This document shows positions 1 to 64,000 of a stretch of DNA of 64,000 bases, one piece after another (the stretch's first letter is position 1; every line of letters starts with the position of its first letter). The notes under the pieces are model-generated. The model had not been told where the DNA came from. It saw only the letters and a program-made list of their open reading frames with translations, and ran no database searches. Where the stretch lies: assembly GCA_963832165.1 (NCBI GenBank), contig CAWHTE010000004.1, positions 674,889 to 738,888 on the forward strand. Reading direction: 5' to 3'. A program made the translations under genes and the position numbers. This DNA is from an uncultured delta proteobacterium (GTDB lineage Bacteria > Myxococcota_A > UBA9160 > SMWR01).

Positions 1-8
1 ACGCGCGC

Positions 9-860
9 ATGTGCGATCCGGCCGCGCGGATCGCCGACATGGACCCGCTCGGCATCGACGTGCAGGCGGTCTCCTGCACGCCATTCGTGCTCTACGCCGA
101 CGCGCCCGCCGATGTCGCGCTCGCGGTGGCGCAGGCCAACAATGACTCGCTCGCGGGCGTAGCGCGCGCGCACCCGACGCGCTTCGCGCCGCTCGCCTCG
201 GTGCCGCTCCAAACCCCCGAGGCGGCTGCGCGCGAGCTGACTCGCGCAGCGGGGCTCGGGCTGCGCGGCGTGGAGATCCCCGCGCGCGCGGGCGAGCTCG
301 AGCTCGACGATGTGCGGCTCGAACCGTTCTGGTCCGCCGCGGAAGAGCTCGCGCTGCCGATCTGCATCCATCCGTTCGAGGCCTCGCCGCGCGGTGCATT
401 CGCGCGCTATGCGCTCTCGCCGCTGGTCGGGAATCTGTTCGACACGGGCCTCGCGGCGTCGCTGCTCGTGCTGGGCGGCGTGCTCGCGCGCCACCCGCGG
501 CTCCGTGTGGTGCTCTATCACGGCGGCGGCACGTTCGCGGCGCTGCTCGCGCGAATCGAGAAGGGCTACGAGCTGATCGCGGAGACGCGCGCGGCGGCGC
601 CCGAGCCTCCCTCCGCCTACCTCGAGCAATTCTGGCTCGACACCGTGACGTTCGATCGCGGCTGGCTCGGCTATCTGGTCGAGCGTTTCGGCGCCGAACA
701 CATCGTGCTCGGCAGCGACTACCCGCTGCCGCTCGGTCCCCGCGACCCGGTCGCGGAGGTGCGCGCGCTCGGGCTCTCGAGCGAGCAGGAGCGCGCCGTG
801 CTCGGCGCGAACGCATGCGGCCTGCTCGGAATCGCGGGCCGCGCGGAGGTGGCCGCATGA
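9..860 (+). CDS. Amidohydrolase_2 family (ACMSD-like decarboxylase); may start upstream of the window
   Basis: ICIHP, HGGG and GSDYP motifs; MDxxGIDVQAVS N-terminal pattern. Confidence 0.85.
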   Translation: MCDPAARIADMDPLGIDVQAVSCTPFVLYADAPADVALAVAQANNDSLAGVARAHPTRFAPLASVPLQTPEAAARELTRAAGLGLRGVEIPARAGELELDDVRLEPFWSAAEELALPICIHPFEASPRGAFARYALSPLVGNLFDTGLAASLLVLGGVLARHPRLRVVLYHGGGTFAALLARIEKGYELIAETRAAAPEPPSAYLEQFWLDTVTFDRGWLGYLVERFGAEHIVLGSDYPLPLGPRDPVAEVRALGLSSEQERAVLGANACGLLGIAGRAEVAA

Positions 861-1664
861 GGCTCGCCGGCAGGGTCGCGGTGATCACGGGGACGAGCCC
901 CAACATCGGCGGCGGAATCGCCGAGATGCCTGGCGGACGAGGGCGCGGCGGTGGCCTGCATCGACGCGGTGAAGGAGAACGCAGAGGACTGCGCCGCCGC
1001 GCTGCGCAAGGCCGGCGCGCGCTCGCTCGCGATCACGGCCGACGTGAGCGACGAGCGCGAGGTCGCCGCGGCGTTCGCGCGCATCGCGAACGAGCTCGGC
1101 GCCGTCGACGTGCTCGTGAACAACGCGGCGATCTTCAACCAGAAGGGCGTGCTCGACATGCCGCTCGCCGAGTGGTCGCGCCAGCTCGCCGTGATCCTCG
1201 ACGGCACATTCCTGTGCACGGCGGCCGCGGCGCGCGCGATGGTCGAGCGCAAGCAGGGCGGCGCGATCGTCAACGTGATCTCGACCGCGGGCCATCAGGG
1301 CCAGCCGCGCAACGTGGGCTACTGCACCGCGAAGTCCGGCCTGCTCAACTTCACGCGCTCGGTGGCGATGGAGCTCGCGCCGCACGGGATCCGCGTGAAC
1401 AGCCTCACGCCGACCGCGACCGACCCCAGCGAGTCGCTCGACCGCGCCGAACGCTGGGGGCGCAAGCGCCCGTCCGAGCGCGTCGTGCAGGCGTTCGAGG
1501 CGTTCCGGCGCGGCGTCCCGATGCAGCGCCTGCCCGTACCGAGCGACTACGGGCGCGCGGTGGTCTACCTGGCGAGCGACGACGCGCGCAGCGTGACGGG
1601 CACCGATCTGCGCGTGGATGCGGGCGCGGTCGCGCGGTATTGGGCGTGGAATCCCGAGCCGTGA
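857..1664 (+). CDS. SDR oxidoreductase, frameshift near 930
   Basis: MRLAGRVAVITGTSPNIGGGIA in one frame; VNNAA, YxxxK (YCTAK) and IRVNSL in ORF 951..1664; ATGA overlap with upstream gene. Confidence 0.85.
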
Positions 1665-1677
1665 GCTGGGAGGGGAC

Positions 1678-2805
1678 ATGTTTGATCTGACGGTCGGCGA
1701 CGAGGGCCACACGCTCGTCGAGCTGGTTCATGGGTTTGCGGAGCGCGAGCTGCGCGCGGCCGCGCGCGACGCGGAGCGTGCGCGCGCGGTGCCGTCTGCG
1801 GTCGCGAACGCGCTGCACGCAATCGGCGTCGCGTGCCCGATTCCCGAGGCCCTGGGCGGACAGGGCGAGCCAGACCTCGTGACCTACTTGATGATCGCCG
1901 AGGAGCTCGCGTGGGGAGATCCCGGGATCGCCTACGCGGCGCTCGGAGCGAGCCACGCCGCGCTGCTCATCGCGCGCTGCGGCACGCCCGAGCAGCAGCA
2001 GGCGCTGCTGCCGCGCTTCGTGGGCGCCGAGGCTCCCGCGGCCTCGGTGCTGCTGCACGAGGGATTCGGCCGCGCCCCGTCCGAGCTGCGCACGCGCGCG
2101 GAGCGCACGGCGCGCGGCTGGGCGCTCACGGGACAGAAGGCGGAGGCGCTGCTCGTGGGCCCGGACGGCCTCTCGCTGGTCGTCGCGCAGCGCGCGGATA
2201 CGGGCACGCTCGGCGCGTTCATCCTGGTCGGGGAGCCGTACGGGCTGCGCATCACGCGCGACGACCGCGCGCTAGGGCGGATCGGTCTGTGCTGCGCGCC
2301 GACCGGCGCCGTGGCGCTCGAGCGTGTCGAGCTGCCGTACGACGCGCTGCTCGCGGGCGGCGACGAGCTCGCGCTCGCGCGCGCGCTGGCCTGGGTGCGC
2401 CTCGCGCTGCCCGCGCTCGCGATCGGCTGCGCGCGCGCTTCGCTCGAGTTCGCGCGGCGCTATGCGACCGAGCGCGTTGCGTTCGGCCGTCCGATCGCGG
2501 CGTTCCAGGGCGTCGCGTTCCCGCTCGCCGACCAGGACATGGCGGTCGAGGCCGCGCGGCTCGAGCTCTGGGAGGTCGCGCGCGCCGTGGAGCACAGCGA
2601 CGACGCGACGCTGATCGAGCGGCTGTGCGGCGGCGCGATCGCGCACGCGGGTGAGGCCGCGCTGCGAGCCACGCGCGAGGGCGTACAGACACTCGGTGGC
2701 CACGGCTTCATCGCCGACTACCCGATCGAGCGCTGGTACCGCGACGCGGCCGCGCTGGCCGCGATCGACTACGACCCCGCCGCGTCGGCGGTGTCGTTCC
2801 TCTGA
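1678..2805 (+). CDS. Acyl-CoA dehydrogenase (probable non-catalytic partner subunit)
   Basis: EELAWGDPG, RVAFGRPIAAFQGV, QTLGGHGF..YPIERWYRDA; RBS GGGAGG before ATG 1678. Confidence 0.85.
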   Translation: MFDLTVGDEGHTLVELVHGFAERELRAAARDAERARAVPSAVANALHAIGVACPIPEALGGQGEPDLVTYLMIAEELAWGDPGIAYAALGASHAALLIARCGTPEQQQALLPRFVGAEAPAASVLLHEGFGRAPSELRTRAERTARGWALTGQKAEALLVGPDGLSLVVAQRADTGTLGAFILVGEPYGLRITRDDRALGRIGLCCAPTGAVALERVELPYDALLAGGDELALARALAWVRLALPALAIGCARASLEFARRYATERVAFGRPIAAFQGVAFPLADQDMAVEAARLELWEVARAVEHSDDATLIERLCGGAIAHAGEAALRATREGVQTLGGHGFIADYPIERWYRDAAALAAIDYDPAASAVSFL

Positions 2806-2815
2806 GGAGACCTGC

Positions 2816-4036
2816 ATGAGCATCGAGCTGCGCTTCTCGCGCGCGACCGAAGAGCTGCGCGACCACGTACGCGAGTGGTCGGTGACCCAGGCGCGGCCGC
2901 TCGCGCGCGAGGCGGATCGCCGCCACGCCGCGCCCGAGGGTGCGGAGGCGGTGCTGGCCGCGTGCCCGGTCGGACTGGGCTTCCCACTGCGCAACGTGCC
3001 GGGCGGCCCGCTCGACGCGGCGTTCTCGGCCGACGGCTCCTATCTGGTCACGGCGCTGCTCCAGGAGGCGATCGCCTACGGCGACGGGTGGCCGCTCTGG
3101 ACCAACGGCGGCTCGATCGGGCAGAACGTGGTCAAGGGGATGGGCACGCCCGCGCAGAAGGAGCGCTGGGTCGGCGGCCTCGCGCGCGGCGAGTTCCGCT
3201 TCGCGGCGTTCGCGTTGACCGAGCCGCACTTCGGCTCGGACATCGCCCAGGTGGCGACCACGGCCACGCGCGTCGGCGACACCTGGGTGATCAACGGCAC
3301 GAAGATGTACTGCAGCATGGGAGCGTCCGCGGACTACGTGGTCGTGTTCGCGACGATCGACAAGAACGCGGGCCGCCACGGGATCCGCGCGTTCGTGGTC
3401 GAGCGCGGGACACCCGGCATGAAGGTGGCGAAGCGCAACGAGGAGAAGCTCGGCATCCGCTGTGCGGAGACCTCGGAGCTGCTGTTCGAGAGCTGCGCGG
3501 TTCCGCTCGACCACTGTCTGGGCTTCACCGGCGAGGCGAAGGAGCACAGTGGGGGCGACCGCAAGCAGAGCGGCTTCCTGGGCGCCGTCACCACGCTCGG
3601 CACCACGCGTCCGCTGCTTGCCGGGATCAGCCTCGGCCTCGCGCGCGCGGCCAAGGACGTCGCTGCGGAGTGGGTCGCCAAGCGGCGCAGCGACTTCACG
3701 GGCGCCCGGCTCGCGCGCGTCGACGACGAGTTCGCGCGCATGGACGCCGCGCTCGACCACGGCCGCCGGCTCGTGCTGCGCGCGGCCTGGATGAAGGACC
3801 AGAAGATCCCGAACACGCGCGAGGCGTCGGCCGCGAAGGCCTACGGCCCGCCGATCGCCGAGCGCGTGATCCGGCGCGCGATGCAGATCATGGGGCCCGA
3901 CGGCGCCTCGGAGCGCTACCTGGTCGAGAAGTGGCATCGCGACGTGAAGATCTACGACATCTTCGAGGGCTCGGGCCAGGTCATGCGCATCACGATGAGC
4001 CGCGAGCGCATGGGCGCGTCGGCGGCGCGGGGTTAG
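2816..4036 (+). CDS. Acyl-CoA dehydrogenase
   Basis: FALTEPHFGSD, INGTKMY, KLGIR, RDVKIYDIFEG; RBS GAGGAG. Confidence 0.9.
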   Translation: MSIELRFSRATEELRDHVREWSVTQARPLAREADRRHAAPEGAEAVLAACPVGLGFPLRNVPGGPLDAAFSADGSYLVTALLQEAIAYGDGWPLWTNGGSIGQNVVKGMGTPAQKERWVGGLARGEFRFAAFALTEPHFGSDIAQVATTATRVGDTWVINGTKMYCSMGASADYVVVFATIDKNAGRHGIRAFVVERGTPGMKVAKRNEEKLGIRCAETSELLFESCAVPLDHCLGFTGEAKEHSGGDRKQSGFLGAVTTLGTTRPLLAGISLGLARAAKDVAAEWVAKRRSDFTGARLARVDDEFARMDAALDHGRRLVLRAAWMKDQKIPNTREASAAKAYGPPIAERVIRRAMQIMGPDGASERYLVEKWHRDVKIYDIFEGSGQVMRITMSRERMGASAARG

Positions 4037-4048
4037 GCGGAGGAAGCG

Positions 4049-5380
4049 ATGGCGACTCGCGAGCGATACATCGACGACGACGCGGGGCAGGGCATCTTCC
4101 GCGTGTGCCGACGGGCGTTCCTCGATCCGGACGTGCTCGCGGCCGAGCGCGAGCGGATCTTCGACCACGCCTGGCTCTATCTCGGGCACGAGTCCGAGGT
4201 GGCCGCGCCGGGTGATTTCCGCACGCGCGAGCTGGGCGCGCGCCGGATCGTGTTCGTGCGCGGCAAGGACCGCGCCGTGCGCGCGCTGCTCAACTCGTGC
4301 ACACACCGCGGTGCCGAGGTGTGCCGCGAGCGCTCCGGGAACGCGCGGAGCTTCCAGTGCTTCTATCACGGCTGGACGTTCGGCAACGACGGGCGGCTGA
4401 TCGGCGTGCCCGGCGACGAGGCCTACGCGCCCGGCTTCTCGCGCGAGCGGCTCGGGCTGCGCGAGGCGCCGCGGCTCGAGCAGTACCGCGGCTTCTATTT
4501 CGTGAGCTTCGATCCCGAGATCGTCCCGCTGCGCGAATACCTCACGGGCGCGGCGGAATATCTCGACCTCATCGTGGACCAGTCCGAGCTCGGCATGGAG
4601 ATCGTGGGCGGCACGCAGTCGTATGCGATCAATGCGAACTGGAAGCTGCTCGTCGAGAACAGCTACGACGGCTACCACGCCAACGTCGCGCACGCGCGCT
4701 ACCTGAAGTGGCTCGCGTCGACCGGAGCGGTCGGGCTGCCGCGTGGCACGACCTGGAACCGCGCGCGCTCGCTCGGCAACGGGCATGCCGTGGTCGAGTA
4801 CACCGCCGCGTGGGGGCGCCCGATCGCGCACTGGGTGCCGTCTTTCGGCGAGGACGCCGCACCCGAGATCGCGGAGATCCGCGCGAAGCTCGAGGAGCGG
4901 CTGGGTGCCGAGCGCGCGCACCGGATCGCCACGACGAGCCGCAACCTCGGGATCTTCCCCAATCTCGTCGTGAACGACATCATGGCGATCACGGTTCGCA
5001 CGTTCCATCCGATCGCGCCCGGGCGCATGCATGTGGAGGCGTGGTCCCTCGCACCGCGCGGCGAGGCGCCCGCGCACCGCAAGCACCGGCTCGAGAACTT
5101 CCTGACCTTCCTGGGCCCCGGCGGGTTCGCGACACCCGACGACATCGAGGGCCTCGAGTCGTGCCAGCGCGCCTACCAGGGAACGCCCGAGGACTGGAAC
5201 GACCTGTCCCGCGACGCGCTGAGGCCCGACCCGCCGATCACGGGCGAGCACCAGATGCGTACGTTCTGGCGACACTGGCAGGAGCGCATGACGCCGCAGA
5301 AGGCGCTCGAGGAGGCGCGCCAGCAAGTTTCGCGCAGCGAGCCAAAGGCGAGCGGAGACCAGCAGTATGCAGCCGGTTAG
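4049..5380 (+). CDS. Rieske aromatic ring-hydroxylating dioxygenase, alpha subunit
   Basis: Rieske CTHRG..CFYHGW; NWK..ENSYDGYH..VAH; DDIE mononuclear iron ligands. Confidence 0.92.
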   Translation: MATRERYIDDDAGQGIFRVCRRAFLDPDVLAAERERIFDHAWLYLGHESEVAAPGDFRTRELGARRIVFVRGKDRAVRALLNSCTHRGAEVCRERSGNARSFQCFYHGWTFGNDGRLIGVPGDEAYAPGFSRERLGLREAPRLEQYRGFYFVSFDPEIVPLREYLTGAAEYLDLIVDQSELGMEIVGGTQSYAINANWKLLVENSYDGYHANVAHARYLKWLASTGAVGLPRGTTWNRARSLGNGHAVVEYTAAWGRPIAHWVPSFGEDAAPEIAEIRAKLEERLGAERAHRIATTSRNLGIFPNLVVNDIMAITVRTFHPIAPGRMHVEAWSLAPRGEAPAHRKHRLENFLTFLGPGGFATPDDIEGLESCQRAYQGTPEDWNDLSRDALRPDPPITGEHQMRTFWRHWQERMTPQKALEEARQQVSRSEPKASGDQQYAAG

Positions 5381-5882
5381 TGCGATCACGGCGCTTCCGG
5401 CCGCCGATCTCACGCGCGGCGAGATCGAGGACTTCCTCTACGAAGAGGCGGCGCTGCTCGACGAGTGGCGGCTCGCCGAATGGCACGCGCTGTTCACGGA
5501 GGACGCGACCTACCGGGTTCCCTCGACCGACGTGCCGGATGCCGACCCGGAAGACACCCTGTTCCTGATCGACGACGACGCGGCGCGGCTGCGCTCGCGC
5601 GTCGAGCAGCTGCTCGGCAAGTCGACCTGGTCCGAGAACCCGCACTCGCGCACGCGGCGGCTCGTCACGAACGTGCGGATCCGCAAGACCGAGGGCGCGC
5701 GCGCGTGGGTGACGGCGAACTTCGCCGTCTACCGCATGCGCACGAACCAGGTCGCCACCTACGTGGGGCGCTACGAGTACGTGCTCGAGCGCCGCGGGGA
5801 CGGCCTGCGCATCGAGCAGCGACGCGCAGTCCTCGATCTCGAATCGCTGCGCGACGTCGGCAAGATCAGCTTCATCCTCTAA
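5367..5882 (+). CDS. Ring-hydroxylating dioxygenase, beta subunit
   Basis: EDFLYEEAALLDEWRL.EW; SENPHSRTRRLVTNV; follows alpha subunit. Confidence 0.9.
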   Translation: MQPVSAITALPAADLTRGEIEDFLYEEAALLDEWRLAEWHALFTEDATYRVPSTDVPDADPEDTLFLIDDDAARLRSRVEQLLGKSTWSENPHSRTRRLVTNVRIRKTEGARAWVTANFAVYRMRTNQVATYVGRYEYVLERRGDGLRIEQRRAVLDLESLRDVGKISFIL

Positions 5883-5897
5883 AGGAGAACTTCAACC

Positions 5898-6677
5898 ATG
5901 GATCTGGGCATCGCGGGGCGCCGCGCGATCGTGTGCGGCGGCAGCAAGGGGCTCGGGCGCGGCTGCGCTGCGGCGCTCGCGCGCGAGGGCGTTCACGTCT
6001 GGATCGCCGCGCGGTCGGCCGAGGCGCTCGAACAGACCGCGCGCGAGCTCACGCGCGCAACCGGCTCCGTCGTCGACACCGTGTGCGCCGACGTGGCAAC
6101 GCCGGAAGGGCGGGCGGCGATTCTCGCCGCGTGCGCGGACCCCGACATCCTGATCAACAACGCGGGCGGGCCGCCGCCGGGAAACTTTCGCAGCTGGTCG
6201 CGCGAGGATTGGATCCGCGCGCTCGACACGAACATGCTCTCGGCGATCGAGCTGATCCGCGAGACGCTCGACGGCATGATCGAGCGCCGCTTCGGCCGCG
6301 TCGTGAACATCACGAGCCACATGGTCAAGTCGCCGGTCGCCTTCCTCGGGCTCTCGAACGGTGCGCGCGCGGGGCTCACGGGCTTCGTGGGCGGTCTCGC
6401 ACGCGACGTCGCCGCGCACAACGTCACGCTGAACAACCTGCTTCCGGGCGCGTTCGACACCGACCGGCTGCGCTCGAATCAGGAGAAGCTGGCCGCGGGG
6501 CGCAAGGTCGACGTCGAGGACGTGCGCGAGCGCATGCGCGAGCAGATCCCGGCGCGGCGCTTCGGAACCCCCGACGAGTTCGGCGCCGCGTGCGCATTCC
6601 TGTGCAGCGCGCACGCGGGGTACATCACGGGCCAGAACCTGCTGCTCGACGGCGGGCAGTTCCCGGGGCTGCTCTGA
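5898..6677 (+). CDS. SDR oxidoreductase
   Basis: GGSKGLG, INNAGGPPPG, YITGQNLLLDGG. Confidence 0.9.
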   Translation: MDLGIAGRRAIVCGGSKGLGRGCAAALAREGVHVWIAARSAEALEQTARELTRATGSVVDTVCADVATPEGRAAILAACADPDILINNAGGPPPGNFRSWSREDWIRALDTNMLSAIELIRETLDGMIERRFGRVVNITSHMVKSPVAFLGLSNGARAGLTGFVGGLARDVAAHNVTLNNLLPGAFDTDRLRSNQEKLAAGRKVDVEDVRERMREQIPARRFGTPDEFGAACAFLCSAHAGYITGQNLLLDGGQFPGLL

Positions 6678-7933
6678 GGCTCCCCGACGACGCCGCGCGC
6701 GCGATCGCCGATCCGCGCTCGTACGCGGAGTGGGACCGCCTGCACGAGACGCTGGCGCAGGTACGGCGCGAGTGGCCGTTCGCACGCGCCGAGCTGCCCG
6801 AGTACCCGCCGTTCTGGGTCGCCTCGCGGCTCGCCGACATCCGCGAGGTCGCGAGCCGGCACCGCGAGTTCCTGTCGGGACAGGGTGGCCTGTTGACGCG
6901 CGAGCAGCTCGCGTCCGAGCGGAGCCGCGGCGCAGGGCAGCTGTTCCGCTCGATCGTGGTGATGAACGAGCCCGAGCACGCGAAGTACCGCGACCTGACC
7001 CAGAGCTGGTTCCAGCGCGCGCCGCTGCGGCGCTTCGAGCCGCAGATTCGCGAGCTCGCGCGCCGGCACGTCGAGCGGCTCGCCGCGCTCGGCGGCGAGT
7101 GCGATTTCGCCCAGGAGATCGCGGCGCACTATCCGCTGCTGGTCGTGCTCGCGATCCTGGGCGTGCCCGAGGAAGACGAGCCGTTCATCCTGCGCCTCAC
7201 GCGCGAGTACTTCGGAAACGCCGACGACGAGCTGAACCGCGGCCAGGTGAAGCGCTCGCCGGTCGAGGCGATCGCGTCGACGCGCGCCGTGATCGAGGAG
7301 GCCACGAAGTACTTTGCCGAGCTCTCGGCGCAGCGCCGGCGCGCGCCGCGCGACGACCTCGCGTCGGTGGTCGCGAACAGCCGGATCGACGGCGAGCCCG
7401 TCTCCGACGTCGATGCGATGGGCTACTTCGTCACGGTCGCGTTCGCGGGACACGACACCACGTCGTCCTCGGTCACGGGCGCGATCTGGGCGCTCGCCGA
7501 GCGGACCGATCAGCTCGCGCGCGTGCAGCGCGATCTCGCGCTGGTGCCGAGCCTCGTCGAGGAGGCCGTGCGCTGGACGACGCCGATCCACATGTTCGTG
7601 CGCCGGGCCGCGGTCGATGCGGAGGTCGCGGGCCAGCGCGTGGCGAAGGGCGAGCGCGTGGTGCTGTGCTTCCCGTCGGGCAATCGCGACGAGGAGGTGT
7701 TCCCGGACCCGTTCGAGTTCCGGGCCGATCGCCAGCCCAATCGCCACGTCGGGTTCGGGTTCGGCGCCCACGCGTGCCTGGGCGTGCACCTCGCGCGGAT
7801 CGAGATGGGGATCCTGTTCGAGGAGCTGCTGCCGCGGATCGCGTCGCTCGAGCTCGCGGGCGAGCCCAGGCGCACCGTGACGAACTTCGTCGGGGGTCCC
7901 AAGTCGCTGCCCGTGCGCGTGCGCCTGCGCTGA
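6674..7933 (+). CDS. Cytochrome P450 (apparent CTG start)
   Basis: AGHDTT, EEAVRW (ExxR), FGFGAHACLG heme motif. Confidence 0.9.
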   Translation: MRLPDDAARAIADPRSYAEWDRLHETLAQVRREWPFARAELPEYPPFWVASRLADIREVASRHREFLSGQGGLLTREQLASERSRGAGQLFRSIVVMNEPEHAKYRDLTQSWFQRAPLRRFEPQIRELARRHVERLAALGGECDFAQEIAAHYPLLVVLAILGVPEEDEPFILRLTREYFGNADDELNRGQVKRSPVEAIASTRAVIEEATKYFAELSAQRRRAPRDDLASVVANSRIDGEPVSDVDAMGYFVTVAFAGHDTTSSSVTGAIWALAERTDQLARVQRDLALVPSLVEEAVRWTTPIHMFVRRAAVDAEVAGQRVAKGERVVLCFPSGNRDEEVFPDPFEFRADRQPNRHVGFGFGAHACLGVHLARIEMGILFEELLPRIASLELAGEPRRTVTNFVGGPKSLPVRVRLR

Positions 7934-7972
7934 TCGCGCCCGCTACTCTGCGCGCAGGAGGGAAGCGTCCCC

Positions 7973-8977
7973 GTGCAATACGTCACTCTCGGCTCCACCG
8001 GCATGAAGGTGTCGCGGCTGTGCCTGGGCTGCATGAGCTACGGCACGCCTTCGTGGCGGCCCTGGGTGCTCGACGAGGCCGCGTCCGCGCCGTTCTACCG
8101 CCGCGCGGTCGAGGCCGGGATCAACTTCTTCGACACCGCGGACATGTACTCGCTCGGCGAGAGCGAGGTGGTGACGGGCCGCATGTTGCGCGAGTACGCG
8201 GTCCGCGACGAGGTCGTGATCGCCACCAAGGTGTTCTTTCCGCACAACGACCGGCCGAACATGGGCGGGCTCTCGCGCAAGCACATCCAGCAGGCGTGCG
8301 AGGCGAGCCTGCGCCGGCTCGGCGTCGAGGCGATCGACCTCTATCAGATCCACCGGCTCGATCCCCACACGCCGATCGAGGAGACGCTGCGCGCGCTCGA
8401 TGATCTCGTGCGCCAGGGCAAGGTGCGCGCGATCGGCGCGAGCTCGATGTACGCGTGGGAGCTCGGGCGTGCGCTCGCGATCTCCGATCGCGACGGTCTC
8501 GCGCGCTTCGCGACCATGCAGAATCACTACAACCTCGTGTACCGCGAGGAAGAGCGCGAGATGATGCCGCTGTGCGAGTTCGAGGGGATCGCGGTGATGC
8601 CGTGGTCGCCGCTCGCGCGAGGTCTGCTCGCGGGCACGCGCCAGAAGCTCGGCGACGACTCGACGACGCGTTCCGCGAGCGACGGTCTCGACCAGTATCT
8701 CTACGACCAGCCGACCGACTGGGACGTCGTGGAGGCGGTCCGTTCCGTGGCCAAGCAGCGCGGCGTACCGCCCGCCCAGATCGCGCTCGCGTGGCTCGCC
8801 TCGCGGCCCGCCGTGGTCGCGCCGATTCTCGGCGCGACGAAGCTCGCCCACCTCGAAGACGGCCTCTGCGCGCTCGACATCGATCTCGAGCCCGCGGAGG
8901 TCGCGGCGCTCGAATCGCCGTACCGGCCGCATCCCGTGAAGGGGATCGCGCCGAAGTCGAGCATGCGGCGGCGATAG
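7973..8977 (+). CDS. Aldo/keto reductase
   Basis: VSRLCLGCMSYG, FFDTADMY, IDLYQIHRLD, MQNHYNL, PWSPLARG. Confidence 0.92.
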   Translation: MQYVTLGSTGMKVSRLCLGCMSYGTPSWRPWVLDEAASAPFYRRAVEAGINFFDTADMYSLGESEVVTGRMLREYAVRDEVVIATKVFFPHNDRPNMGGLSRKHIQQACEASLRRLGVEAIDLYQIHRLDPHTPIEETLRALDDLVRQGKVRAIGASSMYAWELGRALAISDRDGLARFATMQNHYNLVYREEEREMMPLCEFEGIAVMPWSPLARGLLAGTRQKLGDDSTTRSASDGLDQYLYDQPTDWDVVEAVRSVAKQRGVPPAQIALAWLASRPAVVAPILGATKLAHLEDGLCALDIDLEPAEVAALESPYRPHPVKGIAPKSSMRRR

Positions 8978-8984
8978 GACCACG

Positions 8985-10184
8985 GTGAAGCCGGCCTGGC
9001 TGCGCTCCTTCGCGAACGGGGTGCTCGCGCTCTCTGCGGCCGACGCCGTGGTGTCGGCGATCGACGAGGTGATCCGCGCCGCCACGGGATGGCACGGGCT
9101 CGCGATCCCGCGCAGCGCGATCGCGCAGCTCGCGCTGCTGGGGCTCGCCGCGAGCGTGCCGCTGATGCTCGCGACGCCGCGCCTGCCCGTTGCGGTGTTC
9201 CTGCCGCTCACGGCCGTGACCTTCTGGCTCACGCTCGGCGCAGCGCCACTCGGGCTCTGGATCGGATCGCCCGCGCTGCTCGCGGCGACGGGGTGCGCAC
9301 TCCAGCTCGCGGCCGTGGCGCTCGCCTTCGCGCTGGTCCGCGCGCGAAACGGCGGGCGCGGCAGCTGGTTCACGGACGTGGGACCCGAACAGCCCGCGTT
9401 CGCGTGGCGCCACACGCTCGCGTTCGGCGCCGCGCTCGCTCTGCTGGGCCCGGTCGTGACGGTCGGCTACGCCGCGCTCGCGCTCGCCACGTATGCCCAG
9501 GATGCCACGAACGGCTTCATCCAGTTCGGTCTCGCGGGTGTCTCGCTCGCCGACCGCCACTACGAGCGCGACGGCCGCGAGATCCGGCTCGTCGGCATGA
9601 TGCACATCGGCGATGCCGAGAGGTACCGCTCGCTGATCCGCTCCTTTTCGCGCGAGTCGACGATCGTGCTCGCGGAAGGCGTCTCCGACCGCGAGGCGCG
9701 TCTCGGTAGCTCACTGCACTACGGTCGCGCTGCGGAGGCGATCGGGCTCGCTCCCCAGCAGGATCTGACCGCCTATCTCGTCGACGACCCGGGGGCCGAG
9801 CCGCCGAAGTGGCCCGTCGTGCGTTATGCCGATGTCGACATGAGCGAGTTCTCGCCGGCGACGATCGCGTGCATCCAATGGGCGAGCCGGGTCTGGGAGG
9901 CCGAGGACCTGCGCAGCGCGCTGCTCGTGCTCGCGCGCGGCGTGCGCGAGCAGGATCCGGACGATCTCGCGACGTTCGAGGCCGAGGTGCTCGGGATGCG
10001 CAACGAACATCTCGTGGGCGAGATCGAGCACGCGCTCGAGGAGTATCAGCGCGTCGTCGTGCCCTGGGGTGCGCTGCATCTGCCTGCGATCGAGGAGGCC
10101 GTGCTGTCGTGGGGCTTCGCGGAGACCTCGCGCGAGCTGCACCCGCTCTTCGAGTGGCGCACGGTGGCCGCTGCGCTGTTCTGA
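8985..10184 (+). CDS. Hypothetical membrane protein with TraB/GumN-like C-terminal domain
   Basis: Several N-terminal TM segments; LVGMMHIG, LAEGV, MRNE, PWGALHLP motifs. Confidence 0.55.
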   Translation: MKPAWLRSFANGVLALSAADAVVSAIDEVIRAATGWHGLAIPRSAIAQLALLGLAASVPLMLATPRLPVAVFLPLTAVTFWLTLGAAPLGLWIGSPALLAATGCALQLAAVALAFALVRARNGGRGSWFTDVGPEQPAFAWRHTLAFGAALALLGPVVTVGYAALALATYAQDATNGFIQFGLAGVSLADRHYERDGREIRLVGMMHIGDAERYRSLIRSFSRESTIVLAEGVSDREARLGSSLHYGRAAEAIGLAPQQDLTAYLVDDPGAEPPKWPVVRYADVDMSEFSPATIACIQWASRVWEAEDLRSALLVLARGVREQDPDDLATFEAEVLGMRNEHLVGEIEHALEEYQRVVVPWGALHLPAIEEAVLSWGFAETSRELHPLFEWRTVAAALF

Positions 10185-10187
10185 ATT

Positions 10188-10321
10188 CGTAGGGCGGGAG
10201 GAGCCGCAGGCGGATCCCGCCATCGCGACGTTCCGCTCCCCTGGCATGGCGGGATCCGTCCGCCTGCGCATCTCCGACACCATCGCGAATGGCCGGGGAG
10301 GGGGGCTTCTCCCGCCCTACG
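10188..10321. repeat. GTAG-type REP/REPIN element between convergent genes
   Basis: Terminal inverted repeats CGTAGGGCGGGAG / CTCCCGCCCTACG; internal GGATCCCGCCAT / ATGGCGGGATCC; related copy at 30119-30182. Confidence 0.8.
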
Positions 10322-10326
10322 AAGGA

Positions 10327-11829
10327 TCAGGCGCCGCGCTCGATCTTGACGACGAAGGCGTGCTCGCTCGTCGTTGCGAGGGATTGAGTGCCGCCGGCGG
10401 GCATGGTGATCACGAGCTGACCGAGAAGGTTCCGCTTGTACGCGAGCGGTGCGCCGTTTCCGCCGAGCAGCGTCATGCGCGCGCCCTTCGGCACCGGGAT
10501 CGGCAGCGTCACCGTCATCTGCTTGCCCGGCCAGGCCGTCGACGTCACGTAGAAGACGTCACCCTTCGTGGTGAAGCGCAGGTTGAACTCTTCGGCGAAG
10601 GTCCAGGGCCGGGTGCCGTAGATCGCCTCGCCGTTGAGGGCGAGCCAGCGGCCGACGCCCCGCAGGCGCTCGGCCTGGGCTTCGGGCACGGTGCCGTCGG
10701 CCTTCGGGCCGATGTTCAGCAGGAAGTTCCCGTTCTTCGACACGATGTCGACGAGCGAATCGACGATCTCGTTCGTCGTGAGCCAGTCCGCCTCGGTCTC
10801 CTGCTCGGTGTAGCCGAACGAGCTGCCGAAGCCGCGGGTCGCCTCCCACTTGCGCGCCTGCAGCAGGTTGACCGGCAGATACTCCTTCGTCTGGAAGTCG
10901 AAATGGGTGGTGTCGGTCGGAGCGTCGAGCACGAAATCGCCGCAGCGGTCGTTGACGACGACGCCTTCCGGGTTCGCGGTGGTCGCATGGTTGTAGTACT
11001 CGGCGATCCACTCGTTCGAGCGGTAGTACTGCTGGTTGCCGCCGATGTCGCACCAGAGGACGTACGGGCTGTACTGGTGGATCAGCTCGCGGATCTGCGG
11101 GATCACGTGATCGGTCGCGTAGTCGGCGATCGGCTTGTAGCCGGTGTAGGGCGCCGGCGTGCCCGTGTATGCGTTCTTGGCCTTGCCGCGGAACGCGAGC
11201 AGCTCGATCGCCGCCGTCAGCGGACTCGTCGACAGGCTCGGGTTCGGCGCAGGATTGAAGAACTCGGGGATCGAGTAGTAGAGGCCGGGCTTCACGACAT
11301 CGCCGCGAGCGTGCGAGGCGTCCATGAGCTCGCCGACGAAGTTGCGCCCGGGGCCGTAGTTCACCGTGTGGCGGTCGGTCGTCGCGGTCGGAAACAGCGC
11401 GAGCCCGTCATGGTGCTTCGTGACGAAGACGAAGTAGCGCGCGCCGGCATCCTCGAAGAGGTCGATCCACTCGTTGGCGTCGAAGTTCTCCGCCTGCCAT
11501 TGCGGAATGAAGTCGTCGTAGAGGACGTTCGGACCGTAGGTCGAGAGATGGTGCGACCAGGCCGGAGACAACTTCTGCTGCTGGAAGAACCAGTACCACT
11601 CGGCGTAGCCGATCACCGGTACGCCCTTGGTCGCATAGGCGGGAATCGCCGCGGCGGTCCAGTGGATGAAGATTCCGAACTTGCCGTCCTGGTACCACGC
11701 GGGGACCGGATGCGTTCGCAGCGACGCAAGCGTCGGCTGATACACCGGATCCGCCGCCGCGGTCGCGCCGGTGAGTCCGGCGGCGAAGAGCCAGGACACG
11801 AGCAGCGCAACACCGATCCGGTTCGTCAT
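10327..11829 (-). CDS. Alpha-L-fucosidase (GH29), secreted
   Basis: Signal peptide; PAWYQDGKFGIFIHW, YAEWY, VTKHHDG, LWCD, NGNFLLNIGPKADG. Confidence 0.92.
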   Translation of the reverse strand: MTNRIGVALLVSWLFAAGLTGATAAADPVYQPTLASLRTHPVPAWYQDGKFGIFIHWTAAAIPAYATKGVPVIGYAEWYWFFQQQKLSPAWSHHLSTYGPNVLYDDFIPQWQAENFDANEWIDLFEDAGARYFVFVTKHHDGLALFPTATTDRHTVNYGPGRNFVGELMDASHARGDVVKPGLYYSIPEFFNPAPNPSLSTSPLTAAIELLAFRGKAKNAYTGTPAPYTGYKPIADYATDHVIPQIRELIHQYSPYVLWCDIGGNQQYYRSNEWIAEYYNHATTANPEGVVVNDRCGDFVLDAPTDTTHFDFQTKEYLPVNLLQARKWEATRGFGSSFGYTEQETEADWLTTNEIVDSLVDIVSKNGNFLLNIGPKADGTVPEAQAERLRGVGRWLALNGEAIYGTRPWTFAEEFNLRFTTKGDVFYVTSTAWPGKQMTVTLPIPVPKGARMTLLGGNGAPLAYKRNLLGQLVITMPAGGTQSLATTSEHAFVVKIERGA

Positions 11830-11894
11830 GAGGCCTCCGCCGGGCGCAGCATACGCGAAGCGGGCCGCCCGACGGAGCTAGTTCGCTGAGCTAA

Positions 11895-13463
11895 CTAAGA
11901 CTCGCCGATCACGCCGCCGTCGCGCAGGCGGTGCTTCTGCACCTTGCCCAGCGCGTTGCGCGGCAGCACCTCGACCGCATGCAGCAGGCGCGGCTGCTTG
12001 TAGGGCGCGAGCCGGTCCGCGAGGAACGCGCGCAGCTCGGCGAGATCGGGCGGAGCAGGGCCCTCGACGTAGGCCGTCACCACCTCGCCCCATTCCGGCG
12101 ACGGCGTCCCGACCACCGCGGCGTCCGCGATCGCGGGATGCGCGCGCAGCGCGTCCTCGACCTCGCGCGGGTACACGTTGTAGCCGCCGCTGATGATGAG
12201 CTCCTTCGCGCGGCCCGTGATCCGCAGATAGCCGGCCGGATCGAGCTCGCCGAGATCGCCCGTGCGGAACCAGCCGTCGGGTGTGAACGCCTCCGCGTTG
12301 GCGTCGGGACGCTCCCAGTAGCCCGCGAACACGTTCGGGCCGCGCACCTCGATCTGCGCGGGTGAGCCAGCCCGATGGTCTTCGCTCGCCTTCGGCTCGC
12401 TGCGCGCAACTTGCGTTAGTCGCACCTCGACGCCGGGCAGCGGCAGCCCGACCGTGCCGGGCCGGCGCTCGCCGTCGACGGGGTTCGACACCAGCATCAC
12501 GGTCTCGGTCATGCCGTAGCGCTCGAGTATGCGCTGGCCGCACGCGCGCTCGAACTCCGCGTGTTGGTCCGCGGGCAGTGCGGCCGAGCCCGACACGCAC
12601 AGGCGCAGCGCGCGCAGCGCGTGCGCGTTCCCGGATGCGAGGATCCGGTGGTACATCGTGGGCACGCCGAAGAAGAGCGTTGCACGCGCGCGCGCGATCG
12701 CGCTCGCAACCGCATCCGGGTCGAATTGCGGCAGGAGCCACGCCGACGCGCCCGCATGGAGCGTGCCGTGCAGGCCCACGCCGAGCCCGTGCATGTGGAA
12801 GAGCGGCAGCGCGAGCACGAGGCGATCGTCGGCGGTCCAGCGCCACGCGATCCGCAGCGACTCGGCGCTCGCGAGCAGGTTCGCGTGCGAGAGCACGGCG
12901 CCCTTCGGGCGGCCCGTCGTGCCGGACGTGTAGCCGATCAGCGCGGGCGCATCGGGCGCGGCGGCGTCGAGCGCAGGCGGCTCCGCGTCGGGAAACGCGA
13001 GTGCGGGCGTCGTGCACAGCAGTGCGCGATCGGCCGCGCGCAGCGCGTCGATGCGCGCGGGATCGTCCGCGATCGCGGCGCGCGGGCGCGCATCGCCCAC
13101 GAGGTGGGCGAGCTCGGCCGCGCGATAGGCGGTGTTCGCGGGCACCACGACGAGCCCGAGGCGCAGACACGCGACGTGCGCCACGACGAGATCGAGCGAC
13201 GCCGCGGCCGAAACGAGCACGCGGTCGCCCGCGCGCAGACCCGCGCCGTGGAGGCGGCCGGCCGCGCGCCGGCTCGCCGCGTCGAGCGCGCCGTAGCTCT
13301 GCTCGTCGCCGCGCTCGTCGCAGAGCGCCACGCGGTCGCTCGCGCGCGCGAAGTGACGCGCCCAGCTGCGCGGCAGCGTTCCGGCGCCGCCCGCGGTGGG
13401 ATCGAATGCGGTGCCATCTTCGTAGGGCGGATTAGCGCGAAGGGCGTAATCCGCCAAATCCAA
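11895..13463 (-). CDS. Acyl-CoA synthetase (MatB/malonyl-CoA synthetase-like)
   Basis: YTSGTTGRPKG, ERYGMTET, FRTGDLG, LPRNALGKVQK. Confidence 0.9.
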   Translation of the reverse strand: MDLADYALRANPPYEDGTAFDPTAGGAGTLPRSWARHFARASDRVALCDERGDEQSYGALDAASRRAAGRLHGAGLRAGDRVLVSAAASLDLVVAHVACLRLGLVVVPANTAYRAAELAHLVGDARPRAAIADDPARIDALRAADRALLCTTPALAFPDAEPPALDAAAPDAPALIGYTSGTTGRPKGAVLSHANLLASAESLRIAWRWTADDRLVLALPLFHMHGLGVGLHGTLHAGASAWLLPQFDPDAVASAIARARATLFFGVPTMYHRILASGNAHALRALRLCVSGSAALPADQHAEFERACGQRILERYGMTETVMLVSNPVDGERRPGTVGLPLPGVEVRLTQVARSEPKASEDHRAGSPAQIEVRGPNVFAGYWERPDANAEAFTPDGWFRTGDLGELDPAGYLRITGRAKELIISGGYNVYPREVEDALRAHPAIADAAVVGTPSPEWGEVVTAYVEGPAPPDLAELRAFLADRLAPYKQPRLLHAVEVLPRNALGKVQKHRLRDGGVIGES

Positions 13464-13466
13464 CCG

Positions 13467-14693
13467 TCACGACTCCTCGGCCACTCCGAAATGATCGCAG
13501 TAGAACGCGAAGCGCCGGCGCTCGACGAGCGGGTCGAGCCCCATCTCCTCGAGCGAGTAGTGGTGCACGCCGTGCGCGCCCTGCGGCTTGCGCGCCACGT
13601 AGTCGACCACCGTCTGGCGCAGCGTGGGCGCCATGCGCCAGCCGAGCGCCGCGTAGATCCGCTCGACCGTGCCGCCCGGATCGGCGACCAGATCGGCATA
13701 GCGCACGTCGACGAAGCGCTCGTCGGGGAGCTCGCCGTGCGCGCGCTGCTCGATCTGGCGCCGGTAGATGGTGGCGTAGCCCGCGGCCGTCGCCTCGGCG
13801 CCCGCTGCGGGATCGGACACCTCGCAGCGCATCCACTTGAGCGTGCCCATCAGCGAGAGCGAGGAGGGGATCGTCTTGAGCGGATCGCGGTGGGTCTGGA
13901 TGATGTGCGCCTCGGGGTAGACCGCGAATAGCGCCCGCAGCTGGAAGAGATGGCTCGGCGCCTTGAGCAGCCAGCGTTCAGCGCGCGCGCGCTGCTGCAG
14001 CGTCTGCAGGACGCGCCGGTGATAGCGGTAGGCGGGGCGCTGATCGGCCTTGGCGAGGTAGGTCTGATAGGTGGGGACGTGGTGGCAGCCGCCCCACTGA
14101 TCCGACAGGAACTCGTTCATCGTGATGAAGATGCACTCGTTCGGGAGGTCGCCCGCGTTGGCATGCATCGCCTCGTACTCGGGCTGGAGGTCGTGCCAGA
14201 ACGTGGTCTCGGCATCGCCCACGGCGCGCAGCGCGTCGTTCGCGAGCGCCTCGACCGGATGCAGCATCTCCCACATCACGGGCGCGCGATGCGCGGGGTC
14301 GAGCGCGAGCAGCTCGTGCAGGATCGAGGTTCCCGAGCGCGGGCTCCCGACCACGAACACGGGTGGGTGGATCGGATCGCGCAGGATCTCGGGCCGGCGA
14401 CCCCACAGCTCCGCGAGCTGGAGCCGGTTGCGCAGCGTGCGCAGGATCTCCGCGCGCGCGAGCAGGCGGCCCGCGAGGTGCAGGTGTGCCTCGCGCTCGA
14501 GCGCCGCCACGAGCACGTCGAAGTGCGCGCGCCACTCGTCGCCGCCGAAGTCGTCGAGACCCGTGTCGCGGCGCGCCGTGGTGATCAGCTCGTCCGGATC
14601 GAGCGACACGAGTGCCTTCGCGCCGCCCGCCGCGGGTCCGTGCGCGTTCAGGCGCTGCATCCAGCGCGGTCGCTGCGGCGGCTTCCAGGGCAT
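13467..14693 (-). CDS. Sulfotransferase family protein
   Basis: VVGSPRSGTSILHELL PAPS loop; WLLKAPSHL; THRDP. Confidence 0.88.
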   Translation of the reverse strand: MPWKPPQRPRWMQRLNAHGPAAGGAKALVSLDPDELITTARRDTGLDDFGGDEWRAHFDVLVAALEREAHLHLAGRLLARAEILRTLRNRLQLAELWGRRPEILRDPIHPPVFVVGSPRSGTSILHELLALDPAHRAPVMWEMLHPVEALANDALRAVGDAETTFWHDLQPEYEAMHANAGDLPNECIFITMNEFLSDQWGGCHHVPTYQTYLAKADQRPAYRYHRRVLQTLQQRARAERWLLKAPSHLFQLRALFAVYPEAHIIQTHRDPLKTIPSSLSLMGTLKWMRCEVSDPAAGAEATAAGYATIYRRQIEQRAHGELPDERFVDVRYADLVADPGGTVERIYAALGWRMAPTLRQTVVDYVARKPQGAHGVHHYSLEEMGLDPLVERRRFAFYCDHFGVAEES

Positions 14694-14716
14694 CCGATCT
14701 CTCGCGCTAGCGCGGA

Positions 14717-15103
14717 TTACTTGAGGAGCTGAACCAGGATCAGAGTTGCCAGCGACCGCCACGAAGAACGCCGCCGTGCGCAGGTAGGGCACGCGCGATG
14801 TAGATGAACGTATAGCGAGCCGACCCCAGAAGAATAGGGTGGCTCCGAGCGCGGTTGCCCCGTTGGCCTTGCCCGCAACATGGGCGACGAGCACCAGAAT
14901 CGCGAAGAAAGCCAGATTCTCGGTCGTGTTGGCATGCGACCGGATCGCTCTGGAAACCCAGGGGCCACGTCGAGGCCCGTATCGCGATTGCCAAACGCCC
15001 ACGCCACGCCGCCCGGAACACGAGAGCGACCGACGAGATAGATCAGGGGAATCAGCGCCGACCACAAGCCCGTGGCTACGAGCATCCAGAGATCAGTTGT
15101 CAT
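14717..15103 (-). CDS. MAPEG family membrane protein, frameshifted
   Basis: GNRD then RAIRSHANTTENLAFFAILVL and VPYLRT pieces in different frames. Confidence 0.75.
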   Translation of the reverse strand: MTTDLWMLVATGLWSALIPLIYLVGRSRVPGGVAWAFGNRDTGLDVAPGFPERSGRMPTRPRIWLSSRFWCSSPMLRARPTGQPRSEPPYSSGVGSLYVHLHRACPTCARRRSSWRSLATLILVQLLK

Positions 15104-15234
15104 GATGCCTCCCTAGCAAGATCGGACCGCTTCGCGTCACCGCGCGACCTGGGCGCGGGGAGCTCAACGATAGCCACTCAGGCCGGAACTCGGCCTGGAC
15201 GCAAAGGCGAGGTAGGAGCCGCAGCGGTGAGTGA

Positions 15235-15498
15235 TCACGCAAGCAGCGCATCGTGCCATTCTCGGATCGAATAGGACTTGACGAGGCCCTCGAGGGCAAA
15301 GGGGTCCTGGCTGACAAACGCCTCGGCTGCTTCCCGCGTCCGGAAGATCGCCATGTTGCCGCGGTTCTCGAACGGGCCGATGCCGATGACGTCCCCGCGC
15401 GCGATGAACTGATCGACCAGCTCCTTGTGGCGCGGGTAGACCGCCATGATCTGGTCCATCGTCGCACCCGAGGGTTCACCGATCACGACGAATTTCAT
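15235..15498 (-). CDS. YciI-like protein
   Basis: GIGPF..GNMAIF..EAAEAFVSQDPFALEG..YSIREW. Confidence 0.8.
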   Translation of the reverse strand: MKFVVIGEPSGATMDQIMAVYPRHKELVDQFIARGDVIGIGPFENRGNMAIFRTREAAEAFVSQDPFALEGLVKSYSIREWHDALLA

Positions 15499-15522
15499 GG
15501 CTGTCCTCCACGTGGGCTGACG

Positions 15523-16580
15523 TCAGCCCGCACTCGATCTACGGCGCGACCGGAGGGCGATAGTGCCGGCGAAAGCGATCCCGAGCAGCAGCGCCAGAAG
15601 CGCGGGGTTGGATAGCGCGGGGATGGGTGGCGCCGTGCGCGGAAGCTTCGCCACGCGGAAACCGAGGTCGCTGAACTGGTCCGACGAGTGCATGTCGACG
15701 GGACGGCTGTCCGCGAGCATGGAGCCGAGGCCCCAGAACCACGACCCGCCGCGAATGCCGCGGATGTCCGACTCGGGCACCGTTTCGTTGAACTCCTGCA
15801 CGTTGCCGCCCTGGTCGAACGTGCCGTAGGCGCTCGCGCTGTTCTCGTGGGCCCCGACCTCCGTGCGGTAGTACGGGGCGCCAATCGTGCGATCGCCGAC
15901 GGAGCCGCCGGAGAACGTCGCGTTGTTACCCGGATCGGGATCGATCAGATCGTTGCTGACGTCGGAATTGTGCGCCGGTCGGAGTAGTTGAAGTAGTTCC
16001 CGGTCACGCCGTCGTTCTTGTGATAGGCCGCCTTGTACCACTCGTTCTCCGTCGGGATGACCCAGGTGGCGTCCGGCTCGCGGACGACGTCCTCCAACTC
16101 CTTGTCGCTGGTCATCCCGTTGAGGAAATACGAGCCGTCCTCGGTGGTGGTCAGGTCCTGCGCGCCGGTCGGCTGGCCGTTGTGCAGCCAGTTGGCGAAG
16201 CGGGCCGCGTCGCCCCAGGAGACGAAGTTCACCGGTCGGTTCGCCCAGTCCGGCGCGACACTGTACGTGTAGCTCCCCGGCGAGCCGGTCCGCTCGATCT
16301 TGCAGCCCTCTGCGTGCGTCCACATGTTCACGTGGTAGAGCGCGTAGGTATCGGTCGCCGCCACGGCGTTGAGGAACGCGGCGTACTGACCGGCCGTCAC
16401 CTCGTACTTGCCGATGGCGTACACGTAGTCCACGGCGCCGAAGATGCCTTGGAACGGCTGAGGATCCCCCGCGTTGCCCGGGTTCCCGACGGTGACGGTC
16501 TCGATCACCACCGGCGGCGCTCCCTGAGCCTGCGTGACGCAGACGCCACTCAACACACCCGCCGCCAGCACGATCTTCAA
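15523..16580 (-). CDS. FGE-sulfatase (SUMF1-like) domain surface protein with IPTL-CTERM tail, frameshift near 15980
   Basis: IGKYEVT, PVNFVSW..AARFANWL, PTENEWYKAAY, GTFDQGGNV, GFRVA; PPIPALS + TM + RSRRR. Confidence 0.8.
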
Positions 16581-16597
16581 GGTGTGAAGGGCTACTG

Positions 16598-17053
16598 TTA
16601 GGCGGCGGTGAACGTGCATAGATGGTCCTGGCGGATGACCCCCACGTGGATGAGGCCCTGAGACTCGTGAATCGTGCATCCGATCTGGTACGGCCATCGA
16701 GACCCCACGACGAAGTCGAAACTCGCCCGGTCGGGAACGAAACGGTGAGTTTTCGTAGGGATGCCGATGACGGCCTGAACCTGCGCAAGGGACATTCCGG
16801 ACTGAAGCGGAAGCTGGATCGCGGCTAGAACCCGAGCGCTCAGTGCTTCGGGGAGCTCGCGTAGATCGAGCTCGATGGATCCGAGTGTGTCCGGAGAGGC
16901 TTCAGGGCACAGGAAGGCGGTGAATCCGTCGGCTTCGCCGACCCAGACAGCCCCCATGAACTCCCAGTTGAGCAGCGTGGCGATCCGAGAGGCGTCGGGA
17001 TGGAACTGAGAGAGACGCAAGCGCTCGAAGTGCTCGTAGGGAATCAGTTCCAT
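16598..17053 (-). CDS. Hypothetical cassette-like protein
   Basis: ORF MELIPYEHF..; stop lies within GCCTAAC (R''-type core). Confidence 0.6.
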   Translation of the reverse strand: MELIPYEHFERLRLSQFHPDASRIATLLNWEFMGAVWVGEADGFTAFLCPEASPDTLGSIELDLRELPEALSARVLAAIQLPLQSGMSLAQVQAVIGIPTKTHRFVPDRASFDFVVGSRWPYQIGCTIHESQGLIHVGVIRQDHLCTFTAA

Positions 17054-17099
17054 GGCTCGCGAAGGTCTGTCCACCGCTGCACATTGTATTAAGCACTTG

Positions 17100-17534
17100 C
17101 TAGACGGCGGCCTCTGCGTTCCCGTCGCGTAGCCCATAGAAAAGCAGCCCACAGAGGGCGATGATGGCGATGCCGGCGGTGACGAGTCCGACTCCGATGA
17201 CTCCCTGAAACGGCGTACCCCGAACAGCACCGGCAGCCAGCGGAAGCATCGTGGCACCGGCGCCCCAGATCCCGCCGAGAAGCGGCATCAGCGAGGCAAC
17301 GAAGAAGGAGTAGGGACCGAGCCAGAATGCAAGCCGAGACGCACCCGCTCCCAGCCGGAGGTGGGGCCAGACGAGCCCGAACGCGAGAAGAAAGAGAGCT
17401 CCGACCACCGCATTGACGTGGGCTGCGACGCCGAGGCGAGGCACCGCGAGTGCCGGAATCGCCAGCCCGATGAGGAGACCCACAAACAGCAGCGCGACAC
17501 CAAGTCGCAGGAGGCGGCGATCCGGATCTGTCAC
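17100..17534 (-). CDS. Small multi-TM protein resembling styrene-oxide-isomerase-like family
   Basis: GVALLFVGLLIG..PRLGVAAHVNA..GLVWPHLRL; four hydrophobic segments; RBS GAGGGAG. Confidence 0.55.
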   Translation of the reverse strand: MTDPDRRLLRLGVALLFVGLLIGLAIPALAVPRLGVAAHVNAVVGALFLLAFGLVWPHLRLGAGASRLAFWLGPYSFFVASLMPLLGGIWGAGATMLPLAAGAVRGTPFQGVIGVGLVTAGIAIIALCGLLFYGLRDGNAEAAV

Positions 17535-17587
17535 GGATTTCTCCCTCGTAGTGGAGCGCGCTTGGCTCGGCAGCCGCAGCGCCTTGC

Positions 17588-18216
17588 GCGGCGGATTCGC
17601 GAACCGCGGATTCGAGCTTCGGGAGAAACTCCCGAAGCAGTTCCCGCAAGCTGTCTGACATGGTGACTCGCATCGCCTGCTTGATGAAACCCGCACTCGA
17701 GCCCGTGTACTCGGCATCCGCATCGGTAACGACTCGATCCACGCGTTCTGCCAAGAGGGTCCTCTCGCCTTCTCGGAGCGTGAATTCCAGAGAGGTGATG
17801 CCGGCCACACGGATGAATAGGAAGCCGACCGCCTGGGAGCAAAAGGCGCGAACCCTGCTTTCCAGCGTGAGAGGCGGCGACACCGTGGTCGCAGTATGGA
17901 CCTTTGAGAACAGGCCTGAGTTCTCGATCTCGCGCGCAAGCTCATCTTGAATGATGCGACTTGCTGCGTCACCCCAGAACGTATCGCTTCGACATCCCGT
18001 CCAACGGGTCGAGGCTACGGGCTCACCATAGTGATCTTTCCGAGAGTCAACGGGCAACGGTACATAGAGGACACGGTGATCTCGGTGCTGGGAACGAAAG
18101 CCCGAGTCGGTGTGATGAAAGGTGCCGGCCGCCCCTGGAACCCGGGCCGCACCTCGGTTGCAGGCGACTACCGACATGAGAACGATCGCAGCAATACGGA
18201 CGCACACGATGTTCAT
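17588..18216 (-). CDS. Hypothetical lipoprotein cassette; stop codon apparently lost inside a degraded attC
   Basis: Lipobox-like VVAC; ATG follows GTTAGGCGGC core; 3' end runs into an attC-like left arm. Confidence 0.55.
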
Positions 18217-18368
18217 TGCATTCCGCCGCCTAACTCTTGATGGACTGCGTCCTCCGGGCATCCAACGCCGCGACGAACCGCAGCCGATTGTAATTGCGGG
18301 AAGACGGGGTCGGGAGCTTTCCGTCTGAAACGTCTATCCGCTCCGTGGCCGAGGGGGTAGAGTCGGTT

Positions 18369-19421
18369 GTGCGGTGGCTCCCGGCCCGTCTCCTCGCCGG
18401 CTTCGCGACGCTCGTGGCGTCGGTCGCTTCCGCCAACCCCTGGTCCACGCGCGCGCCGCTGCTCGAGGCGGTGCAGGAGGTCGCGGTCGCCGAACTCGGC
18501 GGCAAGGTCTACGTGGTGGGGGGCCTCCAGGGCACCGCGATCCTGAACCGGGTCGAGGTCTGGGACCCGGTCGCCGATGCCTGGAGCTATGTCGCGACAC
18601 TCCCGATCCCGCTCCACCACACGACGGCGACGGCCGTCGGCGGCAAGCTCTACGTGATCGGGGGCTGGCCCAACTTCTTCGCCACGCCGACCGCCCGCGT
18701 CTTCGCCTACGACCCGGGCGCGAACTCGTGGACGGAGAAGACGTCGATGCCGACTGCGCGCGGCTCGCCGGCGGCCGCCGCCGTGGGCGGGAAGATCTAC
18801 GTCGCGGGCGGCGACCCCGGCGCGACCGACTTCGCCGTCTACGATCCGGTCCTGAATACGTGGCAATCGCTTCCGGCGATGCCAACCGGGCGCCAGCACC
18901 TCGCCGCCGTGGGAATCGGCGGGCGCTTCTACGCGATCGCAGGTCGCACGAGCCTCGGCGCCGGCCAGGACAACGTCGCCGCCTTCGAGGTCTACGACCC
19001 GGGCACGGGCCTGTGGAGCGCCCTTGCCCCGATCCCGACGGCGCGGAGCGGCCTCGCGGCCGCCGTCGCGCACGATCGCTACGCCGTGGTCCTTGGCGGC
19101 GAGGGCAACGACGCGAGCCCGTCCGGCGTCTTCGGCGAGGTCGAGGCCTACGACACCGTCGCGGGTCAGTGGATCGGGCTCACGCCGATGCCGACGCCGC
19201 GGCACGGGATCGGCGCCGCGAGCCTCGGCCGCCGCATCCACGTGCCGGGGGGAGGTCCGCAGGAAGGCTTCGGCCTGAGCGCCGTCCACGAGGTCTACGA
19301 TTCGAGCCAGGAGTTCGTCGCGCCCCCCATTCCTGCGCTCGGGGCGGCGGGCCTGCTCGCGCTCGCCCTGGCACTCGCGGGCGCGGGGCTGCTCGTCGTG
19401 CGCGCGCGGGGCTCGCGCTAG
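18369..19421 (+). CDS. Kelch-repeat protein with IPTL-CTERM tail
   Basis: Repeated GGKxYVxGG...YDP...W; C-terminal PPIPALG + TM + RARGSR. Confidence 0.85.
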   Translation: MRWLPARLLAGFATLVASVASANPWSTRAPLLEAVQEVAVAELGGKVYVVGGLQGTAILNRVEVWDPVADAWSYVATLPIPLHHTTATAVGGKLYVIGGWPNFFATPTARVFAYDPGANSWTEKTSMPTARGSPAAAAVGGKIYVAGGDPGATDFAVYDPVLNTWQSLPAMPTGRQHLAAVGIGGRFYAIAGRTSLGAGQDNVAAFEVYDPGTGLWSALAPIPTARSGLAAAVAHDRYAVVLGGEGNDASPSGVFGEVEAYDTVAGQWIGLTPMPTPRHGIGAASLGRRIHVPGGGPQEGFGLSAVHEVYDSSQEFVAPPIPALGAAGLLALALALAGAGLLVVRARGSR

Positions 19422-19451
19422 GCGAGTATTCAGCAGCTCGCCCCGGCCTCA

Positions 19452-19967
19452 CTAGGCGGCAGGCTCGAGGATGAGGGCCATAGGGAGGGCGTCCACGAAG
19501 GCGCCATCGACCTCGACTGCCCCGCGGCGGCATCCCTCTACCACGAAACCCTTTCGCTCGTAGAGCCGACGCGCTCTGGGATTGTTCGAAAGAACCTCGA
19601 GCTCCAGTCTTCGGATCGATCGATGCTTCGCCCATGTGATCGCGGCGTCTAGAAGTCGAGACCCAATGCCTTGACCTCGGTAGGGCGCGAGCACGGACAT
19701 GCCAAGACTTGCCCCGTGAGCGGTTTGCGGACGCTCGTGGTGCGCCGCTACTCCAAGATTCGCAACGATGCGGTCGCCGATTGTCGCTACGAAGAATTCC
19801 GCGTGCTCCCCTGCGAATTGGCGAATGAAGGCAGTTTCTTCCTCTAGCGTCGGGACGCTGTCGTAGCGGAAGATTGTTGGTAGGCGTTCCGCACGGAGAG
19901 CCGTAACGTAGTCAATGAGTGCGGGTACGTCGCGCTCTCCGGCACTACGGATCGTGATCGTAGGCAT
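19452..19967 (-). CDS. GNAT N-acetyltransferase (cassette gene)
   Basis: GMSVLAPYRGQGIGSRLL, LEVLSNNPRARRLYERKGF. Confidence 0.88.
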   Translation of the reverse strand: MPTITIRSAGERDVPALIDYVTALRAERLPTIFRYDSVPTLEEETAFIRQFAGEHAEFFVATIGDRIVANLGVAAHHERPQTAHGASLGMSVLAPYRGQGIGSRLLDAAITWAKHRSIRRLELEVLSNNPRARRLYERKGFVVEGCRRGAVEVDGAFVDALPMALILEPAA

Positions 19968-19975
19968 TCCCTGTC

Positions 19976-20110
19976 GCATAACGGACCGGCGCTTAGCTGC
20001 GAGCCACAGTGCCTCCGCAGCCGGTTCGAAGCGCCCGAGGTCGATGCGAAACGGTACCATGGATCGATTGGAACGCGCTGTGGCTCGGCAGCTGCAGCGG
20101 CTTGTTGAGC
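19976..20110 (-). other. Integron attC site
   Basis: Minus strand GCTCAAC-AAGCCGCTGCAGCTGCCGAGCCACAG ... CTGTGGCTCGCAGCTAAGCGCCGGTCC-GTTATGC; imperfect palindrome with R''/R' cores. Confidence 0.85.
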
Positions 20111-20154
20111 GGCGGGCCGCTCGACCTGTCTACTACTACGGAGAGATCTGTCGG

Positions 20155-20750
20155 ATGTCGGAATCTGCAGATCAACACCCTCCGATCCGGGCGCCGCTTG
20201 GCGATGTGATGACCGATCGGCTCGAGCTTCGGAAATTCCGCTCGGAGATCTCGATGAGCTGGCGGTAGTGTTCGAGAAGCCCGAGGTCTGGAGGTTTCCG
20301 TACGGGCGGGGCTTCACGCGCGAGGAGACAGCTGCCTTTTTGGAGACGCAACTCGCGGAGTGGAGCACCTGTGGATTCGGGTGCTGGCTCGCTCGGGAAC
20401 GCAAGAGCGATCGAGTCGTCGGCTACGTAGGACTATCCGTTCCGGTCTTTCTTCCTGCGATTCTGCCCGCCGTGGAGGTTGGATGGCGCTTCGATCCCGG
20501 GGTCTGGGGCAGGGGTTATGCGAGCGAAGGTGCACGTGCCGCCCTCGCAGAGGCATTTGCCACACTGGGACTGAGCGAGGTCTGCTCGGTTCCCCAGGCA
20601 GACAATCCGGCGTCGAGCCGAGTCTGCGAGCGTCTTGGGATGCGCTTTGAGCGGGAGGTAGTGATACCAGCCAACGCGCGGCGAGGGATGCTTGCGGGCC
20701 TGCTCTACAAGATGTCGCGAGCTGCATGGTCGGCAGCGGTTCAGGGTTGA
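20155..20750 (+). CDS. RimJ/RimL-type GNAT acetyltransferase, frameshift near 20245, inverted within its cassette
   Basis: TDRLELRKF, VEVGWRF, WGRGYASEGA, NPASSRVCERLGM. Confidence 0.82.
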
Positions 20751-20791
20751 ACCGCTTCTTGCGCTGCGCCTCCACCTCGGTCGTTCCCGCC

Positions 20792-20907
20792 GCCCAACGT
20801 CTGGCCGCTAAGCTGCGGCCGCGCGCGATGCTACCAAGACCCGTGTTGGCTCAGGCCACCCGTCGAACTTGAAGCCCGTGGCCGGCAGCTTCAGCGGCTT
20901 GTTGGAC
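20792..20907 (-). other. Integron attC site
   Basis: Minus strand GTCCAAC-AAGCCGCTGAAGCTGCCGGCC ... GGCCGCAGCTTAGCGGCCAGAC-GTTGGGC, 9 nt after the FAD oxidoreductase stop. Confidence 0.85.
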
Positions 20908-20916
20908 GGCGCCACA

Positions 20917-22282
20917 CTACACCGTTGGTCTGACATTGTTGTTCAGGTGGAACAAGTTCGTCGGATCGAGCCTGTTCTTCAGCGCGACGAGCCGTGCGTA
21001 GTTCGGCCCGTACGCGTGCTCGACCGCGCCTTCGGTCTCGTCCTCGGTCTGGTAGTTCACGTAGGACTCGCGGGCCATGTGGGGGCGCAGCGCATCGTAG
21101 GTGGCGCGCGCCCACGCGATGTTCTTCTCGTCGTCCTTCGGGTCGAGCCACTGGGAGACGACCAGCAGGTTGTAGCTCTCGCGCCGGTGAGGGAACGCCG
21201 TCTCGCCGACGCCGACCCGTGCGGCGGCCCCATGGAAGTGCTCGAGAACGAGCCCGCTCATCGGCGAGGGGCAGACCGCGAACTGCGCGATGAGCGCGTC
21301 GATCGCCTCGTCGCTGAGTTCCGCGAGGAAGCTCGACTTCCAGTAGTTCCTCGCACCGCGGGGGAAGCCCGGGTCGAAGAGCTTCGTGTTCGTGTCCACG
21401 TAGCTCGCGGGGCCGATGGTGTCGACCACGGGCGACCGAACCGCTTGATCGGCCGGGTCGCCGCTTCGCCCTCGGCCAGCGAGCCGCAATGACACGCGAC
21501 GATCGCCGCCAGAGGTACGCCCGAGCCGTCGGGGGCGATGCAACAGTCCACCGTAGAGCGTGAGCTCGTCGGGCACGGAAGAGGTGACCTCGCGGAAGAA
21601 CTGCAGCACGTCGCGCGCGCGTTCAATAGGGTGGGCCACGAGGCCGCTCGTGACCGGCCCCACCGGATGCAGCCGGTACTCGAACCACGAGACCACGCCG
21701 AAGTTCCCTCCCCCGCCCCGCAGCCCCCAGAACAGATCGCGGTCTCCCTCGGCGCTCGCCCGCACGACGTCGCCCGCAGCGGTGACGACCTCCGCAGAAA
21801 TCAGGTTGTCGGCGGCGAGCCCGTGCTTGCCCATGAGCCAGCCGAGCCCGCCTCCGAGCGTAAGACCCGCGATTCCGGTCGTCGAGACGACGCCTCCGGT
21901 CGTGGCGAGGCCATGGAGCTGGGTCTCGCGGTTAAACTCGCCCCACGTCACGCCTCCCTGGGCGCGCACCGTGCGGTGCCCGGGATCGACGTGGATGCCC
22001 TTCATCAGCGAGAGGTCGAGCATCAACCCGCCTTCGCAGACGGACTTCCCCGCGACGCTGTGACCGCCGCCGCGGACGGCGAGCTCGAGTTCGTGCGTGC
22101 GCGGCGAATCGAACGGCGTCAATGACATCGGCGGTCCCGAGGCAGCGAGCGATCAGGGCCGGACGGCGGGCGAACATGCCGTTGTGGATGCGACGCACTT
22201 CGTCGTAATCAGCGTCGGTGGGCGTGAGGACGCCGCCGCGCAGGCTGGCCCGGAGATCGTTGAGCGCTGCTTCCTTGACCAT
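20917..22282 (-). CDS. FAD-binding oxidoreductase (berberine-bridge/VAO family), frameshifted
   Basis: VRGGGHS, GIAGLTLGGGLG, LRGGGGNFGVV, YVNY..RLVALKNRLDPTNLF. Confidence 0.88.
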
Positions 22283-22449
22283 GGGTTTCCTCCTCTCTCA
22301 GCCCGCAACCGGCTTTGCCAGATCGCTGCTTGGCGCCGTCCAACTGTTAATGGATTGCGAGCCCGATGGTAAACGCTGCGAGAGCTCGCAGCCTATTTGC
22401 TGGGTCGCGGTGGAGAGGTTCGGAAATCGCGTTGCTGGGGGCGATCCGC

Positions 22450-22469
22450 AACTGGATTTGAATCCAGTT
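22450..22469. promoter_or_regulatory. Palindromic operator, LexA-box-like (CTG-N10-CAG)
   Basis: AACTGGATTTGAATCCAGTT, about 105 bp upstream of the first cassette core. Confidence 0.5.
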
Positions 22470-22707
22470 CGGGGAGCAAACGCTTGCGAACGTGCGAAGG
22501 CGTCGGGTTACGCCGAGGCGCGTCGGTGCCCGTGGGAGATCGAGGGAAAACAACGGGTTGGCGGCGAGGCGTCGTGCGGCCCCGGCGGGTCCCCGGCGGC
22601 GCGTGACCGCCTTCGTTTTCAGCGCGTGAGGCTCCTGCGGGGAAACGCCAGGATCGCCCAGGCGGGGCGATCGGCGGCCGGCCGTCTCCGAATGGCGGGG
22701 CGCCTTG

Positions 22708-23940
22708 CTAGCGGTAGCGGTTCCAGACCGCTTCGCGGCGGCGCGCGAGCTGTGCGCGCCGCGCTTCGGGCGTCACCGTGGGATGGTCGGGCGGCATCGC
22801 CTTGCGCACGGCGTCGAGCGACACCACGTGTGCGCGCGGTACCGGATTGGTGCGCGCCCACACCCAGCGGTACACGAGCAGGCCGCGCTGTCTCTCTTCG
22901 GTGTCGATCCAGTTCGGTGTCGCGGGATCGCGATGCGCGACGACGATCCGGATCACGCCATCGCCGTCGACGTGGGTCTGATGATCGTTCAGGCTGATCT
23001 GGCGGCGATCGAACTCGCCGGTCTCGAGCCAGGGCAGGGTGTGGGTGACGAAGTTCCAGTAGTCGGCGTCGGGTCGCTCGACCTCGAGCACGAGCGCCTC
23101 GTCGGGCTCGAGATTCCAGAAGCAGCTCCCGTACAGGATGTTGTCCGCGCCTCCGGGGGCGCTGCGCGCCGCGGCGGCCGCGTTCGGCGTCGCACGCGCC
23201 CAGCCCTGGCCCGTGTAGCGGCTCCAGTAGTCGACCGACGCCTCCACCCAGCGCGCGGTGCGCTCGAGCGCCGCCGCGAGCGCGCCCGGGTCGAGCAGCG
23301 GACGCGGCTCGCCCTCGGCGCCGACGCGCTCGATCTGGAAGATCGGCAGCACGTCGCGCTCCCAGTCGGACTGGTACAGACGGATCGTGAAGATGCGCGC
23401 GCGCGGATCCAGCTCGATGCAGTGCCCCTCGCCCACTCGATGGTCTTCGCTCGCCTTCGGCTCGCTGCGCGAAACTTGCGCAGACCCCTTCGGCACGAGC
23501 CAGATCTCGAGGCCGCCGTCGCTCGCGAGCGGCAGCTGGTCGAGCGAGCGCTCGCCGAACACGCCGTACTCGGAGAGCTGCATGTCGCCCTCGTGCAGCG
23601 AGAAGATCGCCTGGCGCAGGCCGCGCGCGTCGCGCGTCCACACGCGATAGGCGAGGCTCGGGTCGACGTTCGCGCGCAGGTAGATGTTGTCGGGGTTGGG
23701 GCCGCCCCACTGGTTCCAGGGGTTCTGATGGCTCACGAAACCCGGGAAGCGCGGATCGCCGGCTTCGATCTCCTGCTGCGCGGCGTAGATCAGCCAGCGC
23801 ATGACCGCGCGGTAGCCCTCGCTGCGCGCGCGCGGGTCCGCGAAATCGCCGCTCTGGAGCCGCTCGCCGATCGCCTCGAGGCGGCTGCAGAACGCGCGCC
23901 ACGCGGAGCCGTCGAGCAGCGCAGCGCCGGCGTCGGACAT
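22708..23940 (-). CDS. DUF1214-like protein (type usually paired with sulfotransferases)
   Basis: WGGPNPDNIY, LEPDEALV, DGDGVIRIVVAHRDP..NWIDT. Confidence 0.75.
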   Translation of the reverse strand: MSDAGAALLDGSAWRAFCSRLEAIGERLQSGDFADPRARSEGYRAVMRWLIYAAQQEIEAGDPRFPGFVSHQNPWNQWGGPNPDNIYLRANVDPSLAYRVWTRDARGLRQAIFSLHEGDMQLSEYGVFGERSLDQLPLASDGGLEIWLVPKGSAQVSRSEPKASEDHRVGEGHCIELDPRARIFTIRLYQSDWERDVLPIFQIERVGAEGEPRPLLDPGALAAALERTARWVEASVDYWSRYTGQGWARATPNAAAAARSAPGGADNILYGSCFWNLEPDEALVLEVERPDADYWNFVTHTLPWLETGEFDRRQISLNDHQTHVDGDGVIRIVVAHRDPATPNWIDTEERQRGLLVYRWVWARTNPVPRAHVVSLDAVRKAMPPDHPTVTPEARRAQLARRREAVWNRYR

Positions 23941-23950
23941 CGCGCTGGGC

Positions 23951-24998
23951 TCAGCTCTCCGAAGCTTTGCGCGTGGGGGTGATCGCTTCCATCGCGTATT
24001 CGTTGCGGCCCTGTTTCGCGAGCTCGAAGAACGCGGGCCCGAACGGATTCTCGCCGAGCAGAGGCATCGAGCCGCGCCGGATCGTCCAGTCGAGCGGCGC
24101 GAGCTCACCCGCACGCTGGAAGTGGCGCTCGGCGGCCTCACGGCGGCCCGCCTGGTGCAGATGCCACGCGAGTGCGCGCTCCGCGCGCGCGAGCTGGGTC
24201 TCGCGCGTGGGCGCGGGCGAGTGGCGCCGCACCTCGTCTGCGGTCAGCGCGCCGCTGCCGTCGCGCACCCACGCGCGCAGCATCTCGAGATAGGGGCCCG
24301 ACTCCTTGCCCGTGTACGACGCGAACGTGTCGGTGCCGAACTGTGCGTCGTGCGGGCGGCAGATCCGGCCGCGCTCGTCGATCCAGATCATCGTGGGCAC
24401 GTTGCTGATGTGATAGAGCTCGGCCACGCGGTGGTCGCTGTCGATCAGGCTCGGATGCGTCGCGCCCGAGCGCTCGATGAACGGGCGCACGTCGTCGGCG
24501 CGATCGAGCGCGACCGTGATGGGCATGAAGCCGGCGTCCCCGAGCTCTTCGTACATTGCCTGCCAGACCGGCAGGTCCTCGCGGCAGCCTCACCAGGACG
24601 CATAGGCGATCAGCAGCACCTTCTTGCCGCGGTAAGTCCGTGAGCGAGTGCATGCGGCCCGCGAGATCGGGCAGCGTGAAGTCGGGCGCCTCGAGCGTAT
24701 GGAGCGCCGCGGCGCGATCGTCGGGCCTCTCACCGAGCGCGGCGACGCGCTCCGTGGTGTCGAGCGCGAGCGGGCGGTCGAGCAGTGTCGCGAGCGTCTC
24801 GAGGTCGAGACCGCCGTCGCGCACGAGCGACGCGCGGTCGCGCACCGGAATGCACACCGAGCCGCGGCACAGACCTTCGGGTGCGAGCTTCCAGCCGAGT
24901 GCCGCCTCGACGTCCGCGGGATCCGCCAACGCGCGGCCGCCGGTGAACTGCGCGCCGATCGCGTGGCGCCGCTCGCCGTCGATGAGCGTGAGCATCAT
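23951..24998 (-). CDS. Thioredoxin-fold/ResA-like selenoprotein (ASW-U-GC), one indel near 24634
   Basis: APDFTLPDLAG..(Y)RGKKVLLIAYASW-TGA-GCREDLPVWQAMYEEL; ORF continues in frame past TGA 24590-24592. Confidence 0.85.
24559..24575 (-). promoter_or_regulatory. Bacterial SECIS hairpin
   Basis: CCTGCC-GGTCT-GGCAGG perfect stem-loop 14 nt 3' of the in-frame UGA. Confidence 0.75.
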
Positions 24999-25028
24999 GC
25001 GGCGGCAGGATAGGACCGGGACTGCTCC

Positions 25029-25703
25029 CTAGCCAAGCCGGATCGCTCGGGCGCGCAGTGCGAGCGCCGCGAGGCCGAGCAGGAGCAGCGCCGCGCTGTG
25101 CGGCTCGGGGACCTGCTGCATGTTCCAGCTGTCGATCGCGACGTCGACCGTGACCCGGCCGTCGAACGCGCCCAAGCCATCGACCGAGTTGAGCGTGAGG
25201 CGCACCTGGCTCCAGCCGATCGTGTCGTTGGGCACGAACGGCGCGGCCTCGCTGCCGTCGAAGGTCGATGCGCTGAAATCGAAGAACTCGACCTGAGCGA
25301 CGTACCCCGCGCTCGGGCTCGGATTGGTCACCGGGTCGAGGTCGGACAGCAGGATCGCACCCGACTGCCATACGTCGACCAGGACCAGGAACGGATCGGT
25401 CGCCACCACGCGGTCGTCGATCAGCGCGATCTCGTGCGGGTCCGCGGTCGACGAGAACAGGTAGCTCCCGAGCTGGAACACCAGCTGGCCCAGGCCGACC
25501 ACGAACGGGCTGCTCGAGCTCGCCGACGTCGGATCGACGTCGTAGGTGCCCGTCACGCCTCCGCCGGGTGCCACCGAGCCGTCGAGCACAGTCGCGGTGC
25601 CACCGACGGTGAGGACCGTCCCCGAGAACCCGACGGTGAGCGCACCTGCGGGAGCGGCAAGGCACAGGCAGAGCATGAGCACGACGCGCAAGGCGTAGAG
25701 CAT
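25029..25703 (-). CDS. PEP-CTERM surface protein
   Basis: Signal peptide; VPEPHSAALLLLGLAALALRAR. Confidence 0.85.
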   Translation of the reverse strand: MLYALRVVLMLCLCLAAPAGALTVGFSGTVLTVGGTATVLDGSVAPGGGVTGTYDVDPTSASSSSPFVVGLGQLVFQLGSYLFSSTADPHEIALIDDRVVATDPFLVLVDVWQSGAILLSDLDPVTNPSPSAGYVAQVEFFDFSASTFDGSEAAPFVPNDTIGWSQVRLTLNSVDGLGAFDGRVTVDVAIDSWNMQQVPEPHSAALLLLGLAALALRARAIRLG

Positions 25704-25791
25704 ATCGAGGTGTGGGCCTCACGCGCCGGTTGTGTCAGAAAACGCGGGCTGATGCGCGTGGAAGTTGCAGCCCGGTACCGACCCCATCGGG

Positions 25792-26565
25792 CTAACGCCC
25801 GCTGAACTTGGGCTCTCGTTTGTGGAAAAATGCCCCGATCGCTTCCCGGGTATCTTCGCTCGCGACGTTCACGCTCTGGGCCATTCCCTCGGCCTCGAGC
25901 GCCTCGGCGAGCCCGCCCGCGAACGCCTGATTGAGCAGCCGCTTGCTCATCGCGAGCGCGAGCGGGGGGCCCGCGGCGAGCCGGCCCGCCCAGTCGTCCA
26001 CGAGCGCGTCGAGCTCGGCGTCGGGCACCACGCGGTTCACGAGCCCGATCCGCTCGGCCTCCTCGGCCGTGATGATCTCGGCGAGCAGCGCGAGCTCCTT
26101 GGCGCGGTGGAGCCCGATCAGACGGGGCAGGAGCCACGAGCCGCCGACGTCGAGCGAGAGTCCGCGTCGAGCGAAGATCTCCGACAGGCGCGACGTCGAC
26201 GACGCCGCGATCAGGTCGCAGCCCAGCGCCAGGTTGAGTCCGGCGCCCACCGCGAAGCCGCGGATTTTCGCGATCGCGGGCTTGGGCAGCTGGTGCAGCG
26301 CGAGTGCCACCGAGCCGTAGAAGCGCATGTGGTCGAGCTGGTGGCGCTCGGGCGTGCCGGCCGGGCCGAGGTCGGCGCCCGCGCAGAAGTTCCCGCCCGC
26401 GCCCGAGAGCACGAGCACGCGGTCGGTCGCGCTGTGCGTGATCTCATCGAATACTTGGAGTAGCTCCTCGAACATCCGGTAATCAATCGCGTTTTTCTTC
26501 TCGGGCCGGTTGAGCTCCACGCTCACGACCCCGCGCTCGTCGCGCTCCACGTTCAGCGTCTTCAC
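25792..26565 (-). CDS. Enoyl-CoA hydratase/isomerase
   Basis: LNRPEKKNA, FCAGADL, GFAVGAG, AFFHKREPKFSGR. Confidence 0.9.
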   Translation of the reverse strand: MKTLNVERDERGVVSVELNRPEKKNAIDYRMFEELLQVFDEITHSATDRVLVLSGAGGNFCAGADLGPAGTPERHQLDHMRFYGSVALALHQLPKPAIAKIRGFAVGAGLNLALGCDLIAASSTSRLSEIFARRGLSLDVGGSWLLPRLIGLHRAKELALLAEIITAEEAERIGLVNRVVPDAELDALVDDWAGRLAAGPPLALAMSKRLLNQAFAGGLAEALEAEGMAQSVNVASEDTREAIGAFFHKREPKFSGR

Positions 26566-26636
26566 GGGCTCCCCCTGGCTTTCGATGGGTCGATTCTCGC
26601 AGAAAGCCACTGCGGGACACCCAGTAACATGCAGCG

Positions 26637-27902
26637 GTGAACGCCCTGCGCGCGGACGGCGGTGCGATGCCCGCGCTGCGGCGCTGGGCCGGGCAGACGT
26701 TTGCGGCGCTCTCGGTCGCGCCATTCCGCACGCTCTGGTTCGGCACGCTGGCTTCGTTCCTCGCGTTCTTCATGTCGACGATCGTGAACAGCGTGGTCGC
26801 GTTCGAGCTCACGGGCGCGAATCGCGCCGTCGGTACGGTGATCTTCGCGCAGGGCATCGCGATGTTCGCGTTCGGTCCGTTAGGCGGCGCGTTCGCCGAT
26901 CGCTGGCCGAAGCGGCGCGTGGTCGCGACCGGGCAGACCGCGGCCGGAATGGTGTTCGCGGTGCTCGGCGGACTCGTGCTCGCGCAGTCGATCGCGATCG
27001 TGCACCTCGCGATCGGCGCGTTCGCGATCGGCGTGTGCTTCGCGTTCATCGGGCCGGCGCGCCAGGCATTCGTGGTGGATCTCGTGCCGCCGCACCAGCG
27101 CGGGAATGCGATGGCGCTGTCGCTCGTTGCGAACAACGCGGCGCGGATCGGCGGCCCCGCGATTGCTGGCGTGCTGCTCGCGTGGGATGCCGCCGGCGCG
27201 GGCCCCGCCTACCTCGTGATGGGCGCGCTCTACGTGGGCACGGCCGCAAGCCTCTCGCTGCTTCCGCGTTCGGTCGGCCGCGCCGACCTCGCCACGAACG
27301 TGCTCGCCGACGTCGCGGACGGTCTGCGCTACGCGCGGCGCCAGCCTCAGCTGCGCGTGCTGCTGCTCCAATTCGCCGCGGTCGTGATGGGTGGCTTTCC
27401 GTACGTCGCGGTGATGCCGGGCCTGGTCGAGAACTCCCTCGGTCACGGCGCCGAGGGGATCAGTCTGCTCGCGGGGACCGCCGCCGCGGGCGGTCTCTTG
27501 ACGAGCGTGCTCGTGGCCCGCCTCGCCGATGCGCCGCGCGCGCGCGCGATCACCTCGGGCCTCGGCCTCGGCTTCGCGCTGTCGCTGTTCGCGATCGCAA
27601 TCGCGCCGAGCTTCGCGCTCGCAGCGCTCGCGTCGTTCGCGGTCGGCGCAACGAGCGGCGGCTATCAGACGCTCGCGACCTCGGTGATGCTGAACACGAC
27701 CGAGACCGCCTACATCGGGCGCGTGATGTCGCTCACGATGATGGCGTTCGCGGGCTTCGGCGTGACGGCGCTGCCGCTCGGCTGGATCGCCGACGGCCTG
27801 GGCGAGCGCGCCGCGCTCGCGCTGATGGGCGCTGCGGTGGCACTCGCGGTGGTGGTGAGCGCGGTCGCGCTCGCGCGAGCTAGCGTCCGCGCCACGCCGT
27901 AG
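26637..27902 (+). CDS. MFS transporter
   Basis: GGAFADRWPKRR motif A; many TM segments. Confidence 0.88.
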   Translation: MNALRADGGAMPALRRWAGQTFAALSVAPFRTLWFGTLASFLAFFMSTIVNSVVAFELTGANRAVGTVIFAQGIAMFAFGPLGGAFADRWPKRRVVATGQTAAGMVFAVLGGLVLAQSIAIVHLAIGAFAIGVCFAFIGPARQAFVVDLVPPHQRGNAMALSLVANNAARIGGPAIAGVLLAWDAAGAGPAYLVMGALYVGTAASLSLLPRSVGRADLATNVLADVADGLRYARRQPQLRVLLLQFAAVVMGGFPYVAVMPGLVENSLGHGAEGISLLAGTAAAGGLLTSVLVARLADAPRARAITSGLGLGFALSLFAIAIAPSFALAALASFAVGATSGGYQTLATSVMLNTTETAYIGRVMSLTMMAFAGFGVTALPLGWIADGLGERAALALMGAAVALAVVVSAVALARASVRATP

Positions 27903-27918
27903 CACGAAGGGATCTCAC

Positions 27919-28689
27919 GTGGAGAAGCAGCAACTCGATTCGTTGTTCCGGCTCGACGGCCGCGTCGCGATCGTCACGGGCGGCAGCCGCGGCATCGGCC
28001 GCGCGATCGCAGAGGGCTTCGCGCTCGCGGGAGCGCGCGTGGTGATCGCGAGCCGCAAGGCGGACGCGTGCGCGGAGACCGCCGAGGCGATCCAGAAGCG
28101 CGGCGGCGAGGCGCTCGCGGTGCCCACCCATCTCGGCGAGCTCGATCAGCTCGAGCGGCTCGTCGAGGCGACGGTCGGGCGCTTCGGCGGCATCGACATC
28201 GTCGTGAACAACGCGGCCAACGCGCTCGCGCTGCCGTTCGGCCAGGTGACGCCGGAGGGCTGGGAGAAGTCGTTCGCGGTCAATCTGCGCGGGCCCGTGT
28301 TCCTGGTGCAGTACGCGCTGCCCGCGCTCACCGCGAGCGGGCGCGCCTCGGTGATCAACGTGTCGAGCGCGGGCGCCTATCTCTTCTCGGGCTTCCAGCA
28401 CATGTACGCGGCCGCGAAGGCGGGCCTGCTCGCCTACACGCGGTCGCTCGCGGCCGAGCTCGCACCGCGCAAGATCCGCGTGAACGCGATCGCGCCGGGC
28501 ACGATCGACACCGACATGGTGCGCAACAACCCGCCCGAGGTGCAGGAAGCGATGGCGAAGGCGTCGCTCTTGCGGCGCGCCGCCGAGCCCGACGAGGTGG
28601 TCGGCCTGGCGCTCTACCTCGCGAGCGATGCATCGAGCTTCGTCACGGGCGCCTCGATCAACATCGACGGGGGCCTGGTGCCGCGATGA
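27919..28689 (+). CDS. SDR oxidoreductase
   Basis: TGGSRGIG, VNNAA, YAAAK. Confidence 0.9.
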   Translation: MEKQQLDSLFRLDGRVAIVTGGSRGIGRAIAEGFALAGARVVIASRKADACAETAEAIQKRGGEALAVPTHLGELDQLERLVEATVGRFGGIDIVVNNAANALALPFGQVTPEGWEKSFAVNLRGPVFLVQYALPALTASGRASVINVSSAGAYLFSGFQHMYAAAKAGLLAYTRSLAAELAPRKIRVNAIAPGTIDTDMVRNNPPEVQEAMAKASLLRRAAEPDEVVGLALYLASDASSFVTGASINIDGGLVPR

Positions 28690-29462
28690 TGGGCCTGCTC
28701 GAAGGCAAGGTCGGCCTCGTCACGGGCGCCGCGCAGGGGCTCGGGCGTGCGACCGCGCTGCTCGCGGCACGCGAGGGATCGGCCGTGGTGATCGCGGACG
28801 TGCAGGAGCCGGCCGGCGAGGCCGTCGCGGCAGAGATCGCGGCCGCGGGCGGGCGCGCGCTGTTCGCACGCACGGACGTGTCGATCGCGGCCGAGGTCGA
28901 GTCGCTCGTGAAGCGCACCGTCGACGCGTTCGGCCGACTCGACTGGGCGTGCAACAACGCGGTGGGTGGCGCGGGTGGCTTCGGCTGGCTGCATGAGATC
29001 GACGACCGCACCTGGGACCGCACGATCGCGGTGACGCTGTCAGGTGTCTTCTACGCGATGAAGTACGAGATCCCCGCGATGCTCGCGAGCGGCGGTGGAT
29101 CGATCGTGAACATCACCACGGCGGGTGTCGTGAAGGGCGAGGCGATGCTCGCCGCGTACGTGGCCGCCAAGGGCGGCGTCGATTCGCTCACGCGCGCAGC
29201 GGCCTCCGAATACGCTGCGCGCGGCATCCGGGTGAACAGCGTCGCGCCGGGCGGCTTCGAGACGCCCGCAATCGCGCGCTATTTCGAGCGCTTCCCCGAG
29301 AAGAAGCTCGAGACGATCGCGACCAACGCGCAGCGCCGGCTCGGGAGCCCCGAGGAGGTGGCCGAGCCCGTGATCTGGCTCGCGTCGGATCGCTCGTCGT
29401 TCGTCACGGGCGCGTGCGTGGCCTGCGACGGCGGCGTGATGGTGAACTCGCACCTACTCTGA
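28686..29462 (+). CDS. SDR oxidoreductase
   Basis: TGAAQGLG, CNNA, YVAAK. Confidence 0.9.
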   Translation: MMGLLEGKVGLVTGAAQGLGRATALLAAREGSAVVIADVQEPAGEAVAAEIAAAGGRALFARTDVSIAAEVESLVKRTVDAFGRLDWACNNAVGGAGGFGWLHEIDDRTWDRTIAVTLSGVFYAMKYEIPAMLASGGGSIVNITTAGVVKGEAMLAAYVAAKGGVDSLTRAAASEYAARGIRVNSVAPGGFETPAIARYFERFPEKKLETIATNAQRRLGSPEEVAEPVIWLASDRSSFVTGACVACDGGVMVNSHLL

Positions 29463-29481
29463 GCGCGAAGAGGAGAGGGCC

Positions 29482-30114
29482 ATGGCAGCCGATTCCTACA
29501 CGGCACTCGTGAACGACATCCAGGAGCAGAGCGAGACCAAGAGCGCGGATGTGACGCGCGTGTCTCGGCTCGCCATGCGCGACGGCGGGATTGCGCTCGC
29601 GGCGCTCTCGCTGTTCGCGGCCGCGGACGCGTGGTATCGCGCGACCGGTCTCAGCGCGGCAGCGCTGCTCTCGGTGCTCGACGGGCTCGTCGTGGGCTAC
29701 GGGCTCTGCCTGCTCGCGCACGAGTGGGGCCACTTCGCGGGCGCGCGCTTGGGTGGCGGCATCGCGCCGACCACGAAGATCACTCAGCTCTTTCCGATCT
29801 TCCTGCTCGACATGAAGCGGAGCCCGGATCGCGCGTTCAAGGCCATGAGCGTGGGTGGCAACGTCGCGCACTGGAGCCTCGTGGTGCTCTTCCTGCTCTG
29901 GGTGCCGCTCGACATGCCCGGGCGCGTCGCGCTCGCATGCGGCGCGTTCGGCTTCGCGTTCGGCGCGAGCGTCACCGAGGTGCCGGTGATCCGGCGCTCG
30001 TTCGCAGGCGCATCGCCGGTCGAGAGCTTCGCGGGGCTCACCGGTGCGAAGCTGCGCCGCAATCGCCGGATCGGTTACGCGGCCGGCGCGGTGCTCTTTG
30101 CGCTGATCGGGTAG
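29482..30114 (+). CDS. Hypothetical membrane protein with HExxH motif
   Basis: AHEWGHF; hydrophobic segments; RBS AGGAG. Confidence 0.65.
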   Translation: MAADSYTALVNDIQEQSETKSADVTRVSRLAMRDGGIALAALSLFAAADAWYRATGLSAAALLSVLDGLVVGYGLCLLAHEWGHFAGARLGGGIAPTTKITQLFPIFLLDMKRSPDRAFKAMSVGGNVAHWSLVVLFLLWVPLDMPGRVALACGAFGFAFGASVTEVPVIRRSFAGASPVESFAGLTGAKLRRNRRIGYAAGAVLFALIG

Positions 30115-30118
30115 CTGA

Positions 30119-30182
30119 ATGGCGGGATCGCTTCGCTCTCCCGCCCTACGTAGGGCGGGAGGAGCCGAAGGCGGATCCCGCC
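30119..30182. repeat. Pair of GTAG-type REP units joined head to head
   Basis: GGCGGGATCGCTTCGCTCTCCCGCCCTAC|GTAGGGCGGGAGGAGCCGAAGGCGGATCCCGCC; matches 10189-10222. Confidence 0.8.
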
Positions 30183-30194
30183 TTCCGCGCGCCG

Positions 30195-30662
30195 CTACAG
30201 CGCCGCGAGGCCCTTGCCACGCTCGCCCTCGCGCATGAGCCGCGCGATCTCCGAGACCTCCTTCGCCACCGACGCCTGCCACCAGCGCTGGATCAGGAGA
30301 TCGTGGATCCAGCCGACCGGCCCCCAGCCGAAGTCGACTTCCTCGACGTGCCGGATGTGGGTGCCGGTCGCTTCCTCGCGGATCTCGAACCACGCGTGCA
30401 TGCCGCGGATCGCGCCTTGCACGAGCGTGACGTCGATCGAGTGGGGTGCCTGCCAGCGGTAGTGCGTGATCACCGACCCCGGCGCGATGCCGAGGAACAG
30501 GCCGTCTTCGCGCGCGATCATTCCGTCGAGCGTCTCCGCGATCCGCGTCACCCCCGTGATCTTGGTGTCCGCCTTCGTGTACTGCGCGGGGTCGAGCACG
30601 AAGTCGAATACGTCCTGCGCCGTCACACCGCTGATGAACTCGTTGCCTTCGCCCCGGATCAT
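30195..30662 (-). CDS. SRPBCC family protein
   Basis: VTAQDVFDFVLDP N-terminus, size and C-terminal helix pattern. Confidence 0.65.
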   Translation of the reverse strand: MIRGEGNEFISGVTAQDVFDFVLDPAQYTKADTKITGVTRIAETLDGMIAREDGLFLGIAPGSVITHYRWQAPHSIDVTLVQGAIRGMHAWFEIREEATGTHIRHVEEVDFGWGPVGWIHDLLIQRWWQASVAKEVSEIARLMREGERGKGLAAL

Positions 30663-30751
30663 GCGCTCCTCCGCTGCAGTGACTCGCCCGACACGAGTGT
30701 AAGGCCGGCCGCGCTCGGCTCGCTAGACTCGCGCTGGGGGCCGACGCCGAC

Positions 30752-33700
30752 GTGACCGACGAGCAGCAACGTCCGAAGTGGCGCCGGTTTGTGCGGAGCA
30801 CGCTGGTCGTGCTCGGCCTCGCCGTGATCGCGTGGCAGGTCGGAAAGCGCGTCGTCGACATCGACGGGTATCGGCCGCGCATCGAGGCGGAGCTCGCGAA
30901 GTACACGGGCCTGCCCGTGACGGTCGAAGCGCTCGAGCTCGCGTGGCACCCGATGCCGTGTCTGTCCGCGTACGCGGTCTCGATCGGCGCGGGAGACTTC
31001 CACGCGGTCACCTCGCGGCTCGATGTGTTCCCGCGCTTGTGGCCGCTGTTGCGCGGGCGCGTGGAGATCGCGCGGATCGAGTTCGTCGAGCCTGCCGTGA
31101 CGTTGCCCGCGTCGCGCGACTCGCTCGAGGCGCAGTGGCGCGACCTGGCGGCGCACGTCGAGGCTGCGCGCGCCGAGCCGAGCACCCAGGGTCCGACCGC
31201 AACGGAGCCCGTGAAGTTCCGCATCGACGAGGTGCTCGCGGAGAGCGCGACCCTGCGCTTCGGGATCGACGACGCGCATCCGATCGTGAGCACCGTGACC
31301 GCCAGCGGGATCGGCGGCGATTACGTCGAGTTCGGGATCGAGGCGGAAGTTCCGAGTGCGGGAGCCCACGCGGTCGGCACGCTGCGCATGCCGTCCGAGG
31401 TCGGCGCCGACATCACGGGCGAGCTCGAGATCAGCGGCTTGCAGCCCGGCACGTTCTTCGAGCTGCCCGAGCTCGCTCACACGGATTGGCAGGCGCACGC
31501 CGAGCTCAGCGGCAAGCTCGAGGGCGATCTCGCCGTGAGTATCGAGGGCAGCATCGAGCCGCTCCAGCCGCAGGCGCTCGGCGGGACGTTCGTCGGCCTC
31601 GCGCGGATCGAGCCCGGCGGCGCGACGAACGCCGAGCTCGAGGTGAACGGGGAGGGGTTCGAGATCCACAGCACGGCGCGCCTGTTCGCGGAACAGGGCT
31701 CGCGCGTGCGGGTCAAGAAGCTGCACGTGGAGGATGCCGCGCTAGCGGCGCTGCTCGGCGCCGTCGTGCGTGATCCACTCGAGCTGCACGCGCGCGACGG
31801 CGCTGCGCTCGAGCTGCGCGACTTCGAGCTGTCGCTCGCCGGGGACCCGCGCGTCACCTCGGGTGTGCTCGAGGCGCACGGCGTCGATCTGCGCTGGCGC
31901 GAGAGCGAGGTCGCGCACGACCTGCGGCTCGAGGCGAGCGCGGCCGACGGGGGCATCCGGATCGCCGCGCTGCGCGGGGGCCCGATCGACCTGCACGGCA
32001 TGATCACGCCGAACCGCGAGTCGACGAGCGTGGCGGTCGAGCTCGCGGGCCAGCTCGCGCTGGACGATGCGCTGCTGCGCGCGCTCGGTGCGCCCGAGGC
32101 GATCAAGCAGGTGAAGGCGGTGCTCGCGATCGAGGAGCTGAGCGTCACGCTGCCCGGGCCCGCGCAGGACAACCCTCCTTTCACGGTGCGCGCGCACGTG
32201 GCGGACGGGGTGCTGCAGATCGAATCGGATGCGATCGCGGAGAGCGTGTCCGACCTCGACCTGCAGCTCTCGGGCGACAAGAGCGCGCTGCGCTTCGAGG
32301 GGAGCGCGTTCGGCACCGCGCTCGGCGCGATCAGCGCGAGCGCTCAGATCGAGCCCGCGGTCGGCAACGCGCGCGGAAAAGTAACGCTCGCGGATGCGAG
32401 CGCGGACTTCCTGCGCGATGCCGGCGACCGCGCGCGCGTGACACCGGCGCTGCGCGCGTACTCGGGCGAGCCGTTCGCGTTCGAGCTGGTGCGCGACGCG
32501 GAGCCGCCGCACGTGCGGCGCATCCGCGTCGAGCGTGTCGCATCGCCGCGCGTGACGGCGGCGCTCGTGCTGCGCTCCGACCCGCCGGAGGACCCGCTGC
32601 GCGATCTCGACATCGCCGCAGAGCTGCCCGTGGATGCACTGCGCGGGTTCCTGCCGGAGGCCGCGTCGGCGAGCGGCAACGGGTCGCTGCGCGTGCGGCG
32701 CTCGGAAGGCGGGATCGGCTGGTTCGCGGAGGGGGATCTCGTGGACGTCGTGGCCGCGGACGGCGACTACCTCGAGAAGAAGGCCGGCGAGGCGCTTCGC
32801 GTGCGCGTCGAGGGCACGGCGGGAGAGCACTGGAACGCGGACAAGCTGATCTTCACCTCCGAGAAAGGTACGCTGCCGCTCGAGATCGGCGAGCACGGAA
32901 TCTCCGCGAGCGCGCTCGACGTCGACCTCGCCGCGTTCGCGTTCCTGCTCGTCGACGGGGGGCGCGCCTCGGGACGCCTGCGCGGCACGTTCGACTCGCA
33001 CGCAAAGTCGGCGCATCTGCGGCTCGAGCAGGTGGCGCTCTACCTGACGCCAGAGCTGGGCGTCGACGAGGCCGACGGCACGATCGCGATCGCGGGGGAC
33101 GACTGGGGTCTCAGCGATCTGCGCCTGCGCGTCGGGCAGTCCGCCGCCACGATCGACGCGGCGGTGCAGAGCGCGAAGCTGAAGGGCAAGGTGGCGGGCG
33201 AGCGGCTCGACCTCGCGTTCGCGGAGGAGGTGATCGACCAGTGGCAGGCGCTGGACTTCCCCGAAACCGAGCCCGATACCTCGCCGCCCATCACGGGCGA
33301 CCTGTCGGTTGCCGTCGACGTGGTGGAGTACAAGCGCGCCGAGGCGCAGAAGGCGTCGGCGATGGTGCGCGTCGAGCGCGACGACATCCTCGTGCGCGAG
33401 CTCGCGTTCGCAGTAGGCGAGGGCCGCGTCACCGGGCGCGTCGACGTCCGCATGCGCGATCCGGAGCCCGATCTGCTCGACCTCGAGCTCGACTTCGCGA
33501 ACGTCTCGCGGAGCTTCCTCGATGGTCTGCTCGGCGAGGAGTCGCGCGGAAAGCCCGGAACGTTCACGGGCAAGCTGCGATTCGCCGCGCCGCTGCACGG
33601 CGAGAAGCGCGCCATGATGGCCGACGCGAGCGGCTCGTTCTCCGCCCAGGGCGTCGATGGAACGCTGATCGGGCGCCTCGGGCTCACGACCAAGATCATC

Positions 33701-34243
33701 ACGGTGCTGCGATCCACCGAGGCGCTGCGGATGCGCATGCCCGCGTTCCAGGACGAGGGGATCGTGTTCGACACCGTGCGGGGCGATTTCGTGATGGAGG
33801 AGGGGCGCGTGGAGATCCGCACCCTCGAGCTCGATTCGACCAGCTACGCGATGAGCGCCACGGGCGAGGTGAACTTCCGCGAGGACAGCTCGCGGATCCC
33901 GATCGAGGTGAACGCGATCCGCGGGATCACGTCGATGATCGAGCGCGTGCCCGTCGCGGGCGATGCGCTCAAGATCGCCAACGTGCGGCTGGTCGTGACG
34001 GGCTCGCCCTGGGACATGCAGGTGCGCGTGGCGTCGATCTCCGATCAGCTGATCGGAGCCGGCCTTGCCGGCCCCAGGGCCGTGATCAAGCGCGCGCGCG
34101 ACGCGCTCGACCTCATGCGCGGTGGCAGGGGCGCGGCGAACGTCGCACCCGCGCCCGCACCGGAATCCGCACCCGAGCCGGTGCCGGTGCTCGTGCCCGA
34201 GACCCCCGCGCCGGCGCCCGAGCCGCCGCCGCCCAGCGGATAG
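30752..34243 (+). CDS. AsmA-like large envelope protein
   Basis: N-terminal TM + DIDGYRPRIEAEL..TGLPV; beta-rich body; AsmA_2-like C-terminus. Confidence 0.75.
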   Translation: MTDEQQRPKWRRFVRSTLVVLGLAVIAWQVGKRVVDIDGYRPRIEAELAKYTGLPVTVEALELAWHPMPCLSAYAVSIGAGDFHAVTSRLDVFPRLWPLLRGRVEIARIEFVEPAVTLPASRDSLEAQWRDLAAHVEAARAEPSTQGPTATEPVKFRIDEVLAESATLRFGIDDAHPIVSTVTASGIGGDYVEFGIEAEVPSAGAHAVGTLRMPSEVGADITGELEISGLQPGTFFELPELAHTDWQAHAELSGKLEGDLAVSIEGSIEPLQPQALGGTFVGLARIEPGGATNAELEVNGEGFEIHSTARLFAEQGSRVRVKKLHVEDAALAALLGAVVRDPLELHARDGAALELRDFELSLAGDPRVTSGVLEAHGVDLRWRESEVAHDLRLEASAADGGIRIAALRGGPIDLHGMITPNRESTSVAVELAGQLALDDALLRALGAPEAIKQVKAVLAIEELSVTLPGPAQDNPPFTVRAHVADGVLQIESDAIAESVSDLDLQLSGDKSALRFEGSAFGTALGAISASAQIEPAVGNARGKVTLADASADFLRDAGDRARVTPALRAYSGEPFAFELVRDAEPPHVRRIRVERVASPRVTAALVLRSDPPEDPLRDLDIAAELPVDALRGFLPEAASASGNGSLRVRRSEGGIGWFAEGDLVDVVAADGDYLEKKAGEALRVRVEGTAGEHWNADKLIFTSEKGTLPLEIGEHGISASALDVDLAAFAFLLVDGGRASGRLRGTFDSHAKSAHLRLEQVALYLTPELGVDEADGTIAIAGDDWGLSDLRLRVGQSAATIDAAVQSAKLKGKVAGERLDLAFAEEVIDQWQALDFPETEPDTSPPITGDLSVAVDVVEYKRAEAQKASAMVRVERDDILVRELAFAVGEGRVTGRVDVRMRDPEPDLLDLELDFANVSRSFLDGLLGEESRGKPGTFTGKLRFAAPLHGEKRAMMADASGSFSAQGVDGTLIGRLGLTTKIITVLRSTEALRMRMPAFQDEGIVFDTVRGDFVMEEGRVEIRTLELDSTSYAMSATGEVNFREDSSRIPIEVNAIRGITSMIERVPVAGDALKIANVRLVVTGSPWDMQVRVASISDQLIGAGLAGPRAVIKRARDALDLMRGGRGAANVAPAPAPESAPEPVPVLVPETPAPAPEPPPPSG

Positions 34244-34348
34244 GGTTAGTCGGGCCTTGCGGCTCGCCGTTCAGCGCGGCTATACCATCCGGGGCTGTTA
34301 GTAACCCCCCCGGCCCCCCACGAATCCGTCCATTCGAATGCAAGGGGG

Positions 34349-34585
34349 ATGCGCATGAGAACGGTGCGCAGAACGGGCCAGTTCCGCGTGGCGGCCGCCG
34401 GATGCGACCGCGTCTTCACGGTGATCGAGCGGACCGAGTACATCTGGATCGAGAGCGACGACAAGCCCGGTGCGATTCCCGGACTCAGGTCGCTCGAGAC
34501 CGCCGAGGGCTACTCGCTGACTCCACTTGGCGGCGAGGGCTACGAGATCGCAGCGCTCGGGCTTCGGGTCCACCGCATCGGGTAG
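34349..34585 (+). CDS. Small hypothetical protein (paralog of 56918-57121)
   Basis: RVFTVIE..IPGLRSLETAEG..TPLG. Confidence 0.6.
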   Translation: MRMRTVRRTGQFRVAAAGCDRVFTVIERTEYIWIESDDKPGAIPGLRSLETAEGYSLTPLGGEGYEIAALGLRVHRIG

Positions 34586-34588
34586 GAA

Positions 34589-34615
34589 GGGGCCTGGGCA
34601 TCGAGCCCAGGCCCC
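34589..34615. terminator. Hairpin between convergent genes
   Basis: GGGGCCTGGGC-ATCGA-GCCCAGGCCCC. Confidence 0.65.
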
Positions 34616-34625
34616 CGAAGAGTCG

Positions 34626-34961
34626 CTACTCGCGGTAGTGGCGGTGATGGCGCCGGTGGTGATGCCCGCGCCAGCGGTCGTGCCGGTATTCCCGCTCGTC
34701 GTAGTACCAGCCCCGGTAATAGGGGCGGTGCTGGATCACGACCCGCGGAGCCGGGTCGTAGTAGTAGACCGGCGGCGGTCCATAGACGACCACCGGGGGC
34801 GGCGGCGGGGGGGCCGGGAAGCCGAAGAAGAAGCCAAAGCTCGGACCGTCATCGCGGTCCGCCCGCGCTGGCTCTGCTGCAAAGAGACCCGCGCCGAGCG
34901 CCACCGCAATCGCAGCGACTGCGCCCAGGTGGAACCTCTTGTGGGTGATCCTGCCCGTCAT
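34626..34961 (-). CDS. Secreted Pro/His-rich small protein (PXPV-like)
   Basis: Signal peptide; PAPPPPPPVVVYGPPPVYY; His/Arg tail. Confidence 0.7.
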   Translation of the reverse strand: MTGRITHKRFHLGAVAAIAVALGAGLFAAEPARADRDDGPSFGFFFGFPAPPPPPPVVVYGPPPVYYYDPAPRVVIQHRPYYRGWYYDEREYRHDRWRGHHHRRHHRHYRE

Positions 34962-35113
34962 GACGTCCTCCCTCTGCGACCCCAAAAGACAGTCTACGAC
35001 CTCGATCTGGATGGGCAACCTGTTGGATTAACACGTAAATTCCACATTCGACGCGCCGGGGAGCAACCGCGCCGCTCCGAACTGCGACACACCTGCATTC
35101 GAGCGGGGTAAAC

Positions 35114-35149
35114 GAGAACGCCCGGGATCCCGCGATTCCGGGCGTTCTC
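35114..35149 (-). terminator. Rho-independent terminator
   Basis: GAGAACGCCCGG...CCGGGCGTTCTC downstream of the 35165 gene. Confidence 0.55.
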
Positions 35150-35164
35150 AATCGACTCCCGGCG

Positions 35165-35395
35165 TTACGCCGGCGCGAACGGGCGCGCGAAATCGTCGAG
35201 CTGGATCCGGACCCGGCCGTCGGTTTCCTCTGCGAAGCAGAATTCAGCCGTCGGATGGCCGCGCAGCGCGAACATCCAGATTTCGCGATCGGCTCGCGCA
35301 TCCGCTCCGGCGATGTGTGTCGTTCGAATCAGCTCCGCCTGGGCGCGGTACATACACTCGATCTTTCGACGAACGGTCGGCTCGACGATTGCCAC
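35165..35395 (-). CDS. Small hypothetical protein (related to 51924-52217)
   Basis: FALRGHPTAEFCFAEETDGRV. Confidence 0.55.
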   Translation of the reverse strand: MAIVEPTVRRKIECMYRAQAELIRTTHIAGADARADREIWMFALRGHPTAEFCFAEETDGRVRIQLDDFARPFAPA

Positions 35396-35543
35396 GATTC
35401 GAGTCCTCCGGGGCGCTTTTCAAGAGCAATGGGCACCGCGGAGTTGAGCAAGTTCCGGACCAACGCGAGATCGCGTGGCGCTACGGCGTTAGTTGATCCG
35501 AAGTCGGTGAGCGGCAAGTTCTACAATCGCTCGGCGCAGGAGA

Positions 35544-35790
35544 TCAATCCGTCGACTTGCGCAGCTGCTGAAAGAGGGGCGCGTCTTGCGCCCTCGCGGC
35601 AGCTCCGAGCTTGTCGAGCTCGTCGCTGGCCATGCGAATGGCGTTCTCGATCTGCCGCAACGCCAGCTTTCCGCGCTCTGTCAGATTCATCTCGAAGCCG
35701 AGCAGAGCCGTACTGGTCGAGATCGAGGCGAGCTGATCTCGGATCGCGTGAATGCGATTGCCGCGATCGGGATCGCTGATCGGAAGCCAC
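35544..35790 (-). CDS. Small HisKA-like helical-hairpin protein, 5' end uncertain
   Basis: RIHAIRDQLASI...LRQIENAIRMASDELDKL. Confidence 0.4.
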
Positions 35791-35868
35791 CGTTGACTCC
35801 TCCTTGGAGGCGATCGCACGAGGGGTATGCTCGCGAGATTATGATGCTGTGCGCTCAGCCGATGCTAT

Positions 35869-36447
35869 GTGGCGAATCCGCGTCATGCGATCCGCACGGC
35901 GATCCTGGTGATGGCCGCCACTTCGGTAGGGATCGGCGCGCCGGGCCGCATCAGCGGGCAGAGTGGCGCGAACGTCCCGGCCACCGAGCAGGCGGAGCAG
36001 GTGCGGCGTTTTGCGGTGACGGCGCTCGCCGCGGCGCTCGAGGACGCGGAGCGTCAGCACCGGCCCAGAGCGGCGGGGCTGTCCCACGAGATGCGCACGG
36101 CGCTGTATCCCTTCTTTCCGGCGCGGATCGTCGATGGAGCTCTGATCGCCGTCGGCGAGGTGGAGCTGACGGTTCCTGCGCTCGTGAACGCGATCGCGGG
36201 GGAGGTGTTCCGCGCGGAGGGCGATTCCAAGCGCGGTCACGCGGTGACCGTGGGCCGCGTCATGGTGTTCAGCCGCATGCCCACGATGCAAGAGATCGAC
36301 TGGATTGCCCACGAGATGAAACACGTGCAGCAGTACACCGAGCTCGGATTCCACGGCTTCTCCGAGCGCTACGTCGCCCACTACGAAGATGTCGAGAACG
36401 AGGCGCGAGCGGTGGAGGCACGGGTTTCGCGCGCGGCGAGCGGATGA
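35869..36447 (+). CDS. DUF4157-like (HExxH) exported protein
   Basis: AVTVGRVMVF, WIAHEMKHVQQY, ENEA. Confidence 0.7.
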   Translation: MANPRHAIRTAILVMAATSVGIGAPGRISGQSGANVPATEQAEQVRRFAVTALAAALEDAERQHRPRAAGLSHEMRTALYPFFPARIVDGALIAVGEVELTVPALVNAIAGEVFRAEGDSKRGHAVTVGRVMVFSRMPTMQEIDWIAHEMKHVQQYTELGFHGFSERYVAHYEDVENEARAVEARVSRAASG

Positions 36448-36463
36448 AGCGGCGCGGGCTGCC

Positions 36464-38232
36464 TCAGGGCATCCGGAACAATAGATCGACGTTGCGATCG
36501 ATCGGATCGCCCTGACTCGTGCCGCCGGCCTCGCAGAGCGCGGTGAGGTCGCCTTCGGTCACGAGCCGCTGCACCGCAGTGGTGTCGTCCAGGTAGAACT
36601 GACAGCGATCGTCGACGTCGGCCAGCGTCCTCGACTTCGTGAACGCATGCCCGATCAGCGTGGCGCGCAGGACGCCGGTGCCGTCTCCGTTGTCGAGAAC
36701 CTGCAGGATCCGGCCTTCCTGGGGCGTGTCGATCAGCGACGCGGTCTCGATCTGCCAGAATCCCGTACAGGTCTTCGAGGGCGCACAATTCACCGGCGCC
36801 GTGACGGTGCCGTTGGTTCCGGAGGTGTTGTCGGTCACCTTGAACGCCCGGATCCGGTTTCGGTGCGTGTGGCCGGCGATCCACGCGACCACGTTCGGAT
36901 GGCTCGCCAGTTCGCCGTTGAGCTGGGCCGCCGTGGTGTGCGCGGGGACGGCGAACCCGAACTGCCCGAACTCGGCGAAGCTCAAGTCAGGATGGTGGGA
37001 GAACACGAGCACGAGGGTGCCTTCGGCTTCCGCCGCGGCGAGCTCGTCTTTCAGCCATTCGAACTGCTCGAGATCGATCGCGCCGCTCTCGAGTGCGAAC
37101 GGGTTGCGGACTCCGGCCGGGCCGAACGGCGTCGGCGTACCCGAGCTCGAGCCCGCCTTCGACGCCGTCGATCAGCGTGTTCAGGACGATCATCCGGAAC
37201 AGGGGAGCGCTCTGGGGCCAGTCGAAGGCGTAGTAGCCGTCGTTGCGCTCGTCGACGTCGGCCTTTCTCGCCGCGTCCGCCTCGTTGAACCCGTGGCCGA
37301 CCGGGCCCGGGAGCGGCGTGGTCTTGAAGAACTCGTCGATGAACTCGTGCTGGTACTGCATGAAGTGGCGCCCGAAGCCCGCGGCGGTCACCTGGAAACC
37401 GGGCTCGAAGGGGACGGTGCCCCGAAGCGTGCCGTCGTGATTTCCGAACACGACATACCAAGGGATGCCGAGGCGGATGTTCGCGCACCCGGGAGAGCCG
37501 GCGTTGCAGCGCAGCGCGGCGGGCAGTCCGGGCGCTTTGTCGAAGGTCTGCCGGGCGACGTTCGTACCGCCGCTGGCGTTTCGCCCGGTCAGCACGGCCG
37601 TCAGCGTATCGAGGTACTGCTGCACCCCTCGGGTGGCCGTGACCTGATAGACGATGTTGTTCGGGTCGGGGTCGACCGTCTGGGTGTCGGCGAGACCGCG
37701 ACCGGTGGGGATCTTGCACAGGTGGCTCTGGAGGAACGCGAGCGGGCCCAGGGAGGCGAGGCACTTCGCCTCGTACGCCGTCGGTCGGTCGAAGGTGCCG
37801 TCGATGTTGTCGATCAGACGCCGCACTTCGTTCACGAGGCCGAGGTCGGTGTTGTCGCCGGTCGAGATCATGAACTCGATCGGGTCGGCGGCGTGGCACG
37901 CGTTGATCGTGCCGACCATCGCGTTCAGCACCTCATCCGTGTACTCGTCCTGCATGCGCTGCGCCGTGGACACGCGCGAGATCGCCGGATCGAGCACCGA
38001 GCCGCCGATCACGAGCGCGCCATCGTCGTCGAGCGCGTGCACATCGCTGATCTGCACGAAGTTGAGCAGCTCCTGCGCCGTGTTCTGGAGGGATCCCGGC
38101 GTGAGCTCGTTGCGAGTCTGGAACGCGTCCGGGGCCTTGCTGCACGTCGGCGGCGTCGCCCAGGTTGCGATCGGGACCGCGGCCACGCCGAGCACGAGCA
38201 ACGTGGCAAAAGCATGTCTCTTGCGAGATCAT
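36464..38232 (-). CDS. Secreted calcineurin-like metallophosphoesterase, frameshifted
   Basis: SDVH, TGDNTD, GNHD, FSHH, GHTH motifs across frames. Confidence 0.82.
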
Positions 38233-39317
38233 CGTTGGTCCCTTCCGTACGTTGAGTGTGCAGCCTGGCGCCGCGCGAGTTCGATTGCGTTGGGTGTATC
38301 CGGAAACTGGGGATTCTCGGCGAGACGCTGGAGCGTCTCGCGGGCGCCCTCGTTGCCGATTCGCGCGAGAGCTTTGAAAGCCGCGAAGCGCACGCCCGCG
38401 TTGGGATCGCGTCCGGCCACGCGGCCGAGCGGGCCGACGGCTTCGCCCACGCGCAGACGACCGAGGCCATCGGCGGCGGCGCGGCGGACCGTGGTGCTCG
38501 AATCCCCGAGTGCGCGCGTCAGTGCTGGACCCGCCGCGGGCGAGCGGGTCTCTTCGAGCGCGGCGGCGGCCATCGTGCGCACGATGGTCTCGCTTCGGGA
38601 GGCGAGGATCGCCGCCAGCGCATGAGCGGCGGGGCCGCTTCCCGCGCGGCCGAGATCGCGGAGCTTCGCCACGCACCCCACGCGCAGGACCGACTCCCGG
38701 CTCTGGTCGAGCGCGAGCTGCTCGAGCACGGCGACGTCGGCGAATCCGAGCGGAAGGTCGGGTCGCTTCGACAGGTCGAAGAGCGCGTTCTCCCAGAGGG
38801 CTCGCTTCGGCGAGGAGAGATCGCGGACGACCGCCGTCTTCAGCAGAACGAGTCGCTGCGTCTCGTCGGGAACCCGGTCGATCGCGACGTACTCTCGAAC
38901 CGCAGCGAGCAGCGCCGGTCCATCCGGACCGCTCCAATCGACTCGCTCGATCGCGTTCTGGCGCGTCAGGAAGACGGGCGGATCGGAATCGGGCCGGCGA
39001 TTCAGGAACAGGAGCACGTGCTCGCCCTGTTGATACCGCGGCTGATGGGTTCCGGTCGTCGTGAACCGCAGCGGGGGTTTCGGCGCATCGCCTTTGAGCA
39101 CGTCTTCGACGCGAAGGATGCCGTGGCCGTCGCGCTCTGAATGTCCCGCCTCGATCGTCTGGTGGGAGCGCTCGATCACGCCGCGCACGATGAGCTCGGA
39201 GCCCGCAACGTACGCCGAGATGGAGCTCTGCCGCTCGGCGAAGTGTGCCGATGCCGGAGCCGCGCCTAGCACTAGCGCACACCCGACCGCGATCGATCTG
39301 CCGCCCAGGATCAACAC
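38229..39317 (-). CDS. Exported HEAT-repeat protein
   Basis: Signal peptide; VRRAAADGLG, VRFAAFKALARIG repeats. Confidence 0.75.
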   Translation of the reverse strand: MLILGGRSIAVGCALVLGAAPASAHFAERQSSISAYVAGSELIVRGVIERSHQTIEAGHSERDGHGILRVEDVLKGDAPKPPLRFTTTGTHQPRYQQGEHVLLFLNRRPDSDPPVFLTRQNAIERVDWSGPDGPALLAAVREYVAIDRVPDETQRLVLLKTAVVRDLSSPKRALWENALFDLSKRPDLPLGFADVAVLEQLALDQSRESVLRVGCVAKLRDLGRAGSGPAAHALAAILASRSETIVRTMAAAALEETRSPAAGPALTRALGDSSTTVRRAAADGLGRLRVGEAVGPLGRVAGRDPNAGVRFAAFKALARIGNEGARETLQRLAENPQFPDTPNAIELARRQAAHSTYGRDQR

Positions 39318-39401
39318 AGGGAACCCCGCTTCCCAGTCGCCCAGCAGATCACTAATACGCGGGAAGGGGCCCCCGGATCAAGGACCAGTTAGTTCGCCTG
39401 G

Positions 39402-40397
39402 CTAACCGTGGCTCGGGCTGCGCTGCGCCAGCCGGCGAGGACGAGCGAGGCCGGCGAGCACGAGCAGACCGGTGCCGGGCTCGGGGATCATCGCGACGCG
39501 AAATCCCCGGAGCGCGTGCTCCACCGTCGGGTTATCCCCGGCGCCGAAGTAGTACCCCGCTAGGGCGGGCGCGATGTCGGCGTAGCTTCCCCCGTGCTCA
39601 CCGCGCAGCGCCGAGCCGCCGCTACCGGGGAGGAGGGTCTCGTTCCATTCGCGCACGTTGCCGCCCTGGTCGTAGGTGCCGTACGGACTGAGCGAGTTGG
39701 AGTAGGATCCGACCCAGGTCGGATGGTCGGCGTCGTAGTCGTACAAGTCGTCGTTGAAGCCGCCCGAATCGCAATTCCCCGCGTTCGGCCATGTGCCGGG
39801 AAGCGTACAGAGCGTCGGCGCGTTCGAGCCGGCCGGATAGTCGAAGTAGCTCGAAGAAGCCGGGCCGTAGTAGGCCGCCTTGTACCACTCGTTCGCGCTC
39901 GGCAGGACGATCGTGGCTGCGGCGCTGCGGGTGACGGTGTCGCCGTTGCTCGGCGTCGCCGTCCCGCCGAGCAGAATGTACGCGCCCGTCTCGGTATCAC
40001 CGCTGCCCTGTCCGTTGTTCATCCAGTTCGCGAAGCGCACTGCGTCGTAGAAGGACACGTAGTTCACGGGCCGCTCGCCGCCGAAGCCGATCGCGCTGTA
40101 GCTGTAGCTGCCGGGGCTGCCGCTGCGCGCGATGCCGCCGATCGGAAGGGCGCCCATGCCCGGGCTGTACAGGCCGAACGGGTCGGAGGCGGCTTTCGCG
40201 TTCAGGAACTCGACGTACTGCGCATTCGTGACCTCGTAGGTCCCGATGTTGTAGCTGTAGCCGACCGCGCCGAAGCATCCCTGCGATTGCGGGTCGCAGA
40301 AGTTTCCGGGATTGCCGATCGGCGTCCAGTCCATCGAGACGGCAGACGCCGACGAGGCGATCAGCAGTGACAGCAGCGCCAGCAGCAGCTTACGCAT
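39402..40397 (-). CDS. FGE-sulfatase domain PEP-CTERM protein (tail frameshifted)
   Basis: IGTYEVTNAQY, EWYKAAY, GTYDQGGNV, GFRVAMIPEPGTG. Confidence 0.85.
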   Translation of the reverse strand: MRKLLLALLSLLIASSASAVSMDWTPIGNPGNFCDPQSQGCFGAVGYSYNIGTYEVTNAQYVEFLNAKAASDPFGLYSPGMGALPIGGIARSGSPGSYSYSAIGFGGERPVNYVSFYDAVRFANWMNNGQGSGDTETGAYILLGGTATPSNGDTVTRSAAATIVLPSANEWYKAAYYGPASSSYFDYPAGSNAPTLCTLPGTWPNAGNCDSGGFNDDLYDYDADHPTWVGSYSNSLSPYGTYDQGGNVREWNETLLPGSGGSALRGEHGGSYADIAPALAGYYFGAGDNPTVEHALRGFRVAMIPEPGTGLLVLAGLARPRRLAQRSPSHG

Positions 40398-40558
40398 AGA
40401 GTCCCCTCCCGGAGGCGGGACCATTCTACACACGCGTTAGCCGCGCAGGCTACCGTTAAAAGACGTGGGAGGATCGCCGCGTTCCTGGCGCCAGCTGGCG
40501 AGGCCGAACACGGCGAGAAGCGGTCATCTCGAAGAGGACAGCATTCGGGCCAGCCATG

Positions 40559-41362
40559 TTACGGGGGCAGGATGAGCTCGCACCAGCCGCCAAGGCCGCA
40601 CACGAGCGGTGCACAGCACTGGTCGTCGCTGGTGCAGGCGCTGCACGCGCCGTTGACGCACGCTTGGTTGCCGCAGTCCTGGCAACCACCGCAGCTGCTG
40701 GTGGCGGTGCAGCCGCTGCTGTCAATGGTGCAGCTCGACGTGCACGTCAGCACACCAAATGGTTGGGTGCCGGCAGTCACCGTCGAGCAGGTCGCGCCGC
40801 CGAACTGGTTGCCCTCGCAGGCTTCGGTGCCATTCTTGACACCGTCGCCGCAAACGTTGCAGGTACCCTGGGGACAGGGACCACAGGTAGAGCAGGGCGC
40901 CGCGTTCGGGTTCGCGTTGTGGCAGACCTGGCCGAATCGCGGATTGGGCTCGAGCCCGAGAATCTTTCGAGCCGTCGCGTTTGCGTCCTGACCGTTGCAC
41001 CTGCCGTTGCCGGTCACATCGCAATTTCCGCCATCCAGGAATGCTGCGTCCAGCGCCGGATACAAAAGACCATGCCGCTTGATCAAGCCGACATCGGAGT
41101 TAGTCACGATGCCGTTCCCGCTAACGTCGCCGCATTGGCAGGCGTTTCCGATCCCGTCCGGGGTCGATGACTCGATACCGCCCGTATCCTGCTGATTGAC
41201 GTTCGAGGCATACGGACAGTTGTCACTGGAGTCGGGCACGCCGTCGGCGTCGGCGTCAGCGGGCTGGCCAAAGCCTGGCGATGGATAGTGAAGGAGCACT
41301 GCAGCGAGAAGAAGCAGAGCCGCTCGCAGAGTAGAGCCCGCTCTGAGACGCTGGCTCATCAC
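40559..41362 (-). CDS. Secreted Cys-rich protein with TSP3-like and dockerin-like Ca-binding repeats
   Basis: DADADGVPDSSDNCP, CQCGDVSGNG..SD, CDVTGNG, CGDGVKNGTEAC. Confidence 0.7.
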   Translation of the reverse strand: MMSQRLRAGSTLRAALLLLAAVLLHYPSPGFGQPADADADGVPDSSDNCPYASNVNQQDTGGIESSTPDGIGNACQCGDVSGNGIVTNSDVGLIKRHGLLYPALDAAFLDGGNCDVTGNGRCNGQDANATARKILGLEPNPRFGQVCHNANPNAAPCSTCGPCPQGTCNVCGDGVKNGTEACEGNQFGGATCSTVTAGTQPFGVLTCTSSCTIDSSGCTATSSCGGCQDCGNQACVNGACSACTSDDQCCAPLVCGLGGWCELILPP

Positions 41363-41661
41363 CCGACAGCTCTACTTTGCGTTGACATCCGTACCGGTAA
41401 GTACCAGAAAGGCAGGTCTAGGGGTGATTTCTTCGTGACCCCGGGGGTTGATCTAAGGGCAGGGGTGCCGCGCGGTGAAAAGATCGCACGGCACTGCAAC
41501 TTTCGCGGTGAGTGCCGCAGAAGAGCCTGGGCACCTCGCTGTAAGGTGATGTCCTACCCCTGAATCAGCACATCCATGACTCAAGTCATGGGCAGCGACC
41601 AACCGAGGCATACTGGAACGGCGCGGATCGCTTTGGCGTTCCTGCGCTTGGGAGGGATCGC

Positions 41662-41937
41662 ATGTCCGCCCCCAATACCGACGAACTCCGCCGCCTCCTG
41701 CACGCTCTTCGAGGGGAAATCGGTTCGTTCGTCTTCCGCCTCGCGCTGCTCGATGGCCAGGAGATGAGCGGCGCCGCGCGAACGCAGCTCGACAAGATGC
41801 TGGTCAATGTCGACCGGATGGTCGGAGCTCTTGCCGACCTCACTCTGGGCCTGGACCTCGAGGGCGGCAAATCTACCCCGCTCGCGATCCTCCAGAGCAA
41901 GCACACGCAGCAGTCTCTCGCCGCGACACCGGACTAA
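41662..41937 (+). CDS. Small HisKA-like protein
   Basis: LRRLLHALRGEIG...LDKMLVNVDRMVGALADL; RBS GGAGGG; downstream hairpin near 41960-41985. Confidence 0.5.
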   Translation: MSAPNTDELRRLLHALRGEIGSFVFRLALLDGQEMSGAARTQLDKMLVNVDRMVGALADLTLGLDLEGGKSTPLAILQSKHTQQSLAATPD

Positions 41938-42010
41938 CGCAGACGGGCCACGCCGACGAGGCTCGGATTAAAGCCCGAGCCGCTTTTGAGGGCGACTCGG
42001 GCCGAGCTGT

Positions 42011-43168
42011 CTACGGCGCCTCGACGATATCGACCCAGCCTGCGTCGTTCGCCAGGAAGTCTGCCGTCCACTCGTTCAGCAGCACTCCGTCCGCGTCGTA
42101 GGTGTAGAAGCGCAGCGCCTGAAGTGCGGTGTGCGTGGTGTCGTTGGAGACGAAGAACCGCTTGTAACGATCCGGGTAGGCCTCGTTCAGCAGGCCGTGC
42201 TCCGTCACGATCAGGTTCCGCCAAGCCGGCTGGTCCCCGAGCAGGCCCATGAAGAACCGGTTGGTGAGATCGCCGTCGGTCTCGTAGATCGCCTCGCGGA
42301 TGGTCGTGTCGTTCTGGAGCCGCCAGTCGATGATGCCGGTGGCCTGACCGAACTCGTCGCACTGGTGGCAGCTCTTCGGATAGAACTGCGCGAACTGCCA
42401 GTCGTCGGCGCGCGCGGCGATGGCGTCCGCCTGACTCGGGTCGAGGTTCACCGCCACCGGACCGGCGTCGTTGAAGACGGTGAGCGCGACGGTGTTCCCG
42501 TACTTGAAGCGGACCAGGAAGGGCGCGAAGCCCGCCACGCCGACACCGCCGGCGCTGGAGCCCGCCAGCGTGATCGCGGTAGCGTTCGGGAAGGTGGCCT
42601 TCGCCAGGTCGATGCCGGCCGACTGGTTGCGGAGTCCGCGGTGGAAGCGGACCGGCCCGAACGGGAAGCTCGCGTCGGCGACATCATTGTCGCCAGAGAA
42701 GACCGAGCCGTCGCAGTACGGCAGGTAGACGACCGAGTAGTCGGCGAAGGGGTTGCCCGGATTGCTGCGGTTCCAGATGCCGGCGTCATCGACCTGCGGG
42801 ATCGGGGGCAGAGCGTTGTTCTCGACCGTGACGTTGCAGTTGTAGAAGTCCTGCCAGCAGGCGCCGCCGCCCTGCTCGAGGATCAGCAGCTTGGACGGAT
42901 CGCCCGCGCGGGTGAAAACCGAGTAGGGCGTGCCCGCGATGCAGAGGGGGCCGTTGCCGTCGTCGGGGTCGTAGTCGTGCCGCGTCCAGCCGTCGCCGAC
43001 GGCGGTAGATGAGGCTGGCGTGAACTGACCGAGGTACTTGTCGACGCCCGCCTCGTGGAGCTGGACGAAGGCGCCGAAATTCAGACCCGGACAGCGGTTC
43101 CCCAGCAGCGCGGTGCCAGTGAGCAGGACGCAGAGGACGAGTAAGCGCGTCGTTCGCAGAGATCGCAT
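42011..43168 (-). CDS. Pectin acetylesterase/Notum family hydrolase
   Basis: QGGGACW, YLPYCDGSVFSG, GSSAGG nucleophile elbow. Confidence 0.82.
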   Translation of the reverse strand: MRSLRTTRLLVLCVLLTGTALLGNRCPGLNFGAFVQLHEAGVDKYLGQFTPASSTAVGDGWTRHDYDPDDGNGPLCIAGTPYSVFTRAGDPSKLLILEQGGGACWQDFYNCNVTVENNALPPIPQVDDAGIWNRSNPGNPFADYSVVYLPYCDGSVFSGDNDVADASFPFGPVRFHRGLRNQSAGIDLAKATFPNATAITLAGSSAGGVGVAGFAPFLVRFKYGNTVALTVFNDAGPVAVNLDPSQADAIAARADDWQFAQFYPKSCHQCDEFGQATGIIDWRLQNDTTIREAIYETDGDLTNRFFMGLLGDQPAWRNLIVTEHGLLNEAYPDRYKRFFVSNDTTHTALQALRFYTYDADGVLLNEWTADFLANDAGWVDIVEAP

Positions 43169-43316
43169 GATTCCGCTCCAAGGATGATCGGAGTTTCCTC
43201 GGAGGCGGCGCGGCTCAACTCTCACACGCCGGGGCGACCCGGGTCAAGTGGTGAGCCACTCGAACGAGACTCCCTCGCGGTCTCAGCCGGTGGGGCCGAG
43301 GTGGGTGCGGGAATGC

Positions 43317-43724
43317 CTAGTGCGGATCCAGCCGGAGGAACTGCCTCGGTGCGAAGCCGGTGAAGACGTATAGGACCAGCGGAAACCCGGACTCGTCGAG
43401 GAGGCGTTCGCGCTCCGGCTCGCTGACCGGTACGGCGCGGTAGTCGATGGTCTCGCCGCCGCGGGTCACGCGAACCTCTGGGTTCTCGAGCGCGCGGTGG
43501 TACCACGCGCGCGGCCAGTGGTTCGCGGCGACGAAGAGCTGGCCGTCGTCTTCGATGGGCGACAGCACCCGTTCGTAGGACTTCCCATCGGAACCTGTGG
43601 TCGAGAGAACGATCGTCTCCCCTCCGAGATTCTCAGGCTGGAAGGCCGCGAATGCCGTCATGCAGCCGGTGTGTGCAGCGGCGAGCACGAAGAGACTCAC
43701 GAGCACGAGCATTCGGAGTCGCAT
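43317..43724 (-). CDS. Split-barrel nitroreductase/deazaflavin-dependent-like protein
   Basis: LSTTGSDG, RAWYHRALENPEVRV, FLRLDP. Confidence 0.65.
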   Translation of the reverse strand: MRLRMLVLVSLFVLAAAHTGCMTAFAAFQPENLGGETIVLSTTGSDGKSYERVLSPIEDDGQLFVAANHWPRAWYHRALENPEVRVTRGGETIDYRAVPVSEPERERLLDESGFPLVLYVFTGFAPRQFLRLDPH

Positions 43725-43963
43725 GGTTCCTCTTCATGGGGAAGGCGCCGTTGCCGTATCGGCGAATGCTGCGGCATAGCAAGCATAGCGCATAGTTGTT
43801 CAAATTGGATTCTCGCCGCGTCCACGAACTAGCATTCAGTCAAATATTCCTGACAGCGGGGCGCCACTTGAAAACTTGCGATCGGCGTCGGAATTCCTTA
43901 GGGGTGTGTGAGGCGCTCGCGTCGTGCAGATCAGTGATGAGCACAACTTCATGGAGATCCGTC

Positions 43964-44197
43964 ATGGCTGAAGGCGAAGGTACGGGCAACACGGGTGTGG
44001 TGGCGGTGTTTGCGATTGTCGTGATCGTTCTGGTCGCCGCGTTCTTTGCGTGGCAAGGCGGGATGTTGGGCGGCAGCGGCCGCGACACCGACATCAACGT
44101 CGAGCTGAACGCGCCCAAGGCGGCCCCCGAAAGTCCCGGCGCGGAAATGCCGGATCAGCCAGCCGAGGCACCGCAAGCGGCACCGCAAACCCCGTAG
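43964..44197 (+). CDS. Small membrane protein
   Basis: Single TM then DINVELNAP and Pro/Ala tail; RBS GGAG. Confidence 0.6.
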   Translation: MAEGEGTGNTGVVAVFAIVVIVLVAAFFAWQGGMLGGSGRDTDINVELNAPKAAPESPGAEMPDQPAEAPQAAPQTP

Positions 44198-44199
44198 CT

Positions 44200-44300
44200 G
44201 TAACCGCGCACCCTGCGCCAGCCGGCGAGGCCGAGCAGGCCGGCGATCACGAGCAGGCCCGTGGAGGGCTCGGGAACGGTATCGAGACGGAAGTAGGCCG
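44200..44300 (-). pseudogene. Orphan PEP-CTERM tail
   Basis: VPEPSTGLLVIAGLLGLAGWRR, same peptide as the tail of 48704-49702, with no attached domain. Confidence 0.7.
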
Positions 44301-44392
44301 ACCCCGCCTCGGACGGCGGCCCGGTCGACGGCACCATTCCATCAAGTGACCGTCTACGGCAAGAATCCAGCTTGAACTACCTATGCTCCCGC

Positions 44393-45220
44393 TTAGGGAC
44401 AGACCACATTGCCGCAATAGTTCGAGCCAGCCGGAATATGAGCGGTGAGGCCCGTCAGGCAGCTGGCGCCGGCGCAATTCTCAAATATGTTGGCGTTCAG
44501 TGCGCAAAAGGCTCCGTCGCAGTGGAGCTGGAACCCGGTGTTGTTGCCGCTCCGCGATCCCCGCACGAGGCCGCCGCCGATTTTGATACCGGCGCCAGTG
44601 TTTGTTGACAAATTGCAGCCTTCGACGAGGCCAGCGGCGAGGTAGATTCCGTCGCCGCCGTTTCCGAAGGCGGTCGTGTTTCGGACGGTGACCGTGAAGC
44701 CGTCGACGCCGCGCGCGAGGTTGTAGCTCGCCTCCGAGCGGTCGATCCAGCCGTTGTTGAGCCGGATGCCGCTACCCTTGTTGTTGGCCGCAATCACGAG
44801 ATCGACGCTCCCGCCGCTGACGTCGATGCCGTGGAGGGGGCACTGCTGGACCGTTCCGTTCGAGACCCGCACGTTCGCTCCACCAGAGAAATTGATGCAC
44901 GACGCGGTCCCGGCGAGATTCGGCCCGGCGACCGTGAAGCCGTTGAGATCCAGATTGATGTTGCCCAAAAAGCTCTGGATGACGCTGACGGTAGTTCCCC
45001 CGGCCCCCAGAAACGCGGTGCTCAGGTCGCTTGTGAGGCGATAGCTCCCGCCGCTGTTGAGAACCACCGGAAAGCCGGCCGGGTCACCGGGTGTCACCTC
45101 GCCGGCCAGCGCCTTCGCCTGATTGATCTCGATCACCCCGTCCGTCGCGGAGGCGATCCCCGCGAGCGCGATGGTGCCGATGAGCACCGCGGCGTAGTTC
45201 AGCATCGAGCGAGTCCTCAT
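44393..45220 (-). CDS. Secreted right-handed beta-helix protein
   Basis: Signal peptide; GSYRLTSDL, INLDLNGFTV, repeated NxxxGI. Confidence 0.75.
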   Translation of the reverse strand: MRTRSMLNYAAVLIGTIALAGIASATDGVIEINQAKALAGEVTPGDPAGFPVVLNSGGSYRLTSDLSTAFLGAGGTTVSVIQSFLGNINLDLNGFTVAGPNLAGTASCINFSGGANVRVSNGTVQQCPLHGIDVSGGSVDLVIAANNKGSGIRLNNGWIDRSEASYNLARGVDGFTVTVRNTTAFGNGGDGIYLAAGLVEGCNLSTNTGAGIKIGGGLVRGSRSGNNTGFQLHCDGAFCALNANIFENCAGASCLTGLTAHIPAGSNYCGNVVCP

Positions 45221-45240
45221 CGAAGTCCCTCCTTGGGTCG

Positions 45241-46134
45241 TCACGGATTCACGCGCGAGTGCGCGAGCAGAACCGCCAGTGCGAGCGCGCCGGCAGCGAG
45301 CGAGACGGCCACTCCCGGCTCGGGCAGCGCGACCAGGTCGGCCGCGGGCCAGTGGACGGGATCGCTCGACGAGCCATCGAAGTAGGGCGCGTAGGTCGCC
45401 GCGACCAGGTCGTAGGCGATCACGTCCTCGTCGTCGAACGCCGCTCCCGGGACGCTGCCGGTGCCGTCGAACGAGAGCAGGAGCTGGTTGCTGCCCTTGA
45501 TGCGATGGGCGGCGTCGAGATCGAGATCCGCGCTGACGCCGTGCGCGCTGCCGTCGAACTCCACCGCGTAGGTGCCCGATGCGAAACGCACCAGGTCTTC
45601 GTCGTCCACCGTGCCGGCGCCCGGCAGATCGACCGCCGTGTCGAACGAGAGCAGCAGGCGATCGCTCGTGTCGGTGGCGATCGCGTCGATCGCGACGCCG
45701 GACGGGATCCCGTTCACCGAGCCGTCGAAGAACACCGAGAAGTTTCCGGTCCCTGGATCGAAGCGGACCACGTCGCGCGGCTCGGCCGGCGAGGTCGACG
45801 GCAACCCGGGCAGCCCGACCGTGGTGTCGACGCCGAGCAGCCAGCCGACCGAGGGTGCGCTCGAGAGCTCGAAGCCCGCGATCTCGGCGCTCGCCGGCAC
45901 CGCGCCGAACATCGGCGCGAGATAGGGCGGGATCGCGACCGCACCGGCGCCGCTATCGCTCGCAGCGTCGTCGTCGTCGACGAGAGTGGGCGTGGGCGTA
46001 CCGAGCTCGGCGGTGATGTCTGGCGAGAAGAGCACCGCCCCTGGCGCGGAGCTCGCTGGCGCGACCAGCGCAAGCCAGAGCGCGAAGAGGGCAGTCGACC
46101 GTCTGGTCCGGACGTTCGAGAGGGGAGGCAGCAT
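45241..46134 (-). CDS. PEP-CTERM (LPEPG) surface protein with internal repeats
   Basis: Repeated FDGS..G...IDA/LDA and LLLSFD..DDED; LPEPG + TM. Confidence 0.75.
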   Translation of the reverse strand: MLPPLSNVRTRRSTALFALWLALVAPASSAPGAVLFSPDITAELGTPTPTLVDDDDAASDSGAGAVAIPPYLAPMFGAVPASAEIAGFELSSAPSVGWLLGVDTTVGLPGLPSTSPAEPRDVVRFDPGTGNFSVFFDGSVNGIPSGVAIDAIATDTSDRLLLSFDTAVDLPGAGTVDDEDLVRFASGTYAVEFDGSAHGVSADLDLDAAHRIKGSNQLLLSFDGTGSVPGAAFDDEDVIAYDLVAATYAPYFDGSSSDPVHWPAADLVALPEPGVAVSLAAGALALAVLLAHSRVNP

Positions 46135-46334
46135 GCCGATCCTCCGCCTAGCGGCGATTCCCAACAGCATTCGTCGCCCGTGCGTCGCTCGCGACCGGCC
46201 CACCATACGCCCAGAACACCGTGTCACGTAGAAATTCGCGACGACGAGCTGGAAAACTCGGGAAGAGCAGCGCGGCGCAGTAGGTTTCCCTAAGGCACTC
46301 GTGCGCCACAGGCGGTGGACGCTGCCTTACGACG

Positions 46335-47753
46335 CTAATCGCGCTCCCTGCGCCTGCGAGCCAGTGCTCCCAACGCGCCAACGCCAGCCATGAGGCCGAT
46401 ACAGCCGCCCGGCTCAGGGAGCGTCCCGGCGGTGTTGGTGAAAGCGGTGTCGTACGAGAAGAAAGTCTCCCCCCCGAACTGGTGGCATTCGGGTTGAAGC
46501 GTGCATTCGCCGACGTTGGCTTCGTCGCCGACCGCCCCGGGCGTCTCCTGCGCGAGGATCCTCTGTGTCTGTTCGCCGAAAGCGAACGGGAAGTCGCCGA
46601 GGCTCGCGGCCTCCACGTCCCATCCCGTGGGGTCACCGTTCGCACCGGTCCGGACGAAGAGGAGGAGCGACGCTGTCGTTTCGTCGAGGACGCTGCGCCC
46701 GTCTTCGAATCGGAAGCTGAAGACCTCTTCGGTGAGGTACGTAAAGCCCAGGTTCGGTGCAAGGGGTTCACTCAATGAGAAGAACCCCCTGACCCGGTTC
46801 GATGTCGTATAGGTTCCGTCGGGAGGTGTGGAGTTGAAGACTGCCGTGAAGGGGTCGCCCTCGTACTGATAGTACGTTAGGCGACTCGCGACGCGAAACC
46901 CGAGGAAGTCGAACTCGTTGGCCGGGCCGCCGAGGACGCTGCGCGAGGACGCCGCGAGGATATGCGGGCCGTCGACGAAGCTCCCGCCGCGGATTCCGCG
47001 AGTCGAGGCGCTGATGATCGCCTCGTTCCACTCGAAGACGTTGCCACCCTGGTCGAAGGTGCCGTAGGGGCTGGGCGAGCCCATGTAGCTGCCCCGGTCG
47101 GTAAGATCGCCGGGTCCGCCGAAGCAGTTGGCGTAGTTCGCGGACACCGTTGGGGCGGCGCAGTTCGTCGGGATGTCGAAGCCCGCCGGGTAGTCGAAGT
47201 AGTTGCTGGCAGCGAGCCCGGTCGCATCGTGGTACGCCGCCTTGTACCACTCGTCCTCGCTCGGGAGAAAGACCGTGGCGCCGGAGTTGCGCGTCACCGT
47301 CGTGCCGTTGCTCGGTGTGGCCGTCCCGCCCAGCAGCGTGTAGGCACCCGTCTCGGTGTTGCCGCCGCCCTGGCCGTTGTGGAGCCAGTTCGCGAAGCGC
47401 AATGCGTCGTAGAACGAGACGAAGTTCACGGGCATGTCCGCGCGGCCAGCGATCGTGCTGTACGTGAAGGTGCCCGGAGCGCCGCTGCGCGTGATGCCGC
47501 CCGTGCCCGAGCCCATGCTCGTGTTGTAGAGCCCGAGGTGGTCGAAGGACGCCTTCGCGTTCAGGAACTCCGCGTACTGCGCGTTGGTCACTTCGTAGGT
47601 GCCGATCAGGTATTCGCGGGCGACGGCACCGAAGCAGCCCTGCGACTGCGTCTCGCAATCGTTGCCCAGGTTCCCCACGAGCGTCCAATCCATCGTCACG
47701 GCCGACGCGGACGAGGCGATCAGTAGGGGCAGCAGCAGATAACGGCGCGGCAT
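46335..47753 (-). CDS. FGE-sulfatase domain plus extra domain, LPEPG-CTERM
   Basis: FGE motifs to GFRVAS, about 150 aa second domain, LPEPGG + TM + RRRRE. Confidence 0.85.
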   Translation of the reverse strand: MPRRYLLLPLLIASSASAVTMDWTLVGNLGNDCETQSQGCFGAVAREYLIGTYEVTNAQYAEFLNAKASFDHLGLYNTSMGSGTGGITRSGAPGTFTYSTIAGRADMPVNFVSFYDALRFANWLHNGQGGGNTETGAYTLLGGTATPSNGTTVTRNSGATVFLPSEDEWYKAAYHDATGLAASNYFDYPAGFDIPTNCAAPTVSANYANCFGGPGDLTDRGSYMGSPSPYGTFDQGGNVFEWNEAIISASTRGIRGGSFVDGPHILAASSRSVLGGPANEFDFLGFRVASRLTYYQYEGDPFTAVFNSTPPDGTYTTSNRVRGFFSLSEPLAPNLGFTYLTEEVFSFRFEDGRSVLDETTASLLLFVRTGANGDPTGWDVEAASLGDFPFAFGEQTQRILAQETPGAVGDEANVGECTLQPECHQFGGETFFSYDTAFTNTAGTLPEPGGCIGLMAGVGALGALARRRRERD

Positions 47754-47758
47754 AACGG

Positions 47759-48697
47759 TTAGCAGTGCCTCCGTCGCCACCCGGCGAAGCCGAGCAGGCC
47801 AGCGGCCACGAGCACGCTGGTGCCGGGCTCGGGGATCATCGCGAGGCGGAAGCCGATCGAGGAAGCCTCGATATATTCCGCGTAGAAGACCTGGGTCGCG
47901 GCGTGGATGTAGCCCGGGTGGTGAGCGTACGCTCCGGCACGGACCCCGCGGCTGCCAAAGCCGGGACCGCTCTCCTCTTCATTCCATTCGAAGACGTTGC
48001 CACCCTGGTCGAAAGTGCCATAGGGACTCGGCGAGCCCGTGTAGCTGCCCCTGATCGTGAGGTTGCCGACCGCCCCAATGCAGTTGGCGGAGTTCGTCAC
48101 CGCAGTCGGCCCTGTACAGGTCGGCTCCGTGTTGGAGCCGGTCGCGTAGGAGAAATAGCTCGCTGTGGGAGCGATGTAGTAGGCGGCCTTGAACCACTCG
48201 TCTTCGCTCGGGAGGAAGATCGTGGCGCTGGGGCTGCGGTCGAAGACAGCAAAGTTCGGGCTGTTTCGGACCACCCGGTATGCGCCAGTCTCTGTATCTG
48301 CGTTGCCTTGGCCGTTGTTCATCCAGTTTGCGAATCGGACCGCTTCGTAGAACGAGACGTAGTTCACCGGCATGTCGCCGCGCCCGGCGATCGCGCCGTA
48401 GCTGTAGCTCCCGGGACTGCCCGTGCGTGTGATGCCGCCGTAGATCGACGAGCCCATATTAGTGTTGTAGAGGCCGAGCGTGTCGGACGCGGCTTTCGCG
48501 TTCAGGAACTCGGCGTACTGCGCGTTGGTGACCTCGTAGGTCCCGATGTTGTACTCGTACCCGACCGCTCCGAAGCAGCCATTTGCCAGTGTCTGACACG
48601 TGTTTCCCGGATCGCCGATGAACGTCCAGTCCATCGTGACGGCCGACACCGATGAGGCGATCAGCAGCGACAGCAGCAGCGGGTACAAGCGCGGCAT
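47759..48697 (-). CDS. FGE-sulfatase domain PEP-CTERM protein
   Basis: IGTYEVTNAQY, EDEWFKAAY, GFRLAMIPEPG + TM + WRRRHC. Confidence 0.88.
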   Translation of the reverse strand: MPRLYPLLLSLLIASSVSAVTMDWTFIGDPGNTCQTLANGCFGAVGYEYNIGTYEVTNAQYAEFLNAKAASDTLGLYNTNMGSSIYGGITRTGSPGSYSYGAIAGRGDMPVNYVSFYEAVRFANWMNNGQGNADTETGAYRVVRNSPNFAVFDRSPSATIFLPSEDEWFKAAYYIAPTASYFSYATGSNTEPTCTGPTAVTNSANCIGAVGNLTIRGSYTGSPSPYGTFDQGGNVFEWNEEESGPGFGSRGVRAGAYAHHPGYIHAATQVFYAEYIEASSIGFRLAMIPEPGTSVLVAAGLLGFAGWRRRHC

Positions 48698-48703
48698 AGC
48701 GGT

Positions 48704-49702
48704 CTAGCAGCGCCTCCGTCGCCATCCGGCGAGGCCGAGCAGGCCGGCGATCACGAGCAGGCCGGTGCTGGGCTCGGGGACGAGCTGCACGAAGGTATTG
48801 TCGTTTCCCACGCTAAACCCCGTGAAACTATCGAGCGAGCGATCGCCGACGAACACGTCACCGAAGCGCGAGCCGAGCACGATCGTGCCGTCGAGTGCGA
48901 TGTCGATGTCAGCGAGCTCCGCGTAGATGGCCCCTTGACTCGCGGTCAGAAGCCGTTGACTCGAGTCCAGAAGAGCTCCGTCTGGCCCGTAATGATTCAC
49001 GGTGCCCGAGTGATGCACCCCAAAGATGTCGCCGAACGCGTCGACGGCGAAGCCGCGGATCTCGTCGAATACGTCGGGTGATTGAAGAGTGATGGTCCGG
49101 AGCAAATCGGTCGTCGTCGGATCGTAGACATCGATGTTCCCGCTGTCGCCCGTAGCTCTCATCGCATAGAGGAGGCCATCGAGACTCGCGCTGATGTCCC
49201 GATATTCAAAGGCGTCGCCGAAGCGGGCGGAACTCCCCGATGCCGGATCGAAACGGATGACACCAGAGGCTGAGCCGCCGAACGTCTCCATATCTGGTGC
49301 GAAGAGCGCGCCCGCTACTGCGGCGACATCGCCGTCGCTGCCGATGTTGGCCATGTCCCATTCGGGGTGTGTCGAGTGGGTCCAGGCTCCGCCGGAGGGA
49401 TCGAAGATGCTGAGGGAGGGATCAAAGGTGCCGTTGAAGATCGCGAGGCGGCCATCAGGAGCCAGCGCCATGCCGCGGGGACGTTCGGTCGCCGGGTAGG
49501 GTCCGGTCGGATACGGAACCGCGATCTTCTGGATCAGCGTGCCAGTCGATGTGTACTCGGTAAGCGCCCAGGTAGTGGAGACCGATCCATCTCGCCGGAT
49601 AACGAGGATATGTCCCGCTTCAAACGACGTAGCCGATGCGGTCTGGGCGGCCCACGACGCGATCAGCAGCAATAGCAGCAGGCCCGAGCACAAGCGCCGC
49701 AT
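48704..49702 (-). CDS. PEP-CTERM surface protein (beta-propeller-like)
   Basis: Signal peptide; VPEPSTGLLVIAGLLGLAGWRRRRC. Confidence 0.85.
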   Translation of the reverse strand: MRRLCSGLLLLLLIASWAAQTASATSFEAGHILVIRRDGSVSTTWALTEYTSTGTLIQKIAVPYPTGPYPATERPRGMALAPDGRLAIFNGTFDPSLSIFDPSGGAWTHSTHPEWDMANIGSDGDVAAVAGALFAPDMETFGGSASGVIRFDPASGSSARFGDAFEYRDISASLDGLLYAMRATGDSGNIDVYDPTTTDLLRTITLQSPDVFDEIRGFAVDAFGDIFGVHHSGTVNHYGPDGALLDSSQRLLTASQGAIYAELADIDIALDGTIVLGSRFGDVFVGDRSLDSFTGFSVGNDNTFVQLVPEPSTGLLVIAGLLGLAGWRRRRC

Positions 49703-49866
49703 ATCCACTCCCAGGGGGCGCGACCATCCTACACCCCGCGCGGCCGCCGTTGGGGGGTTTTCGGGGGCCGTAGCGCACCCCGGCTAACGGCGTTGGCGAA
49801 GGGCGCGCGCGTGACGGCTGGACTCGTGGCGGGCGGTGCAGTGAGCGCGGTATGTTATCGCCAAAG

Positions 49867-50115
49867 ATGAAATCAAAGCGTAGCGTCACATCTAAGACCA
49901 AGAAGCGAAACGGCAGAGGCGGGCCGCGCCCCGGGGCTGGCGCCAAGCCCAAGCCGAGGGACGAGAAGCAGAGTCGGCAGGTGATGCTGACGTTTACCGA
50001 GAAAGAGCATGACGAGCTGACATGGACCGCGGGCGACAAGCCGCTCGCGACCTATCTCCGCGATCTGATCCTGCTCGCGATGCGCCGGGCGCGTCGTGCG
50101 CGCACTCGCAAGTAG
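49867..50115 (+). CDS. Small basic ribbon-helix-helix-like DNA-binding protein
   Basis: GRGGPRPGAGAKPK; QVMLTFTEKEHDEL..LATYLRDLIL. Confidence 0.6.
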   Translation: MKSKRSVTSKTKKRNGRGGPRPGAGAKPKPRDEKQSRQVMLTFTEKEHDELTWTAGDKPLATYLRDLILLAMRRARRARTRK

Positions 50116-50464
50116 CTTCGCGAACCACGAGCGCGGAGCGATCGCGGCCCGCCTACGGCAACCGAGGTGGCGATCCCCGATGGCGCGGACCTGCGGGCCA
50201 CCCGCGGAACGCCCCGCCGCGGAACCCGCGGCTTCACATCGCTCTGCGCGCCGTCAAAGTGCACCAGGAAATGGATCGAGAGCGCGTTTGGCGCTTTTTT
50301 TACAATCATGCAATGGGGCATTATTCCCGTCGAAAAGCCAGTGGTTACGGCGAATACTACGTATGCCCTGCGAGGGCAATCGGGTACGGGGAAGGCCTCC
50401 AACCCGGTAGTCAGGCAAGAGCCCTCGCAGGGCACCACCGAGCGCGCCCAGCCCACCTAACAGC

Positions 50465-50711
50465 GCCGCGTCCGCGCGCGAGCCGACCTGGCCTCGGGGC
50501 GCCTCGCACTGGGCGGGCTGCTCGGATCGACGGCTGCGAATCTATCGCGACGGGCGCATCGAGGGCGCGGTCGCGTTCGAGGCGCTACCGGCTCCGAGTC
50601 GTGCGCTCGAAGCCGGTAGCCTCGGTGGTAGCGGGGGTCCGCTGCGCCCACTTGTGCCGAGGCCTCCCGATGCCGCTCATCCTGCCGGTGGCGGGTCGAT
50701 TGGCGGCGTAG
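50465..50711 (+). pseudogene. Large serine recombinase-like 3'-end remnant 1
   Basis: SGRLALGGLLG..RLRIYRDGRIEG; VVAGVRCAHL..LILPVAGRLAA*, similar to the 56.6-56.86 kb C-terminus. Confidence 0.6.
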
Positions 50712-50720
50712 CTCGAGCGG

Positions 50721-51693
50721 CTAGGCGCGCGACCTGCGCCACTCGGCGAGCCCGAGCAGGGCGAGAACGCCTGCCACGAGGAGTGCGCCTCGACTGGGCT
50801 CGGGGACGACGCGAAACCCGATCTCCTCCATAGCGCTTGCCGGGACGTCGAGAACAGACTCGGACTTTCTCAGGTAGCCCGGTGAGGATTCAAAATTTCC
50901 TCCCCGCTGGAGTAGCATCCCTGGGAAGCCGCTGGACTCGGTCCACTCCATGACGTTCCCGCCCTGGTCGAATGTCCCGTATGGGCTCGCCGAGCCGGAG
51001 TAGCTGCCCTTGGGCGTCAGATCCATCGCGGAGCAGCAGCAGTTGGCGTGATTGAATGTCGCGGTCGGCGTGCTGCAGGTCGTCTGCGTATTCGAGCGCG
51101 ACGGATAGGAGTAGTAGCCCCCGCCCGGGTTGAAGTACGCCGCCTTGTACCACTCGTTCTCGGTCGGCAGGACTACGACGGCGCCCTGGTTGCGCGGAAC
51201 GACGCTATCCCCGCTCAGCGTATAGGGCGCCGTCCTCCGTTGTCGCGCTGGCCTGCGGTCCGATCGGCTGCCCATTGTTCAGCCAGTTCACGAACCGCAC
51301 CGCGTCGTAGTACGACACGTAGTTGACGGGCATCTGCTCGCGCCCGGCGATCGCGCTGTAGGTGTAGCTGCCCGAGCTGCCGCTCCGCGTGATGCCGCCA
51401 TATAGGCTCTCGTCAGCCATGAGCGTGTGGTAGACGCCGTTTGGGTCCGCATCCGCAACCGCGTTCAGGAACTCGGTGTACTGCGCGTTCGTCACCTCAT
51501 ACGTGCCGATGTAGTACTCATATCCGACTGCGCCGCAGGGCTGTTCAGCGGGATAGTTGCAGGTGGATTGTTCCGGATCATCGGCTTCATTCCCCGGATT
51601 CCCGATGAACGTCCAGTCCATCGTGACGGCCGGCGCCGACGACGCGATCAGCAGCGACAGCAAGCAACCCACGCGAATCAGCAGTGCGCGCAT
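50721..51693 (-). CDS. FGE-sulfatase domain PEP-CTERM protein, frameshift near 51230
   Basis: IGTYEVTNAQY, PTENEWYKAAY, GFRVVPEPS + TM. Confidence 0.85.
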
Positions 51694-51719
51694 ATCCCTT
51701 CCCAGCGTGCGCGTTCATC

Positions 51720-51905
51720 CTACCCTGATGTGGATCGCGTTTGGCGCTCTTCGAGGGGCGAAGTACGTGCGCTCAGCGCTCAGAAACGAAGAGACGCCGA
51801 CCAGGCAAATCTGATCGGCGTCTCAGTTATTGGTAGCGGGGGGCTGCTAGGGACCTTCCGGTTCCGATCGAGCTCCCAGTGGCCGCTGCCCTCTGAAAGT
51901 GCCGC
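51720..51905 (+). pseudogene. Large serine recombinase-like 3'-end remnant 2
   Basis: Hairpin 51791-51824 + TGGTAGCGGGGGGC 51831-51844; degenerate GSGG..PLPSESAA. Confidence 0.5.
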
Positions 51906-51923
51906 GCTATGTCTCCCGAAGGA

Positions 51924-52217
51924 TCACTCGTGCTTCCGCGGGTTTTTCAACTCCCCCAGAAGCGATGCCCGAACAGCGTTGACTGGGCCATTGACATGTC
52001 CCGCATGCAGCACCGCGGTAACCCGCCCGTCCCGTTCCCACGCGTAGCAGTGCGTCGCGGTGGGATGATTCAGCAGCTGGAAGACGAGAACTTCGCCTTC
52101 CCAAGCCGGTTGGCCATCGAACTGCTCATGTACCTGCTCACGACCGATCAACTGGGATTCGGAGCCGTACTTCTCGCGGATTGACTGGCGCAAGCTGTCT
52201 ACGGAAAGCTCGTTCAA
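51924..52217 (-). CDS. Small hypothetical protein
   Basis: EQFDGQPAWEGEVLVFQLLNHPTATHCYAW; related to 35165-35395. Confidence 0.6.
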   Translation of the reverse strand: MNELSVDSLRQSIREKYGSESQLIGREQVHEQFDGQPAWEGEVLVFQLLNHPTATHCYAWERDGRVTAVLHAGHVNGPVNAVRASLLGELKNPRKHE

Positions 52218-52339
52218 GGCATCGCCTCCAGCTGGGCGAAGTCGCGCCTGAAATCGATCGGATCCTGCGGTGGCAATTCTTATTGTAGCACTCAGGTGCC
52301 GGAATGGCCGATCGGTGCGTGAACCTGAATTGGTCTTCA

Positions 52340-54175
52340 TCACCCCGATGAAGCCGCGTTCTTCTCGCGGGCGAGTAGCCTCGAGAGCATCCTCGCCGAG
52401 ATGCCGCGCGGCCATGCGAGGTTCTCGTCGCGCACCAGGCGTGCGCCGTCGGCGTGGTACGCGAGCAAGATCTTGCGATCGTGGAATTTTTCGAGCTCGG
52501 GGCGGTGACCGACGCTGATCACGGTCGCCTCGGGAAGCTGTTCGATCACCTGGTTCATCAGGTGTTCCTGGCTCGAGGGATCGAGCGCGGACGTCGCCTC
52601 GTCCATGATCACGATGTCGGGCCGAAGGATGAGGAGCCGCGCGAACGCGAGCCGCTGCTTCTCGCCGCCGGAGAGTGTGTTTTCCCAGTGCGAATCCTCG
52701 TCGAGACGCGGCACGAAATGTCCGAGTCCGACCCGCTCGAGCGCCTTCCTCACGACCTCGTCTTCGATCTCGTCCGGTGAGCTCGGATAGGTCGTCGCGC
52801 GCCGGAGCGTTCCGAGCGGCACGTAGGGCCGCTGCGGCATCAGGAAGATCCGCGCGCCTTTTTGGAGCAGGATCTCTCCCGAGCCCCACGGCCAGAGGCC
52901 AGAGATCGCGCGCACGAGCGTGCTCTTGCCCGTGCCGGACTCGCCCTCGACCAGGACCCGCTCGCCGCGATCGATCTCGACGACCGCTTCGTTCACGACC
53001 ACGCTGCCGTCGTCGAGCGTCACCGACACGTCCCGTAGCTGCACCGCCGAGCCTTTACTCTTGCCGAGGATGATGTGGCGCGGGCCTTCATCGAGGTCGC
53101 AACGGTCGAGCCGCTCGAGCGACACCAGGAGCGAGGCGACGCGCCTTGCCGAGGCCGTCCAGTCGGCGAGGCGGGGATAGTTGTCGACCAACCAGTTGAA
53201 CGCGATCTGGACCGTGACGAACGCCGACGCGGCCTGCATGACCTGTCCGAGCGACATCTCACCCGCGAGATATTTCGGGGCGCAAAGGATCAGCGGCACG
53301 ACCGGTACGAAGGTTTGGCTCGTCTGCGATACCACCGTCGTCCGCAAGAACTGGAACGTGTACTGGCGCCAGCGTTTCAGCACGTTTTGGAACGCCTCGT
53401 CGAGTCCGGATCGTTCCTCGGTCTCGCCGCCGAGAAGCGCGATGCTCTCGCCGTTCTCGCGCAGGCGCGTCAGCCCATATCGATACTCCGCTTCCGCCTG
53501 GTTCTTGCTTTCCGAAACCCCGACGAAGCTGCGTCCGATTGCGATCATCGCGCCGCTGGCAGCGACCGCATAGATGAATGCGGCGAGCACGAGGAAGCCC
53601 GGAATCGTGATGCGGGTTCCCGGAATCGTCAGCGCACCGCCGATGAACCAGAGAACGCCGATGAACATGAGGGCGGACAGGACGGCGTTCATCAAGCCGA
53701 TCGTGAAGTCGACCGGGGCATCGACCGAGACGCGCAGATCATCCGTGACGCGGGACTCGGGATTCGCGTGGTCGCCGGCGACGAAGTTGAGCTGGTAGTA
53801 ACGGCCCCCCGTGATCCAGCGGTCGAGCACACGCGCGTTGAGCCATCGCCGCCACGTCTGCTGCGTCGTCATGCGCGTATAGAACCCCGCCACGGCCAGG
53901 CTCACGTTGGCGACGGTCAGGGGCAGAAAGATCAGTGCTTGCGTCCAGACTTCGCCCCCGTCCTTTCTCTCGAGCGCGTCGAAGAGATGACGGTTCCAGA
54001 CGTTGATCCGGTACTGGATGAAGAGGTTCGTTAGCGTGACCGAGATGATGGCAGCCGTGAGGAGCCAAGCCGTCCACCCGTCCCGCCAGAAGCCGAGCGC
54101 GGTCTCCCAGAAGGTCGCGAGCAGGTAGCGTGGGATGCGGTGCTCGATTTCCTGTTGCGTCGGTTTCGTCGACAT
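52340..54175 (-). CDS. Fused ABC transporter, ABCD/YddA-like
   Basis: ANPESRVTDD, RLRENGESIALLGG (EAA), [27 protein letters not shown]. Confidence 0.9.
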   Translation of the reverse strand: MSTKPTQQEIEHRIPRYLLATFWETALGFWRDGWTAWLLTAAIISVTLTNLFIQYRINVWNRHLFDALERKDGGEVWTQALIFLPLTVANVSLAVAGFYTRMTTQQTWRRWLNARVLDRWITGGRYYQLNFVAGDHANPESRVTDDLRVSVDAPVDFTIGLMNAVLSALMFIGVLWFIGGALTIPGTRITIPGFLVLAAFIYAVAASGAMIAIGRSFVGVSESKNQAEAEYRYGLTRLRENGESIALLGGETEERSGLDEAFQNVLKRWRQYTFQFLRTTVVSQTSQTFVPVVPLILCAPKYLAGEMSLGQVMQAASAFVTVQIAFNWLVDNYPRLADWTASARRVASLLVSLERLDRCDLDEGPRHIILGKSKGSAVQLRDVSVTLDDGSVVVNEAVVEIDRGERVLVEGESGTGKSTLVRAISGLWPWGSGEILLQKGARIFLMPQRPYVPLGTLRRATTYPSSPDEIEDEVVRKALERVGLGHFVPRLDEDSHWENTLSGGEKQRLAFARLLILRPDIVIMDEATSALDPSSQEHLMNQVIEQLPEATVISVGHRPELEKFHDRKILLAYHADGARLVRDENLAWPRGISARMLSRLLAREKNAASSG

Positions 54176-54353
54176 CCTGGGAAAGTACCGACAAGGAGCC
54201 GAGATCTGGATGGCCGGGGGCCCGTCCAGGCCGCCCTTGTCCCGCGTGGCGTGCGACGTGACAAGGCGCGTTTTTACACACCGGCTTGCGGCCCGGGTCC
54301 GGGTTGGATCATCCTGAATGAGTACCGTCGGTCGCGACGGCGCGGTCCGGAAG

Positions 54354-56153
54354 ATGCGACTTATTCGCCTTTATTCCCGTGTCCTTGGCGCGCTAGGCAA
54401 CGAAGCCAAGATCGGGTGGGCGCTCGCCATCGGCAACGTCCTGCTTGCCGTCGCGCAGTTCGCCCAGCCGGTGTTGTTCGGACGCATCATCGACGCACTC
54501 GCGAAGGCGCAGGCGGACCACGCGCCTCCAACCTGGTCGCAGCTCCTCACGTTGCTCGGCGCCTGGGCCGCGTTCGGCCTGTTCACGATCGTGTTCGGCG
54601 CGCTCGCCGCGCTGTACGCCGACCGTCTCGCGCATCGTCGCCGTCACGCGATTCTCACGGACTATTTCGAGCACATCCTCCAGCTGCCGCTGAGCTATCA
54701 CGGTGGCACGCACTCGGGCCGGTTGCTGAAAGTGATGCTGGCGGGCACGGATTCGCTGTGGTTCCTCTGGCTTGCCTTCTTCCGCGAGCACCTCACCGCG
54801 TTCGTATCGCTGTTCGTGCTGCTGCCGCTCTCGCTGTTCCTCAACTGGCGACTCGCGCTGCTGCTCATCCTGCTGTGTGTTGTGTTCACCGCATTGACGG
54901 CAATCGTCGTGCGCAAAGCCGAAGCGCTGCAAAGCACGGTCGAGGAGCACTACTCGGCCCTTGCCGAGCGCACCTCCGACGCACTCGGCAACGTGCCTCT
55001 CGTGCAGAGCTACACCCGTGTCGAGGCCGAGGTGACCGCGCTCAAAGGCGTCATCGGGCGGCTGCTCGGCGCGCAGATGCCCGTGCTCTCGTGGTGGGCG
55101 ATCGCCGCGGTTCTGACGCGCGCATCCACGACGCTGACGCTGCTCGGGATCTTCATCGTCGGCATCTGGTTGTACGCGCGCGGCCTCGCGACCATCGGCG
55201 ACATCGTCATGTTCAGCAACTTCACGGGGATGGTCGTCGCGCGCCTCGAGCAGGTCGTCGGCTTCGTCAATCGCGTATCGATCGATGCACCGCGCCTGCG
55301 CGAGTTCTTCGACGTTCTCGATACCGTGCCCGCGGTGCACGACCGGCCCGACGCGATCGACCCCGCGCGCGTCAAAGGCTTGGTCGAGTTCCGCAACGTA
55401 TCCTTCTCTTACGACTCGAAGCGGCCCGCCGTCACGGATCTCGATTTCAGGGTCGCGCCCGGCGAAAGCGTGGCGCTCGTCGGTCCGACTGGCGCCGGCA
55501 AATCGACGGCGCTCGCGTTGCTCCACCGCGTCTTCGATCCGCAGTCCGGCGCAATCCTCGTCGACGGCGTGGATATTCGCGCGCTCAAGCTCTCGGCGCT
55601 GCGGCGCAACATCGGGGTGGTATTCCAGGAAGCGCTGCTGTTCAACCGCTCGATCGGCGAGAACCTTCGTGTCGGCAAGCCTGATGCAAGCCAAAAAGAG
55701 CTGCGCGCGGCGTGCGCGCGCGCACAGGCGCTCGAATTCATCGAACGCAGCGGCGGCGGTTTCGAGGCAAGCGTCGGAGAGCGCGGCCGGCTGCTCTCGG
55801 GCGGCGAGCGGCAGCGGCTCGCGATTGCACGTGCGCTGCTCAAGGACCCGCCGATCTTGATCCTCGACGAAGCAACCAGTGCGCTCGACGCTGCCACCGA
55901 AGCGAAAGTTCAGGCGGCACTCGAAGAAGTGATGAAGGGCCGCACGACGTTCGTCATCGCCCATCGGCTCGCAACCGTTCGGCATGCGAGCCGCATCATG
56001 GTGTTCGAGGGCGGCTGCATCGTGGAAATCGGCACGTTCGACGAGCTCGTCCGGCGCGGCGGCCGGTTCGCCGCACTGGCGCGAGCACAATTCATGGTCT
56101 CAGAGCCCGCCGACACGGCAGCTGATCGGAAGTCATTGATGGGGACCGAGTGA
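54354..56153 (+). CDS. ndvA: Cyclic beta-glucan exporter ChvA/NdvA-like ABC transporter
   Basis: [49 protein letters not shown]; Walker [18 protein letters not shown]. Confidence 0.75.
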
Positions 56154-56199
56154 GGGCCAGCTCTCCCTCGGCATCGGGGCTCGCCGGCTCGAGCAGGCC

Positions 56200-56860
56200 C
56201 GCATCTTCTCGACCGTTGCGTCGAGTTCTGCCAGAGGTGCCTCGACGTCCGTATCCCCGCATCCGAGCTCGAAGCGAGTGTTGGGCGCGATCCGGGACCA
56301 GATCCTCGTGCCCGAGCACGCGCTCTACGTGGTCGGGCAGACGATCGAGAAACTGCGCGCGCAGCGGGACCCGGCGAGGCGGGGAGGCTGCGTGACGAAC
56401 TCGCGAAGCTCACCTCGCAGGTGTCGCGGCTCGTCGCGCTCGCGGCCGAGGTGTCCGACGTGCCCGAGCTGGCGGTCCGGCTCAAGGCGATGCAACGCGA
56501 GCGTGCCGCGATCGAGGCACGGCTGCGTGCGGCGGAGACGGCGATTCCCGATTGTGCGGGACCTGACGGCGCGGGTCGAACGGTGCCTCGCGGATCTCGG
56601 TGCGAGCCTTGCGAGCGACCGCGGGCGCGACGCGCTCCAGGCGCTCTTACGAGGCGATCGCCTCACGGTGCGCCCGGACGCGGGAGCTGGATTCCGCATC
56701 GAGGGCACCGCGTGGCTGCGGCTACCCGTTAGTGAAAGAGCCGCCCGAAAATCAGATGATCTTCGGGCGGCCCCACACGGTGGTAGCGGGGGGCCGCTAC
56801 GCCCGAGTGTCCCAAGCCGTTCCGGTCTCGCTGCCTCTTTCGGGCAACGTCGCGGCGTAG
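56200..56860 (+). pseudogene. Large serine recombinase-like C-terminal part (coiled coil and tail); no catalytic N-terminus; frameshifted
   Basis: LLGAIRDQIL..coiled coil..GRDALQALLRGDRLTVRPD..FRIEG; ends GGSGG / VVAGGRY over a tRNA-like att sequence. Confidence 0.6.
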
Positions 56861-56917
56861 TGCCGGCGCCGTCGATTCGCGGCACCATCTCGCGGCCAGG
56901 AGGAGGCGGAGCAGCCG

Positions 56918-57121
56918 ATGGCCGAGCGCTTCAAGGTGAGGGCCGACGACGGCCGCGTGTTCACGGTGGTCGAGATCTCGAGCCGAGTAGACGTCGGCGG
57001 CGGAAACGAAATCGCCGGGCTCAGCGAGCTGCGCACCACCGAGGGGCATGGAGTGAGCCCGCTTGGTGACGACCGCTATCTGATCGCCGAGCTCGATCTT
57101 ACCGTTCGGCGCATCCCGTAG
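56918..57121 (+). CDS. Small hypothetical protein (paralog of 34349-34585)
   Basis: GRVFTVVE..IAGLSELRTTEG..SPLG; RBS AGGAGG. Confidence 0.65.
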   Translation: MAERFKVRADDGRVFTVVEISSRVDVGGGNEIAGLSELRTTEGHGVSPLGDDRYLIAELDLTVRRIP

Positions 57122-57857
57122 TGGCGTTCGCGCGCGTCGTCGAGCTGGGCCCCCACGACGAGTCGCAGTTTCTCGCGCTCTTGGCCTATCCGGCGCGCCA
57201 CGAGGCAGTCAAGCGGTTCAAGGCCGCGACTGCACTTGACGCGCTACACGCTCGCGCTGGCGTGCATCAACGTGCCTACGACGAGCGAGCGCTTCCGGCG
57301 CTGATTCCGCGAGTACCTCAAGGACCAATCCGTGCGGCGGTGGAATCGCGCCGCCAACCGCATTCGGTCGCGACGGGTGCCCGCAAGCTGGGCAGCGTCG
57401 TATCATGGGCCAGCGCCCGAAATGGACGAGCCCGACCTCCGCAATGGCGCACTGGATGGCGCGGCAGCGCGGCGAACCGGAACCGAAGAAGATCGCCGAG
57501 GAGAACACGGGTTACCGGATCGAGACCATCTGGCGGGAGTCGGTCCCGGTGCTTCACCTCGCGCTCACCCTCTTCAACTTCCCCCGGGCCCAACACGAGT
57601 ACGTACGCGCGCGAATTGTCGCGGCGCAGCTCGAGGCGTCGGGCGTCGCGGTGCCCGGGTCAACGAAGGTCCGTACCGACGACGATCGGCTCGACGAGCT
57701 TGCCATCGGACGGGGCTGGATCGAGCGCGCGATCGTCGAGTGCGAAGTGTGGCGGGGGGAACTCTTGAAGCACTTCCCGCAAAAGATCCGCGAAGAAGAC
57801 GTGATCGTGATCGTGCCCAGCGGCCTGCGCGAGAGCACCACTCCCGCAACTGGCTGA
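57121..57857 (+). CDS. Hypothetical protein, frameshifted
   Basis: Coding-like pieces in ORFs 57121, 57332 and 57405. Confidence 0.45.
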
Positions 57858-58076
57858 TTTCTCTCGCCCATTTTCCCGACTACCGGGCTGATCGCCTCGC
57901 TCGCACGCTCGCGAGCGGAATGGCTCTAAATCCGCAGCGCCGCGCATTCGCCGAGAGCATCGGCCGCCTGATCGCGGACGCGCTGTGGGCCGAGCTCACC
58001 AGCGGCAATCCCGCCGCCCAGAAATGCGAAAGCGCGCCGGCCGACCAAAACCTGGCGCGCTCCGCAGGAGACGAAC

Positions 58077-58379
58077 GTGAGGACCCTACCGAACGAAGCG
58101 CCGCGACGCACGCATAGCGGATCCGACACCGACGAGGCGCGGTCCGTCGTCAAGCCGCCGCTCGTCTATCCCGTCAAATTCGCTCGCATTCGCGCGCACA
58201 ACGCTCTCCGTGCACAGGTTGCCGCTCGCGATCGCATCGCGGACGTGCGCCAGTGTGTCGGGACCCTCTGCTCGCCGGTCGCGCGAACGAAGCTCGAGGC
58301 GGCGCTCGAGATGGCAGAGGAAGCCGCCCAAGACGACCTGGCGCAGATCGTCGTCGATCTCGCGGTGTCGACCGCGTGA
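58077..58379 (+). CDS. Hypothetical element protein
   Basis: GTGA overlap with primase start. Confidence 0.45.
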   Translation: MRTLPNEAPRRTHSGSDTDEARSVVKPPLVYPVKFARIRAHNALRAQVAARDRIADVRQCVGTLCSPVARTKLEAALEMAEEAAQDDLAQIVVDLAVSTA

Positions 58380-60412
58380 GCGACGCCGCGAACGTCCACG
58401 ATCTCGGCGCGGATCACCTGGCCGCGCTGCTCGAGGATTTGTTCTCCAAGTCGAGCAAACGCGCTCACCTCTACAGCGATGGACACCAGGACCTAACACG
58501 ACGACGGCCACTGGTTCGCGAGGACTTCGAGGATCACATCGCCGGGCGGTATCGGCTCGGCGCGATCCCGTTCGTGGAGGGCTCGCGGACGTGGTGGGGA
58601 TGCATCGACATCGACGCCCGCAACTTCGGCCTAGAGCCCGACGACCCCGAGGTTTTCGAGCTCATCAACCGCGTGATGGAAGCGCTCGGCGCTCATGGGA
58701 TCCGCGCCGCGCTCGAGAGGTCGAAGGGCAAGGGCTGGCACATCTGGGTGTTCTTCGATGCTCCGATCGACGCGGCTCGTGTTCGAGCGTTCCTGCGATC
58801 AGTGGCGCTCGGCGCCGGAATCCCCGACGCGTCCGACCTCGTTTGCCCGCGCCAGGATCACGAGGGCGACGTCGGCAACGGCACGTGGCTTCCGCTATGC
58901 GGCATGGACCGCGAGCCGAATACCCGCTTCTACGAGCTCGACGCCGACTCCGGCGATTGGCTCCCGGCGAGCAATCAGGCGGCCGTCGTCCGCGAGCTGA
59001 TCGAGCGCCCCAACCCCACATCCGCGGTTCCTTCCGTCGAAGCGGAACAGCGCACGAAGTCCGAGGCGCCGGGCGATCACGGCTGCACCTGGATCGTCGA
59101 CGAGCTCGACGAGATCGGCGTCGCGCTCGAGCACCTGGCCTATCACGGAAACCCGAAGCCCGAGCTCCAGAAGATCTCGTTTGGGTGCCCGTTTCACCGC
59201 GCGCCGAAGCAACGGACGCGCGGCGGCTCGGCGGTGTTCTTCTCGACGGGGAGCGGATGGTGCGCGAGTGCGAAGTGCGGAAAGAAGTGGCGGACCGTCG
59301 CGGAATTCGTCGATGCGCTCGAGCTCGCGAAGAAGCCGAGCCTGCGCGTGCTCACGCCGGAGGAATTCGAGCGGGACGTCGCGCCGGCCTCGATCGTCGA
59401 CACGCTCATCTATCACGGGTCGACGCACTCGCTCCCGGGCGCGAGCAAGGCGGGCAAGAGCTGGTTCGTGTTCCAGATGATCATGTGCATTGCGACGGGC
59501 CGACCGTTCCTCGGGCTCGCGGTCGAGCAGTGCGTCGCCCTTCTGCTCTCACTCGAGCTCTCTGCCGGCATGGTCCGCGAACGGATGAACCGGATCCACG
59601 AGGACGTCGGCATCCCCATGCCGCGGATCGGCTCAGAGCTGCACGTGGTGGCTCCGACCGCGGAGTACGTGCCCCGCATCGATCTCGCGACCCAGGCCGG
59701 AGCCGACGAGCTGGCGCGGGTGATCGAGCAGACCGGCGCGCACGTCGTCGTGCTCGACACGCTCTACCGGTTTCTATCCCGGCTCGGATCCCTCGAGCAA
59801 CGCCGAGATGGGGGCGGTGTTCGGTCGACTCAACGACCTCGCGCGCAGCAGGCCGGCTCGCCGTGATCCTCGACCACCTCGCGAAGGGGGAGTACCTCGG
59901 GCCGACGTCGCAGGCGGCGCTCGGTGCCGCGTCGAAGGGCGGCGCCACGCGGACGATCATGGGCTCAAGCGCGCGACGCGCAAGGAGGCGGACGCTGGGA
60001 GATCGACGTCGAGAGCCATTTCGGTTCCTGGGATGAGCCGCTCTACTACTCGCGCCCCGTGCGCAGTGACGGCAGCTACGGCTTCGGCTGCACCCCGTGC
60101 ACACCCACTGACGCCTGGGGACTCCATCACGACCGCGTCTATCGGATCTTCTGCAAGCACGGGACGCTCGAACAGGGTTGCTGGCAGATTGCCTCGGGTC
60201 GGAAGCTGCGCGATGCGCTCATTGCCGAGGGTCTCGCCACAGGGAACGCCACCGGCGAGATGATGATCTCGGCCATCAAGCGCGACCACTGCAGGCAGAG
60301 CGAATCGGCGCCGGACCCGGGGCGGCCGATCGCACTCTCGGGCGGGAAGAACAACGCGGTGATCTTCACGTGGGTCGGTGATGCACCCAGCGAGGGCGCT
60401 CATGTCGCGTAG
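58376..60412 (+). CDS. AEP primase (TOTE-like) + Zn finger + AAA_25/RepA helicase, frameshifted
   Basis: CIDID, ERSKGKGWHIWVFF, PRQD..GNGTWLPL; CPFH..C..C; GASKAGKS; VVLDTL. Confidence 0.8.
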
Positions 60413-60711
60413 GATTCTCCACCCGTCCACGTGTCCTCGGTGTCCTTTAAGAGAAGAGGACGGAGGGCCGCACTCCGGCGGCCTCCTTCCGTCCGTTCTT
60501 CTCTCTGTGCGAGCGCCCGCCGAGCTCGCCCCCGCCGAGCTCGCGCCCTCGCGCTCGGGCCGATCTCGGTCGCTGATCGAGGTGATCACCGCACGCGCGC
60601 ACGGATACGCGCACCGTGCTGAATCCCGCGGGATCAACGGTGATCGCCGGGCGTATCGGGTGCGCGCTACGTCCGACGCGCAGAGAACCATCGCGGTGTC
60701 AGGAGGTTGCG

Positions 60712-61250
60712 ATGCCGCTTAAAGGCCAGCGCCACGCGCCGGAAGCGCTCGGCCCGAACGGATCGATCGCGCGCGGCACGCGGTTCGGGAAGATGAAGCG
60801 CGCCGCACTCGACGAGCAGCGCCGCGCCGCCGCCCGCATCGCACCGTGGGAGATCCTCGAAGCCGCGCGCACCGGCACGGTGCCGGACCATCGCCGCGAC
60901 TACGTGGCCGACGCGGTGGACAGGGCATGTCGATCGTGGCCGACCTGGGCGGCGCCGAGCAGCTATCCGCGCCGTGCTCGCGCTCGTGCAGGACATGCAG
61001 CGCGCGGGGCTCACCTCGAGATGTTGAATGCGCGGGTGCTGCAGAGCGAAGCGATCGATCTCGAAGCTCGTCGCGAAGATCTCGACGCTGCTCGGCGCGC
61101 GGCGCGCGAACCTCCAGGCGCTCGGCCTCGAGCGCGCCGCGAAAGAAGTGCCCGATCTGCGCAGCTACCGCGAGTACTCGCGCAGCGCGCGCAGGACACG
61201 CCTAATGGCGCAGGAGCGACGAACGGCGCGAGCCCCGATGCAGACGTCGA
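60712..61250 (+). CDS. Putative small-terminase-like protein, frameshifted
   Basis: IVADLGGAEQLSA and LQALGLERAAKEVPDLRSY pieces upstream of the terminase. Confidence 0.45.
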
Positions 61251-61670
61251 ACCCGCGCAGAATCGAGCCGCGTGCGCGGAGTCTGCGAATGGCGGAGCTG
61301 TGCCCCGCAGCGAAGATGCCCGAGGCGCCGCCGCACAGCACCCCGCGAGGGCGGCGCGATGAGCGTCGAGAGCGTCGAAGGCGGCCTCGCGCTCGACGTC
61401 GCCCGTGCGGCGGCTTCCTGCCGGAGTCGCGCCGGCGAATCCGGCCGAGGCTCGGCCATGCGTTTTCACCGCGGCGTTGCGTCCGCGGGCATTCGCTACC
61501 GGCGAGCGGGCAATCTCCGATGGCGAGCGCGGGCGCTCACAAAGGCGAGTCCTCCGGGCTCGCTCGCTGCTGTCGGCCTTGAAGAGAGGGCCGAGGATGC
61601 ATGACCGGCAAGGGCTCGCACCCGCGCACTTTTCCCGCGCCGATCGGCGCTCAACCCAAGAGGTGACCGC

Positions 61671-61925
61671 ATGACCGAATTCCGAACGACGAACCGACCC
61701 GAAGCACCGAAACAGACGGCCGCCGAGCTCGCCGCGTACAAGGCGAAGCTGGTCGACCGCATGCTGCCGAGGCGGCGCCGCGAGCTCGAGGGACTGACCG
61801 TTGAGCAGCTCGAGGGCCTGTGCGGGATCCACGCGCAGCACGAGCAGCGCCAGGACGCGGCGAAGGGGGGCCACATGCCCACCCGCTCGCTCGCGCAGCA
61901 GCTCGGCAAGAAGGCCGCGCAGTGA
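61671..61925 (+). CDS. Hypothetical protein
   Basis: RBS GAGGTG; GTGA overlap with next gene. Confidence 0.55.
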   Translation: MTEFRTTNRPEAPKQTAAELAAYKAKLVDRMLPRRRRELEGLTVEQLEGLCGIHAQHEQRQDAAKGGHMPTRSLAQQLGKKAAQ

Positions 61926-62527
61926 CCGCGGTCGAAGCGCTCGACGACCGGGTGCGCGGCGTCGAGGAGCTCATGCGCGCGCTCGACGCGGAGGCGACCG
62001 AGATCGAGGAGACGATCACTGCGGCGATGGCAGCGGATCCGCCGGACGAAGAGCAGGCCACGCTCGCGCAGAAAGGGCGCGACGAGCTCGCCCGAAAGCG
62101 CGAGCGGCTCGAGGCGCAGCGCTCCGCGCTCGAGCAGCAGCGCAGCGCGGCCGAGCGGGCCGACGCCCAGGTCGAGGTCGGCAGACTCTTGCCGCAGATG
62201 GCCGAGCAGTCGCGCGAGCTCGACGCAGCGGCCGAGCGCTTCTTTGCCGCGCTCGACGCGATCGCGTCCGCGGGGCCCGAGCTGCTGCGTGCCGCGGCGC
62301 AGCGGGGGCTCGCCCAGCGCGCAGTCGAGGCGCTCGAACGCAAGTACCGCTTCGAAATCGACTGGCCGCCGTGCGGCTCGGCGAAGCGGATCGGTCGCGC
62401 AAACGCGGGCACCGGCGGACTCGTCGGCCGGATCTCGGACGTGAGCTCGGAGGCCATCGACCAGGTGTGCCGCGCGGCTGCGTTCGTGTCCGACTCGCGC
62501 AACGTCGGCGAAGAGTGGTCGAAGTAG
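61922..62527 (+). CDS. Coiled-coil hypothetical protein
   Basis: E/R/A-rich heptads. Confidence 0.6.
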   Translation: MTAVEALDDRVRGVEELMRALDAEATEIEETITAAMAADPPDEEQATLAQKGRDELARKRERLEAQRSALEQQRSAAERADAQVEVGRLLPQMAEQSRELDAAAERFFAALDAIASAGPELLRAAAQRGLAQRAVEALERKYRFEIDWPPCGSAKRIGRANAGTGGLVGRISDVSSEAIDQVCRAAAFVSDSRNVGEEWSK

Positions 62528-62565
62528 ACCTAACATGCCGCCACGCGGCACAGGAGGAGAACGGG

Positions 62566-62808
62566 ATGAGTGATCTGGTCAAGGCAAAGTTCAAAGGCCC
62601 CGGAAAGCACGCACTGCGCGTGGAGGGCACCGAACCCGTCTACGCGACGATCGGCGAGGAGGTCGAGCTTTCCGCCGCGCAGGCGATGAACTTCCGCGAC
62701 CGCTTCGAGCTACCGGAAGGCTGGACGCCGCCGCCGCACCTGGTCAGGAGGCCGCCCTACGTCGCGGTCGGGTACGACTCCGCGCGGCCCGTGGGCGCGC
62801 AGGGCTGA
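62566..62808 (+). CDS. Small hypothetical protein
   Basis: RBS AGGAGGAG; MSDLVKAKFKGPG..GEEVELS. Confidence 0.6.
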   Translation: MSDLVKAKFKGPGKHALRVEGTEPVYATIGEEVELSAAQAMNFRDRFELPEGWTPPPHLVRRPPYVAVGYDSARPVGAQG

Positions 62809-62920
62809 TGGGCATGGGCGGGCGTTCGATCCATGGCGCTCGAGCCGGACTTGGGGTTCGGCTGGCGGCGCGGCTCGCATTCTTGTCCCGCGGGCCGCGC
62901 TGCTCCCGCCCGGAGTGCGC

Positions 62921-64000
62921 ATGCTGACGATCCTCGACGCGCTCGACGATCGCGCGCTGTTCGCGGAGGCCTTCCGCGGGCCGACGTGGCGGCCGTGGCG
63001 CGTCTTCCTCGCCGCACTGTTCGGGCTGCCGATTCTCGTCGCCTCCGAGCTCGAGCTCTACCGCGCGCGCACGGGGCGCACGGCCGCCCCGACGTCGCCG
63101 GCGCCGGAGGCGTTCGCGATCGTCGGGCGCCGCGGCGGCAAGAGCCGCGTGGCGGCGCTCGTGGCGGTGTTCCTCGCGTGCTTCCGGACCTACGACCTGG
63201 CGCCGGGCGAGCGCGGCGTGGTGATGGTGATCGCGGGCGATCGGCGTCAGGCGCGCGTGATCCTGAGGTACGTGGCGGCGCTGCTCGAGGGCGCGCCGAT
63301 GCTCGCGCGCCTGATCGACAAGCGCACGGCCGAGTCGATCGAGCTCGCCAACGGGATCGTGATCGAGGTGCACACGGCGAGCTTCCGCTCGACGCGCGGC
63401 CACACGGTGGTGGGGGCCATCCTCGACGAGCTCGCGTTCTGGAAGACCGACGACGCGGCCGAGCCCGACCACGAGGTGGTCGCCGCGCTGCGGCCCTCGA
63501 TGGCGACGATTCCCGGCGCGCTCTTGCTCGGGATCTCGAGCCCCTACGCGCGCCGCGGCGTGATCCACCAGGCGCACCGCGACCACTTCGGAAAGGACGG
63601 CGCCGACGTGCTCGTTGGCAAGCGCCGAGCCGCGTGATGAACCCGACGCTCCCGGAGTCGGTTGTCGCGCGCGCCTACGCCGACGATCCGGCTTCCGCGG
63701 TCGCCGAGTTCGGCGCCGAGTTCCGCAGCGACGTCGAGGGCTACGTCGCGCGCGAGGCGGTCGACGCGTGCGTGATACCCGACCGCTTCGAGCTCCCGCC
63801 GCTCCCGCGCGTCGAGTACGTCGGGTTTCTCGATCCGAGTGGAGGTTCGGTTGATTCGATGACTTGCGCTGTCGCCCATCTCGAGGGCGAGGCCGACGCG
63901 AGCACCGCGGATCTCGACGCGATCCGCGAGCGTCGGCCACCGTTCTCGCCCGATGCCGTGGTTGCCGAGTTTGCCGATCTGCTGCGTACCTATCGGATCG
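62921..64000 (+). CDS. Terminase large subunit-like protein, frameshift near 63625, truncated by the window end
   Basis: Walker A GRRGGKS, Walker B ILDELAF, ISSP motif III, MNPTL, nuclease FLDPSGG. Confidence 0.82.

Follow-up and report, generated by a model that had tools for sequence, protein, structure and literature searches.

Selfish repeats that insert in frame into genes are known, among them the Rickettsia palindromic elements (RPEs) and the intragenic REPs, the latter recorded in Opitutus terrae, Thauera and others in the accessible text of three reports (PMC3733652, PMC8266576, PMC6006769). According to the accessible part of one of these (PMC8266576), TnpA-REP enzymes work on a single folded strand and are able to recognise a G within a 3-nt loop. 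GCGNAGC mini-hairpins, as covered in the available text of PMC13037366, are far more stable as DNA than the RNA counterpart tested.

Three copies of such a repeat would by themselves be unsurprising, because in-frame elements of this kind are known. The copies found in the window (the whole stretch of 64,000 nt that was analysed) are, however, members of a genome-wide repeat family of 42-45 nt with about 190 copies, which is likely a REP/MIRU-like selfish element. A description of this family was not found in the open literature, supplements aside; the tables of intragenic REPs in PMC3733652 may bear on its novelty.

Copies in the window and their host genes

An earlier note on this DNA had described a repeat of about 41 bp in three unrelated enzymes. 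All three copies are present at the positions it gave, the unit being 42 nt and beginning one base earlier, and all are in sense orientation, in a common frame and inside unbroken open reading frames. The 23-nt core of the unit, when as many as 3 mismatches were allowed, matched exactly 3 times in the window, against a mean of 0.01 and a maximum of 1 in 100 shuffles. The features are:

4049..5380, + strand: host gene 1, alpha subunit of a ring-hydroxylating dioxygenase, 443 aa (PF00355, PF00848)
5309..5315, + strand: GAGGAGG, likely the original ribosome-binding site of the beta subunit, judging from its sequence
5323..5367, + strand: repeat copy 1, 42-nt unit (5323-5364) with 3 extra nt, adding 15 codons net to the Rieske alpha tail
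5367..5882, + strand: dioxygenase beta subunit (NCBIfam beta-subunit families, scores below their cut-offs)
11895..13463, - strand: host gene 2, MatB-type (malonyl-CoA synthetase) acyl-CoA synthetase (PF00501, PF13193; start codon provisional)
12370..12414, - strand: repeat copy 2, 42-nt unit (12414-12373) with 3 extra nt, adding 15 codons net to an inter-strand loop
22708..23940, - strand: host gene 3, DUF1214-domain protein, 410 aa (many homologues with PF06742 or a DUF1214 name)
23438..23479, - strand: repeat copy 3, 42-nt unit (23479-23438), net 14 codons, in an inter-strand loop

The families first assigned to host genes 1 and 2 agree with their Pfam matches; host gene 3 itself has no Pfam or NCBIfam match, and its DUF1214-like assignment holds via homologues only. 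Homologues of host gene 1 carry the name p-cumate 2,3-dioxygenase alpha, and the best relatives of solved structure for host gene 2 are 4gxq, 4fuq and 4fut. The copies are read as QVSRSEPKASGDQ in the Rieske alpha subunit, as QVARSEPKASEDH in the AMP-binding enzyme and as QVSRSEPKASEDH in the DUF1214-domain protein.

The insertions are clean, as had been proposed, the peptide being missing from nearly all orthologs of the three host proteins. Copy 2 is absent from the orthologs in genomes G001, G003, G004 and G005, and copy 3 from those in G003, G004 and G005. Among the matches listed, 117 of 120 DUF1214-family proteins lack the repeat peptide, and two further DUF1214 homologues hold the repeat elsewhere in the loop of copy 3. 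Rieske orthologs were absent from G002-G006 at 1e-60, and metagenomic homologues were therefore used for comparison. Most tails of the close homologues are E-V-R-H/R-A/V-A-R-like and free of the repeat peptide, which occurs in 3 of 120 Rieske alpha proteins among the matches listed, the query counted. The expected tolerance of the sites is also borne out: one is a C-terminal tail and two are loops predicted to be floppy, with pLDDT below 50 at residues 354-365 in the predicted structure around copy 2 and a mean of 51 at residues 161-170 around copy 3 (whole model 93).

The insertion point of copy 1 is the start codon of the dioxygenase beta subunit; the copy ends on the A of the ATG, and its loop is AAA, not GNA. 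The GAGGAGG motif now lies 45 nt further from this ATG, and the copy itself contains GGAG (5354-5357) 9 nt before it, a putative ribosome-binding site.

A genome-wide family with a conserved DNA shape

The source genome (G000) contains 137 exact copies, or 187 if up to 2 mismatches are allowed; the reversed control gives 0 and 14. Of the 187, 112, or about 60%, lie between genes in our own gene model. The repeat is present in 12 of 28 genomes of the class and in 2 of 123 other genomes of the phylum, a clade restriction that upholds the earlier proposal of a lineage-specific mobile repeat. Copy number ranges from 1 to 195 among genomes of the same genus. G003, G004 and G005 have 110-195 copies; G014, G017, G069, G080 and G177 are likewise repeat-rich, and G015 has no copy. 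G001, G010, G012, G031 and G035 count as repeat-free. Most sites are not common to the congeneric genomes G000 and G004: of the 47 G000 sites that could be compared, G004 lacks the repeat at 30, and G000 lacks it at 76 of the 93 sites of G004. The net insert length is a multiple of three at 17 of 19 internal sites and at 29 of 55 untranslated or N-terminal sites, after one false row of length 0 was dropped from each class. Movement was not observed, nor was a same-strain empty allele found; four DNA sequencing runs gave a depth peak on the repeat but yielded no long near-identical piece that spans the site. Plasmid records gave no match covering 80% of the unit, and viral contigs gave 3 matches to the repeat.

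The conserved feature of the family is DNA shape, a covarying stem that closes a C-GNA-G loop. The variable pair of this stem, which is only 3 bp long, is C-G in 130, G-C in 51 and unpaired in 6 of the 187 copies (181 paired), and the loop reads CG-N-AG in 170 of them, N being any of the four bases. This commonest variation preserves the DNA base pair yet alters the peptide by P/A swaps. An extra upstream hairpin occurs in 70 of 171 copies, 42 of these with a C-GNA-G loop; in the genome background such loops make up 1,118 of 34,122 three-base-loop hairpins.

The repeat head is GCAAG, and some heads may resemble ERIC and mycobacterial repeats. The ends vary, with net lengths of 42 or 45 and sometimes 33-39, and half copies occur. 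Some copies form head-to-tail arrays spaced 42 or 45 nt, and 23 of 92 type-A copies lie inside the loop of another copy and 4 in GTAG-REP loops. At 93 solo copies compared with shuffled flanks, neither a signal of target duplication nor a target hairpin was found. A MITE was rejected on the same lack of target-site duplication and because the two ends are not complementary and thus form no terminal inverted repeats.

The ragged ends, half copies and arrays could reflect a selfish repeat spread without a dedicated transposase, by the repair and recombination machinery of the host, through slippage, template switching at hairpins or gene conversion between copies. Nesting within own copies could likewise be driven by homology, and searches of G000 and its relatives found no cognate enzyme. 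We consider this route rather unlikely, given that clean 42-nt insertions occur where the target has no similarity to the repeat, for which local slippage is insufficient, that strict adherence to the pairing and loop rule points to a protein reading the fold, and that copy numbers run from 1 to 195 within one genus.

Reading frames, orientation and start codons

The unit equals 14 codons and in five of its six frames hardly ever contains a stop. The strand bias looked for is strong, with 51 copies translated in sense and 2 in antisense among 171, and 42 to 0 in a second set. The claim that the repeat always encodes one peptide holds within the window and fails genome-wide: two sense frames are about equally common, 26 of the 51 copies being read as RSEPKASE and 21 as AQRAEGERR, with 4 in the third frame. 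These counts rest on an upstream-coding test, adopted because the first gene model miscalled some starts, which detects 1,934 of 3,000 random positions and hence undercounts translated copies. Copies read in the third sense frame, whose peptide has a net charge of +6, are rare although this frame is open (4 of 51 and 2 of 42), which shows that the peptide is filtered.

It is extremely unlikely that QV[SA]RSEPKASEDH is a selected tag with a common function in its host proteins. Although its frame is that of all three window copies and of 26 of the 51 translated sense copies, and three separate insertions in one DUF1214 loop all use it, the other main frame yields an unrelated peptide in 21 of 51, the covarying pair exchanges P and A residues, and 117 of 120 listed homologues lack the peptide in each of two families. 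Synonymous changes, a further check proposed, are not enriched in the RSEPKASE frame (13 of 72 vs 27 of 172 in untranslated copies, p 0.71); a weak excess in the AQRAEGERR frame (27 of 54 vs 74 of 209, p 0.06) is not taken as shown. With two unrelated peptides, some 60% of copies intergenic and the commonest variation altering the peptide, the tag reading is already largely refuted, and the shared peptide is probably a passenger.

Orientation tracks transcription and not replication, with 75 copies leading and 60 lagging, as for genes (p 1.0), counted for the 135 of 171 copies whose bins have a clear skew. Movement via an RNA copy and reverse transcription would explain both this and the variable 3' end; it is nevertheless very unlikely, as the three-base loop and free middle follow the pattern of a DNA mini-hairpin, not an RNA tetraloop, target duplication is lacking and Rfam gave 0 matches in the window.

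Copies are also found near start codons. A same-strand ATG start lies within 30 nt downstream of 34 of 166 clusters, compared with 4 for the opposite strand and, among GTAG REPs, 5 of 139, and in G004 the counts are 17 vs 1 (n=94). The stop of C-terminal copies overlaps a start-like codon in 16 of 28 cases, against 1,566 of 4,464 genes (35%, p 0.018). These counts, the G-rich GGNGGG tail, the sense bias of 52:19 between co-directional genes and the position of copy 1 on the beta-subunit ATG would fit a MIRU-like repeat that targets start codons and operon junctions, brings a ribosome-binding tail and is tolerated or kept as a translation-coupling cassette, with internal copies as a side effect; MIRUs do insert at start codons (PMC12548453, available text). 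We regard this as distinctly unlikely, since four-fifths of the clusters lack an ATG start within 30 nt, the unit has no fixed start-stop ORF, most sites differ between congeners, which argues against retention for function, and the start positions come from our own gene model. It is compatible with the copying of a folded selfish repeat considered below, and both can hold.

Candidate movers and known systems

The explanation that we favour, with confidence slightly better than even, is a selfish non-autonomous repeat that is copied as folded single-stranded DNA by an enzyme elsewhere in the genome and whose harmless intragenic copies are kept. One strand would fold into GNA mini-hairpins read by a strand-transfer enzyme, for which an HUH Y1 (RAYT-like) protein is the most likely candidate. 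New copies would land widely, often close to gene junctions or inside the loops of other hairpin repeats, and intragenic copies would persist if they stay in frame, are read as one of two polar, nearly neutral peptides and lie in surface loops or tails. Counted against this explanation are the absence of a GTAG tag, the ragged ends, the absence of a repeat-flanked enzyme, the mismatch of RAYT and repeat among genomes, the lack of a target hairpin noted above, the absence of observed movement and of a same-strain empty allele, and whole-unit folding no better than in shuffles (z -0.12 to 0.61).

The RAYT suggested as a mover does exist in the genome and shows no tie to the repeat by flanking or co-occurrence. 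It lies at G000:C4:535321 (family score 200 bits, cut-off 80), with separate GTAG REPs flanking it; GAGCCGAAGGCG and GCGCAGCGA occur both in the inner hairpins of these REPs and in the 42-nt repeat. No copy of the latter occurs within 5 kb of the RAYT gene, and 1 of 25 RAYT-like loci has a loose core match. Its protein has no match in 40 relatives, many of them repeat-rich, and neither G069 (100% complete, 125 exact copies) nor G080 (96% complete, 66 copies) has a RAYT-family match at E 0.001. Among 151 genomes of the phylum, of varying completeness, the RAYT family was matched in 94 and the repeat in 14. Neither G000 nor the part of G004 that was retrieved showed a repeat-flanked enzyme gene; genes with copies on both sides are ordinary metabolic or housekeeping genes, as judged by eye.

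Three further candidates were rejected. A TIR-flanked Y1 family (11 genes in G000) is not flanked by the repeat, was not found in the repeat-rich G003, G004 and G005 and is present in G015. PF01541 (GIY-YIG nuclease) matches only open frames of at least 310 aa in G000 and five repeat-rich relatives, and no small DUF559 gene was found. A tentative and rather improbable reading is a class-wide mobile repeat of a novel kind, a chain of DNA GNA mini-hairpins moved by an enzyme other than RAYT or Ssn. It would enter transcribed genes through their exposed non-template strand, prefer start codons and the loops of hairpins, and lengthen protein loops and tails step by step through nesting.

The family, whose recent insertions number in the hundreds per genome throughout a class of uncultured Myxococcota, offers a natural experiment that maps the loops and tails tolerating 14-15 extra residues and the peptides that are purged. 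It sharpens the question of how small repeats without a tied transposase (CGTC REPs, MIRUs) spread, with concrete substrates for testing supplied by the rule for DNA mini-hairpins and the tie to transcription. Annotation of these proteomes should treat RSEPKASE and AQRAEGERR segments as products of the repeat, not as motifs.

Among known systems, the Ssn nucleases with their SRM/NTS repeats are an earlier case in which a family of hairpin repeats goes together with a single-strand nuclease outside the HUH class (PMC11893778, as far as its available text describes); in contrast, G000 and the five repeat-rich relatives have no small single-domain GIY-YIG gene. RPEs, in the accessible part of the review PMC10969869, are likewise dispersed, in frame in unrelated metabolic genes, with a recurrent peptide and many intergenic copies, and the present repeat too is inserted in frame into unrelated proteins and absent from orthologs. 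RPEs are, however, palindromic and about 150 bp long, whereas the repeat has 42-45 nt, short stems and no self-complementarity, and compared by description it differs in using two frames and in its 51:2 strand bias. MIRUs, as described in the accessible part of PMC12548453, resemble it in being short and arranged in tandem arrays and in seeming to spare translation of the host gene; they sit at start codons, where a minority of the clusters studied here also lie. Compared by description, the repeat appears to lack their fixed internal ORF coupled at -4, though 16 of its 28 C-terminal copies end in an overlap, only one fifth of its clusters end near an ATG and many copies lie deep inside genes. 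From the GTAG/CGTC REPs it differs in lacking a GTAG (or GT[AG]G) or CGTC tag and a long stem, in being head-to-tail or nested instead of forming inverted dimers, and in not flanking a RAYT gene and leaning to gene starts and tails. With REPs and their RAYT/TnpA-REP enzymes, as presented in the available text (PMC3733652, PMC8266576, PMC6006769), it shares the short length, high copy number, strand-specific hairpin and absence of target duplication; with the GTAG REPs of G000 it has the inner GNA hairpins in common, and its own strand-specific hairpin is kept by compensatory change in 181 of 187 copies.

Repeat copies in the window and their host proteins

The core of the repeat, a 42-45-nt unit with a C-GNA-G loop, was found three times in the window against 0.01 expected, and nowhere else there. 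As the earlier note had stated, all three copies lie in sense orientation and in one common frame of genes that they leave unbroken.

Repeat copies and GTAG REPs in the window
Start G5323, 42 nt, + strand: copy 1, Rieske dioxygenase alpha subunit, unbroken ORF
Start G12414, 42 nt, - strand: copy 2, MatB-type acyl-CoA synthetase, unbroken ORF
Start G23479, 42 nt, - strand: copy 3, DUF1214 protein, unbroken ORF
10189-10320, 13422-13456, 30141-30158 and 62752-62760: GTAG REPs, GTAGGGCGG matches

The proposed clean insertion is borne out by orthologs from related genomes. At the insert, the synthetase is longer by 15 residues than those of G003, G004 (congeneric) and G005 and by 16 than that of G001; the DUF1214 protein exceeds its G003-G005 orthologs by 14. 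Among the homologues listed, the peptide occurs in 3 of 120 Rieske and 3 of 120 DUF1214 proteins (query included; one further DUF1214 match was spurious and fuzzy). The two other peptide-bearing DUF1214 proteins have the insert in the same loop but a few residues closer to the N-terminus, so this loop has been hit more than once, and one peptide-bearing Rieske homologue contains a second element nested in frame within the first. Close Rieske homologues lacking the peptide mostly end in a short E-V-R-H/R-A/V-A-R-like tail; excising 45 nt of copy 1 would restore such a tail, with GAGGAGG six bases 5' of the beta-subunit ATG. Both internal inserts map to low-confidence inter-strand loops in AlphaFold models, and the solved MatB structure likewise has a loop at the synthetase insert point, in agreement with the suggested landing in tolerant loops or termini.

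Canonical GTAG REPs, a second repeat family with about 140-170 members in the source genome (G000), give six GTAGGGCGG matches in the window (0.39 expected). The pair 10189/10320 forms an inverted dimer 3' of a stop codon. REP 13422-13456 lies antisense in the longest open frame of the synthetase (residues about 3-14); ortholog matches begin only at residue 14-19, which leaves two readings, a second in-frame repeat or a REP just 5' of the true start.

Frame, strand and peptide

Translated copies, called by upstream coding signal alone, make up 53 of 171 in G000 (51 sense, two antisense), the sense ones being internal in 19 cases and C-terminal in 32. The proposed strand bias thus holds, but the single frame does not, as sense copies divide 26, 21 and 4 among the frames. 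Fragments of G004 gave 42 sense and no antisense copies among 104 (frames 23, 17, 2), and the GTAG REP control 19 sense versus 7 antisense of 170, some chance coding matches included. Stop codons do not cause the bias, because five of six frames are nearly free of them: at most 4 of 159 copies of type A, the head subtype of the window copies, are stopped in any of the five, with 37 in the sixth. Peptides of the two used frames are polar, with charges of -1 and +1; that of the disfavoured sense frame carries +6, and antisense frames are less polar. As this open sense frame is shunned about as much as antisense, most of the intragenic bias can be explained by selection acting on the peptide. Between co-directional genes the sense bias is weaker (52:19), and no replication-strand bias of the repeat was found.

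In the G000/G004 comparison, 17 of 19 internal sites have a net length divisible by three, versus 29 of 55 others; at least one copy frameshifts the last dozen codons of its host gene. The synonymous check gave no sign of selection keeping RSEPKASE, and the idea of a retained peptide tag is not upheld. Head-to-tail arrays of 2-4 units (period 42 or 45 nt) occur in records L183 (1501-1661), L228, L234 and L026; the four units of L183 lengthen the C-terminal end of an ORF resembling an amidohydrolase; its apparent counterpart in G000 has one copy, in the other frame. The observation is real, and its reading as a mobile repeat donating peptides is well supported; the repeat is very probably selfish and its peptide a passenger.

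DNA shape, spread and landing sites

What is conserved in the repeat is its DNA shape. Only one stem position varies strongly (C-G in 130, G-C in 51, unpaired in 6; n=187), and the loop reads CG-N-AG in 170 of 187 copies, N being all four bases. An additional upstream hairpin with highly diverse stems is present in 70 of 171 copies; 42 of the 70 close a C-GNA-G loop, versus 3.3% of the genome's three-base-loop hairpins. The core includes the GCGCAGC mini-hairpin, unusually stable in DNA according to PMC13037366. Nearest-neighbour folding of the full unit is unremarkable, and the repeat is hence a chain of tiny hairpins with no long palindrome.

The 22-nt core occurs in G000 in 137 exact copies, 171 with one mismatch and 187 with two (reversed core: 0, 2 and 14); heads are of type A in 92, a longer GCAAGGAGG hairpin in 44 and other in 51. 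It is present in 28 of 41 relatives (1 to 391 copies each), with absences even within genus and family; in a phylum-wide draw, 12 of the 28 class members and 2 of the 123 other genomes have it. Named matching records are mostly Myxococcota MAGs, some under other submitter labels. Site comparison used 1.42 of the 3.4 Mb of G004. Orthologous flanks were available there for 47 of the 181 clusters of G000, the site being empty in 30 cases, shared in 11, reversed in 3 and partial in 3; conversely 93 of 119 G004 sites were comparable (76, 11, 3 and 3). Among the rows scored as empty, two with a net length of 0 are false matches. Given this spread and these site differences, the family is older than the genus and still turning over. 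Sites with opposite orientation or another subtype between the two genomes are hot spots of recurrent insertion. Opposite orientation is seen at G000:C5:243211 and G000:C11:597134, a different subtype at G000:C7:653066. Viral contigs L277, L278 and L279 hold one exact core each, possibly proviral or host-derived.

Of the 92 type-A copies, 23 interrupt a further copy in its loop and four do so in the loop of a GTAG REP; two split another subtype's head hairpin, one of these being a clean insertion of 42 nt at C^GAA. Nested forms may partly have spread as compounds, so these counts are not all independent events. At solo copies there is a weak C at left and a GGNGGG tail at right, with neither target duplication nor target hairpin. 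Of 166 clusters, 34 end within 30 nt of a same-strand ATG start and 4 within that distance of one on the opposite strand; for GTAG REPs the figure is 5 of 139.

Candidate mobilising enzymes and known systems

We narrowly favour the whole account in which the repeat would spread as folded single-stranded DNA, moved by a trans-acting enzyme, most likely of HUH type. G000 encodes 12 Y1 HUH genes.

Y1 HUH candidates in G000
C4:535321-535956: L049, intact RAYT (NF047646, 200 bits), among GTAG REP dimers
C2:485111-485863: L041, with 10 paralogues a family of ~235 aa; GAGGGAAG-type inverted repeats nearby

A true RAYT, the transposase of REP systems that the earlier note had proposed looking for, is thus present, but none of the 12 genes has the repeat in its flanks, the RAYT has no match among 40 relatives, and RAYT-family matches are absent from two repeat-rich genomes (96-100% complete). 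The RAYT probably arrived recently, together with a REP family of its own. The GTAG REPs beside it have inner hairpins in common with the repeat, the best hint of the repeat's transfer chemistry. The other 11 genes were rejected as mobiliser since their occurrence does not follow the repeat; searches for this role turned up neither an Ssn-like gene (in G000 and five repeat-rich relatives) nor a DUF559 gene. The ~235-aa family, which has 6-22 matches per genome in 7 further genomes of the taxonomic family, looks like a TIRYT-type mobile element. A hairpin repeat with a GGATGACA end lies 3' of one TIR-type Y1 gene (G000:C3:44607-44690) and is possibly a CGTC-type REP seen from the opposite strand.

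No description of the repeat family was found in the literature searched. It falls outside GTAG REPs, MITEs, RPEs and Ssn/SRM (PMC11893778), sharing peptide donation with Rickettsia palindromic elements and intragenic REPs (PMC10969869, PMC3733652), a strand-specific DNA hairpin with REPs (PMC3733652, PMC8266576, PMC6006769) and, in part, start-codon preference with MIRUs (PMC12548453). What is new is the family and its anatomy; the phenomenon itself is not.
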